Positions 1 to 64,000 are shown, counted from the stretch's first letter. The stretch: DNA of 64,000 nucleotides from Moniliella sp. 'wahieum' (GCA_003971905.1 RSEE01000057.1:248001-312000); one strand, 5' to 3'. Notes: generated by a model from the sequence alone, not told the origin. Made by a program: numbers and translations.

Positions 1-1
1 G

Positions 2-94
2 CGTCCCAGTCGGACCCAGAGCGAAGCAGGGGACAGCGTGGATCTTGATGCGTTTGCAGACGATCTCGAGCTAGAGCTGGAACATGATTTATAG
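2..94 (+). CDS. 3' end of a gene entering from the left edge; acidic C-terminal helix, possibly an FCP1-type CTD phosphatase tail
   Basis: Frame 2 reads RPSRTQSEAGDSVDLDAFADDLELELEHDL* (TAG at 92-94). The acidic amphipathic tail resembles FCP1 C-termini but is too short to be diagnostic. Confidence 0.3.
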   Translation, partial: RPSRTQSEAGDSVDLDAFADDLELELEHDL

Positions 95-277
95 CACGGA
101 AATCTATGGCGCTGGGTACCTAAGGAGCAGCACTGAAACCGGCTATACGACAGCGAGGATGGGGGCGGGGCGAGGGAAGGTTGATGAGATTCAACCGAAA
201 TAACCAGGAGCTAGTAGACTGGGCTACCAGGGGGACGCCATGGCGGTTCCAGTCCGCCGTTACCGGCATCCAGCCCA

Positions 278-1384
278 TTAGGGCTTGGGCACCTTGAGCG
301 TCTTGGACACCAGGGCCATAGCCCATGCGAGCCACAAAAGGACATGACGTGAACGGTGGTGTAAAGGTGGGACTGGGTCCAGGCTGTGACGCTGTCCGGG
401 CTGGGCAGGGCAGGCCATTGGGCCACCTGCGGCACCTTGAGCGCAACCAATGCTTTGACCTGTTCTAGTACCCCAAACAATGCGACCACCACTGGAGCCG
501 GGTCAAGCTCCACGGTGCCCCCTGGCACAACGGAGAGGCCAAGGGCGCGCTTGCTTTCCCGAGCAGCCTGAGCCGCGGGGGAGGCCAGCGCGCCACACCA
601 ACCTACAGCATTGGGATTAGGGTCGGTGCCGATGAGGTGGTGGGTAGCCCAGCGGAGCAGACGCGAAGGCTGCTCGGAAAAGAGCTGGGTATGGTGGCTC
701 TCAATTGGTCCAACTGGCCCAGCATCGACGGCGCCATAGAGCAGCGAAAGGGCCATGCCGCCAACGAGGATGAGCGAGGAGGGAATGGGCAAGCCTTCAA
801 AGTACTTGGCTTTGCCACTCTTGTCGTGAGGAATGGAGGCGGCAGTAACGTTGAAGCGAGCGAGGCGGGCAATACCGCAGCAGACAAAGATGGTGAGCAC
901 CATCGAGTCGAGGTAGGTGCGCATCCCCAACGCATACGCCGCAAACGCGGGCGCCATGCCAAAGCTCACCGAGTCCGCCAGCGAATCCAGCTCCTGGCCC
1001 AGAAGGGAGGAGGAGCGGCGCCAGCGCGCGACACGGCCGTCAAGCAAATCGAAGACGGCACCCATGAGTGGGAACCAGAGGGCGTGCCAGGCATGGATGG
1101 GGTCCGAGGTGAGCAAATAGCGGCCCGAGGCAAAAATGCTCTGGGCGCCACAGAAGCCGTTCATGAGAGTAAACGCATCGGCCAGATGGAAGTTGCGGAC
1201 CAAGCTAAAGTGGCCCTCGCGCTCGACAAACTGGACCAACGCGGCGGCAGGAGGGGATGTCTCTTTCTGAGCCTGGCTGGTTTTCTTGGCCGCCTTGGAC
1301 TTGGACTTGGACTTGGACTTGGACTTGGACGGCGTCGCGGGGCCGACGTGGGCGGGGGCGAGGGCAGGCAGAGTTGCGGGCCAT
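278..1384 (-). CDS. CHO1: CDP-diacylglycerol--serine O-phosphatidyltransferase (phosphatidylserine synthase), with apparent frameshifts
   Basis: GHFSLVRNFHLADAFTLMNG; CDP-alcohol phosphatidyltransferase motif DLLDGRVAR...LGQELDSLAD; RLARFNVT; YFEGLPIP. The canonical end LWLAWAMALVSKTLKVPKP* (TAA at 278-280) and the ATG at 1384 are each in a shifted frame. Confidence 0.92.
1294..1330. repeat. (CTTGGA)6 coding microsatellite giving an SK-repeat in the CHO1 N-terminus
   Basis: Directly visible; encodes SKSKSKSKSKSK on the minus strand. Confidence 0.95.
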
Positions 1385-2130
1385 GGCGAGGAGAGGCGGG
1401 AGGGGGGGCGGAAGACGACGCGAGTGGCGTCCTTTTGGTGCTGGGTGTGGGTCTGGTCTGGTGGGATCTGCCAGAGTTCGCCACCGCTCGTGTCCAGGAG
1501 GAGCTGCTGCGAACACGCCGGGACCCGAGAAGGATTGGCAGGATTGGCGCGCCGCCCCGCCCAGCCAGACCCGCGAGGGGCAGCTGCGGGCGGGGGGGCA
1601 GTGAGCCGGCCGCAACACTGGCGCCGCGCGAGGGCACGTGGCAACCCTAACCGCACCGCCTGCCGATCTGCCCACAGCGCCTGTGGGCCTTGCGGTCACG
1701 TGGCCGGCCGCATCCCGCCGCGCGGAGCCACCGGCTGTGGACGGCGCAGGGGCCAGGCGGGCACGGGGCTAGTGCTGGGACGCATCCACCAACACTGCCC
1801 CCCTCCTGCGAGGCTGCTGGGTTGTGGGGCTCATACGTATCGCTCATACATCAGACAACGCGTGTCGGGCACTGCCGCTATATATATTTGTACCCCTTAT
1901 TCTTGTCCTCCACTTGGGCTGGCTTCGGGCAACATGGTTTGTAGTTGAGCCTGATAGAGTCTGTTGTTCTAAGAGTTGCCATACCTCGCAACATCCAGTG
2001 TTGGGGTAGGAAGAGAAACGAGAATCGAAACGAGAATCGAAACAAAAAGAGGGCGAAACGGAACCGACGAGAAAAGAAAAGAGCCATACACGTATAACCA
2101 CCCGGGAAGGGGGCCTGCTAGACACGTCCC

Positions 2131-3448
2131 TCACTCGGACGTGTCGGCCACACCTGTTTCCGGCATCAATGAGACGCTCGACGGCCAGGATGTCGTTGCA
2201 GCAGTGCTGTCCTCTGCTCCGTATTGCTGCACCGGGAAGGTTATGAAGGTGAGGGGTAGGGCGGCATGTGTACTAGGTAATAGCGTTGCCGCATTAGTGT
2301 CGTCTTTCTTGTTAATGGTCTTCTTCAGAGTACGGCCCACTTCGAGGCCGACACCCAGCTTGCGCATAACCAGCCTGCACGACACAATGGAGGTGACGGC
2401 GACAGCCATGTCGCTGTTCATGCCACCGTACAACCACCCGGGATGGACGACAAGAAAGAGTGTGTTGATCAGGTTGATGCCCAAAGCAAGAGAAAGTAGA
2501 TAATGCCGTCCGAGAGGAGACTGTGTTGGAACATGTTGATCCAGCGCCTGTTGTCCGCCCTTCCCGTACCGTGGCCGCTAGCGCTATGATAGTGATGAGG
2601 GTATCGTAAATGATGTTACAGGTATAGTAGAACCTGGGATCGCGTTAGTCCTGTGCATACAATGCACTCACGAAAAAAGAAGAAAAACACTGATAAATGG
2701 TTTTGACTCACCAGTAACTTGTCTGATGTGGCGGAGACATGGACAACAGACAAAGCCCCATCTCATTCACGACGGGCGAGACCCAGTTTGATACGACCAT
2801 GTTGAAGACCAGTTGGGCTGACCAGAGTGCAGCAAGCACCCCTAGAGCCCACCACTTGCGGTCCCACAGAACCCATGTGCGGGTGGCAAAGATCAACGAC
2901 GCAGCCGAGGTGACCACCGCGCTGATGATGACACCTATCCGACCCGAGTAAAAGCACCGCTTCGAGGTCCAATTCGGGTTGGTTTCGATGTATAAGTGCA
3001 AGGAGATGGCCACTGTGCCGTCCAAACATACCCACACCACCAAGTGTTAATAGAAAGCGAAGGCAAAAATGAGGGAGAGGAGTCATATGGAGAGACGAAG
3101 AGAGAGTGATATTAACACACCAAAGGAGAAGTACCGTGCAACGAGGAACGAGGGGTGACGGGAAACTTCCACCCTCGCTCGTGGTACATCTTGAGTTCAG
3201 TAGGCCAGGTGACCAACGTGCTGTGCCCAGTCCACACTCGAGTCAACGAAATTCCCACCCCCAAGCGAGCACACGAGAATATATGGGACATCACAAGTGC
3301 ACGTACTCCCACGCAAGCAGAGCGACGCAGAGGCCCCGTACATGGTCTGGTTGATCATGTAGACGAACAGTTCGGGGATGATAGAGGAAAGGTGGACAAT
3401 AACGCCCTTGGGTACGGGTTCCTCCGCTGCCGACGCGGTGCTGTTCAT
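2131..3448 (-). CDS. Multi-exon multi-pass membrane protein, basidiomycete DUF6533/GPCR-like type
   Basis: Exon fragments ..LLAWEY | LVTWPTELKMYHERGWKF, FATRTWVLWDRKWWALGVLAALW and GINLINTLFLVVHPG..VAVTSIVSCRLVMRKL match the style of the DUF6533-family 7TM proteins. Several GT..AG introns. Confidence 0.6.
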
Positions 3449-3961
3449 ATGTGTCGAAGATGTGTGGTCTCTGTGGTTGGTGGGTCACCGTGAAGCTATC
3501 AGATATGGCGCAGTGTAGGGAATGGTGAGGTGGTGGCAAGGCTGGCCTCGTGTGTCGCAGGAACATGACACCTACATAGATCCAGAGTAGTCAGGTGGAC
3601 GCTGCCGTTAAGTTTTTGGGTTATTGTTGTGGCGGTAAACTCAAAAGCTTTTGAGCCTGTGTGGGTGGCGACCTCGGAGCGGGGGTCCCATTAGTGCGCG
3701 CTTCGTCCTACCATCTATACTAAGGTGCGCGCACCCTAGGTCCCCCACTCCACCCACCGTAGCGATTAGCATGAGGCCCCTGAGGTCTGAGAGCACATGC
3801 TACACGCTCCCGTTCCTCATCTCACTAACCCACCCACTTTTCGGAGCTTGTATCACAACGTTCGCTGCCATGTAGCAAGCCCACAAGTACCCTAGTATAT
3901 ATCCCATTGGTCGAAACACGGCTTTTCCTAGGTGTAGTGGAAAGATGATCAGGGTTGGAAA

Positions 3962-6900
3962 TCAGATAAACTTGTGAAGCCATCCTCTGTGGTGGTGCTT
4001 CTTGGGGTCAGTGCGCCAGACAGAGAAGTGAACGCCGTGTAGAACGAAGAGAACGTGCTCGGCGCTGAGCTGCTCATGTGGTGTGAAAGTAGAGCCCATA
4101 TGGAGGTGCCACCCGGGCTTGGTGGTCTTGTCAAGGTAGGTTGTAGTGAAGCTGCGCACCTTCGTTGGAGATGCATGGTGCTGGTGCAACGCCTGGACCA
4201 CCGTCTCCAGCACCGCGTCGCGGTACGATGTGCTCAGCGTCGATTCGTGCAATTCAATGAAGGTCTTCAACTCTTGCAGTCCCAGCCCCTGCAAGGAAGC
4301 AGGGAGCTCGGCGAGGGACAGACTGGAGAGGGAGGAGCTCGAGCTTTCCGAGCGCAACGTCCGAGGCGGCGCCGGCTCCGTAGAGTACGCAACGGTAAAG
4401 TAGTACCCAAAGATAACAAAGTAGACATAGCGTGCTCCTGCTGGGGTGCCACAAAGCTCGACTCACTCACCCAGACCAGCCAGCCTTCGCGCCCCGTGCG
4501 TTGGGTTAGATTGCGCACCATCGCCTTGCTCATCTCTAGGTTGGACTCGCCGTGAGCATGAATGCTGCGGGTAGCCAGATCGAGAGCCAACGTGCGGTCC
4601 GCCTCGTCCAATGGAGACGCCACCTCGACAAATTCTGAGTGCGCCGTCAACTCGCGCAGTGTCTTGGACCTTATTGTGTTGGCCAGCCCAAACTCCCCCA
4701 CCGCCTCGGGCGCGATCGTGGCATGGTGAACCGAAACCAGGCGGTAGATGGTGAAGTAGTAGGCCGCTACCCGGAAAAAGGTGTATTCTGCCACCGTATC
4801 CGCTTGCTTCACCGCATCGGCATACTTGTCCGCGACAATCACCTCCCACCCGCCACTGTGCTGGTTAAGTTGAGCGGTAAGCCAGCCGTCTAGCGCTTCC
4901 TTCGACTCGCCGTGTTCACGGATGGCTTGGTAGGTAAGCGTGTATACCATCTCGGCTTCGTCACCGCCCAGTGTGCTTCCCTCGAACGTCGTTGCCTTAC
5001 GAAGTTCTTCGACAGACAAACTGCGGGTATCGTCCCCAATTTGGTGCCAGAGTGTCAGGCCAGACGTCATCCCGGCCAGCGTCCCACTAACCGCAGCGAT
5101 CCGGTCATGCGCATCATTGACCCGAGGGAGAGCCATCGGCTGAAGCCCGCACGCCACGAGTGGTTCACCGTATAGAACAGAGTAAAGTAAACGGTGTCAA
5201 CATTGAAAAGGAGCCAACGTGTGGCGTGTGATGTTCCACCTGCTGGGCAAAACCATTGGCCACGAGCACAATCCAGTGACCGTCACTCCCACCATGACTC
5301 TCGTTCAGCTTGGCCGCCACCACCTCGCTCAGCTTAGTCGTGTCCGTTCCGTATTGGCGAATCGACGACAATGTTATCTCGACCATCTCCTTAGCCTCAG
5401 CCTTGGGGACATTGGATTGATCCGAGTCGATGGTCGTCGCTTGCCACAACTCCACCGTCGAAGCAGTAGACCATCGGTCAGAAAGAGTGTGCAGTAGAGA
5501 GACACCCGCCAGAAGAGAGCCAACACCTAATACAGAAGTAGATGATGCGGAGTGATGAAGTTCAGGAGCAGAGAGACGAGCAGTAGTCTCGGACCCCCCG
5601 CCCAGGAAATAAACAATCATACGTTGGCCGCCCAACACTGTTACAGGAGGTTAGCAAACAGCCCAAAAGCGGGAAGGAGGATGGACGAACCAATGATCAT
5701 GTACCGGGTGAGCTTGCCCACCTCGACGCTAGAGGCTGGCGCCACATGCCAGCCCACCTTGCCCGTCTCGGCCTCGAGCTTCTGAACAGCAGCCGTGCCA
5801 ATGTCCTCCGCCGACGTGGCCGTCTCCACCGAGCTCACAACCGCACCCAGCACCGTCTTCGTCCTGCCTCCGACAGCGTCGTCCCACTCACCGCCGTCGG
5901 CGACTGCAGCGACTGCACCAGCTGCGTGCGCGTCTCCGACGTGATCGTCGTCACCGTCCGGTACACCGTGTAGTACTGCCCGCCCACCTCGAGCGTCTGG
6001 TACGCCGCCACATCCTCTGCCGCCCCCATGTCCGCATACTTGTCCTCCGCCACCACCACGTGCCACCCCGTCTGGCCCGTCTGGTCCTCCAGCGTCTCGG
6101 CCACCGCGTCAGCCACCTCGTCGGTCGACGTCGTGGGGTGATGGCCTGCGTGACCGAGTCCAGCACCAGCTGCGACTCGTGCTCCGATGCGCCCTTGGAC
6201 GCGCCCATCTGGGCCATCGAGCGCAGCTGCTCCGCCGTCTTGTCTTTAGCCGCCGCAGATACCGTCTTGGCCACCGCCACGCCCGCGATCGCCGTCGCAA
6301 CCGCACCGCCCGCGACCGCCGCGCCGTGCTCGGCCGCGCTCGCCCCCAGCGACCGGATCAGCTTGCCAAGACCCCACCCGCCGCGGCGCTTGGGCGCAAC
6401 CACTTCCGTCTCCTGCGTGCGAGCGACCGATTCCGTCGTCGTCGCACCCGCCCCAGTCGTCTCGACAGCAGTCGTGGTAGTGATCGTCGTTGTGGTGGTC
6501 ACGATCCGGTACACCGTAAAGACGTGCTTGTCAATGGTCACAGTCGAATACTCGGCCGCGCCGGCCTCGCTCACAGCAGCCGCCCGGTCGCCCACCACCA
6601 GCTGCCAGCCCGTCTGCCCCGTTTGCTTCTCTAGCGCCGACGACACATACTGCGCCACCTCCTCCGACGACTCGCCGTGCGCGCGGATCGCCTTGGCAAT
6701 CGTGTCCACCACCACCTCGTCCGACACCGACTGCGTGTGGGAGTCGACCTGGGCCTCCTTGACCAGCTCCGCCTCCGTCTTTTCCCGCGTGTGCTTCTCA
6801 ATCTCGTGCAGCACCACCACACCGGCCAGCACCGCGCCCAGGCCCAGCGCGTCCTTCGCCTTGTCCTTCGCGTGATCCTTCGCCTCGTCCACCTTCTCCT

Positions 6901-9900
6901 TCACGCCTCGACCGTCTCCTTGATCTGGTCCCGGTGTTCATGCACAGAGCGCGTTTCTTGGGTCTCTTGCGTCTCTTGCGTCTCCGCCACCTGCTCGGCA
7001 GCTGATTCGACACCCTCATAGTAAACCACGGTCGGCTGACCGCCCAGCGCTGGTGGTGGAACAAAACAAAAAAGCGGTTAATTTTCGCATACAAAATCAG
7101 GGGGGAACTGGTGAGACGTACTGAGGATCGTGTACTGGGTGAGCGTGCCCACCTCAACACTCGCGGCAGGTGCAACGTGCCAGCCCACCTTGCCCGTCTC
7201 GGCCTCAAGCTTCTGAGCAGCTGCCGTGCCAATGTCCTCCGCCGACGTGGCCGTCTCCACCGAGCTCACAACCGCACCCAGCACCGTCTTCGTCTCCGCC
7301 TCCGACAGCGTCGTCCCACTCACCGCCGTCGGCGACTGCAGCGACTGCACCAGCTGCGTGCGCGTCTCCGACGTGATCGTCGTCACCGTCCGGTACACCG
7401 TGTAGTATTGTCCGCCCACCTCGAGCGTCTGGTACGCCGCCACATCCTCTGCTGCCCCACGTCCGCTTGTCCTCTGCCACCACCACGTGCCACCCGGTCT
7501 GGCCCGTCTGGTCCTCCAGCGTCTCGGCCACCGCGTCGGCCACCTCGTCGGTCGACGTCGTGGTGGTGATGGCCTGCGTGACCGAGTCCAGCACCAGCTG
7601 AGACTCGTGCTCCGACGCGCCCTTGGACGCACCGAGTTGTGCCATCGAGCGCAGCTGCTCCGCTGTCTTGTCCTTGGCTGCCGCAGATACCGTCTTGGCC
7701 ACCGCCACGCCCACGATCGCCGTCGCAACTGCGCCGCCCGCAACGGTGGCTACGGTCGCACCGTGTTCTGCCGCCTTGCTGCCCAAGCCGTGCAGCCATT
7801 GCCGGAATCCCCAGCGGCTGGTCGTTGCCGGCTGCACCGGTTGCATTTCCCGTAGTGCGGGCAGTTCCCGGGAGGTGGTCACATCGCCTGTGGTGATTTC
7901 TTTCGGCACTTGTACTACCTTCTCCCCCCACCACGTCCACGTCGGTCACTTGGGTAGTCGGAACGGCGTACTGTTCCTGGCGAATCTCTTGAGTGGTAAT
8001 CTGAGATGACTCGACCGTCGTTTCTTGGACCGTGGTGTCTACCGCTGCACTTGTCGCTACACTTGTCTGGCCCAACTCACGGGTTGGTGCTCCCTGCTGC
8101 GGAATTTCACGCGTAGTTGACACCACGGCAGGAAGCTCTTGTGGCGCCGTCTCTTCCCCTGGCACTTCACGCGGGGCAGGTACTTCGACCTCAGTCACCA
8201 CTTCCGTGACTCCAGCTGGTAATTCCCGAACTGGAAGGGGACTGGTCTCCTCCGGTTGGACAGCGACGTCAACGGCAACACTTTCCTCTGTACTCTCCGT
8301 CGTTTCCACCTGCTTGGTCTCGCGAATCTCCTGGGTGGTAACACTCTCAGTCCCTTGAACCTGGGTCTGGACTGTGCTGCTTTCAATCCCGCGAAGAACC
8401 GGCGCGCTGACGGGCGCAGGCACTTCCACCTCCACCTCGGTCTCCTTCGACTCCACCACAGAGACAATGGAACATCAGGTGTAGCCTTCTCTTCGACGGA
8501 CTTGACCTCCTCTTTCGTGGCCTCATTGTTAACCACCTCGCTCTCTTCCACCTCAACCGTCTTGGTCTCATGCTCCTCGACTGTGCTGCTCTGCTCGACG
8601 GCTGGGAGACTTCGCTCGGCCAATGTACTGGTGACCTCTTCCGCAACAGTCTCATGCGCCGCGACCACGCCCAGCCGCAGCAACCGCCGCTGCCTCCACC
8701 TCCCTGGTCTGCTCCTTCACCTTGGCCTCGGAAGTGCTTTCGAGATTGGTCACTGCGCCAACATCCGTTGTTTCCGTTGTTTTCGCCTCTTCCTCCACCT
8801 TGGCCTCTTCAACGACCGGGATCTCCTTCTCGACGATAATAGTCTCCTCGGGCTTCGTCTCTTGCACCACGGCTGTAGTCTCCTTGGCTTCAGCAGTGGT
8901 TTGGACAACCGTGGACGTTTCCAACTTGGCAGTTTCACTGCCTCCGCCTCCTCAACATTCTCAATTGCAGACTCCAGCGCCGGCGTTTTCGCCTCCTCTT
9001 CGGGCTGGATCCACGTGGCTTCCGTCTTCGTACTACCCGGGGTCGTTTCTGCCTCCGTGTCCACCACTTGAACCACAGAGGTCACAGACTTTTGAGTGTC
9101 GGCTTCAGGTTGGATCGCCTGGATCTCTCGGGCTTGCGTCGTCTGCGTTGTCTCGGTCACATCAACGGACTCGTTAATCTGGTCTGCAGAAGATTGCACA
9201 GTTTTTTCAACTTCGACTTGAGGCTGGTTTGACTGCTTCTCTTGGACATCCACCTCGGTCTTTGTGACCGTTTCTGAAGCCTCAGTATTCACGACCTCAG
9301 TATTCACGTCAATCGCAGTTTCCGTGGCAGGTTTCTGGTACACCTCGGCCTCTTGTTCGATTGACAATCCACTCTTCTGCTCCTGAGTTTTCTCTTCTGG
9401 TTGCACCTGGACAACGGTCTGTTCGACCGAAGGCAGGGCCACGATCTGTTGTTCCTTGGTCTGGAAATCTGATGTTTTGACGTCTCAGTCGTCAGAGTCA
9501 CACACGCGTTTCCTCGACCAGGTCTTGGATCGATGTAGTATTCGTTGTCGGAGGACGGAAAGGATGGGCAAAGCTACAACCACTTCTGTGCTCGCCTTGG
9601 CCTCCTCTTCAACTTGACAAGAGGTCGAGGAATAGTGTTAGTTCTGTACACGTGCATGCAAAAAAAGAACAAGAAGGATGAAATACGTACTTTGTTGGTT
9701 CCCATCTCTTGATGAGGCAGGCTAATAATAGTCTCTTTATTCACGGGAGGTTGGGGGATAGGGATCTGCTTCTCGGCCGTGCTTTGCTCCCGATCGATCC
9801 GAACCACAGTGAACGTCTCGGAAGCCAACTTGATACGGTACACCTCGAGCACCTTGGGACCCAGTTCCACCTCACCACCAGCAGATACCATCCCTTTTGC

Positions 9901-11616
9901 CCCGTTTTGGTCGTGAGCGAATCTTGGACCAACTGAGCCAGTTCGACGGTGGAAGTGGAGGTGTGGATGGCGTCTATCAAAATTGTCTGCACCTCCGCCT
10001 CTGACAGGGAAGTGAGCGAGGTGCGGGTCACCGTGCTGGTGGACAACAATTCTTCGCGTGAGGCATTCTGAACCTCTGGCCGAAGCCAATGCACTAGCCC
10101 AACCGTGCCAGCCACAACGCCCAGGCCAAGCCAGTCTTGGGCCAGCGAACGCATTTGGCTCTCGGCCCGCTTGGTTTCCGTGCTGGGCTGTCCACGGGGG
10201 GAAGTGGTGTCTTCCCCCACAGTCGTGGTTGAGACGACGTACTCCTCGGTTTTGCCAGACGGCCCAGCCGACACTGTACCTTCCACCTGGTACGTTTCGC
10301 TGGAGTTACTTCTGTCACTTGCGATGTTGACTGAGGAATTAGCTCCCCATTGGGTCCGATCACATAGGTAGTTTCCTCTGTGACGGTGGTCACCGTTGTG
10401 AACACCGACTTTCCAGGCTGGGCCGTAGGACTGGTGGTGGTATGAACGGTGGTGTTGGAAGATGACGTGGAGGTGGAGCCCGCGGTGACTTCGTGGACTT
10501 CACGCGTGGTGATTGGGAGCGCAGCGCCAGCGCCACCGACCTCGACCACATGTGCCTCCTGCGTCTCTGTCACCGTGGGCTGGGCTTGGTGCTGATGAAC
10601 TTGCACTGTTTCCACCACTTCTTTCGACGGAAGCTGTACCACGACAGTCTCGGAGGCAGGAACGGTGGTTACTACCTCCTTGGTTGTTGTTGTTGTTGTC
10701 GACCCAACGACCGGGCCGACGGCCGCGGCGCTACCCGAGGTCTCTTCCACGATGGCCGCTGTGGTGCTGTGGGCAGGCAGCATACGGCTTTGTTCAGTGG
10801 TGGTAATGGTCGTGATGCTCTTCTTCTCATCAGCAACTTGCGGGGCTACCTCGATTGTGCTGCCCTCGGCAGTGCTGATTTCGTTGACGTCGACCTGGTT
10901 GGAGGTCTGGACAACGGTCTGGCCTGCGGCCAAGACGGGAGTAATAGGGGTGTTGAGTTGTGCGCTTCCTTGGATTCCGAAGCCTTCCTCCTCCACAATG
11001 CGGGTGTGCCAATGGTCGTCGCCGCTTCCTTGGGCCCGCAGTGTCGGGCAAAGCAGCGCAGCAACATGGCCAAAGTAGAGGGTAAAACACTGCCCGGCCA
11101 ACAAAGTCAACCACCTTGTTAGCGGTGCTAAAGGGGAGGAGGGAAAATGACGTTCCAGTGTGGATGTGCCAACCCTCGGCAAAGAGCGGAGGAGGGGCGA
11201 TCTTGTCCTGGATGTAATTGGCGACTTGGATGGCGGAGCTTCCATAAAGCGCCAGGGCCGAGCCAGCCAGGGCATACACTTCGGTTCTCATTGCCAGCGA
11301 CACTTGCTCCAGCGAGGCGGCAACGTCAGTATGGATTCCCGGGGTGGGGGCGTGGCAGCAAAGTGGTCCGCGTCCTGGGCTAGCACGGCCGTCTTCCACA
11401 CTGTCACCTCGCCAAAGGCGGTGGGGAGGGTGAGGAGGGTGCCGGCGTCGGCGTGGACGATGCGTGCGCCGGAGGCAGAGAGGACCGACCAGTGAGGGCG
11501 TAGGCGTGGTCGAGGCCTTGGCGGTGGGCGGCTGCGCCGTTGGGCAGCGTGGCGTCAACGACTTGCTGCACGCCGGCGTCCAGCGTGGCTTGGCCAGCTG
11601 CGTTGGGAGTGGACAT
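3962..11616 (-). CDS. Giant (~2,480 aa) repetitive protein with about 11 dynein light chain LC8-like domains and Thr/Glu/Val-rich spacers
   Basis: Continuous coding-style sequence across shifted frames from ATG 11616 (MSTPNAAG) to TGA 3962. Introns at 9613-9690, 7050-7121 and 5638-5690. The repeated unit is helix-helix-GW(H/Q/E)xxV-beta hairpin, e.g. IELHESTLSTSYRDAVLETVVQALHQHHASPTKVRSFTTTYLDKTTKPGWHLHMGSTF..HVLFVLHGVHFSVWRT. That it is a single gene is inferred. Confidence 0.72.
5700..6312. repeat. Internal direct repeat, copy 1 (two LC8-like domains)
   Basis: Near-identical to 7131-7742, with long identical stretches such as CGTCTCCACCGAGCTCACAACCGCACCCAGCACCGTCTTCGTC. Confidence 0.95.
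7131..7742. repeat. Internal direct repeat, copy 2 (two LC8-like domains)
   Basis: Near-identical to 5700-6312. Confidence 0.95.
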
Positions 11617-12673
11617 GCTGGTGGCGGGGGCTGTGGGGGGCTGGGGGGCTGGGGCTGGGGCTAGGAAAGGAAAGGGAAAGGGGAAGGTGGGGGGGGGGGT
11701 GCGGCCGGCGGGCAGGGGGGAGAGGCAGAGGATATATATCAGCGGAGCTGCCATGCCATTATAGATGACAGCGGTGTCCTGCCGCCTGAGACAGCCGGCG
11801 CGCCATCCGACGGGCGGTGTCCATAACAGGCAGGCTGGGAGGATGGACGGGCCAGTGGCGGGCGGCGTGCGCCCACCGGCGCTGCGGAGAACGCACGCTG
11901 GAGGAGCACCTGCCCACTCGCCCCGTGCCCCCGCCCAACACCTGGCGATGGGGCGGCTTCGCCTCGGCTGGGGACGGCCAGAGGCAAAAGCAGAGCCAGA
12001 GAGCGCAGGTGCGCGTGGTCCCCCCCACCTCCGTGCATAAGGAGGGTCGCATTAGCCTGTACGCACCGCTCGGCAAAGCTTCTTGCCGCCCTCCTGGCAT
12101 GCGCTGCGTGTGCTGCTCCAGCCTCCGCTCCACCCACCACCCACCACGCCTCCAGACACCCCATTCTCTTGCATCCGGCCCATTCCGCCAGATATAACCG
12201 CGCACAGGCCCTCTCCCACCCAACCCTCTATGTTGCCGAACAGCCTTTTTGCTATGTAGCCTGCTCCACAGCCCCTGTGGCCGTTGGGCGGTGGGCGCTA
12301 CTGCTTATTGCCCCCCCCATCGACGCCATCAGGAGTGTTACAGACTTAATCCTTACCCCTTGTTGCTAATTGCTCCGTCCGTCTTCAAGCTTCAAGCTTC
12401 AAACCTTTTCAGGCCTCAGGTGGGGTATACGTGGCTGAATCATCCCGTGGCGAACGAGTGACGACTGTGTCGACTGTGTGTCCCCTGCTACCCTCGCCGT
12501 CGCCTAATCTTCCATTTTGCTCAGATCCATTATCCCATCCACACACAACCCTTACATGATGCCTGACGCATGACCCTGATCTAATCCCCAATCCATCATC
12601 GTCTGCAGTCGTGCATGCCTACTGATATAGTCCAGTGGATATCGCCACCCATCCTGTTCCCAGCAAAAGGAAA

Positions 12674-12762
12674 TTCCCCGACCGGGAGTCGAACCCGGGT
12701 CTTGACGGTCCTCCCGGTGGGTAGTTGAGAGCGTCACATCATAGCCGTTGGACCATCGAGGA
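12674..12762 (-). tRNA. tRNA-Glu (anticodon CTC) with a 17-nt intron
   Basis: Minus strand: TCCTCGA acceptor / TCGGGGA-A; anticodon stem TGACG/CGTCA with loop CT-CTC-A[ACTACCCACCGGGAGGA]C; T arm CCGGG-TTCGACT-CCCGG; T-rich run downstream. Confidence 0.95.
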
Positions 12763-12983
12763 GGCAATAATCGACAGGAACGATCGAGTATGTATACATT
12801 GGTGGCTGATGGGTGATGCATGATGCGTGAGCATAGCCCTTACTTGGTGGCGCCGCCGCGCTAGCAAGCCACGCCTGGGCTGCACTCGGGCGGCCACCAG
12901 GCACCAACCAACACCAACACCACCCGCCGTCGGCAGCGGTCCTTCCCTCCACTCACTAGTCGCCCTTCCTCACCCAGCCGCTC

Positions 12984-15932
12984 ATGCACCGCTGGGAGAA
13001 CCAGATCGACTCGGCCACGCCATCCTGGCGGCATCCAGGTGGCCCGTCGCAGCTACATCTCCACCGGCCGTTCCCCTCGTCCTCAAAGCCACCATCCCCT
13101 CGGCCATGACAATGAGGATGACGACGACGAGGGCGACGACTACGCCGACTATTACTACAACGGGTCAGGAGATGACCAGAGGACGACGATGACGACGAAA
13201 GGACGTTGACGACGACGACAACGACCAAGAAGGCAGTGGCGGCCACATTCACTTCCACTCCCGTGCCATCCCAGGCCCCAAAGAGGTCCGGCTGCTTCCG
13301 CCTTCGGTTGGCTCCCCGCCCGACGTGCCCCAGTCGGAGCGCAACAGTGCCGTGTCTCCGCGCCTCGCCCGACCCACGCATTGTGCCGGACTCGGTCACC
13401 TCTCCCGCCAGTGTCCCTTTTCGCCGTCCCCGCCCAGCCGTCCGCCCTGGCACTTACTCCCTGGTGGAGCGCTCCGCCTCTCCTCCCTCTCAGGCCTATC
13501 CCGCGTCACTGGCCCGCCCAGCCCCGACTCGAGGAGCAGCAGGCGCAAGACCTGATTCGCCTCGAAAGGAGATGGAGCTCGAGGCAGACCGTGCGCGCTA
13601 CAGCTGCCTCAGCTGCCTCAACCGCCCCGCCGCCGCCGCCGCAACAGAAGCAGCAGCAGCAGTTCTCGCCCGCGTCCGCTCTCGTTCATGCCTTCCACCT
13701 TGTCTCCTTCTTTGGGCGAGCGGCCGACCTCCCACGCGCCATCCCGGAGCCCGCGGAAGCAAGTCCCTCCGCTCCAGCTCGGGCGCGCCTCAGCGTTTGA
13801 GCGCCTCACTCGTTCCTCGTTTGGTCCTCAGCAGTGGTCAGGCGAGCACCGCCCCGCCCAATCGCTCGCCCGCTCGCGCCTCGTCTCAACCCCTTGCCCC
13901 AATCGGTATCCCCGGACTGCTCTCCCCTGCCAGCCGAACCGCAGCCCCCTCCCGCTCACCCCACCGCCCACCATTCCGCTCCCGCCTTTACCGTCGGGTG
14001 TTAAGCCGTATGCGCGACACAGTCTGCCCCGCACTCGCCGGTGCTGCTCCGCAACAAACGAAGTCTCTCGTCCGATGCGCTGCCGTCGCCCGTCGCGCTG
14101 CTCGACCAGATCCCCATCAGCCTGCTTCACCTCCCCCCCGAACCGGGCCACGACCAACTTCTCCGATCGTAGTTTGGTCTAGCCTTGGCCGTCGGCTCGC
14201 CGCCCCTTGCGCCTTCGAATCGGCTCGCTGCTTCCCCGGGCCTGTCGGTGCACCACGGTTGCCACAAGAAATTCATACCAGCACCTTTGGCGCCTTCCCT
14301 GTCGCAAGCCAAACGATCTCAGCCCCCACCGTCGTTCCTGGCTCTTGCCCAGCCCCGCCGCGGCCGACACCAGCCTGCCAATCTATGGAAGCCATGCCAG
14401 CCACGATACCGATCGTGACCCCCTGTCGGACCCCGAGGACGAGGAGGACGAGCCAGGAGGAGGAGGAGGAAAACGAAAACGAAGATGAAAATGGAAATGA
14501 GAATGAAGACGACGTTGAAGACCAAGATGAGCGACAACAAGGCGAGCAACAAGAGCAACAAGAAGAGCAAGAGGAGTATGATGAAAACGATCCAACTCGA
14601 CTTGGTCAACCCTCCTTTTTGCCTTCGCCTTTTGTTCGCAGCACGCTCACGCCTCTGCCGCCGGTACACATTCTCTCGCCCCCTCGTCGCCGGTACACCA
14701 GCATGACGACAGCCCGGCACGCCGTAGCTCTCTCTGCAGCCCCCCCTTCCCCAGTAGCTCGCCCTCCCTCGTGGGCGACCGAACCCCGACCAAGCATGGA
14801 CTCACCCTCCCTTCCAGCGAAGCGTCTCCGCCCGCTGGGCCACGCTGGACTCCGCTCGCCAGTGGTGACCCGCCCAACTTGTCCGGCGCCTTTCAAGGTA
14901 CGTATCTGTCCGTTCTTCCTTGGTGTGTGGGGGTCGAGAGGTAGACTAGGATGACTAACGAGCCCATATGACAGGGGTGGCACAAGCATTCAAAAGACGT
15001 TGCATGAACAGAAATTGTTGGCGTACCTGTTTGAGCTGGACGATGGCAGTTTGCCCGAGCCTGGCTCGGTGCCCGAGCTGGGCGAGCTGCCGACGCGGTA
15101 CCTGCACCTGCGCCGTATGCGAAAGGAAGCGCAGGAGGCCGAACGAGCACAGTTGCTCTCCCTCCTGGACCAGCAGAGCGAGACCATGTTGCTCATGGCC
15201 TCGACCCATGAAGAGGAGCTGGAGCTGTGGCAGACCGAGGTGACGCAACTCGAAGCCGAATTGGAGGAGAGCTACCTCCCCACCACTCGTCGGGGCAAGG
15301 AAGCGGATCTGCAAGCGCTGCTGGTGCAAGAACGAGAAAAGACGCGCGGGCAAGAAAAGGCGTTGCACCAGATGCACGTGGAAAAGGAGGAGATGCGGCG
15401 CGAGATTGAGCGGTTGCGAGCGCTGGTGCCCGCCGAACCCAGTATGGTACGTTTTCGCCTTCTCTTCTCTTCCCTCTCTGTGCTGTGTCGTGAGGCTCGG
15501 CCTCTGAGCCTAACCTAACCCCATCTGATGCAACAGAACAAGGAGACGGAACACCGAACCAAGGAAGCTCATATCCTCTCTGCCTACAAACAAGTCAAAG
15601 ACGAGCTGCGCAAGCTGCAGACCGTGTACAGCAAGGAACGGGAGCCCTTACCGCCACTCCGGCTGCGCGATCGCAGCGCCTCCACGCCCCACTTGGACCC
15701 GAGCCCACCCTCTCCTGCCAACTTGAGCGCGGCAGGCAGTGTCGATAGTCTTAGTCCTGGCTCGACCGCCGGCGGGGGCGCTGGTCTCGGCACCCGCCGT
15801 GCTTCGGGTCAAACGTCTTTCCCGTTTCCAGCGACCGCCGACCACCTGTTTCCCCCACTACATTCCCTCCCCGCACCTCGGTCCGCACGGGGCCACATTC
15901 GTTATGTCTCTTCCGAATCCCTGCCTACCTAA
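12984..15932 (+). CDS. Hypothetical low-complexity protein with acidic tracts and a C-terminal coiled coil
   Basis: Pro/Ser-rich frames with D/E runs (~13110-13230, ~14450-14590), a coiled-coil exon (EEELELWQTEVTQLEAELEE..EKEEMRREIERLRAL) and GTACGT..CTAAC..CAG introns near 14898 and 15447. No family recognised. Confidence 0.6.
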
Positions 15933-16033
15933 CTTGCTTCTGCTTCCCACCCTTGCCTGTCGTTCATTCATCCCTCTCTGCTACTACCGGACTTCTGATC
16001 CCCTTCCCCTCTTTTGAGTTCTTCTGTTGAGAA

Positions 16034-17261
16034 TCAATTCCCAAACGCGAGCTTGCGTGCGATTCGTCGTCGTTCGGCCAGGTCCCGGGCGGAGAGAGTA
16101 CCGTGCTTGCGGGATGGCAGTTGGGTTCGAGGCGAAGCCGGAGCCTGGGACCGTTTGCGCCCTACGATTTGCGGTGTCCGCGCTGTGGCGCCCGTGCGCA
16201 CTGCCGGCGCGCCCGGCTTGCCTGGCAACAAGGATGGATGAGTAGGTGCGGGCCAGGCAGAAAAGTACGCATGCTCCAGTGCCGCCTGCGCCGAGATGCG
16301 TTCTGCCGGGTTCACCGCAGCAACCCCGCCAGTAGCGATAAGTCCTCTTCCCGTGCCGCGAGAAAGGTGCCAGCTAAAGGCGGGGGCGGGTCTGGGCAAT
16401 GCTCTCGCCCAGCGCTTGCACCACCGCAGCCGAAGTGGCCTTCCAGCCGCGTAGGCTGCCGAGTCCGGGCCAGGTGGCTTCGCGCGGCATGCCACGCGCG
16501 CGACAGATGAGCTCGAATTGATGCATGTCGGACATGCCGGGCAAGTAGGGTTTGCGCAGGAGTTCGGCAAAGATGCACCCCACCGACCACATGTCGACCC
16601 GGTCGCCGTACCACCCCGCCCCGAGCAACAGCTCGGGCGGGCGGTACCAGAGTGTGATCACCTCGGTACTCATTGGCCGTGCTCCCGGGGACGGGGCAGG
16701 CACGTCGCGTGCCAAGCCAAAGTCGGCAATCTTCAGCACGCCCTGGGCCGAGAGGAGGAGGTTGTTGGGTTTCAAGTCGCGGTGCAGCACGCCGCGGCTG
16801 TGCAAATAAGCGACACCACGTAATGTCATGCCGAGCCAGGACTTGGTATCGGCGGGGTGATGGTAGTCTGGGTGTCACGGATAATGTCTTCCAAGCTGGC
16901 GCCGAGGAACTCGAGGACCATGTTGAACGCCGGGTGCCAGCCGCGGGAGAAGAGAACACATCGCGCAACAGCACGATGTTGGGATGGATCAGATCGCGAA
17001 GAAACTTGATCTCCCGCAACGCCGTCACATCCAGCCCGTCGCGACCGAGACCAGCTTGATCTTCTTGATCGCCACCGCCTCGCCCGTCGGCTCATGCCGC
17101 CCGAGAAAGACGGCGGCATAGGTACCCTCGCCAATCTTGGCCAGCTTGGCGTACGACTCGCGCACGCGCTTGTCTGACTCGGTCGCATCCAGCGCGAGTG
17201 CGGATGCCGGGACGGGTGCGGCGCTGGCCGGGGCGGCGAGGGCAGAGGGGGAGGAGGGCAT
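16034..17261 (-). CDS. KIN28: TFIIH/CAK cyclin-dependent kinase, CDK7/Kin28/Mcs6-like (frameshifted)
   Basis: [60 protein letters not shown]-terminal [11 protein letters not shown]. Confidence 0.82.
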
Positions 17262-17522
17262 GTGGTGGCCAGCTGGCGCGGCAGCATCCAGCCGCCCAAG
17301 CACCTCTGATGACGGCGACGACCAGATGACGTCAGCCGTATCGAGCCTCCCTGGCGGGCATTATGTCATCCGCCTATCGTCCGAATCAAGGCCAAGAGCT
17401 GGGGCAATCAATACATCTGACCCTCTCTGGACAGACAGCCGCCAGCGCCCCTCATCCGGCCATGCCCTGGAACGCAGCACGCGCTTGGGACCCCCAACGT
17501 AGCATCCCCCACTCAGATCTGC

Positions 17523-19264
17523 TCAGCGTGGCATCGACGACGTTGCATTTGCACCTTCTGATTCATGCCTTGGTACTTTCACCACCTGGATTGTCACGCC
17601 CACTGGCAGGCTAAACGTCTCGTCGTCCCTCACGCCTCCGCACGGCTGCACCTTCACCTGCCCGGCCCCGCGGTCGGAGCAACCAGACATTGGCCCGAAT
17701 TGTGTACCACCCTGCCCTGCGACGTGTACGTCCACTTTTGCTGTGCACTCCCGTCGCATGCGCGCAGTATGGCCGACGTCCCCGCTGTCGTAAGACACTG
17801 GTCCGTACCCAGGAGGGCAATGGTACCGTGGGCAAAGGTCCAGACTTCTTCAGGGGTGCCAGTGCAGGGTCGCATGGACAGCTCGGCTGCATTGGCCAAG
17901 CATGTAAGGGAATTGCTATTCAACAGTGCCCCCGTGGGCGTGACGAGCCCAGGCGCGAACTGGATGACGTGGGTGCCGTGGCCGGGGAGGTGAATGCGCA
18001 GAGGTCCATGGTGATCAACTTGATGGCCAGTCCACAGGTCTGTGAGGCGATACGTGCCCGGTTCGGCGCCAGTGTACGCCCAGGGGAGATGAAGGGTAGC
18101 GGGATATGGGCGTTTGTTGAGCACGAGCAAAACCCGATCGCCATTCTGCAGGCTCTTGCTCAGCACATCCCAGTCTGGGCTGCGCAGTACTGGCGTGGCT
18201 TGTTCCCCAGCCGCATCTTGGTCCACAGAGATGAGTCGATCATTACTGAGATAGGCCACTTGGTCTGGCGTCAGCGCCCCCAGCTCGGCCGAGAGCAGAA
18301 GCGGGCTCTTGGTCAGGCACCAGAGTGCAAACTGTGCTTTCTCCTCTTCCAATGTCATCCCCCAGCCGGGGATGAGAAAGTCTGGGTCGTTGATAAAGGT
18401 GGGGTGGGCGTTGGCATAGACGGCGACCCGCAGCTGGTTCTCATAATTGTCCATCACGCTCGTCCAGGTATCCAGTCCTTCTTGACCCCGGAAATTTTTG
18501 ATGTCATCCGAATGGCGTGCCGTCTGGCCGTGATACGGGACCCAATCCATCACACTGAACCAATCAGTCAAGTTGGCGCGACAGCAAAAGTAGGCGGGCG
18601 CGACTCGGAGAAGATCATCCCCAACGAGTGGGGGGAAGCTAAGAGACTGTGCCACTGGGCATACAGCTGGTGGTAACTTGCTTCCGACGTGGCTTGTCTG
18701 GTGGGGACATGACATCCGTCCAGCTTGACAAAATCCATACCCCATCTACATGTAGGTCAGCCTGCTGCTCAACTCACGTCAGGCAGGTAACGGGCAAAAG
18801 GATTGGAAGAATACACACGAGGCAAACGTGTTGGCATCCAGGCTTTCATATCCCAACGACCCAGGGTACCCCCCGCACGTCTGGGTGCCTGCGTCCTCAT
18901 AAATCCCGAGAGTGAGTCCGCGCTCTTTTGCATAGTGGACCAGATGTGGCAAGCCCTGAGGGAAGAGGGTGGTGTGTTCCACCGCAGCTCATTGGAATGG
19001 GGGTCGCGCTGCCGCTCCATCCAGCAGTCGTCGATGTTGACATGGGTGTAGCCGTGGTCGCGCAGGCCGGTTCCAACCAGCTCCTCCATCGTCTGCTCAA
19101 ACAGCGACTGGGACAAGTCGCATTGGAAGCGAGCCCAGTTATTGAAGCCCATGGGTGGGCCGGGGAGGGTGGGGTGCACGGCAGCGAGCCCGGGATGGTG
19201 TGTGGCAGGTCCAGCGGCAGCCCTGGCACGGCAGCAGCAACAACACGGTTTGCAGGGGCGCCAT
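17523..19264 (-). CDS. Secreted GH27 alpha-galactosidase / alpha-N-acetylgalactosaminidase with C-terminal ricin-B (CBM13) domain, AglA-like
   Basis: [42 protein letters not shown], intron 18746-18818 joining to [24 protein letters not shown], and ricin-type repeats ([18 protein letters not shown]). Confidence 0.9.
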
Positions 19265-19566
19265 CGTTGGTGGGAGGGGGACAGGGAGGAAGAGGAGGGG
19301 TGGTGGCCCTCGATACCCGCCCGCCAACAAGCTGTTACAAGGACCTGCAACCTGTATTAGGCTTTGGGTTGCAAGCGTTTCTCGTTTAACGCCGCCTATC
19401 TGAAAGGCCTGCGTGCCGGTGACGGGTGATGTGGTGATGCTGGAGATATCGGGCCTGGCGCCTGTGTATATCCTCAGGCCTCAAGAGCAGAGGGCCCAGG
19501 CCACCACATGGGATTCGATGTCGAGAGATCAGTTAAATAAGGTGCTCTACGTTGTTATCGTACCCT

Positions 19567-21130
19567 CTATATTGTCTGCACCATGGCTCGGAGCCTGACG
19601 TTCCCGACACAGAGCTTCAACCATACTTTGACTCGGCCAGTCGGTACCTCGTGTTCCCTGACCGCATGATCGTTACGTGGGCGATCCCCCCAGGGGTCGC
19701 CCAAGGGGGATCGGAGGAGGTCAAGGGGCCCTACCGCATGCGAGGCGAGAACCTTGAGTCGTCGTACGTCCTGGAAACGCTGCAGGACGTTTGGGTGCCT
19801 GGGGTCGTTCACTGCCATTTCCTGGAGACTTACGTCGCCCACGCGCCCATCGATCGACTTGCCTCCCCGTTCTGGCCAGGTCTCGTTGCCGCCGTCTGTT
19901 GCCCGTCCAGCTGCCGGGGGCGTTCTTCCTGAGACTGGCGCTGGGCCTTGGGGGGGATGTGGACGCTGACGCGGTCTCTGTTGCGTCTTCCCCTCTTTGA
20001 CCTGTCCGCCTCTGCCTTCTGTTGATCCTGTTTCTGTCCCCCTCCTTCGTTGTCGTCTGCGGGCGGGGAGTTGATGCCGGGCCGAAGCAGTCTCAAAGGG
20101 CTCGGTATCCGACACGTCAATCACCAGTCCATGGCGGGTGCGCATATCGCGCAAAATGGACCCCTGCGCCGCTGCAGGATCGACCACAGCGACCACCGCC
20201 CCACCGGGGAGGCGCATCTGTGTCCAAGTGATTGCGGCCTCAGGAAGTTCGTTTGACAGTGAGCGGGCCGCGCTGTTCTTACCCTTTCCCTTTTTGCCTT
20301 GAGCAGGATCCGACGTCAAGACCGTGGTGGTAACCCAGGGCAAATATTCAGTCCACCACGGGGCACCGTCCACGCTCTTGCGAGCCCGTACCACTTCATT
20401 CCGGAGGAAGAGCAGTGCTTCCTTGGCAGTACGGTCCTCCATGGCTCGTTCGAACATCCCCGCCCACTGTCCATCCTTGGGGAAACGATCGGCAATGGAC
20501 CGAACGATAGCGAGCTCGAGGGTGAGATCGTTGGCGTGATAAGCGCCCAGCTGGTCCAGATCCTGCATGGCGAGACCAGCAGCGCCAAGAAGTGGGTGCC
20601 CACCATACCGGTATGCGCTATCCTTCATGGCCGCCCGCAGCTCGGCGAGACCCACGCTGGGGGGTAGTAAGTCTCAAGCACTTCCTTCACCGCCTGCCAG
20701 CCGCGTGGAAATGCCATCGCCGTCTCAACGGCGGCCAAGGCATCGCCACTCAAGCGCTCAATGGCCACACGTGTGCACACCTTGCCATGCGACGGGTGAA
20801 TGAAACCCTCCTTCTCAGCATCCGGAGCGAGAACTGCCAAGTTTCAGTCACTGAGGCCTCGACCAGCTCGATCCACTGAGCACACTTCCACGGCTCTGCG
20901 CCGGAGAAGTAGAAGATCAAAGCTGCGACATCCTTCGGCGCCTCTTTCACGATTTCGTACTCGGCCAAGCGAGTGTTACGCTGGTTCTCCGCCTGAGCGG
21001 CCAGTTGTTCTTGTTGCCAACGGTGAATCTCTTGATCACGGAAGTAGCGATCCCACTCTTCATGAGAAGCCGAGAGACTGGGACGGGGGACAGGCGTATG
21101 GGCACATTTAGGAGGCGGGGTATGAGACAT
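19567..21130 (-). CDS. Retrotransposon-derived Gag + degenerate retropepsin-like ORF, without RT/INT (frameshifted)
   Basis: FSGAEPWKCAQWIELVE and RLSGDALAAVETA..WQAVKEVLETYYP resemble the Ty3/gypsy capsid (retrotrans_gag) pattern. VAVVDPAAAQGSILRDMRTRHGL resembles a retropepsin active-site strand but lacks D(T/S)G. No LTRs seen. Confidence 0.55.
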
Positions 21131-21454
21131 CGTCGGTTGACCTTTGTCGTATCGTGTTGTGGGGTCGACTAAACATAAGGAGCCGACGAGAAGACAAGGA
21201 GGAGAGTAACTTGGGGGAGAATAGGCAAGGCCACAGTAGGGGTTAGGGGCCGACCGGGGGGGGAGGGAGAGATGACTGTTGGTAGACTTGGGCAATGCGA
21301 CCCAGGTGGGCGAAGAAAGGCAGACTGCGCGCTGTCTCGTACGCTTCTCAACCACCGGCCACATGCCAGCTGAACTCCACGTACGCAGTCCCCGAGCCTG
21401 GGTCAGCACTGTACGGCAGTCCTAGTCAGCCCGCGAAGGCTGGTTCGGCCGGGC

Positions 21455-21540
21455 ATCACGTGATCACATCATGCACATCATCTGCATCATGCATCATGCA
21501 TCATCGATCATCGATCTCGATCATCTGAGATCCGATATCT
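21455..21540. repeat. 7-bp TNA+palindrome lattice cluster
   Basis: TGCA-TCA-TGCA-TCA-TGCA-TCA-TCGA-TCA-TCGA (21483-21514). Confidence 0.9.
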
Positions 21541-22442
21541 GACGGAGCTGGGCATGTGTTCCGGCGCTCACGCTTGCCTCTCCTCCCCTAGCCCTGCGTC
21601 ATGGTCCTCCCCCTTCAGTACTAGTAGCTTCAGTCCATTGCAAGATGAGCATCACTCAACGTACTGAGAAGACTCTGCGCACATCTACAGATTATATTAT
21701 TCCTCCATTCGCCCTGTGCACTTTTTACATCAGCTGCCTCGTGCCACGTTCCACGCCACCCCACCCACAGTCAGCAGCAAGCATCGGTGATATTATTTCT
21801 CTATGTCGGTGTTGGCGACGGGGGGAACGGTGGCTACGGTGGCGAAGGGGGAACGGCAGCTGGGGCTTCGCTCCAGCTGACCGGGCCGTAGGCCCGGGTG
21901 GTCCTCCTTGTCATATAAACGATTTTTGTTTGCCATTAATGTATTCCGCAAGGAAGGACTCAAGGAACTATCATGACTCGCTCTTATGATAAAATCACTG
22001 ACCACACGAGTTGCGTACACACGCCCATTCCCCACAGGTGCCACAGATGGACAGAAACGACAGAGAGACTAGAATGTTGTACACAGAAGAGGTAATTACC
22101 GAATTTCGTTTAAGGGTCGGGCGATACGAGTGAGACCATCAAGTGCTAAGGGAAGCAAAGGATGCACACTGGTGGGGAAAGGAAGAGAACAGAGCATCCG
22201 CGAAGAGCATGAGAAGATTTACCTGGCTTTCTAAGAGCACTGTGACATTTGGCAATACTTTCCCACGCTCTACTAGTATCTTATCCCTCACGCGCCATAT
22301 CACGACCTGCCTGTGTCGATGCGCTGAGGGAGCATGCTGATATGAATGGTAATCGTCTGATGGTATCTCATTTCGTATCGCTCACTCCCTTGACTTCTGC
22401 CGTTCCTCATCCCGGGAAGGAACAGATTGCTAAAAGGGGATA

Positions 22443-24147
22443 TCAGCAAGTTGGGATCGATCCCGCCAACAAGGGGTCAAGAAGAGGAGGCGTGTCACTC
22501 GAGCCGCGTTGGGACGCCGTTCCGTCGCCAACGGGGCTGGGCACTGTAGATGACGGGGGGAACGGACACGTTGCATAGCCAGGGAAAGGTTGCTGCGGAA
22601 GAAGCGGGAGCTTTAAGAAACGGGCTTCGTTCCACCCAGTCTGAAGCAAGGGTCGTCGCTCTTACGCGGCGGTACGGCAGACCGCGTGGAGAGTGGCTCC
22701 TGGACGAGGCGGATTGGCGTAGGTCCTCCTCTCGCTTGTGGAGAAGGGAGCGAGGCCGTCTCACTCCCGCTTCGGAAAGGTGGTGCGGCACCGAAGTGTT
22801 TTTAGAAGGGTAACGAGGTTTGAGGATCTCCCTTACTGTCGATGGGTAGGCAAGGAGGGATGTGCTGGAACCTGTGCTTGGCAAGGTTGGAGCGGGTTGA
22901 GGGTGCAAGGCGGTGGAATGGGTTTGATGGAACAAGGTCAGAGTGTGGGAAGTGAAGCTGAAGGGGGAGCGAGGCTGTTGAATGGGTGTTGGAAGGGAGA
23001 GGCGGGAGCGGTGTCGAAGGGGTGGTTACGCAGCAGGGGACGAAGGAAGAGGGTAGACCAGGAAGAAGGGCTGCTTTCACAGATGCCGTCTCTTTCTTCG
23101 GTTCGAAGAGCCAGTTGGGGCCGCCAACACTGCCCCAGAAGAACGGATACAGAAGACACGTTTGTGTTGATGGTCTCCGCTGCGGGTCGTACCGTAGCAT
23201 ATCCTGCAGCAAACCCACCAGGGCACGTGGGATTTTGGCCCCGAACAAACTGGCAAACTCGATTGGAGGCAATGCGGGGAAGGAAAATCGAATTTGTTGC
23301 GCTAAAATAGCAGCATCGGACCAGGGCCCTCCCCCGCGAACCCTCCCCATCTCGTCCGTTCCCCAATCGACAAGGGGCGATCCAAGCGTCTCGCAAATCA
23401 ACACCATTTGCGCTGCCTCGTTGGCTCCTGGGAAGAGGGGCGTGAGGTTCACCACCTCAGCCATCACTACAGCTAATGCCCAGATGTCGACAGCAGGGGA
23501 ATACCTTGTCGAGTGTAATAGCATCTCAGGCGCGCGGTACCACCGTGTGGACACATAGGTCGAATAGGGCGGGGGGGAAAACACTTCGCGTGCCAGGCCC
23601 AAGTCAGCGATTTTGATCACCAACTTCACATCCGTCTCGGTGCCATTGACCCCATCGTACTCTTCCAGTCCCGTCGTAGTAATAAGTAAGTTTTCGGGCT
23701 TGATGTCGCGATGGAAAAAGCCGTGGGTGTGGAGATGACCCAGTCCACTCAGGCTTTGGCGAAACATCTCTCGAATCAATCCGAGTGCGATAGGACGTCC
23801 ACGGCGTGATTTGGTAAACTGAAGTAGGGTTCCTTCGAGCAACTCGAATACCAGGTGGAGTTGGTGAGAAGAAGAGAGGAAGCGTCGAAAAGAGCAACGA
23901 GATTGTGGTGCCTCGGAATTGCGAGCAGCGCTCGTAGCTCCCGCAGCCGTAAGCAGTCTTCCCACGTTTCGTAGGTGCGCTTCATTCTTTTGATTGCCAC
24001 CATGGGTTCGGCGGCTTGATCATTGGAGGGAAGCCGGCGTGCCAAGAAAACAGTTCCAAATGATCCATCGCCCAAAGGTCGCACCAGCTCAAACTTCGAC
24101 GCCAGGCTCTCGCTGGGGCCATCAGCGGGCAAGTGAATACCAGCCAT
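22443..24147 (-). CDS. IME2: IME2/Crk1 (MAK/ICK/RCK family) Ser/Thr kinase; C-terminal end uncertain
   Basis: LGDGSFGTV, VAIKRMKR..WEDCLRLREL, FFHRDIKPENLL, KIADLGLARE, PPYSTYVSTRWYRAPE, GGGPW. Confidence 0.85.
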
Positions 24148-24644
24148 ATGCTAACCTGCTGTTCCTCTCAGCGATTAAGGCTAGGCCTGCTTGGCTGATG
24201 AACATACACATAAACGGGTGTCGAGGAAAGAGTAGCTGTGAAGAAAAAGAGGACGGTGAGAGGAGGAAAAAACTAGAACAGAATGCTTCTCACCAACGGT
24301 GTGTCAAATGTCAAAGCGGTTGAGGAAGTGCTGTTCGAAGTATTTGGAGGACGTAGGGAGAAGAAAACCATGTGGAATGTCCTTGATGCGCTGCGTTTGT
24401 AAGGAAAGCTCTCTTCCCAGGCTGAGCGCTGACGCGATGTGTGCGATTACATGTTACAAGGGAGGGTCCCCATCGAAAAGCACATATCACGCGCCAAGAT
24501 CTCACCCCCGAAGCGCCGACTGTTTGTATCGGGGATTAATGTGATTGTATAGTGACACGGACGGCCGGTGAGCCGATGAGAGCACCACTGTGCCTACTCT
24601 GCACGCCTACACTATATAGGGTCTTGAGCAGTGAGTAGTAGGCG

Positions 24645-24910
24645 GGCCTTGAAGCTTGAAGTTGAGATACTGAGATGTGAGTGGCATATGATAGCACAAA
24701 AGGCCTACAGTATGATAGCTATAGGGTAGCCGCGCCATACTGGGGATGAGATCTGAGATCGATGATCGATGACTGAGTGTTTGGCCAGGTTGCGAGACTG
24801 CGGAGTTCACATAGGTTCACACACATTCAAGTTCACAGTTAGGTAACGCACACTAAAATGCAGCTATTCGTATTGTGACTAGTGACTACTAGTGTCAAGC
24901 TTCAAGTGAC
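24645..24910. repeat. 7-bp TNA+palindrome lattice cluster
   Basis: TGA-AGCT-TGA, TGA-GATC-TGA, TGA-TCGA-TGA, TGA-CTAG-TGA and TCA-AGCT-TCA within 270 bp. Confidence 0.85.
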
Positions 24911-25029
24911 GATAGTAAGTAGTGATTAGATCGAGTAGGGGCCGAGGAAGCCGGTGACATGAAGGTGCCACCACACTATGATATCAGAGGAGGCCTGCTG
25001 CCGAGACGGCCCGAGATGTATCTATCGAG

Positions 25030-25770
25030 TATATCTCTCATCCTTTTCGCCTACCGTCACCATCAGCAATATACTATACTAGGCTCGCTCTTCCACCCTT
25101 TTTGCTCTCTGAAGTGATGGACGATATTTCCGCGCACATATACTACGGCCAACCCTCCACCTCATGCCTTGCAGCTTTCTCTCTGCAACTATACGGGCGC
25201 AATATTCAACACCTGTGGCGAGACGTTTTAATCCAATAACTATGAGTGTGGAGAGACGAAACATCATATGTTGGACCACACGCTGCGCGACACGGGAACG
25301 CAAGAGGCGCAGAGCGCGTACCGGCGGGTGGCGCACGAGAGCACTGCGTCGCCTTTTGAACGCCGCGAGAAGGAGCTGATTCGGCTGCTTGAACAAGCAG
25401 AATGCGACAAGAACGCCAAATACCAGGACGCACTCAAGAGCCGTTTTTCCCCTGGTTTTGACGACGCGATGATACTACGGCACCAAACAGCGGGCAAGAT
25501 ATTTGCGCATTGGCAGGATTTGGCTACTGAGTCTCAATGGAAATGGTTCCTCGCTCGGATGTCTACCACGTTCATCCGTGTCCACACGCGCTTCCTAGGG
25601 TACGGGACTGAATGACGACCACCGGAGGGTCCTGATATCCTGGCGACCCCCCTGGTTCCTTAACCTTGGTCGCGCTTCTAAGTAACCCCGCAAAATGAAC
25701 GGTTCGATTAGACGTAGCGTTCCCCCTGTCCCAGCCTTAAGCTCTGTCAATGATATGGATTCAATAGTAG
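25030..25770 (+). mobile_element. Decayed 3' part of a CRE/Cnl1-like non-LTR retrotransposon (family 1, copy A)
   Basis: Zn-knuckle relic NTCGETF*SNNYECG, then LLEQAECDKNAKY..RFSP..TAGKIFAHWQ..SQWKWFLARMSTTFIRVHTRF, the C-terminal pattern of REL-endonuclease elements. The 3' end CCTTAAGCTCTGTCAATGAT is shared with 3 other loci. Confidence 0.7.
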
Positions 25771-26499
25771 TTTTACCCACAAAGGTTTGTTGACTGTGAA
25801 CCTGTTATTGATATTCTGTGCCCTTTTTCTTTTCTGCCCCCCGCCCTTGTTCCATACGTATTCAGCCCACTATTAAGGCATGCTCCCACACATAATCATC
25901 TCAGCACCTACGTTCTGGTGGCCTGCTGGGCCAACCCCCCAATGGTCGTCTCTTATAATGAGGTTTTCAGTACCCCTAAACTGACTCGCTCTCGATCCCG
26001 GACATTTTTTGCTTTCGGCCGGGGTTAGGGTTAGTAACATCGCTTATATACACTCTCAGGTCGTTATATATCCTTTGGTACGTCAAGTACAGTCGCACTT
26101 CACGATTTTGAATCCGCTCTCTAATCCCCACAGAGGCTTACAAAACGCGTACAACCCTCTCCCACATTAGTAACTCTCTTATAGAGTTAGAGACCCCTCT
26201 TCCCCCCCACCACTGGACTGCAGCCACATCACACATTAAAAGGTCAACAGCTATTAAAAGCCCCGGTTAACCTCACCGTATAATAACATGCGAACTGAAC
26301 TATAGTTTGTTTGCTCTTCACCCTTTCGTCCTTCACCATACAGTATCGCTTCGGACCCTTATCATTACTTGTTTGCCCTATTTTGTTTTGTGACGGGCCG
26401 GAGATGCAAACAACGAATTCTCATAGTATTTACAGAACTTCAACTATAATCAGGACAAAGAACACTGCGCTTATCGCGCCAAAACCCAATTAGGAGTGC

Positions 26500-26880
26500 A
26501 GTGGTAACAGGAGATGGAAATGGGGGAAAGGGCAAGGATCATTCATCGAATGGAAAGGAAACGAGGTATATATGCCTCGGAGAGAAGAAGAGAACATGCG
26601 AGCTAAATCACATGGAGGGAAAGAGGGAGCACAATCCAAAGGGGGGGAAACAGAGTCTAGAATAAATCAAGGGGGCAGACAACTTGGTGACAAAAACGTG
26701 ATCAAGTGAGTCTGATCCCGACAAGTGGAATGGTCAAGAGAACAGGTTGGGTTACAGGACACCCACGTCCACAAAGAGCCTACTGTGGAGGAGAAGAGGA
26801 TGGGACGAGGGGCGGGAGGAAGGGATTGCGGACTTGCTACCGCGTGATGTCGCCTAGGGCAATCGGAGGATCAGGAATGG
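26500..26880 (-). mobile_element. Decayed CRE-like 3' end (family 2)
   Basis: Minus-strand RPILFSSTVG-like relic, and DNA similarity of 26570-26730 to 52300-52500 (CATGCGAGCTA..TCACA, CAACTT..GTGACAA). Confidence 0.45.
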
Positions 26881-27390
26881 AGGTGGACCACCGGCTGCGC
26901 GACTACTCAGCAGGCACAAACCGTGCACCTAAGGTGTATAGGTACATGAGAGCACCCCGACGCCTTTGGAACGCCAGAGAAGTAGGAGTTGCTTCGGCTG
27001 CTGGAACAAGCAGAATGCGACTAGAACGCCAAGTACCATGGATGCACCCTAGAATCGTTTTCTCCCCTGGCATTGACGATGCAAGGATACTACAGCACCA
27101 AGACAGGGGGCAAGATTTTGGGAACTGGAAGGATTTGACTACTGAATCTCAATGAGAGATGGTGCCTCGCTCGGATGTCTACTACGTTCATCGTATCCAC
27201 ACGCATTTCCTCTGATAAACGGATGGTGGGAACCAGCGGTTACTGAGGTCCTGGCAATTCTCCTGGTTCCTTAACCGGGGCTGGCGCTAACAAGTAGCAC
27301 ACGCAGGATGAACGGGTTGATTTAGGCGCAGCGTTTCTTTGGCCCACAGCCTTAAGCTCTGTCAATGATCATTATGGTTGCAGTATAGGA
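26880..27390 (+). mobile_element. Decayed CRE-like 3' part (family 1, copy B)
   Basis: Clearly alignable to ~25270-25770 (e.g. TTCGGCTGCT.GAACAAGCAGAATGCGAC, CCTCGCTCGGATGTCTAC, CAGCCTTAAGCTCTGTCAATGAT), with many indels. Confidence 0.75.
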
Positions 27391-28010
27391 TTTTTTTTTT
27401 TGCCGCTTATCTGGCCTGCTGGCGATGGCTTTTGCCTTCTAATTAGATGGGCTCAAGTTGTGGCAAACGTCGGATGGGCGTGCCTGCCGGCCAAGACGTT
27501 TCTCCTGTTCTTATTATTGCGCCCCTGGGTTTTGCCAATTCTCCTCGCTCAACACACTGAGCTTCTACAAACTGGGGTAAATGCAAGACACCTAGATGAA
27601 TATGCGATTTGAACATTGCAGCTGCGGATGCATGATGCATGGCGATGCATGTGATGCATGTGATGCGTGGTGAGATGGATGATGTAATCCATGGTTCTTG
27701 TTCCGTGCAGGTATATTCTACAGCCTGTAAGCACTGAGCAGGTGTGAAGAGGTGTGCAGCCGTCCGCCTGGCACATACCACAAGGAAAAGCCATTTGTTT
27801 CTCTTACCCTCCTGGCGCGGGGGGACCTTCCCTCGTGGGAAACCATGCATACGCTGCGCACACGTTCGGACATCTACTTTGGGTCCAGGGTCTTTTACGC
27901 TAATGGCCCTTGTATATATATCCAAGAACCAGGGAGGGGCATTTGTGTTTCTTCCCCACCACACTGGCGTACCACCTACCATGGTTAACATGCGTTCTTG
28001 GGGTGAAAAA

Positions 28011-29020
28011 ATGACTTCCTCCACAAAGATCCCCCCACCACCATCATCGGGCGGCATCATGGGAGGTCAGCCAAGTGCTGAACCAACGTATGCGCATGCG
28101 GTATGTTCCCACCTCTCTTCCCCTTTCGACACTACATCACTACCTTGACAGAGCTAACCTCAAATGTCAGGATGTCTCGCGATGGGAGTTGCTTTCACTC
28201 ATTGTGAGCATATGTTCAGTTTGATCTTGCTCATTTGTGCAGCTTGCCTGGCGCGTTTCAGCACAAGTGGCTTGGAAGCCCTAGTGGCCTCAGCGGCTTT
28301 CTCATCTTTATCTCGCTTTTTACTTGGCCAGTGTGGGGCATTGCTTGCATTGTCTATTCTCTCCATCCGCAGCACCTCCTCCACTATTCTCAAAGCCGGC
28401 AGTTTCATCCGGCTCACTCGCCCTGGCTTCATCTTCCGCCTCGTCCCTCTTACCCTTGTCGCCATCACCACTCTGGCCCAAACTATTTCGATCGGTACCA
28501 GCAAAGGATGCAAACATCATGGTGATGACCCGCCAAGGTCGCTGACCACGACGCCTACGTCAAGGCTCTGGGTGGCTTTTGTGGATCAAAGGGCGCCGCC
28601 ACAGCGTTTCTGTGGCTATTACTTGGTATGTCTCAACCTCATCCTTTGTACAGGTGCTTCACTGACCTAGCACTTTCAGTATCTATGAGTTGTACTGCCG
28701 TTCTATTTTTCCTTTCTTGGCGTGCCGAGCGGGCGCGAGGAATCATGCGCCTGCGGCACCCGATGATGTGGAGGCGCAGGAACAGGAAAAAACCCTACGA
28801 CGAGCCCGGGGAGGAGTATGAGAAGGAAACAGGTGGCGGATACTATGAATCGAGTTATGCTTTGGATCAATACGAGCCACAAGAAGAAGATGCCGAAGAA
28901 ATGGCCTACTACCGTGCTCGCTATGGCACGGTCACGGCCTCTCCAGCACCACGGGTCCAGTCGTTTGATTATGGTTCCTACCCCGTTCGTGGCGGACGGG
29001 GCATGAACCTGTTGTTTTGA
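28011..29020 (+). CDS. MARVEL-like four-TM membrane protein (two introns, frameshifts)
   Basis: Hydrophobic helices plus the SKGCK..DDP..LGGFCGSKGAATAFLWL loop typical of basidiomycete MARVEL proteins; Tyr/acidic tail. Ends approximate. Confidence 0.55.
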
Positions 29021-29298
29021 CATCAATCCCTCCTCGTCGCCCACATCCGGTCCCTTTCCCCACTTTGAATATTCTCATCGACGATATACCATTGCTTCCA
29101 TGTACAATTGCGCCATGTTTGCCCCCCCCCCCCCCCCGCCATATGCAATTTTACGCTGGACCTACTACTCCCCCCCATGTCGATCATCGATCTTGCGATG
29201 AATCAAAGACTGTATTTGATGGTCGCGATACTCAGGGCTGCTATTGCCAGTCACAACGAGCCGGTGCCGATTCCACATAGGAGCTATTACCACCAAAG

Positions 29299-29372
29299 AA
29301 AAAAATGCCGTTCGTAGGGCTCGAACCCACCACCGTGAGAATGAACCCCAGAAGAGAAATCAGTCACTAACG
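29299..29372 (-). other. tRNA-3'-half-like element with B box and oligo-T terminator
   Basis: GTGGG-TTCGAGC-CCTAC T arm, then GAACGGC-A, then T7. No matching 5' half or D arm found. Confidence 0.4.
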
Positions 29373-30214
29373 TTTTTGTGAGCGCAGCCCACCCTTCCGT
29401 AGCAGGCCGCAGCAGCCGAGTGCTTGCCGGCGCTTGCTTGCCGCTTTCTTGCCGCGCTGCTTGTCAGCTTCGGCATCTGGTGCACAGCCACCGCCTGCCA
29501 CCCCGGCTCGCCCCGCGCCCCTGCGAACCACTGGGGCTCGGCACTCGCCCACAACACTTGCGCCCTGCGGCCAGCCGGTGGCAGCCAAGATTCTAGGGTT
29601 CTCGGCTGTGCCACCCGGCAAGACGCCGTAGCAGATGCGCGGCGGTGGCCTGGGGGGCCTCCACCGCCGCACACTGCCCCTGTGCTGCGCATGGCTGGAT
29701 CATCGACAGCACACCGCTGAGCTGCTGCCATAGAAAGGGCGATGCGAACCAGCCCGGGGGGGCTGAGGCAGAGCACTGGGGCACTCTTGAGCTGCCGGGC
29801 TGCTGCGGTTGGGCCGCTGAAGCCCATCGCTGATCGGCGGGCAGCAGTGTGTGATGAATTAATGGGCAGGCGAGCGCGGCCTGGGGCCCGTGTGAGATCT
29901 GAGATCGAGCATCGGCCAGCGACGCCGCGGCGCACTGCCCCCGCGTGCTGCGCAGCAGGCGCACAGGTGGGTGGCCGAGCTGGCTGAGCGCAACCAGTGC
30001 CGCCGTGTGCTGGGATCGGCGCGCCCGCCCTTATGACGCATGACGTAAGACACTCGTGTGGGTCTGGGGCGCAAGGCAGTGCGCAGCAATTCGCCGCCCA
30101 CCCGCCCCTACGCTCGCCCCCGCCCCAGCCAGGCGGCGGCCGGCGTCCCACCGCGCTCCCCCGAAGCGCCTTCCCCCCCACCTCCACCCCCCCCCCCACC
30201 CACTCCCTCCCGCC

Positions 30215-31860
30215 ATGCTGGCCGCCTTGTTTGCTGCTGCCTCCTTGACCGCTTCGGTCGCCGTGTCCGCTGCGCCCGCTCCAGATGCAGCCCCCCGCCG
30301 CCTCTCGCTGCCGGTCTACAAGTTCGACCGCCACGCCGAACGCCACGCCAAGCGTGGCCAGGCCAGCATTGACGCCACCCTCGCTCACTTCCGCGGCCAG
30401 CAGGCCTACCTCCGCAACAAGTACAGCGGCAAGAATGCCACCTCGACCTCCAAGCGCCAGACCACCGCCCTCACCGATGTTGGCACCGACTCGTACTACT
30501 ATGCCCCCGTGGGCATCGGCACCCCCGCCCAGACTCTGGCCGTAGTGCTTGACACGGGCTCCAGTACGTTGCTTTCCCCGCGCTGTCGTACGTACTGACA
30601 CTCGCATCAGGTGACCTTTGGATCGCCTCCAACGAGTGCACCACCGATGCATGCAGCAGTCTTGCCAAGTTCACCACCTCGGCTTCAAGCACTTTCCAGT
30701 CGTCCAACACGCCCTTCTCTGTCACGTATGGCTCGGGTGCCACCAAGGGTCACCTTGTCTCTGACACCGTCAGTCTTGCTGACTACTCGGTGCAGCACCT
30801 GACGTTTGCCCTTGCTACCGACATGGCCGACGGCACTCTCGATGCGCCAGCGTCGGGCCTGATGGGCCTTGGACTGCAAGAGCTGAGCTCGCTGGCGTGA
30901 CTCCATTCTGGGAGGTCCTTGCCAAACAAAACGTGCTCTCGGCACCAGTGTTTAGCCTCCAGCTTGCTCGTAACACCCGAGCCACCTCCGCCACGTCCCA
31001 GGTGCCTGGTGGCGTGTTTACGCTTGGCGAACTCGACTCGAACCAATACTCGGCAATCAACTGGGTCAGCGTCGACTCTCCATGGTGGAGACTGGCTACT
31101 GGGCGATCCCTCTTGACGCCATGCAGCTCAATGGTGGTAACACGGTTACCTTCACTGGCAAGACGCCATTGCGGATTCGGGCACGTCCCTGATTGGAGCG
31201 CCGTCCCAGGTAGTTTCGCAGCTGTACCAAGCGATTCCCAACTCGCAGCAGTACGGCAATCCAGACCAGGGCATGTACGTTTTCCCTTGCCAGGAAACCG
31301 TCAAGCTTTCATTCACTTCGGCGGCAAGCAGTACATGGTCGACCCCAATGACTTTAATGCCGGTGCCGTTGACAACACGGGCTCCATGTGCCTGGGCGCG
31401 GTGTTCGCTATGGACACGTCTCCTTCGATGCCGAGTTTCATCTGCGGTGACTCGCTTATGAAGTCCTACTTTACTGCATTCAAGCTAGGCCAAAAGGTCA
31501 GGCGCCGCAAGTGGGCTTTGCCAACCTCAAGAACGGCGACTCGGCCAGACGATTGCTACGACCGCGACGTATGTGACGGCGACGGGGGCCTCTGGCGCAG
31601 GGTCTGCTGCTTCTTCTATTAATGTGCCTGGGCCCGGGCTTACCTCGGCGGCGAATGCTGGCGCGACTGGCACACAGGTGTACTGGGGCTCGGGTCTCTC
31701 GTCGCCGGTTGGCTCGGGGTCCAAGGGCGTGGCTTCGGTCCAGACCCAGGCCGGAAGCTCGGCCTCCAAGTCGCCCGCGTCCAGTACGGCCGTGTCGAAG
31801 GTCATCTTGCTTGGCTCTACCCTCCTGGCCTCGGTGGCTGGGATGGCGTGGGTGCTGTAA
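30215..31860 (+). CDS. Secreted, probably GPI-anchored A1 (pepsin-like) aspartic protease
   Basis: Signal peptide; KR propeptide site; YYAPVGIGTPAQ..LDTGSS|DLW (intron 30564-30610); second catalytic DSGTS; FICGDSLMKSYFTAF; Ser/Thr/Gly tail and hydrophobic C-terminus. Confidence 0.9.
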
Positions 31861-32197
31861 CCCCCCCGTTTTGGTCTCACTCATTTCATCAGGAACAGTT
31901 ATCCGTTCATCTCCCCTTTTTTTTCGAACCCTTGACATTTAACCTTGGACCTACTTGGCTCGATCCAGTGTTCTACCCACCTGACATTTGGTGTTGCCCT
32001 TGCCTTTTGACATAGCGTGGTTTACCCTTTCTGAGCTTCTGGCTTTTGCAGCTTGCTTGCTTATACAGGTCTCGCTCTCCAGGTCACCAGCACAGACATC
32101 CCTTGAGTCAATGAACTGAATTTTGGTCGCCGTCAATCGGCGCTAAGCGAAGAGGAAGGAAGTGAGAGTAAAACATGCAGTACATGAGCGAGAGAGT

Positions 32198-33090
32198 TTA
32201 GAGCTCGCCCCCGCAAACGCAGCCTTCTTGGCGGCGATGCGCTCCTTGCGCTGCTCGTAGTGAGCTTAACTTGCTTGAACTTGAGCGACTCCTTCTTCCA
32301 GTGCTCCACGTCCTTCTTCGTAGGCTCAAAGTCGGGGTTCTCCCGGATCTGCTCGTAAGCCTTCTCGTAGATCTCTTCAATGTCATCCGACGAAATGTCA
32401 TCGGCGAGGTAGGAGGCAAAGTGCTTCTTGAAGCGTTCATCGTCCTCCTCCTCAAGCGACTCCATAACTCAGCCACATGACCACCAAAGATGTAGTTACG
32501 GAGCACGTCCGCGTCCAGCTCTTTCTCCTCGGCATCGTAGCCAGGGAAACGCTTGGGCGAGTGGGGCACAAAGACCACCATCCGAAGCACCCTTCATCGC
32601 GGCAAACACGCGCGAACCGGTCGAGGTGCGCTTGAGACCAACGTCAAGGAAAACCTTGAAGGGGCGGGGGGCACCCTCCTCCTCCAGGGCCTCAGTCTCG
32701 GTGAACTCACCATCTGGCTCGGCCACACCCTCGTACTTCTCGTCAAGGCCAAGCTTCTTGAGAGCACGACGGGCTACCAAGAGACCCGTGGCGTAGGCAG
32801 CAGTCCAGTTGGACAAACCGTGGTTGATGCCGTACTTGGGCAGCTCCTTGGAGTGCGCATGGGCAAACACAATGTCGTCGCCTTGAATCTTGGCAGCCAC
32901 AATCTGCACCGTGACGTACTTGTTGGAGAAACGGACAACGAGACGGTACTTGGGCGCATTGTACTTGTTCTTGGCTTGGGTCACCAGGGCCCGACGGCGG
33001 CAAAGTCCGTCTTGCCCTCACGGCGCCGACGGTACTTGACCTGGTACCGGAAAAGTAGGCTGACGTCTTGACTTGCTTGACGAACGCCAT
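32198..33090 (-). CDS. RPL5: 60S ribosomal protein L5 (uL18), intronless, with apparent frameshifts
   Basis: [82 protein letters not shown]. Confidence 0.97.
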
Positions 33091-33394
33091 GGGTGCGGTG
33101 GGAGAAGCTCGTGACGCGGGCTGGGCGGCTACTCCGGCGTCCACCTACCTGCTCGTCTTGGCTGGCTTTCCGATTATCGATTACGGTGCAGGGCTGCCAC
33201 CGCCCAACCCACTCGCGGGCGGACATTAAACTAGGGTTGGGCCCCGGTGGGCGAGGCACGGGGGCGCCCACTTGACCGCTGCGGCCCTCCGCTCGGGTTA
33301 GGGTTGCCCCCTGGCCAGCTTCACCACCCCTGCGTCCAATTGATGGGATAGCAGGACAAAGGGGCCGCGCTGCCGCGCCTTTGACCGACCAAAG
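33091..33394. promoter_or_regulatory. Compact bidirectional promoter of RPL5/RPL15 with two TAGGGTT telobox/Tbf1-like sites
   Basis: Divergent ATGs 304 bp apart; CTAGGGTTG at 33231 and GGGTTAGGGTTG at ~33295. Confidence 0.55.
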
Positions 33395-34003
33395 ATGGGT
33401 GCCTACACTTACCTTCAGACGCTGTACAACAACAAGCAGTCGGATGTGCTGCGTCTGCTGTTCCGGCTGCGCTGCTGGGAGTACCGACAGTTGAACGCGA
33501 TCCACCGCGCCTCGCGCCCCTCGCGTCCGGACAAGGCGCGTCGTCTTGGCTACAAGGCCAAGCAGGGCTACGTCATTTACCGTGTGCGTGTGCGCCGTGG
33601 TAACCGCAAAAAGCCTGTTAGCAAGGGTATCACGTATGGCAAGCCTGTGCACCAGGGTGTCAACCACCTCAAGTACCAGCGCACTCTCCGTTCTACCGCC
33701 GAAGAGCGCGTGGGCAAAAAGTGCGGCAACTTGCGCATCCTCAACTCGTACTGGATCAACCAGGATGGCATCTACAAGTACTACGAGGTGATTGCCGTTG
33801 ACCCCTCGCACAAGGCCATTCGTCGTGACGCACGGATCAACTGGATTGTCGGCCAGAAGCACCGCGAGTCCCGTGGCCTCACCGCGACGGGCAAGAAGTC
33901 CCGTGGCCTGGGCAAGGGCCACCGCTTCAACAAAACTCAACATGGCGGGAAAAACGCTACGATCAAGAAGCGCGACACACTTTCGCTTCGCCGCTACCGT
34001 TAA
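33395..34003 (+). CDS. RPL15: 60S ribosomal protein L15 (eL15), intronless
   Basis: [50 protein letters not shown]. Confidence 0.98.
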
Positions 34004-35004
34004 ATGGCTATGCGGACTTGGTCCCTTCCCTCGTTGTCTTCCTATGGGCGTGGTCTCCGATCGGCTCCCATTCTTTCCCTGTCGCTTTGCTTTGCCTTCG
34101 TTCGAAGCAGTTCTCAACCCCTGGCATTTTCCTCCCCACATTGCTCTCATCCCTGCCTTCTCTTTGTTCGTCAGCTATCCCATTCTGCCCCTCAAAAATG
34201 GCATCTGCCTTTTCGCATTCTTTTGGTGTGTGCACATCCATATACGATTTTGGTAGTAGTCAGAGATCATAGATGATGGGCTTGAGGGACTTTTTAATCC
34301 ATCGTGACTCTTGCGTGGGGGAAGTAGGTCAGGTGAGCGAGTGTGCCCTTGTGTGCGCCTGATTGGTCTGTCTGAGGCCTGACGTTGAAGTATCACAGTG
34401 CCTACCACGACTCCCTTGCCTTAGGCCTTAGGTTAATGATCGATGCTTTCTGATTGTGGAGGGAGTGGTGCCAATATCCAATGCGCACTTGCATCTGGCA
34501 GCTGGTGAGTGTGGCGGCCCACATATCGGAAGGCTTGATCTCATGCATCATGCACCGCATGCAGAAACTGGCTCTGAAGCTTCACTGAAGGCTCAGCGCG
34601 TCCGAGCCTGCACCTCACCCGATCCTATCTTTCTCCCCCGACGCGATCTCTCCCAGGCCCGTTGCGCAACGAGCGACATGGGACATGCGCAGATGGCATG
34701 GCGGGGCCTAGGGCCAGTGCGCAAGTCGACAGGACGCACACAAGGACATGATGCATGTGCATGAATATGAATGCCCACGATTTGGGCCTGATAGGTCTGA
34801 TACAGCAGGGCACAAAAGGATACAAGATGCAAAAGGATACAGCTGATGGGCTGTGCTGCGCCAAACAGCACGTGGCCATTGGATGATGATCCCTATGGTG
34901 CCACGGTTCCACCTCCTGTGGCTGGCGTGTGGCGAGCGGTGCAGGTGAAACGCGTTTTGCCGTTGTCGAAGGAAACAGCAAGTCGCTCTCACTGGCACTG
35001 GCGA

Positions 35005-35157
35005 CTTGGAAGCTTGGAGCTTGCAGGCTTGAAGCCTGAGTCTGACTAGTGACTAGAGTGAGTGACTTGGGTAGTGACTTCGTGATAGTGGCCGGTGAGC
35101 CCGGTGCCGATGTCGATGACCACATGAGATCGATGATCAATGATCGATGATCGATGA
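35005..35157. repeat. 7-bp TNA+palindrome lattice cluster upstream of UGP1
   Basis: TGA-CTAG-TGA-CTAG (35043) and TCGA-TGA-TCAA-TGA-TCGA-TGA-TCGA-TGA (35130-35157). Confidence 0.85.
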
Positions 35158-35642
35158 CCCCCAGCAACCACACGCCAGCAAGCGAAGACGATGCGCCCGC
35201 AGGTCTACTGGCAGAAGGCCAAGTGGTGGACTTGGTCAAACCCACGGTGGAGATGGTGGGGTTGGCGGGTGCAGTGGGTCACTCTTGGCGTGGTGCTGAT
35301 GGGGCTGATGCGCCGATCCGAAGTATCCAGCCATGCCCCGCATGGCGCCGTGTGCCGCACGTCGCGGATGCCCTGTGCGTGAAGTGGCGGCAGGCACAGC
35401 TCCAGTGTCGGCGCGGGGGGTTTGAAACTTGGTGCGATCGAGCACACGGACAGGCGAGCAGCGCAACCGTTCGTGCGTCTCACACTGCCCCCTCGCCGAC
35501 GCGGTGCCAGATTGCCCGGTGGCTGGGTGCTACGCGAAGTATCCGCCGCCCCCTTAAGACCCCCCCCCCCGGTTGCTCGCACCGCTCTCCCTTTCGCTCC
35601 CTCCCACTGCCATCCGCCTCCCTGCCCTTCCCTCCCTCCACG

Positions 35643-37219
<1,577 letters not shown>

Positions 37220-37659
37220 TTGGCTCCCCCCTTTTTTTCTGGACCCGATACCTCCAGCTTTCCCCCATGTCTCTGTGCTTAATGTGTACTTGCCTTGCCA
37301 ATTGGTCTGTCGACCTCAGCGTATCCAGATTGTCCGCGTAGCTTGTAGCTACGCCCTAGACGTAAGTGGTAACCGGTGGTAAATCGACCTGATGTTATCA
37401 AGTCAATCCGGCCATCGACTGTCACTCATGTCACGGCTGCAGTAATGCCCGGTGGGCAACAGTCTTCATGGGGCGAAGGGTTGCCCCTGCAGTCCCCCCC
37501 GCCGCAAAACGTTAAATGGTAGGGTGTCGACTGTTAGAAGCTTCAAGCTCCAACATGCTAGCAACACCTATGAGTAATCCCTCAAAAACACAAGCTAAGA
37601 TGTTTGTTGATGGCAGCCATCCCCGCACCTTAGGCCACGTGCATGACACGCACTGCTGT

Positions 37660-37885
37660 TCGCTTCAAGCTTCATAGCTTCATCTCGCTTTTCTCCGACC
37701 CCTCCCCACGGCTAAACCGCCGGTAAGGTGTAACAAGTAACGTGTAACCCGGATACCTCCATGCCTTGCACGTTTTGAAGCTCAGGACGCTCAGCTAGCG
37801 CTCAGCCGCTCAGAGCGGATCAGGCTGAGCGGCTCAGGGCGCTGATCGATGATCAGCGAGCGCTCAGTGCCTCAGCTCGGGTCTC
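37660..37885. repeat. 7-bp lattice cluster, GCTCA/TGAGC-rich
   Basis: TCA-AGCT-TCA, repeated CGCTCAG units, TGA-TCGA-TGA, GAGCGCTCA. Confidence 0.75.
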
Positions 37886-38659
37886 ACTCAATGCCGCCCA
37901 GAGTGCTTCCGAGCGACGCTGTAAACTCCGGTATTTGACTAGTTGACTGGTGGAGGTAAGGAAGTGGAGGCTGTGGAGGCAACCCTAGCAACCCTAGTGC
38001 ACAATTTTTGCCGGGATGCCATAGCATTTTTTTCAGCGCACTTGGACGAGCAGGGTATAAAAGGCGTGTGTGGTGGCTCCCTGTCTGCAAACCAAGACCA
38101 TTCTCAGCAGAATCTGTGCATACAGTTATCTTCCGAGTCTGGCCAGCTCTATTTTTGAGCCACAAACTACAGGGCAGAGGATGAATCCTTTGGTTCTTGT
38201 ACGTCTCGCCCTTAAGCAGTGAGGAGCAACGGCCCTTCCCTTCGGGGTCGATGTCGCCTTCCGATGACCTGGCCACCCTCCGTCCCATTACCCGCGTGCT
38301 CGTTTGAGTTGCAGGGGCCGTGAGGCGTGGAGGCGAGATGGCCAAATTCTGATGCCTCCCTGTACGCAATTGTCATCCACATCACAATGTTATCTTACTC
38401 TCAGGTGACCTCTGGTAACTTGCATCGCGGCCAGTATTGACAGACCTTTTAATACCTGCGCCCGATTGGCCAGCGTCAGCGCCTTTGGGAGCACGGGCTA
38501 TCCTCTCTGAAAGTTCCCCACATTCTGTTTATACCTGTCATGCATCATGAGGCACTTGAGGCCTGGTTCCTCCTGTATATAAGCAACCCTGTCTAGATGG
38601 TCAGGCTTGCTAACTGTGGTCCTCATCGACGGTCCTGTTACACCTGTTACACCTGTCCC

Positions 38660-39270
38660 CGTTCCAATCATTCCATTCCTCTCTCGCCCTTCCACCTTTT
38701 CTATCACCCTTACGAATTTACGACTAGCGTCGGTTCCACTGCAAGCCGCGGTTGCTCTCAGTGACGCGTGTGCTCTTCATTAGGACTCCGTCTGATTCCG
38801 CCTATTACACTGTGGCGCGTCTCGAGTGTGGTAACGCCCCAGGAAACCCACATTACACCGGAGTTCCAAGACCCCTGTAACAGGTCTGACGAACTACGTC
38901 GCTGCTCCTTCCTCAGAGAGTCTGAGCTGCGGCCTTTTGGCACGCACAGGCAGCCACCCAACCTAGTAGAGGGTCTCTCCCTCGCCTCTGCACCCGCTCG
39001 GTTCGACTACGATATGATATATGAGGCCGGACATTCCGTACGTGACTCCGATTGGCCGTCCCAGGGTTTGTATGCCTAAACTATAGGAGTGGGTCCCACC
39101 TCGGGACTTCCCCCGGTCGGTCATGATGAGAAAGAGAGAGACCGATGGTGTGTTTTCACATTGCAATTAATCCCTCGGAGACTGGCGTGTGTGTTGGTCA
39201 TCTCGGAAGGCGTCTAAGCCAGTATATATGGCTTAAGGGGCACGAATGACCCTCTCACAGACACCTTAAT
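38660..39270 (+). mobile_element. Decayed CRE/Cnl1-like non-LTR retrotransposon REL-endonuclease region
   Basis: Broken frames give SIPLSP..ITPYEF, then ELRPFGTHRQ..VEG..FDYDMIY, then HLGRRLS..LK(A)R. This is the motif order expected at the C-terminus of CRE-clade ORFs. Confidence 0.5.
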
Positions 39271-41080
39271 CAACATTATTGAGATGGGGAGAACTGGTAG
39301 TAGAGGGTATAAAGAAGGAATTGGTTAAAAATAATACACGGCAAACGATGGGGTAGGTGGTCTTTATTGCTCAACCGAGTAGGGCTGTGTACTAGTGCTA
39401 CTGAATGAGCAGGAACATTAAAATACGAGACTTTTCGCCTGTCGTGATTGAAGCTCGCTCACATCCGGTGTTTGCTGTCAGTGCGCTCGCCCACAAGCAA
39501 GAGTAGGCCGATGACGACGTCATGACCAGCAGGCCAAGACAACCCTCCGCTCCCGCCACATTTCATTTCCAAGCCTTCGACGGATGGAGAGCGAGGACTG
39601 AGGGGGGAGGGTAGTCGGACGAACCGATGAACGTATGGTGGGCATCTGCAAGATGTATGACGCGCTTCTCCCTCCTGTTCAATCTCTTCTTGGCAGTCTT
39701 TTGGCCGCATATAGAGTACCACCCGCTTGTCGTGCATCACAGTGCTGCATCAGCGCATCCAACATCAATGCATCAACCACCCGAAGGGGTATCGGAGTTC
39801 GCCGTGCTGACGCATGACGTCTTGCGCGCCCAAGCGCCCCCCGCTCCCACAGATCCTATACCCCCCCACCGAAAGGCAATTCTGATCCGAGAGACCGGTG
39901 TGGTAGGCCCTAGTGACGGTGACATGTGACAGGGAGTATGCATTGTGAAAGTTGAAAAAGAATCTCAAGACCCATTGGTCCCGGTAACGTGTAATCGATA
40001 ATCGGAGAGTTCAATATCGATGATCGATCATAGCGCTGGCCGAGGAGCACTAACATGTAAGACACAGCGGAGCTTTATGTTTTTTGGCCCTTCTATTGGG
40101 TTGACGCGTGACACATGGACTTGACCGGTGACCAGTGACTGGCGAAGCCGGAGGGGTGCCAGGGATGTCCTGGGTTACCTTTTGGTCCATGCATGGTACA
40201 TTCATTTAGTTCCTGGACCCTCCCCTTACGACATCTATGGCACGCTGCCTGTCTTACCCAGGCACACCTGTCCGACACTAATAAGCACCACCACAGCACA
40301 CTGCCCCTCTGCCCTCCTCTTCTGGCAGGCCAAGCTAAGCCAAGCAAGCCAAGCCGGGCACTTCTTGTGCACGTCTCCTCCACGTGTGGGTTACACCCTC
40401 GTTCTCCCCTGAGGCCTGAACGCCAGAGAAGGAACGCCGCGTGTTGCCAATATAGACCATGGCATTATGGAAAGCACCTGTATAGCAATTCTACAGAGCC
40501 CGCCGTTTTAGGCTCCTTTACGCCTTCGAAAGACTGTAGTCTCCATCTTAATTTCTCACCAGCCCTTGCGTCTGTTGCCCTCCTTAGACTCCCACTGTTT
40601 CTCGTCATCGCTCCGTTGCCCGCGTTACGCAGAAGAAAAAAATCTCTGCGGGATAGTCGATAGCCAAAAGCTACTTCGGTTTTGCTATAACCATGGTTCC
40701 TGATGCATGAGGCTTGAGGCCCTGAAGCCCTCAGGATTCCAGTCTGAAGCGTCAAGTTCAAGACTGATGTGAAGCGTGTGACGGTTGAAGACATTTCGAG
40801 CATGAAATAGAGTGCCTTTTATTCGCGCAAAACGTCTTTAACCACGTCTCACGATCTGTTTTACCCAAAGAGTGCACGCCTCGCCGCTGTTATGGCTCAC
40901 TGCACAACGTCTGTGTCAGGCCCTATATGCACATCCGTCCTTGGCATCCCGGATGCTCACCATATCGTCATTGGAGCGAGGGTCACATGTCGCATGTCAC
41001 ACCAAAAAGGAAGTTTCTTGGGCTGCATAGCAGGTGTTTAATAACGGCCACGTATTGAGATTGGGCAGCCGCAAGCAAGC

Positions 41081-43225
41081 TTGGGATCCGACCCAAACGA
41101 TCCCCTTTTCACGCCTCTGGCCGCGTGGACCTCTCTTGTCTCCCCACCATCCTTTGCGTATACTGGTTCAAATAGGGTCATGGCCCTTCTATCCCCGAGG
41201 GAGTACTCTCCCATGTCCGCTAACAGTCCTACGCCCTCGTCTCCTGTCCTATCCTCCCAGATCCATCTTCTGCCCAGCAGTGTACCCGTGGCGACGGGTT
41301 CGGATGCCCCGGAACAGAACCTGATGAGCATTTGGACCAGCGCAGAGGGCGCTGACCCCGACGATTATTTGCACTCTGTGGAACAGGGAGGGAAAGATGG
41401 GCGGTGGGGCGGGATTGACCTGCGTGGGCTGCTCAATCTCTTTACCATGATCCTGGTTCTTATGGCAATCTTGATGCTCTTTGCGGGCTATCCTTTACTC
41501 CAACATTTTCCCCCACAATTCGATCCCGACCAACCTGAACTCGACTGGACAGGTTCCTGTGCTGCCGTCATTACCCCAATTGATCGATCCCGACACTCCG
41601 GCCTCGGCTCGCAAATGGCATTCAAGTGCCCACAATTTGGATTATGAGCTGGTCTTTTCCGACGAATTTGAAAAAGAGGGTCGCACTTTCTGGCCGGGCG
41701 ACGATCCCTTCTGGGAAGCAGTGGATATTTACTATGGAGCCACCGTCGATTTTGAGTGGTACTCGCCCGAGGCCGTTAACACCACGAATGGAGCGCTGCA
41801 GATCACCATGACCGAAAAGAACACCCACAACCTCAACTTTCAATCGGGCATGCTTCAAAGCTGGAACAAGTTTTGTTTCCAGGGCGGATACATTGAGATG
41901 GCTGCTCTTCTCCCCGGAACCGCCAAGCAACGTGGTTACTGGCCTGGATTATGGCGATGGGCAATCTGGCACGCCCAGGCTACCTCGGCTCAACTGAGGG
42001 CATGTGGCCGTATGTATTTCGAGCGCTCCCACCTCCTCCTCTGCTCTTTTCTTTTGAAAACGTAAAAACTGACATGAAGGATGGACACCCCTCAGCTACT
42101 CGTACCAAGCTTGTGATTGGGGGACCCTCCGTAACCAGACCAATCCAAGCCAGACCGAACCGGCTGCTGCACTGAATGCAAATGCTCAATGGTCTTACCA
42201 ATACGACCATAAGCTCTCCTTTCTCCCTGGTCAGCGAGCCAGCTCCTGTACCTGCCCTGGCGAGGATCACCCGGGGCCCAATGTGGGCATTGGACGGGCT
42301 GCACCCGAGATTGACATTCTCGAAGCACAAAACAACGCCGCTGGTGGCCATGCTTCCCAAAGTTTGCAGGTGCGTTTCCGCTAGCTCCTCGGAGAAACTT
42401 TGAGGGCAAAAGGAAGGGTTTGAAGAGCGAACGTAAGAAGAAAGTGTGCTGACGTTTTACTGTTGAATTCGGTTGCAGACGGCTCCTTTTGACGCGGACT
42501 ACTGGTGGAACAATTCAACAGCCACGATTTACCCAGGTACAGTTGTCAACTCGTATACGGGAGTGTGTTCCAAGTACGTGTGGTTTCTTTCCCCTCCCCA
42601 GGTTTCTCTATATACCTTTTTAGCTGCTAATCCCTATCCCCCTACTTCTCACACAGGAGGCTGTCTCCGGCGTCACCCATATCCCGGACAGGCCTATGTA
42701 AACGCGCCCAATGCAGAGTACACCACGTTCGGGTTTGAATATGCGCCCGATTTTGACGGAGACGGATCTGCTGGCTTTGTAACCTGGTGGGTCGACGGCA
42801 AGCCCACTTGGACTGCGCCAGCCTCCACCGTGGGCCCCAACCCCACCAGTATGGTTTCCCAGCGGCTGATTCCCCGGGAACCGATGAGCATTATCTTGAA
42901 TCTTGGTATGTCCCGCTCTGTCTACACACACCCATCACAGTCATCCCGGGCATTACGCAATTAACCGCTCTCTCCTCACCGTGCAGCAATCAGTTCCGGA
43001 TTCAGTGCCATTTTCTGGGACGAACTCACCTTTCCTGCCGTTATGCGAGTCGATTCGGTACGGGTCTACCAATTGCCTGGTCAAACGCGTGTCTCCTGCG
43101 ACCCACCCGACCATCCCACATCCAAGTACATCAATGATCACCTCGACGTCTACACTAACCCGAATTACACTGTTTTCCCGAAGAAGTACAAATGGCCCAA
43201 GAATCGCTTGATGGGGCCATGTTAG
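41081..43225 (+). CDS. KRE6: Beta-1,6-glucan synthesis-associated GH16 protein, KRE6/SKN1 family; start uncertain
   Basis: TM RGLLNLFTMILVLMAILMLFAGYP, LVFSDEF..GRTFWPGDDPFWEAVD, QSGMLQSWNKFCFQGG, MGNLARPGYLGSTEGMWP, IPREPMSIILNLG, MRVDSVRVYQ, WPKNRLMGPC*; several introns. Confidence 0.92.
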
Positions 43226-43680
43226 TCGTGCGGTTTCTGGTCTTCCCCTTCGCTCAGCACCCCCCATTCTTTATGTCTACTTCTCTACCACATTCTTTGC
43301 TCAGTGAACACTCTGTCCCGGTATACACAAACATGCACAAGAGGATTGATGACATCCTACGCTGTGTATGGTGTTTAGGCTCTCGAAGGAGAGACCACCG
43401 CTTTACCAAATGAGTAGATAACGTGAGAGTAGACACATGTGAGAGAGCACAGGGGGTCCAGAGGAGAATCGGAGCTAGGCGTTTGACGAACGGGTGTGAC
43501 AGATAAGGTGAAAAGTAGGCCTCGCAGACCAGGCAGGAGGGAGACAGATGAGGCAGGGGGGATGGTTTATTTACAGATAGGGGATGATTTGGGTCTTGGC
43601 GCGTTGAGGGGAAAGGGTATGTGGAGGTTGTCTCAAATCGTAACGTACTATAATGTACACTAATCTGGAGATCCTCTGGT

Positions 43681-45012
43681 TCAACCAGAGGAAGTTGCCT
43701 CACCCTGATCCTCTATTGTGGGGGTGGCGCCCGCAGCTTGCCGCCGTTCCTTCTCTGTCTCCAACTGGGTGCGGGTCAGCGATGCTTTCAAACTCACCAT
43801 GAGAGAGGGAGGGGTAGGAAGGGCACAACACATACCTGGTTATATAGCAAGTACAATGCTTTTTCGTTGGACGCAGGTGTTCCCTGGATGGTGAAGAGCC
43901 GTTCTCCACTCGCATCGTGGGAGACCTTGGCAATGGAAATGCGCGATCCGCTTAGGCGTCGAATTTCAGTGATCTTGGACCCAGCTTTGCCAATGATGCA
44001 GCCCACCATGTCGGCGGGAATGGAGATGTTTTGAGTCCGCATGTTGGCGGCATCCACGACGGCGGGTGCTGTGGCCGGGCCAACGCCGGTGATACCACCA
44101 GCCACAAAGCCGCCGCCTGGGGCAACCGCTGCCCCTTGGGATGCGGCCGTAGCAATCGCTGCAGGTGAGGTGGCGCTGCCGGCGGGGATGCCGGTGGGGG
44201 AAAAGACACGCTGATGCTGGAGGGAACCAATGTGAGCAGTGTAACGCTGGCCCGCATAGGGGTCGATATTGAGCATTGGCATGGGATGGAAAGGGTAGTC
44301 TCTCTGCATTCCCCGCACCCGGAAAGTGGGAGAAGAAGCAGAGAAGGGAAGGCCAATGGTAAGTGGTGCTGGCCCATCAGCTGCGTCGGGTTCGTAAAGC
44401 ACAGTACCCTGACGCTCGGGGTCAAGCGCCACGCACTTCCCCACTTCGCTCACAGCACGGTGAATCCCCGATGGGGTTCCAGTGATGTCCACCACACGCT
44501 CGGTCGAGTTGGGCATCATCTCCTTGCTTGCCACCATGCGCACCCCACTTGCTTCTTGGATGGCTTTGATTGTGGTGCCCTGTTTTCCAATCACCGCTCC
44601 CATAAGCGTATGCGAAAGGAGGAGGCGGATGGTGGTGGTACTCTCTTTGTCGGAGGGGAGGGTGGTAGCGGAGGCAGTCTCGTCCTCTTCCTTTTCTTGA
44701 TCTGCGCCTAGCGAGGCCGGTGACGCCGGTGGGGTAGGAACCTCTTCCCCACTGTCAATGAAGGACTGGGCAATGATAAGAAACGCATGAGCCACGCCCT
44801 CGAGCGTGCCAGAAAGGGTAAGAACCGGTGCACCCTGGGTACCACCTTGCTAACCCCGGCTTTGACACCCGTGCTCTCGCGCAGAGTGGCACATGGGTTC
44901 CACCTCGACCAATGATGATGCCGGCCTCTTTAGGGGCAACGAGGGCACGCAGACTGATGGGCGTGCTGGGATCGACATCGTCGCGCTCGACGATGGCATT
45001 CAACTTGTCCAT
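43681..45012 (-). CDS. Triple KH-domain RNA-binding protein (Rnc1/Hek2/Pbp2, PCBP-like)
   Basis: Three KH motifs: AGIIIGRGG, MGAVIGKQG, VGCIIGKAGSKITEIRRLSG. Intron 43765-43835, then LETEKERR...; TGA at 43681-43683. Confidence 0.9.
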
Positions 45013-46137
45013 GGTCAGGGGATGGGGGCGGGAGGGGAAAGACTGAGCAGGAGACGGAGTAGGTGGGGGGTAGGTGTGGATAGAACTGGGCGATGGATTG
45101 CGTGAGTGATGAGATTAAATAGGGAAGTATAGTTGTGTGGGTCTCGGTGGCCGGAGCGCGCCAAACCGTAAACGGCGATTGCCGCCTTTGTGACTCTTCG
45201 ACCAACGCAAGGGGGGCAGATGGCCGCGTGGGTGGGAGACAACGGCGGCGGAGGCGCGCTGGAGCCGCAACTCTATGGTGCTGTTGCCCGACGGTGCCGA
45301 GGAGCCCCACAAGGCCTAATAAAGCGGGGGGGGGGGGCGCAAGCGGCTCGGGAGAAGGTTGGCGTGTGGGGTGCGTGCAGCTCGGCTATGGATATGGCCT
45401 TAATTTTGGCCACATCTGTGCGTCTCCGTGCATTCTGGCGGTACTACAAGTAGAGAGAGACCAGCGACGCAACTGGGACTGTCGAGGGTCTGGACTCGGT
45501 CTCAGTAGTATACTCTTCGATGACAGTGCCCATCACAATAGTTCTCAGTTCTCTCCCATTCAGTCCCCACAGCCCTCAGCATGCTCAGGGTGCTCATAGG
45601 CCTCAGGCTGAGGCCTCACGTGCGTTTCACCCGACTACTATCCACTCGGGCCGGTTTCTACCCCTCCCACCCTCACATGAAAACAACATATGTCCCCGCC
45701 CATAACCGAGAGCTTGTGCACTCCTGTGGCCGGCCCGGGGTGTATATATGTAACACCGCAAAATTCTATATCTAAGTGATGTTCACCACGCAAGCTTCTC
45801 TCCTGCGTTTGCCTTTCCTTTCAGGGCCCGCTTAGTATGTCAACGCAGGAACCGGACCGCCACCTAAGGTAGATGACGCAGATGATGTGTGTGGTGTTTC
45901 TGCCAAAACGATAAGCTATCAATCTCGACTGTTGTTTATCCTACTTCGCCTCACTGATTGTGACGCTGCTGCTGATTGTGACGTACGATTATACCTGCCA
46001 GTGAAGCTAGTGACCCCGAAACATTTAGTATCCACTGTCGTTAGTATACTCGTCCACCGGCGCCACCTGCCGTCACCTTGAAAGCACCACTCGCTTATAC
46101 ACCACTCGTCCAACCCCAGCTAATGGTCCTAACGTTC

Positions 46138-46180
46138 GAATCCATATCATTGACAGAGCTTAAGGCTGGGACAGGGGGAA
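46138..46180 (-). mobile_element. 43-bp terminal fragment of CRE-like family 1
   Basis: Exact reverse complement of 25720-25762. Confidence 0.75.
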
Positions 46181-47306
46181 TAGATCGGGGGAGCGTGTGA
46201 TCGTTTCTGAGAAGCGTGAAGGGCTAAAGACTATTACTGAAAAGGGTTTGGCGATGCATGGATGAACTCTGTCACATGTCATCGAAGATCCGAAACAAAT
46301 ATATTTATTCACGTGTGGACGTAGAAAATAGAATGTGTGAGAGAAAGACGGGGCTATAGCACTGCCAATAATGCCTCCGCCTGCGCCCAGCTCTCTTGCC
46401 TCGCCAAAGCTCTGGGCACCACAAGTTCTACGTCAACGTTCAACGTTGATCTTAGTACCACTCACACATGTTGAGCGTTCAAAACGTTTTCAACCGTTGA
46501 ACGTCCTCCATCCAAAGTTCATGGGTTACTATATCAGTTCAGTACACACAGCCTCTTCACAGATATACACAAAGATAGAGCCTGGACCTTTTTTGCCTTC
46601 GACAAGCATTCGCTCTATTATTATACGCTGACATATGTTTTGCTTCGTGTTCTTTTACCCACATATATCCAACCAACCAGCCTCCGTTGCTAGAGTGCGA
46701 CTTGGGAGCACTCGCGATCCTATGGATCAGCTGCAAAGCAGCCTTCAGACAAGGCGTGAAGGCAAAGTGGTGAGCCACAAGTCTTCAAGCAACGTCTGAA
46801 GGGAAGGAGAAAGGAGAGAGAGAGGGAGATGGAGCGAGCACGGCGTGCGCGGCCTGCGAGCGGAACGCTTCCGCTCGGCTAGGCGAGCGTCACCGATCCA
46901 TTGAGGCCGCGCAGGAGAACCCTAGCAGTACCTCTAACATCCGTTGGTCAAAAGGAAAAGAAATGGATTACAGCACAGAGAACACTGCAACGTGTGGCTG
47001 CCTGCCCATTCTAAAAAAAGAAAAGAAAGCAATCGCTTCCATCGTCCATCCCTACGAAATCGATGAGAGAAGAAAGGTCCAAAGGGGGGAATGTAGAGCA
47101 GCCACTCAGTAACTGCGAGCTCTTGGCCTCTATTAGCCGCGAACTCATTTCGTTCTTCTATGGAAAAGTGAAACCAAGCTTGCGGCTCTTCTTGCCAAGA
47201 TGGACTGCGAATCATCCCTTCGGCCTTTCAGCCACGGAAGACGCGCTCGCTCCTGACTCCTGCCTGTGGTGACAAGCGTTTTCCGGTGCGGATATGATGT
47301 TCTTGC

Positions 47307-50300
47307 CTAGACGCCCACTGCGCCCCCCACTGCGCCCACTCCATCCACCACACCACCCACCGCGCCACTCATTGCGCCACCTACCGCTTCAGCCCCTGCG
47401 CCCATGTTCCCCAACCCGGCGGCAATTCCTGAAGCGGTCGCTTGTGATCCTGCACGACCATTGAGGACCATGCGGGTGGAACGTGAGGCGTAGCGTGCAG
47501 GTCGGGTCGTCATCTCCTGCATGCTCCCCGACCACAGGGAAAGTGACCTCAGCGGTTGGTCCGACTCCAGCGCCGTCAATCGGGCAGATCAAACCCACCC
47601 AGCGCGTCGCAGCGCCGAGCTGGTCCCAGTCGCGCACCTCAATACGCAAACCAGGGAGGACCGATCAGGACGGGGACTGTGGGTAAGGTTTCGTTCCAAG
47701 TCGGGTTCAGCGTCTTCTTCGCTGTCTGGTCTGCGCCACCCGCTCACCGCAACAAAGTGCGGCAAAGGGGTGGAGACTTGCCTCCGCGATCGGCCGCGTA
47801 GGTTCGCCGCATGCAACACCTCAATTTTATCCCCCTGGTTCAGCACACTCTCCCGGCCGCTGGAACAAGGGAATCGGCATCCACGGCTCTGTGCTCGATG
47901 TGCACGGTCCTCCGGCCTGACGAGCGGGATCGCAGGCCCGTCACATTGCCCACGCGCCTGTCACCCCCGCCGTGACCCCCGACACTCCTTTACCTACTGC
48001 GCCAATCGCACCCGATCCCAACTTGCCCAAACCGCTGACGCCAGAGGAAACCATATGAGCCCCGGGACGTCTTCGTAATTGGCCGAAACGTTTCTGGCAG
48101 CTCCTGCGCCGAATCCGGCAAATCACCAAAGCCGGGGATGGTTCTGAGGGTTGAAGGACGGGTTGGCGGCCAAACGTAAAGTGTTCTTGCCAGTAGCGTG
48201 GCCTAAGGAAAGTGCGAGCTGGGAAAGTACCCAACGCTACAACGTCCGTGAGGTTGGTGTCGTTGCCATCACCCCGCGTGCGCACACGAAATATAATCTG
48301 GCTCGTGTCCAAATCCTTAATTACCGCCTCACACACCTCGTCGAATTGTTGACCGCTTGCGGGAAGGACCGCTTAAGTAGGGGGCCAGTAGCCATTGTCG
48401 ACCAGCACCTCTATCCGAGCCTGCTTCGCACTCAACTTGCCCTCGAGCAGATGATAGCCAGCACCCCACGGGGTGTTTGACCAGCTGCTCGGGTGAGAGG
48501 AGACTCCACCGGGTTCTCTTCGGCGGGCACCTGAGTCTTGTATCGGTCGTTCTTTGGCTTCGGACGGGACAGCAGGCAGGCTCTCCTTGGACACTCCACT
48601 GTTCCATTCTTTGGGCCTTCTCCACTGCCTCAGGCTCGCCATGTCAAACACTGCGTCGCGCAAGTGCAGCGGGCAGGAACTCCGCTTCAAGTTGGAGTGT
48701 ACCCAATGTCTTGCCACCAAGGCTCGCCAGTGCTTTGATCGCCTTCTTTCCGGTCGAGCGGGTACGGCCAAGGGTCGGTTTGCGATTGTGCGCGTCCTCG
48801 TGCTCCTCTCGCGCAAATTTGCTCACCTCCAGCTCGTACTTGCCCAGGAATCGATGCTTACGTTCGGTTGATAATCCATCAGTTCCACCATCACCCGTTC
48901 TTTGAGTGAATGGACAGGCGCATACAGTGCCTGTCCTTGAAATCAGGCGCAAGCCGTCCCAACAAGAACCTTGCTTCGATCGGACACCAGACCTTGTTGC
49001 GCAGCTCAACAAACGGCAACGGCTTACCGGACAGCCCAGTGCCTTGGCCAAGCGTGACCCGTAACGATCCGATCGACGGAGAGTAGCCGAGCCGGAGTTG
49101 ATTCCACCGCCATGCGGACCGGCTTCCAAGCGGCTGAAATGGACACACGTGCTCGCGACGATCCAACATGCCCTGGGACCTGAAGCGGGAACCAATCTTG
49201 TCCATGTGCCGCGGCTTCAACATATCGTCCAGTTTGACTGCCAAATGGCCAACAGGCTTCTCATTGTCGTCCACAATCTCCAGTCCTACCACGGCCTTCT
49301 CACGTTGAGTTACAGGAGCGGCAGTTGGAATTCCCAGTTGGGCGCGTCGGACTTTTGAACACGTTCGAAAACATTGGCTTGCTTTCCATGAGCAGGACGC
49401 GCGCGTTGGAGTGAGCTGCTTGCTGCCCAAGTTCTTGGCCGAGTGCACCGTCAGCGCCAATACGCCCGTTCGTGTCTCACAGGAAGCGGAAGCTCCGTTC
49501 CGTCCGGGCTCTTCTCAGGCTTGATCAGAGGGAAATACGAGATACCATACTGCAGCGTCCCCCGTGGTTTGCCATTGAGGATGATCGGGTCCGCGACAGT
49601 CCATCTTGCTCAGGGTTCTAGGCCAATTCGGCCAGATCAAACGTCGTGGTCCCCAACGGATTGTCAGCGCGCACATCATTATAATCCAATGTGTTGAGCG
49701 TGAGCAGACCAGCGAGAGAGTTGATGAGCACAAACTTCGTCTCCCGCCAGTTAGGGTTGCTCGTGCTCTCTTTGACGGAGGTCTTTTCGAGTACATCGGG
49801 TTTGTCGTTCAGCGTGAGGGAGACGTAGGGGTCGGGGGTGCCACCGCCAAACTTGACCCCTTGCACATCTTTGGCAGAATAAACTGAGACTTGCAGGATA
49901 CCGATTGCGGTATCGATCAGATTCCCAGCCAACAGTTCCTCCAGATTAACCTTAAATACATTGGGGGAGTACATCATGGGGCCCAGGTTGGCGTGCACTT
50001 GTCCTTGAATAAACTCATTGAGGCCGGGAATATTGCCAACGTCGAAGCCAAGCTTGCTTCCGCCAACGGGCTTGAGCACATAGTCAAACTTCGGGGGCTC
50101 CATAAAGCTGATACCAACCGTCTGAACGTTGGGGAAGTTGGAGATGAGCTTGAATTGGACACGGAGGGTTCCTGAGAATTCCATGTTCTGCACAAGGATT
50201 GGGAATGTGGCGCCAGCCAATCCGGCGCCAATGCGCACGCTCAACTCAACTTTCGGATCAATTTTTTCCTTGGCCTGCTTAACCGTCATGTCACTGGTAT

Positions 50301-51366
50301 CCTCGGGGGTGTAGTTGAACTTCCATTCGGTCATGATCACGTCCTCTTCAGTATGCGGGAATGTGCGGACATAGGTGATCTGAGGCGCCTTGGAGCCAAG
50401 GGTGAACTGGGTCAAACGGATAGCATCTAAAAATGAAGGGCAGTTCTGAACAAGGATGCCATCAGCAATCTGGATAACCTGGCAGAGAGGGCGGGCATAT
50501 AGATGGGCCAGAATCGAGCGAAGAAGTTGTTCAGCCACATCATCTTCTCTCCGTCTCCGTCCGACACATCCTCCAGGGCCTTCTTGCGGATGATGATACG
50601 CTCCTGATCATCCTTGTAGCGCATAGCAACGCGCTCTAACGCCCGGTTGTACGCGGCGATTACGAACATGCCTACAATGATCATCCCCGCAAAGCCCAGC
50701 CGAATTTTGGTGAAGAACCAAACAAAGGCTGAGGCACCAAGGATGACGGAACCATGGGAAAGGAAGTAGCCCACATGACTGTGTGAGACATGGTCGCGCA
50801 CACAGAACACGGTGGCCATATGACCTTCTTTGGCACCAGAAGCGACAGTGGTGGCGAGTTCTTTGGATTGCGGGTCCTGCACTGGCGCAGTGGGTGCCTT
50901 GGGCGCAGGAGCCTCAGCCTCACCCTCAACAGCCATGCCGGGTGGAGCAACAAGATGGCCAGCATCATCGTATGTCGCGGAGGGGTTCGAGGCGCCGCTC
51001 GAGATTGGATGCTTGGCTGCCTGAACGGCTTCCTTGGCTGGGGCTGGGGGGAGAGAAAGAAGGTAAGCAGGTGTGCCGACCAAAGAGGGGATAAAAGCAC
51101 GCACCAAGGCTTGTCAACCCCCCAGTGGGGTCCTGCATCAAGCCGTGGCGGATGGCGGGCTGGGCTTGCTCAGCGGCCTTGACGGAGGGTGCGGTGTTCA
51201 TATCAAATGGGGGCACGAGGGCGGCTGGGCGGCAATTGTGGGCTCAGGCTGACCCCACGGGCCTCAGCCACAGGGGGCGATGCTTGGGCGCAGACGACGG
51301 TTGTCGCAAGAGGCGCGTCTGCTCCCCGCCGGGGTGGTGGGCGCCGAGGTGTGGCAGATGCACCAT
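47307..51366 (-). CDS. TCB: Tricalbin (N-terminal TM hairpin, SMP domain, multiple C2 domains); heavily frameshifted
   Basis: WLNNFFARFWPIYMP, FLDAIRLTQFTLGSKAP, FSGTLRVQFKLISNFPNVQTV, IPGLNEFIQGQVHANLGPMMYSP, C2 motifs (PDPYVSL, NPNWRETKF, IEVRDWDQLG). Start is tentative. Confidence 0.85.
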
Positions 51367-52143
51367 ATCTTGGCTGCTGGTGTTGGTCGTTAGGAGGGGA
51401 GCGGTGGAGGAGGGTGGAAGAGCTTGTCGGGAGCAGCGATCCAACCCCTGCCCTCAGAGCGCCAAGCGAGCTTGAAACCTTGAGCGCTCTCTCCACTCGG
51501 CACTTGCGCTGCCAAAGTGCGCCTTCAGTCCAGCAGTCGCCCTGCCTGGTGGCGCCCACAGCTTCGCTCTTCCATCGCTCCCCCTGCAGCACGCCCGCCG
51601 CCCTGCACCCCACAGTGTGCATGCGCGCCGGATGTGCAGCCCAGGGACACTGGCGCCCTGCTGATGCACCACATGCACCTCGCACTCACTCATATCACAC
51701 ACAGGGCATACCCGGGGACCTGCAGCACCACACCGCACATCCCCAGTGTGCCTCACACATCGCAGCATGGGCCGTGCACTCTCCATATATACGGCCACGA
51801 AGAAATCGGCACCTCGTGACCACGTGACCCCCAAACCATGCCACAATCCATTCAAGCCTAATAAGCCTCTCTTACAAGCTACTTGCACGAGAAAAGTCAC
51901 TCTCGTCTGTTCTGTTGTCCCCCCCTCTTTCACTTTTAAAGGCGCACGGGCCACAGAATGTCATCAACGCGCACCCACCCATTGACACTGTGTGGTTGTC
52001 TCCTTCAGCATTAGACGACCACGACGAGACGCTCAGCAACGCCCGGCATTGTCCGTGCTGCGGAACTATAGTAGCGAGATATGTATATAGCGCGTATACC
52101 CCCGACACTATTTATATAGTGGCGCTACCGATAAGTAACTCAT

Positions 52144-52226
52144 CACGCAAGATGAACGGGTCGGTTTAGGCGTAGCGTTTCCCTGTTCCAACCTTAAGCT
52201 CTGTCAATGATATGGATGCAGTATAG
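52144..52226 (+). mobile_element. Short 3'-terminal fragment of CRE-like family 1 (copy C)
   Basis: CACGCAAGATGAACGGGT..TTTAGGCGTAGCGTTTC..CCTTAAGCTCTGTCAATGATATGGATGCAGTATAG aligns with the ends of copies A and B. Confidence 0.75.
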
Positions 52227-52299
52227 CAAAGACAGATTGAGTTGGTTTTAAGCGCGAAAAGTCGAGCTGAGAGAACACAAGTGGAGAGTATACCTTACA

Positions 52300-53200
52300 C
52301 TGCAGCCTCAGAGAAAGGACCCATGCGAGCTATAAGTCACAAAAAGAAGGGGGGGGGGGGGGGTAATGAGCGCTCGATCGGCTGAGCGCTGGAGAGCATA
52401 TTAAGCAAGAAAGGGGGAAAATGGATCCGTAGAACAGAACAAAGGTCCAGCCCAACTTTTGTGACAATACGTACGACCACAAAGGTGTGCGTGATCCTGA
52501 TAATGGCCAATAGGAGCATACGCTCAAAACCTCCCATCTGTGATGGCGTTGGTGGCTTATCCTCAGGCGGAGACCTTCTCCCTGCCAATCGGGATAAGAC
52601 CCATGTAATATGACTGAACGCATTACAGATCCAAAAAGTCCAAGGAACACTGGCGTGAGCGTCAAGGGAAAAGCGGGACCCGAGACAAGAAACGAGGCGA
52701 GAGAGCGAGTCGAAATCATGTGTATTGTGTTTTGGCTTTTAGACGAGCGCGAGCGAGAAGAGACGATTTGTTATGAGTTTGTTGATGGGCCGAGAATCCG
52801 AGTCACGAGAGCGAAGGATAGAAAACTTGAGTAGTGTTGATAGGAAAAGAAGCAGAAGCGAGAGCGACGATGAGGAAGTGGAGGTGGCGCGACTTAATCG
52901 TCACCCCGTGACAGCGTCTGATGTGCTCACGCTCAAGAAAAGGGACCGTGTGTGGCCACGTTGATGCACTCCCTCTCTGTGTTGATCTGCTCTTTTGGGA
53001 AGAGTCGCAACCGTGATGCCGAAACATCTCCCTCCCAAAAAAAGCAGTGTCAAAATGCATGGCCAAACACGACGAAAAGGTCACAGCGGATGTGATTATC
53101 GCTTTTGAGTGAGATACAGGCTCGCGAATGGACCAGCCCATGGTGGAAACACGTTTCCCATTTGTAATAGGCACGCATCGAGGACGGTGGCACCCGACCT
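52300..53200 (-). mobile_element. Decayed CRE-like REL region and 3'UTR (family 2)
   Basis: Broken frames give GWSIREPV / DNHIRCDLFVVFG / LTPVFLGLFGSVMRS..DWQ / SQMGGFERMLLLAIIRITHTF. The 3'UTR is similar to 26570-26730. Confidence 0.5.
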
Positions 53201-54861
53201 ACAAGTTAGGAGTGTGCTTTATTTGAAGGAGAAGAGACCACTCATTTCTTACCAATACTAAGAACTTATTGGTGACGGATCAGATCGGCGCTAGTGTCGA
53301 GGCGAAATCCACATCAGGGCTTTGGCTCGCGTGGCAAAAGGTTCCATTTGTAATATTGCGCCCGATTGAACAAGACCAATAGTGTGCCTGCAGTCCTTTA
53401 TATTAACAGAGAGTTGAATGGAATGGAGACGCAAAACACGAAACAGGATGGAACAAATGCCCTGCTATCATTGGAAGAACTCGACTAAACCCTCAGAACG
53501 TAACGGAGACCAACAAAAGAAAGGATCTCGGCCGAGGGGAAGGGACTCGATCTAGGTTGCCCACAATAGAAAAGGGAACATGCTCCTTTCGAAGTAAAGT
53601 TGTATATATCTGTGTTTTGTGGTGGGACACCCCCCCCCCCCCCCCCCCCCGGCCTTGGAAAGACACAACCCACAGGGAAGAGAGACAAGAGGGGAACTTG
53701 TAATAGGCTCCGCACGACTCGTATATGCTCTCCTTCTCGTCCATAACACCGCTGATATAGGAGATGATTTATGCCGTGAAGTGTGTCCATATGAGGTACG
53801 TTCTACGGAAAGCTGTTGACTGTGATGCTCCGGCTCCCAACAGGTAGACCAGGCTCGCCTCGGTTCCATCAACAACGCTGCGGGTATCGTCCCACCATGA
53901 CACTTCCCCTAAGCCCTGCATTGCCTCCTGTGTGCCTCACTGGTCCTATGCCTAGTCCGGCCTCCTAAATAGATGCCTCTGCACCCACAGACCCAACTCT
54001 GGCTCTAATTCATCACCTTCTCTCCTCAGGCCTCAGGCCTCTCAGATCTCATCCTTCTGCCCGTCCGGCTCCCTAGTCCAACACCTGGAACACCGTGTGG
54101 GTTGGAGAGCATCGTGTGCGGCGTTAACGTTTGACAGCGTGGGGGGAGCGCCGGAGAACTGTGGACATGTGCCTGGGATTGTCGCGGCCACAAGAGGTGT
54201 GGGGAAGCAAGCGGTGCAAAAAACATCGTCTCGAGACATGCGCATCGCTTCACCGGCCGGTGTCTACTTTGGTCCGAAAACGCCTATCGCAGTAGTATGG
54301 AAATGCGAGGCCGGCGGAGGAGGTCGAGGAGGGGAGACGACATTTGTATTCAGACCTGGGTTTCTCCTACTCGGCCATCGATCAGGCCGGTGCATTTTCA
54401 ATGCATCATGCATCATGGGGCCAGTGATTAATGATGCCTCAGACATTCGTTGTGCCTGAGGGGGCTAAGAGGCCTGAGGTGCCTGAGGTCAGGGCAGAAA
54501 CGGCCTTTTTGACATTGGGAAACCCCACACACCGCGATAATCGATGACCGGATAACCCCGACCTCCTCAGACATCAGGAAAAAGGAGGCACTGAAAGGCG
54601 CTGTGTTTACGGTGGGATATAGTGCTGTGGCAATAAATGATGTTTTGCCTTGTCTTTCCGCACCCCACACGAACTGCAAGGGGTGTTTCGCATTGCCCCG
54701 CAAAGGCTAGACCGAACAGATACCGGGCTGTGGCGGGGTGCTTGAATCAATTCAAAGCGCCCGCCTAGGTGATGCATGGTCACGCGTCACGCGTCCCGCG
54801 TCCCGCGTCAGTATCACGGCCATCTGGTGCCTGGTGTTCAATATGTAGAAGATCTACGGGA

Positions 54862-54900
54862 TGATGCATGATGCATGATGCATGATGCATGATTAATGAT
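54862..54900. repeat. (TGATGCA)4 continuing in register as TGA-TTAA-TGA
   Basis: Directly visible. Confidence 0.95.
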
Positions 54901-55183
54901 TGTCGATTGCACGGCATCCGACGTCTACGAGAATTGAGCACATCATGACATCATGCAATGAGAGAGGAAGATACATAAACCAGTGCAAACTGAAGAAGTG
55001 GAACGGCCCAAATCTAAGATCTAAGCACGACCGATGAGACACCTAGTCTCTGTCACTGTTGGGAGAGCACAAAAGTGCCAGCCGGACTCCTTCCCCTGAA
55101 TATAGTTACCACCCAGCATTCCTCTTTTCCTCCTTTTCTTTTTGGCTCGACTTCGATGCTTCAAGTTCAAATTCAACGTTCAC

Positions 55184-55218
55184 GCTTCAAGCTTCAAGCT
55201 TCAAGCTTCAAGCTTCAA
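55184..55218. repeat. (GCTTCAA)5 heptamer microsatellite (TCA-AGCT lattice)
   Basis: Five perfect copies, with degenerate flanks from 55158 to 55225. Confidence 0.97.
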
Positions 55219-56259
55219 TCTTCAAAATATATACGTCCTGGTTTTGATATTGGCCTCGGTGCCTCTCCCACTGCTTCCACATCCTTAAGGAGGAGAGCTC
55301 GGTATGTGCATCACATGCGCATCCGAGGTCTAGGTCAAAAAAGTATGTAATAAGAAAGTCTCAGCAGGATATATAGGGCCTAAGGCCTAAGAAGTAAGGC
55401 TTAAAGGCTGCTATACTATGTTTGCTTGGTATACTGGTCGGTAATCGACAGCCGCCTAAACCTCAACAGCTGTGCAGTGCCGGCACTATACATGTCTTCT
55501 GTTACCTAGGGCGCACCCACAGGTGTACTTGTCTCTACATGTGTGTTCGATTATCGATTATCGATCGGTGCTCTGAACACAACAAGAGCGGGGGGCTGCG
55601 AGCTGGCGAGGCCAGGAAGGGCCTGGACCTGGAGTCTAGGCTGGCCTACGCACTATGTAGCTATAGCCCTCTTTCGCACTGTGTGGCAGTACTCAGTCAC
55701 CTTCAGCACCATGTATGATTCACATCATGCATCACGTATCACACATCATGCATCATGTGCTTGTGCGCCACCGCAAGTCCGCGACTCGGCGCAGGGCCAC
55801 TCTGAGAGCCCCACGCCGGCAGTCGCTGGCCCCGTGCCGCGCAAGCGTGTGGGGGCCATGTGATATGCACGGTGGTTTGGTCTGGCCCCCCAAGCTACCA
55901 GCCACGGTGGGACGGTGGTGCGAAGAACCGAGGGGCAGAGCCCAAGGAAGGACCCCTCGAACGCTGCGGCGGTCCTGTTCTCCAACCCCCGCTTTTCCCA
56001 ACCTCCACACTGCGACAATTCACAGTCATAATGGATTGTGAATGGGAGGAGAGGGAGCGATGAGAGTGGGGGCGTATGCTGTCGTCTGCCAGGAAGTATA
56101 TAAACCTACTGTGCCGCACCCTCCATCCGTAAGTTCCGTCTTGCCCCCCGCCGCCTTTCCTCTACAGTCCCCCCTCCTGCCAACGTGGTGTGCTCTCTTT
56201 CTTCCAATCTACCCTGAAGCCCCTCTTCTTCTCACCCAACACAACACAGCCCCACCACT

Positions 56260-58183
56260 ATGCCTGCCATCGCCAGTGAGGGCGTCGCCTTCCACAAGCC
56301 TGCCGACATGAGTGTCCGGCAGTCCATGCCTGCCATCCTTATTGGCATAGCTGCTGCCATGGGCGGCCTGCTGTATGGCTACGACACTGGCACCATTTCG
56401 GGTACGTGTGTTCCCTCTGGAGTCATGTGCTTGCATATATATATGTCAACGTGATCAATGGCCTCGCCTATCTCTGATTGTTCTCGGACGATGAGTCTCT
56501 GACCAAAAAAGTTTGCTGTTCATATGCACAGGTCTTCTGGACCAAGCCAGCTTCAAGAGAAACTTTGGCAACTTGGAACTTTATGACTCCGGAAGCGACG
56601 GCCCCGTATACGACCCTCATTGGGGTCTGTCTACCTCCACTACCTCGATGGTCACCTCGCTCCTCTCTGTGGGGACCTTTATCGGTGCCCTGGTTGGCGC
56701 CCCTTTCGGTGATTACCTGGGCCGAAAAAATGCGGTTCACATTGCCAACCTCATCTTTGTGTTGGGTGTAGCCCTCCAAACTGGCGCGCCGCACCTTGGC
56801 ATGTTTGTCGGAGGACGCGTCGTTGCTGGCTTGGGTGTGGGCATTATCTCTACCGTTATCCCGACATACCAGTCCGAAACAGCACCGCGCTGGATCCGTG
56901 GCGCAATCGTCGGGGCCTATCAGTGGGCGATCACCATCGGTCTCTTGCTCGCGTCCGGCGTCAACCTGGGCAGCCATCAGTACTCGGATAGCACTACGGC
57001 TCAGTACCGTGTTCCGATTGGTGTTCAATTTGCTTGGGCTATTGCACTCTCTGTGGGCCTTTTGTTCATGCCCGAGTCGCCACGTTGGCTCATCCGCAGC
57101 GGCCGGGACACTCAGGCACGCCAAGCGCTCGGACGACTGTATTCCTTCGCTCCTGACAGCGAAGCCGTCGACCTTGAATATAAAGAAATCAAATCAAACC
57201 TGGAGGAGGAGCTACACCAGGTATCGCCAGGTATTCACGGTTACATCGACTGTTTCCGTATGGGTAACAAAAAGTACCTGCTGCGCACATTGACCGGGGT
57301 TTTCATCCAATGTGAGTACCAATGTCGAGACTACAGATCTGGCGATTTTGCCGATTGTTTTCATGGCCACACAGTTACTGACCTGGACTTTTCCTTACTG
57401 GTGTCTTCGTTCCTTTGTTCAGTCTGGCAACAGTTTACTGGCATCAACTACATTATGTATTATGGAACCGTATTTGGAGCCCAGGCAATCCCCTCTTTGG
57501 ACCCCTTCGTCTTTGCGTTGATTCCTGCCATCGTCAATGTGGTCACCACGATTCCCGGGTTGTTGTTGGTCGACAAGGTAGGTCGGCGTCGTATGCTAAT
57601 TGCCGGAGCGGCTTGGATGGCGCTGTGTCACTTGATTGTGGCCGTCGTATCCATCACGACGCCGGAGAGCAACATACCTTCGCGCAACGCTATGGTTGCC
57701 TTCGTCTGTCTCTTCGTCGCTGGCTTTGCGCCCACGTGGGGCCCGATCGCCTGGGTTGTTTGTGGCGAAATCTTCCCCTTGGCCATTCGTGCCAAGGGGA
57801 TGAGCTTGTGCTCGGCATCAAATTGGGCGATCAATGTCGCCCTCGGTTCCTCCACTCCTTACATTGTTGAGCGCATCGGGACTAAGGTGTTCTTTGTCTG
57901 GATGTCGACCACCCTATGTGGCTTGGTGTTCGTCTATTTCTTTGTGTATGAGACTGCGGGCCTGTCGCTCGAGGAGGTGGACGTGATGTACGGGCAAACG
58001 ACCACACTCAAGTCGGCCGCATTCAACAAAGAGATGCGTGCACGCCGTGGCCAGGCCCCCGAAAGTGACGTGGACGGGCTGGGCGAGTCTGCCCGGTGGC
58101 ATAACACGCCCTCGGAAGAGGGCGCCGACTTGGCCGAAAAGAAAATTGAGGGCACTCAATTTGGCACACTCGACTCGGCTTGA
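56260..58183 (+). CDS. MFS sugar porter (hexose transporter)
   Basis: GGLLYGYDTGTISG, DYLGRK, GGRVVAGLGVG, YQSETAPRWIRG, MPESPRWL, QQFTGINY, VDKVGRR, WGPIAWVVCGEIFP, YETAGLSLEEVD; introns 56402-56531 and 57312-57422. Confidence 0.96.
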
Positions 58184-59011
58184 CCACTCACACTTTAAGT
58201 TCTCGCACCAAGGCGTGCGTGCCGCATTGTTACCGGTTTCCCAGGTTTCCCTTGTCTCTTCGAGCTTCACGCCTGCACCCTCCTCTGCCTCTCCCTATAC
58301 ATATGCGCAAAAAGCGCTTTCCATCCTGATAATAGGTCGTGTTCTCTGTGTCCGCGCCACTGTCATATATGGGTGTGGGTTTGCATGCTTCACTGCCTCT
58401 TCGATGCTGCTCCATGCTCCCCCGTTGCTGTTCCTTCTTTGACGGGCTCCCAACCAGGCAGGGGTCACCGGTCATCGTCCCCCCTCTTTTCCTTATGGTG
58501 GCACTGTTTAAGACCTAAGAAGTAAGTATAAGTCTGACCACACAGCAGCATGCCATAGCAGTGTGCGATCAACCACGGAATTGTGCACGGTAGTAGGAGG
58601 ACAGATTGGCTTGGTCCACGCGTAGTACAGACTTGGGGTGGACGGAGACAAACCGGCTCCGGTCACCGGCTGGCCTCCGGGTGCCGGTTGGGGAAACCGG
58701 TTGCGCCGGAGCAGACGTGGCCAAAATGAAATTGGAATCGGCCATCTTCGGGCCATCGCCTCGCTCCGGCCCGGGTCCCGGAGAAGGCTGGGCGGCCCAG
58801 CACGGGGGCTGTGTGCTGCACCCGGGCCACGGCGGAAGCCACGGCGGGCGGATGGGCGCGCAGCGTGAGTACGACGCCAGCACAGTGGGATCGATCAAGC
58901 TGAAGCTTCATTTGAAGCTTGAACCTGGCAGCTCCCTTGCCGGCCGCCCGACGCTGGAAGCCAAGGCCAATCGCACGCTCCCTTCCTTTCCCACCACCAC
59001 CTGCCTCCGCC

Positions 59012-60140
59012 ATGTTCGCTCGCGCTGCTCTCTCTGCCCGTGCTGCCCTTCGTGCCCCCACCCTCTCACCCGCGCGTGGCTTCGCCTCCTCCGCCCCCGC
59101 CCTGGACACCCTCCTCTTCGTCGAGCACCGTGCTGGCGCGATCAACCGTGCCTCCCTCTCAGCAGTCACCGCTGCTCAGAAGCTCGGCGGCGAGGTGCAC
59201 GGCATCGTCGTCGGTTCCCCAGCGGAGGCGGAGAAGGTGGCCAATGAGGCGGCCAAGTAAGTATCTCGGCAATGTCTACCCCCCCTCCATCCCCTCCGTA
59301 TCTCTAACTCTGACCTTCATGTCTCCCTCCTCCCGCGTGCTTTAGGGTGACCGGTCTCTCCAAGGTCCTTTACGTCGGCGATGACAAGCTTGCCCACCAG
59401 CTCGCTGAGCCTCTGGCCCCCGTGCTGCAGGATGTCGCGAACAAGGGTGGCTACACCCACCTCCTTGCCGGCCACAGTGCAGTGGGTCGGGACGTGATCC
59501 CTCGCGTGGCTGCGCTGCTCGACAGTGCCCAAGTGTCCGACATTCTCTCGATCGAATCCGATGACACCTTTGTCCGTCCATCTACGCCGGTAACGCTCTC
59601 GAAACGGTCAAGTCGAGCGACAAGATCAAGGTGGTGACTGTGCGCGGCACCGCGTTTGACGCTGCGTCCCTTGAGGGGGGCTCGGCTTCGGTGGAGAAGA
59701 CCTCGGCCCCGGTCGGCGAGGAGCTGACGAAGTTTGTGGAGGAGTCGTTGGCTAAGTCGGAGCGTCCGGAGCTCGACTCGGCTTCGCGCGTTGTCTCGGG
59801 CGGTCGTGCGCTCAAGTCGGCCGAGTCGTTCAAGGAGTACATGGAGCCGTTGGCGGACGCTCTGGGTGCCGCCGTTGGTGCGTCGCGTGCGGCGGTGGAC
59901 TCGGGCTTTGCCGACAACGCGCTGCAGGTCGGCCAGACGGGCAAGATTGTGGCACCTGAGTTGTACGTTGCGGTGGGTATCTCGGGTGCCATCCAGCACT
60001 TGGCAGGCATGAAGGATTCGAAGACGATTGTTGCCATCAACAAGGACCCCGATGCGCCCATCTTCCAGATCGCCGACGTGGGCCTCGTTGCCGACTTGTA
60101 CGATGCTGTGCCTGAGCTGACCAAGAAGCTCACTGCCTGA
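59012..60140 (+). CDS. AIM45: Electron transfer flavoprotein alpha subunit, mitochondrial
   Basis: Mitochondrial-type presequence, intron 59257-59345, [59 protein letters not shown]. Confidence 0.96.
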
Positions 60141-60780
60141 GTGCGTGCGAGAACAAGAAGAGCACGTAGGAATCCCATGAGAATTGCTTCATACATTCAG
60201 TTCTGGCTACAGGATAGGGGAAGGAGTCCAGCGCATAAACAAGAAAGGCGCCTTGGCTATGTGTATCGGTAGTTATGCATCGTCACGCGTCATATCTGAT
60301 GGGCCGAGCATGCTTTGGTGTGCGATCCGGCCCGCCTGGAAGAGCACATCAATGAGGGCCAGGGTTAACAGCAACAATCAGTGGAACTGGTGAACAGGCA
60401 TTGGCGGAGATGCGGTGGTCACAGCCCGTGCACGACCAACCCCGTCCCCCCACCACCATGGGTCCGGCGCATGACGAACGTGGCTCAACTATGTGCGAGT
60501 TTTGCAGGGAGAAGTAGGATGCGCGCTGGCCATTGCTGCTGCTCGGCGGCGGGGAGGCTTGGCGTGATGCAAGATGGCAGGCGGAATGCAGCGGGGCGGA
60601 ATTGGTCCGGGCCCGAGCGCGTGCAATATGCACCCAACCAAGTGGACACGTCAAGCCATCAGGCCCAGGGGTTGGGAAGAAAGGAGCCAGCCGACGATCA
60701 ATCAGCGCCCCGCCCCGCCGTTGGGTCTCTTCTTCCTCCACTCGGCACCAACCACGACTTGCTCTCTGGCCTTGACCACC

Positions 60781-61744
60781 ATGTCAGCTCCTGCTCCTGC
60801 CGTCGTGCCTCCCGCCGGTCCCGTTCCTGGACAGAAGAAAGCGCGCAAGCCCACCCATCCCATCGTTCGCTGGTACTTGTTCGCATACAACACGCTTTGC
60901 TTCTTCCTCTGGGGCGTCACCTTCGCCACTCTCTTCAAGTTCCTGCTTATGGGCCCCCAGAGGGCTGTTCCCAGCACAGTGCACTCGTATGTTACCCAAT
61001 GGGTCATGCAGATCACTAAGGCTGAGCCCAAGAACCTCGTCCCGTTCGAATGGGACGGCACCTCCAACCCCCAGCTGGCTGTGCTGCTCTGGCACATGCG
61101 CAACATTCACGGCTACATGGGTGACTTTGTTGCCGCGACGCAGACCCTTGCCGTTCTCGAGATTGTTCATGCTATCTTGGGCTTTGTTCGGTCGCCGGTG
61201 CCGACCACGATTGTGCAAGTTGGTTCGCGCCTGTGGTCGGTGTGGGGGTTGCGTACTTGTTCCCCTCGGCGGCCACGTCGCCCTTCTATTCGACTATGAT
61301 TTTTGCTTGGTCGGTCACCGAGACGATCCGCTACGCCTTCTATGCAGAGCAGCTCTTGGTAGAAGGCTCTGCAAACAGCGAGCCGTCGTGGCAGCTACTG
61401 TGGGCACGGTATACCACTTTCTACCCCCTCTACCCCCTTGGCGCCGGCTCTGAGGCCGCTTGCATGATCTACACGCTGCCGTGGTTTAACCCAGCGGCTA
61501 GTTGGGATGTGCGGGCGTACGCTTACCTCGGCCTGGCCATCATCTGGCTTCCTGGTGAGTACCTTAACCCCTCTTCTGAGCCCCAACACTGACCTCTTAC
61601 ATCATTAACCTAGGTCTGGCTGTGATGTACAGCCATATGCTCAAGCAGCGTAGCAAGGTATTGGGCAAGGGAATGTGGGGTGACAAACTGGTCGCACGCC
61701 TCAAGGAGATTGAAGCCGCCCAGGTTGAGAAGAAGGATTCGTGA
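60781..61744 (+). CDS. PHS1: Very-long-chain 3-hydroxyacyl-CoA dehydratase (PTPLA family)
   Basis: YLFAYN, QTLAVLEIVH..GFVRSP..QVGSR, AWSVTETIRY, WARYTTFYPLYPLGAGSE, intron 61555-61613, MYSHMLKQRSK, and a C-terminal KKDS* ER-retrieval motif. Confidence 0.93.
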
Positions 61745-61852
61745 TGTGGCTCTTACGGTGCGGATGGAGTACGAGACACTTGATTAATTCTTGATTCCAT
61801 TGTCCCACAATTGAATAAACAGATGAAAGAGTAGTAAGTGGTGCACGCCGCC

Positions 61853-64000
61853 CTACATGATAATGATCTTGACAGCTGCCCCGTGTGGGGTCGCGGTATG
61901 ACCGACTTGGGGCTCATTTTGATGAGGTATGTTGAATGAAGTGGGGCCAGGGGTGGTAAAGGATGAGCTGGGAGGGACGGCCCCCTCTTCGAAGGCTGTA
62001 CCATGGCGGGCCCCAGTAATGGTAGATTCGGCGATGGACGACGCATGGTTGATCGACTCGATCCAGCCTGCCACATCAATCCAGGACGCAGCAAACTGGG
62101 TACAGATCGCATCATCCGTGTGGGCACCATCGAAAAATGTTAGCAAGTCAGGAGGGACCGGGCGGGACCATGCCCGGGGCCCTGCCCCCATTGAGGCGGG
62201 CCCAACGGGGTAGAGCTTGGTATACTGGGAATATGAGAAAATGAACTGGTGCTTTTGTTGCCCTTTCTGCTGTCCAATCCACCACTCCCTAAGAACGAGG
62301 AGGATTGGAAACCTAGGGGGCCTGGGGGGGGTGTGCTGGAACCAACACTGGGGCGCGAGCCTGCTTCATAGCCTGCGCGGCCAGAATGCTCCCGCTCCAC
62401 ATCTCCTCCATCATGTTCCCCGGGCCCATCATGCACATCATGAGCCACGGGAGAATCAATGTCAAACGAACCGTCCCGTCCACTTTCCGCCTGTGGCAAT
62501 TCTGGGGTCGGTCCAGAAGATTGGAGGGCCAGCAAGGCTGCATCAGCAACTGTGTTGGCCATAGGGCGCCGACGGTGAGATCGTGCAAGGTGGCGACGGC
62601 TTTCTTCACGGCCAGATTGGACAGTAGTGGGGCTGACAGGGGATCCCGAAGCCCAACTTTCTTCACGGATCAGTTGGAGATCCCGCTCTCCAGGCCGCAG
62701 ACGACGGGAACGACCCCTGTCAGTGGGTGCCAACGGAACAACTGGAATGCCCCCACTCTCAGCAGAGTTCCACCACGGCTGAGGGTGAGAAGGTGCTCCA
62801 GAAATGGACGAAATAGCCTTGCAACTAGCTTCGTTACCGTCAGTGTCACACCCGCCCCATTTTCCCTGGGCTCTCAGTTGCGGGGGTTTGCAGATGGGTC
62901 CTTGCTCTCGGGCGGCAAGGTCCATTTTTTGAAGGTGAGGAGATGTGAGAACGGGGATGCGGTGCATGCGACGGAGCAAGCCTTTAAGAGCCCCAAACGA
63001 GACAAACCGCCGTGGGTCAATCCCCAACTCGTCGGCGTTTGTCTCTGCACACCATTCCCCCACCGTTTTGGTTGGGGTGAACGCAGCAAATAGTTGAAGC
63101 AGCTTGGCATGCCCCACTATAGGGAACCGAGGGCGTGTAACGTACTGGCCACACTCGGTAAACAAGGCCGTATTACCTCCCTCTCGGGCCAGGAGTGGAC
63201 GAATAGTGTAGACGTTGGAGTACTGGAACATGTCGTTCATGGTAATACAGCCATAAATAAAAGGTGCTCCATGCACTGTCGCGTGAGATCCAAATCGGCG
63301 TCAGCTAACTGTGCGATACGACGCACATGGCGGACCCCGTCGATGAAGGGCACAACCTGGTCAAATGGCAAAGCATATCAGTTCTGCAACTAGTGTGTAC
63401 CTAGGTACAATAACGTGGGAAGGGAAAGCAAACGTACCTTGGTCATGGTGAGGTCCCAATCTCCGGTGATGCGTTCGGTTAAGTTGAGCAGGGCAACTGG
63501 CACATCCCAATCGTGAGCCTCGGGGGGGTTGGGGTACGTGGGGAAAAGTTTGACATTGATAGCATCTTGCACGGTCCGACCGAGCCCATGAGGAGGCTCG
63601 CGACGCTTGGGGAGCAGCCCCTGAGATACAGGCGAAAATAAAGTGGGGCCAGGAAGACTGGGATCTTGATCTAGGCCTTCTTTGGTCATGGGACCTGCAG
63701 CTGCTTGGGACAAATTGGACAGGTATTGCTGTAGCCGTTTCCCCTCGTCTGAGTCTCCAAGCGATTGAAGTACTTTGGCTTCCAGCTCATCCTCGACCTT
63801 GTTTGCCCTATCCCAGTCAGGGGAGAAGAACTTTCTTTTCTGGCGAGGCGGAGAGAGGTGGTTTCGGCGCATAATGCTCTCGGCCACTTGAGGGGAATTG
63901 ACTGCAAGCCTAGGGGTGGTGGGATCGGAATGACGAAAGTTGGTATGCGGCTCAATGGGTAAAGAGATAAAGGACTCGCAATACGAGTTGAGATCTTCGT
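61853..64000 (-). CDS. NPR2: Nitrogen permease regulator 2 (GATOR1/SEACIT subunit); 5' part lies outside the window
   Basis: INVKLFPTYPNPP..WDVPV..WDLTM|VVPFIDGVRHVRRIAQLADAD (intron 63357-63437), DMFQYSNVY, IDPRRFVSFGALKGLLRR, FDGAHTDDAIC. Confidence 0.92.

What the first reader, a model, noticed from the sequence alone, without database searches (positions are those of the whole stretch)
12380..58925. Window-wide intergenic 7-bp lattice: TNA alternating with any 4-bp palindrome
Seen: most long intergenic regions carry short 7-bp-period repeats that look like unrelated microsatellites but follow one rule, (T-N-A + 4-bp palindrome)n. Cores: AGCT (12385, 24895, 37665, 55184, 58903), TGCA (21483, 27625, 54402, 54862, 55745), TCGA (21504, 24763, 35141, 40017, 55547), GGCC (12409, 34420, 45597, 54026, 55377), CTAG (24876, 35043), CGCG (54780), ACGT (46433, 55173), GATC (24747, 29893, 54042, 55015), GCGC (37858, 52367), TTAA (54890). 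The core can switch while the register is kept (TGCA to TCGA at 21483-21514; TGCA to TTAA at 54862-54899), and N can be C, G, T or A. I saw no such tandem runs in coding sequence. Simple slippage does not explain why ten different units share the same double symmetry. Inference: either a symmetrising mutational process (hairpin opening or template switching at TNA, or excision footprints of 3-bp-TSD transposons), or arrays of sites for a dimeric TNA-N4-TNA binder or nucleosome-positioning factor. From memory, unverified: Ustilago maydis intergenic DNA is rich in ATTCGTG heptamer repeats with the same TGA-N4 period.
Basis: partly seen in the sequence, partly recalled or inferred. Interest (0 to 1): 0.78.

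Follow-up and report, generated by a model that had tools for sequence, protein, structure and literature searches.

The report
Seven-base cut-and-rejoin scars at TNA
The DNA between the genes of this smut-related fungus is peppered with 7-base insertions whose letters are copied from the neighbouring bases, in the pattern expected if a jumping gene repeatedly landed on T-any-A sites and left through hairpin ends, but the element itself has not been found.

Summary
Real. In the window 66 of 181 TNA-N4-TNA 10-mers have a palindromic core; a Markov model gives about 8. It is a mutation scar, not a binding lattice. A second haplotype in the assembly shows an indel peak at 7 bp, and 43 of 73 clean 7-bp indels are TNAwx versus TNAwx-x'w'-TNAwx, with the core copied from the flank. 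Rarer 8- and 9-bp forms show the duplication reaching 0, 1 or 2 bases beyond TNA but not 3, often with microhomology. That fits a 7-bp target duplication nnTNAnn, hairpins on both flanks opened 2 nt off the tip, then end joining, as for RAG, Transib and MULE. Left and right flanks give different cores, which explains the in-register core switches. No matching element was found. Six transposase families gave no hit; two CMC-type transposase-like genes without inverted ends are a lead only. This scan had already noted the pattern on other pieces of this genome. I did not find it in print (ten searches).

The parts
12385..12401 (.). two-unit array, core AGCT
12409..12418 (.). single scar, core GGCC, predicted by the right flank
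21415..21430 (.). empty allele in the window; the second haplotype carries the 7-bp insertion here
21483..21514 (.). array with an in-register core switch TGCA to TCGA; the left core matches the left flank and the right core the right flank
24423..24432 (.). single scar, core GCGC, left-flank class
24447..24456 (.). scar present in the window and absent from the second haplotype (core CATG)
24747..24772 (.). two scars (cores GATC, TCGA); the first is absent from the second haplotype, but its flanks are not clean
24876..24904 (.). two scars (cores CTAG, AGCT)
27627..27666 (.). decayed TGCA array ending in a 9-bp-class unit (full 7-bp duplication plus 2 palindromic bases) at 27650-27665
29893..29906 (.). 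scar, core GATC
33174..33183 (.). scar about 220 bp upstream of the ribosomal protein L15 ORF
34418..34432 (.). array, core GGCC; longer in the second haplotype
35043..35157 (.). scar with core CTAG at 35043 and two-unit TCGA array at 35141-35157
37665..37684 (.). 7-bp scar followed by an 8-bp-class unit
37934..37948 (.). 8-bp-class unit (6 bases duplicated plus 2 palindromic)
39015..39024 (.). scar present in the window, absent from the second haplotype (core TATA)
39763..39777 (.). 8-bp-class unit
39920..39929 (.). scar present in the window, absent from the second haplotype (core CATG)
46433..46449 (.). ACGT array, one unit longer than in the second haplotype
54026..54051 (.). scars with cores GGCC and GATC at the start of the dense cluster 54.0-55.8 kb
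54402..54417 (.). TGCA array
54780..54793 (.). scar with core CGCG followed by a slipped, decayed extension missing from the second haplotype
54862..54899 (.). five-unit array with a core switch TGCA to TTAA; the last core matches the right flank
55015..55024 (.). scar, core GATC, left-flank class
55158..55225 (.). longest array region (about 10 imperfect units; perfect AGCT run 55187-55217), shorter in the second haplotype
55377..55391 (.). GGCC array, longer in the second haplotype
55547..55565 (.). TCGA array, one unit longer than in the second haplotype
55723..55757 (.). decayed TGCA array with two intact units
58465..58474 (.). scar present in the window, absent from the second haplotype (core CCGG)
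58901..58910 (.). palindromic 10-mer with unlike N and no flank match; not a clear scar

Best explanation
The units are excision scars of an unidentified cut-and-paste element. SHOWN: a site ab-TNA-wx gains 7 bp to become ab-TNA-[wx x'w']-TNA-wx or its mirror ab-TNA-[b'a' ab]-TNA-wx. Rarer forms keep bases from both flanks, up to a full 7-bp duplication plus two palindromic bases. INFERRED: (1) a dimeric DDE transposase inserts with a 7-nt stagger centred on TNA, duplicating abTNAwx; (2) on excision both flanks are sealed as hairpins exactly at the end of the duplication; (3) a host nuclease opens each hairpin 2 nt past the tip, leaving two 4-nt 3' overhangs, wx x'w' and b'a'ab; (4) end joining keeps one overhang and drops the other (net 7 bp), or overlaps them by microhomology (8 or 9 bp). 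Each scar holds two new targets, so repeated hits, helped by slippage, grow in-register arrays. The core switches where left- and right-flank products meet.
For: Indel peak at 7 bp between haplotypes: 40, 45, 73, 29 and 22 clean indels of 5 to 9 bp in 265 kb aligned. 50 of the 73 are 5 duplicated plus 2 palindromic bases, and 43 of these start at TNA. Only 6 of the 43 short alleles were already symmetric. The mirror classes are equal: 131 right, 129 left, 114 both, 70 neither. With 2 palindromic bases and 2 bases right of TNA, the pattern holds in 488 of 646, 43 of 128, 38 of 106 and 0 of 6 cases for 0, 1, 2 and 3 further bases on the left (controls 35 of 826, 21 of 279, 20 of 256, 2 of 66). 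An extra base equals the site's own flank in 38 of 50 (shifted control 12), two extra bases in 26 of 57 (control 7), three in 0 of 3. Microhomology of 2 nt or more occurs in 16 of 38 8-bp and 10 of 26 9-bp forms, against 10 and 20 of 260 ordinary sites. One 8-bp and one 9-bp haplotype indel fit the model. In 27 core-switching arrays both outer flanks predict the end cores in 16 and one flank in 8. Flank hairpins are made by MULE, hAT, Transib and RAG (PMC5499845, passages). Artemis opens hairpins mainly at +2, giving 4-nt overhangs (PMC2175297, abstract and passages).
Against: No element was found. The only candidate full site in 0.97 Mb (488 bp, 10-bp inverted ends, 7-bp repeat centred on TCA) is one locus present in both haplotypes, at about chance level. 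Genome searches for hAT, Harbinger, MULE, KDZ, pogo and Tc1 domains gave no hit; the control genomes were silent for three of them. About 27,000 scars per haplotype (extrapolated from 374 in 482 kb) is many for a sample with about 3% interspersed repeat. The outcome is tighter than the +1 to +4 spread reported for Artemis. The 11-bp form keeping both overhangs is almost absent (1 of 204; 2 of 172 in the other haplotype). Muta1 excision is over 90% precise, which would raise the number of events needed. 23 of 73 clean 7-bp indels and 7 of the 50 5+2 indels do not fit. Minor-class counts are taken on both strands and include some 8- and 9-mer tandems. There is no outgroup, so single indels are not polarised.
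Confidence: 0.6

Rival explanations
1. Same chemistry without a mobile element. A host-kept, transposase-derived enzyme, for example one of the two CMC-type genes lacking inverted ends, works on TNA sites in open chromatin and leaves the 7-nt duplicated, hairpinned ends itself or through a short-lived passenger DNA.
For: No element was found despite the very high scar number. Two Transposase_21 genes exist. Neither has inverted ends or a target duplication within 2-3 kb. The C34 copy lies between two ordinary-looking genes. Read by eye against the consensus of alignment A1, it keeps the D, D, CxxC, DxxH and E positions. Its nearest relatives are only 27-39% identical over short stretches. The Atlas lists a RAG1 cluster as a look-alike of the C17 copy (score 0.92, 142 shared features; weak).
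Against: A filled-in 7-bp duplication followed by hairpins at its ends is what a resident element gives; no element-free route is known to me. Nothing links these genes to the scars. Only one hit per gene was seen, whereas a kept host gene should show in both haplotypes. The first catalytic D of the C17 copy reads H. Both genes have frameshifts, possibly assembly errors. The fold was uninformative (pLDDT 42).
Confidence: 0.2
2. Replication template switching. The nascent strand folds back at TNA, copies two bases, and re-primes five bases upstream.
For: It gives the 5+2 form without any element. The T/A pair offers a one-base microhomology (inference).
Against: It should work equally at ANT, CNG and GNC, which stay at chance. 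It needs a zero-loop turn. It does not predict junctions that use both flanks or the stop at two bases. There were no scars in 45.8 kb of short same-strand gaps or in 29 kb of young LINE copies.
Confidence: 0.1
3. Selected arrays of sites for a dimeric TNA-N4-TNA binder or nucleosome-positioning factor.
For: Scars sit in long non-coding gaps, more in divergent and tandem than in convergent ones (3.6, 3.2 and 0.9 per 100 TNA sites), and are clustered.
Against: The core depends on the flanking dinucleotide (374 of 444). Only 84 of 211 aligned scars are identical between haplotypes and 48 are largely gapped. Non-palindromic TNA-N4-TNA shows no clear excess over other spacings. Young LINE insertions also sit in scar-rich DNA (44 scars in 27 kb of 3' flank), as expected for shared open chromatin.
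Confidence: 0.06
4. Sequencing or assembly artefact.
For: The assembly has many 1-bp indels and frameshifts, and no reads could be examined.
Against: 84 of 211 scars are identical in two separately assembled haplotypes. Coding-like DNA and LINE copies with thousands of TNA sites are almost free of scars.
Confidence: 0.03

Closest known systems
V(D)J coding joints with P nucleotides (RAG1/2 plus Artemis) and Transib
   Same: Even-centred palindromic additions of mostly 2 nt and microhomology-guided joins. Artemis opens mainly at +2, leaving 4-nt 3' overhangs (PMC2175297, abstract and passages).
   Different: Here the joins carry a duplicated 7-bp target centred on TNA and occur genome-wide between genes. 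Transib/RAG duplicate 5 bp (recalled), and Transib is reported absent from fungi (PMC5751038, passages).
MULE Muta1 excision
   Same: Hairpin on the flanking DNA holding both whole flank strands (43+43 nt), opened by host enzymes (PMC5499845, passages).
   Different: Muta1 excision is over 90% precise. MULE duplications are usually 8-10 bp (recalled). The MULE domain was not found in this genome.
hAT excision footprints (Ac/Ds, Hermes, Ascot-1)
   Same: Flank hairpins and palindromic footprints (PMC5499845, passages). [quoted passage not shown]
   Different: hAT footprints are varied and centred on the complement of the last flank base (recalled), whereas these are even-centred and uniform. 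The dimerisation domain was not found (control silent).
PIF/Harbinger and IS5-type elements with 3-bp TNA/TWA targets (recalled)
   Same: Symmetric T-N-A target.
   Different: The duplication here reaches 7 bp. DDE_Tnp_4 was not found.
CMC (CACTA/EnSpm) elements of basidiomycetes
   Same: Two Transposase_21 genes are in this genome, with nearest relatives in Tilletia. Kinship of CMC with Transib/RAG is recalled.
   Different: No inverted ends or target duplication were found around either gene. Known CMC duplications are 2-4 bp (recalled). No link to the scars was shown.
Ordinary heptamer microsatellites made by slippage
   Same: Period-7 tandem runs whose length differs between haplotypes.
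   Different: The first unit is born in one step from unique sequence. In metagenome contigs the same degenerate pattern gave 65 palindromic and 46 non-palindromic runs among 121 loci; a two-unit version gave 30 of 30 palindromic here.

Membership tests
Hairpin-type excision footprint (general) | palindromic bases templated from the flank at the junction | tested here: met
   374 of 444 same-N units; 43 of 73 clean 7-bp indels
Hairpin-type excision footprint (general) | target duplication of fixed length | tested here: met
   the duplication reaches 2 bases on each side of TNA, not 3 (0 of 6 and 0 of 3; small n)
Hairpin-type excision footprint (general) | full sites: an element between two copies of the same target | tested here: inconclusive
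   one chance-level candidate in 0.97 Mb, about 1.4% of the assembly
Hairpin-type excision footprint (general) | dependence on transposase, hairpin opening and end joining | not testable with these tools
   needs genetics or biochemistry
hAT | dimerisation domain PF05699 in the genome | tested here: inconclusive
   no hit, but no control genome rang; DUF659 and DUF4371 not searched
hAT | odd-centred footprint with the last flank base complemented (recalled) | tested here: not met
   the core is an even 4-mer holding both flank bases, and N is unchanged in 444 of 544
Transib / RAG | 5-bp target duplication (recalled) | tested here: not met
   8- and 9-bp forms show 6 and 7 duplicated bases
Transib / RAG | RAG1-type transposase in the genome | not tested
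   PF12940 not searched; only a weak Atlas look-alike for a CMC-type gene
MULE | MULE domain PF10551 in the genome | tested here: not met
   no hit; control rang in 3 of 14 genomes; PF00872 not searched
PIF/Harbinger | DDE_Tnp_4 domain and 3-bp duplication | tested here: not met
   no hit, control rang in 1 of 14; duplication longer than 3 bp
CMC (CACTA/EnSpm) | Transposase_21 domain in the genome | tested here: met
   2 hits, one over the curated cut-off
CMC (CACTA/EnSpm) | inverted ends and target duplication around the gene | tested here: not met
   none within 2-3 kb on either side of either gene; ends further out are not excluded
Dada, Kolobok, Academ, Zator, Sola, Merlin, P, piggyBac, Ginger, Plavaka | transposase domain in the genome | not tested
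   not searched; several had no Pfam model in PMC5751038 (passages)
Slippage microsatellite | a new unit is a plain copy of an adjacent unit | tested here: not met
   37 of 43 short alleles were not symmetric; plain non-palindromic 7-bp duplications at TNA (24) do not exceed controls (41, 45, 57); slippage may still lengthen arrays
Transcription-factor site array | conservation between alleles | tested here: not met
   84 of 211 identical; not compared with a matched neutral control

The most novel reading that the evidence does not exclude
A host-kept, RAG-like CMC transposase without a mobile element of its own writes tens of thousands of stereotyped 7-bp, flank-templated insertions into open intergenic DNA. 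It would be the main source of this lineage's heptamer repeats: a standing, enzyme-driven mutator of promoter DNA in a fungus.
Probability: 0.15. Interest if true: 0.92.

Novelty: new variant of a known kind. Interest (0 to 1): 0.72.

Why it matters
It shows a route to microsatellites that does not start with slippage: a break-and-rejoin scar that recreates its own target and so grows in register. At about 0.8 scars per kb it is a leading non-coding mutation type in this lineage, and the commonest clean indel size above 4 bp. The scars define a transposition chemistry (7-bp duplication centred on TNA, even hairpins opened at +2) that I could not match to a described fungal element. They would also be a natural record, in thousands of copies, of how a fungus opens and joins DNA hairpins, the step vertebrates use in V(D)J joining. 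The precise target rule makes the missing element or enzyme directly searchable.

Tried and rejected
Sequencing runs: none was listed, so no reads were laid. A 3-bp duplication with an element-derived core was rejected because the core follows the flank. A 5-bp duplication was rejected: there is no symmetric 5-bp consensus in 43 empty sites, and 6- and 7-base duplications exist. A fold-back favoured by stable GNA mini-loops (recalled) was rejected because only TNA is enriched. Large haplotype-specific insertions (16 alignment gaps plus 35 internal gaps of 30 bp or more) showed no inverted-end element with an nnTNAnn duplication. The 488-bp candidate at L071:7609-8096 has no other copy. Of 17 genome-wide matches to its end pattern, 4 are its own two ends in two haplotypes and 13 have no partner end within 1.5 kb. 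The most abundant repeat found is a young non-LTR retroelement with A-rich, not TNA, junctions. A 2-kb element with 158-bp inverted ends has no target duplication and no Pfam hit. Pfam scan of 20 ORFs from repeats and insertions: no transposase. The fold of the C34 gene fragment was too poor to search with, and it had no PDB sequence match. Literature searches gave no description of this pattern. The library lacks most subscription papers, and PMC3093488 was not held. No supplements were read; those of PMC5751038 hold transposase profiles that bear on the unsearched families.
Full report
Setting. The window is part of contig C57 of a 69.5-Mb, 223-contig assembly. Its ribosomal protein L15 is 79-82% identical to named Ustilaginomycotina (Ceraceosorus, Parajaminaea, Tilletia, Violaceomyces), with no close named relative. 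It is therefore a smut-related basidiomycete. Contig C67 carries a second, collinear copy of the window at about 88-97% identity over most blocks, so the assembly holds two haplotypes. Many 1-bp indels and frameshifts suggest an error-prone long-read assembly (inference).

The observation. It holds. 28 of the 32 quoted positions have a full TNA-palindrome-TNA 10-mer within 8 nt. In the window 66 of 181 TNA-N4-TNA 10-mers are palindromic in the core, against 6 of 115, 12 of 348 and 17 of 393 for ANT, CNG and GNC. 23 of 30 perfect period-7 tandems obey the rule. An order-4 Markov model gives 7.9 on average and 15 at most in 100 runs. In 482 kb of one haplotype (372 kb of C57 and 110 kb of C1 and C2) the share is 544 of 1276, against about 6% in controls. 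N is C or G in 404 of 488 cases and is the same in both copies in 444 of 544.

The units are insertions templated by the flank. In 265 kb aligned between haplotypes (of 372 kb given; 3.4% substitutions), 2949 of 4046 indels had clean flanks, and the others were left out. Clean indels of 5, 6, 7, 8 and 9 bp number 40, 45, 73, 29 and 22. Of the 73, 50 are a 5-base duplication plus two bases that are the reverse complement of its end, and 43 of these begin with TNA; 23 fit no such rule. The long allele lies in either haplotype (23 and 27). Only 6 of the 43 short alleles were already symmetric, so slippage of an existing unit does not explain them. The 43 empty sites show no consensus beyond T-N-A except C at the next position (21 of 43). 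In standing sequence, 374 of 444 same-N units have a core predicted by a flanking dinucleotide: 131 by the right flank, 129 by the left and 114 by both. One site thus gives two different cores. That the process is insertion is inferred from this templating; I had no outgroup for single events.

The rarer forms fix the geometry. After leaving out sites that were already symmetric, junctions of 5 bases built from both flank palindromes occur in 43 of 300 TNA pairs (controls 4 of 195, 22 of 819, 17 of 983). Junctions of 6 bases occur in 25 of 361 (controls 6 of 260, 7 of 1068, 9 of 1245), of 7 bases in 0 of 227 and of 8 bases in 1 of 204. With two palindromic bases and two bases right of TNA, the duplication reaches 0, 1, 2 or 3 bases left of TNA in 488 of 646, 43 of 128, 38 of 106 and 0 of 6 cases. 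The extra bases equal the site's own flank in 38 of 50 and 26 of 57, against 12 and 7 for a shifted flank, and in 0 of 3 for three bases. These 8- and 9-bp forms are enriched for microhomology of 2 nt or more between the two predicted overhangs: 16 of 38 and 10 of 26, against 10 and 20 of 260. One 8-bp indel (of 29) and one 9-bp indel (of 22) between the haplotypes fit the same rule. Plain 7-bp duplications with a non-palindromic junction are not in excess (24, against 41-57 in controls). Caveats: these counts run over both strands, include some 8- and 9-mer tandems, and the stop at two bases rests on small numbers.

Mechanism. The simplest model covering all of this is a 7-bp target duplication abTNAwx whose two copies are each sealed as a hairpin at the end of the duplication and opened two bases past the tip. 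That leaves 3' overhangs wx x'w' and b'a'ab. Keeping one overhang and losing the other gives the two mirror 7-bp scars with N unchanged; overlap by microhomology gives the 8- and 9-bp forms. Flank hairpins are what MULE, hAT, Transib and RAG make (PMC5499845, passages). Opening at +2 with 4-nt overhangs is the main Artemis product (PMC2175297, abstract and passages). The sequence relations are shown; transposase, hairpins and end joining are inferred. I reached the 5+2 rule before looking at earlier notes. The nnTNAnn wording of note e1-7727996 turned me to the 7-bp model, which I then tested.

Where they lie. A crude self-trained coding model, which under-calls genes, puts 2 of 374 scars in coding-like DNA against 3315 of 17875 TNA sites. 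It finds none in 45.8 kb of same-strand gaps under 600 bp (introns plus missed exons). In gaps over 1.5 kb it finds 3.6, 3.2 and 0.9 scars per 100 TNA sites for divergent, tandem and convergent gaps; 176 scars lay in edge segments that could not be classed. Distinct sites cluster: 49% lie within 150 bp of another, against 33% on average and 43% at most in 200 random draws. Young LINE copies hold none in 29 kb, while their 3' flanks hold 44 in 27 kb. This fits targeting of open intergenic chromatin (inference). Only 84 of 211 aligned scars are identical in the other haplotype, which argues against selected binding sites.

The missing agent. No element with a matching duplication was established. 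The single candidate is one locus at about chance level. Whole-genome searches for PF05699, PF13359, PF10551, PF18758, PF03184 and PF13358 gave nothing (controls silent for the first, fourth and fifth). PF02992 gave two CMC-type genes on C17 and C34, which also shows that such a search can ring in this assembly. Neither gene has inverted ends or a duplication within 2-3 kb. The C34 copy keeps the catalytic-type residues by eye, and its relatives are distant; the named ones are from Tilletia indica. These genes are leads only. Many superfamilies listed for fungi in PMC5751038 (passages) were not searched, and only about 1.4% of the assembly was scanned for full sites, so a low-copy element is not excluded.

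Comparison and novelty. It works like a V(D)J coding joint or a MULE/Transib donor-site repair, but it fails the membership tests I could run for hAT, Transib, MULE and Harbinger. Repbase does hold hAT families with 7-bp duplications (PMC4455052, passage). In 121 metagenome loci matched by a degenerate version of the repeat, palindromic and non-palindromic runs were 65 and 46, and none showed the many-core pattern in its flanks. A two-unit version of the pattern gave 30 of 30 palindromic here. Ten literature searches found no description, within a library that lacks most subscription papers. The Ustilago recollection stayed unverified. The scan had noted this pattern on other pieces of the same genome; those notes are not independent support.

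Verdict. A real, genome-wide, stereotyped mutation scar. It is most likely the excision footprint of an undescribed element with a 7-bp TNA-centred target (0.6), possibly the work of a host-kept enzyme (0.2). New variant of a known kind; interest 0.72.

Noticed in passing
L256 with L259 and L260 (G000:C34:511001-519100): CMC-type transposase-like gene between a transporter-like gene and a phosphatase-like gene (both named by eye), with short scar-rich spacers and no inverted ends. It keeps the catalytic-type residues and has only distant relatives; possibly domesticated.
   Followed up: partly
L255 with L257 and L258 (G000:C17:553701-562000): Second CMC-type gene whose first catalytic D reads H; no inverted ends; a Walker-A gene resembling a RAD51 paralogue (by eye) lies about 1 kb downstream.
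   Followed up: partly
window 25270-25766, 26758-27388, 46138-46180, 52132-52230; L211-L235: Very young non-LTR retroelement family (many copies 97-99% alike, fixed 3' end, variable 5' truncation, two 3' tail types, over 800 first-look candidates). Its motifs recall the CRE / restriction-like endonuclease group (label recalled).
   Followed up: partly
L074:4369-6324: Haplotype-specific 2-kb element with 158-bp inverted ends, no target duplication and no Pfam hit; resembles a DIRS-type end structure (recalled).
   Followed up: partly
L071:7609-8096: 488-bp stretch with 10-bp perfect inverted ends between two copies of a 7-mer centred on TCA; present in both haplotypes, no other copy in the genome.
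   Followed up: yes
window 52539-52924 and 53813-54085: Two older interspersed repeat families (75-87% identity, dozens of copies); their copies could polarise the 7-bp events.
   Followed up: no
window 1-64000 against G000:C67:87400-153700: Two haplotypes about 3.4% apart in substitutions, with many 100-2000-bp presence/absence differences, often without clear target duplications; suggests a hybrid or old dikaryon.
   Followed up: partly
window 5684-6316 and 7115-7744: Direct duplication of about 630 bp inside a long minus-strand gene with no Pfam hit in the one ORF tested (4267-5136).
   Followed up: no
window 34610-34625 and 21280-21295: 5+2 insertions in the second haplotype at GCA and TTG instead of TNA; 7 of 50 such indels lack TNA, so the target rule is not absolute.
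   Followed up: no
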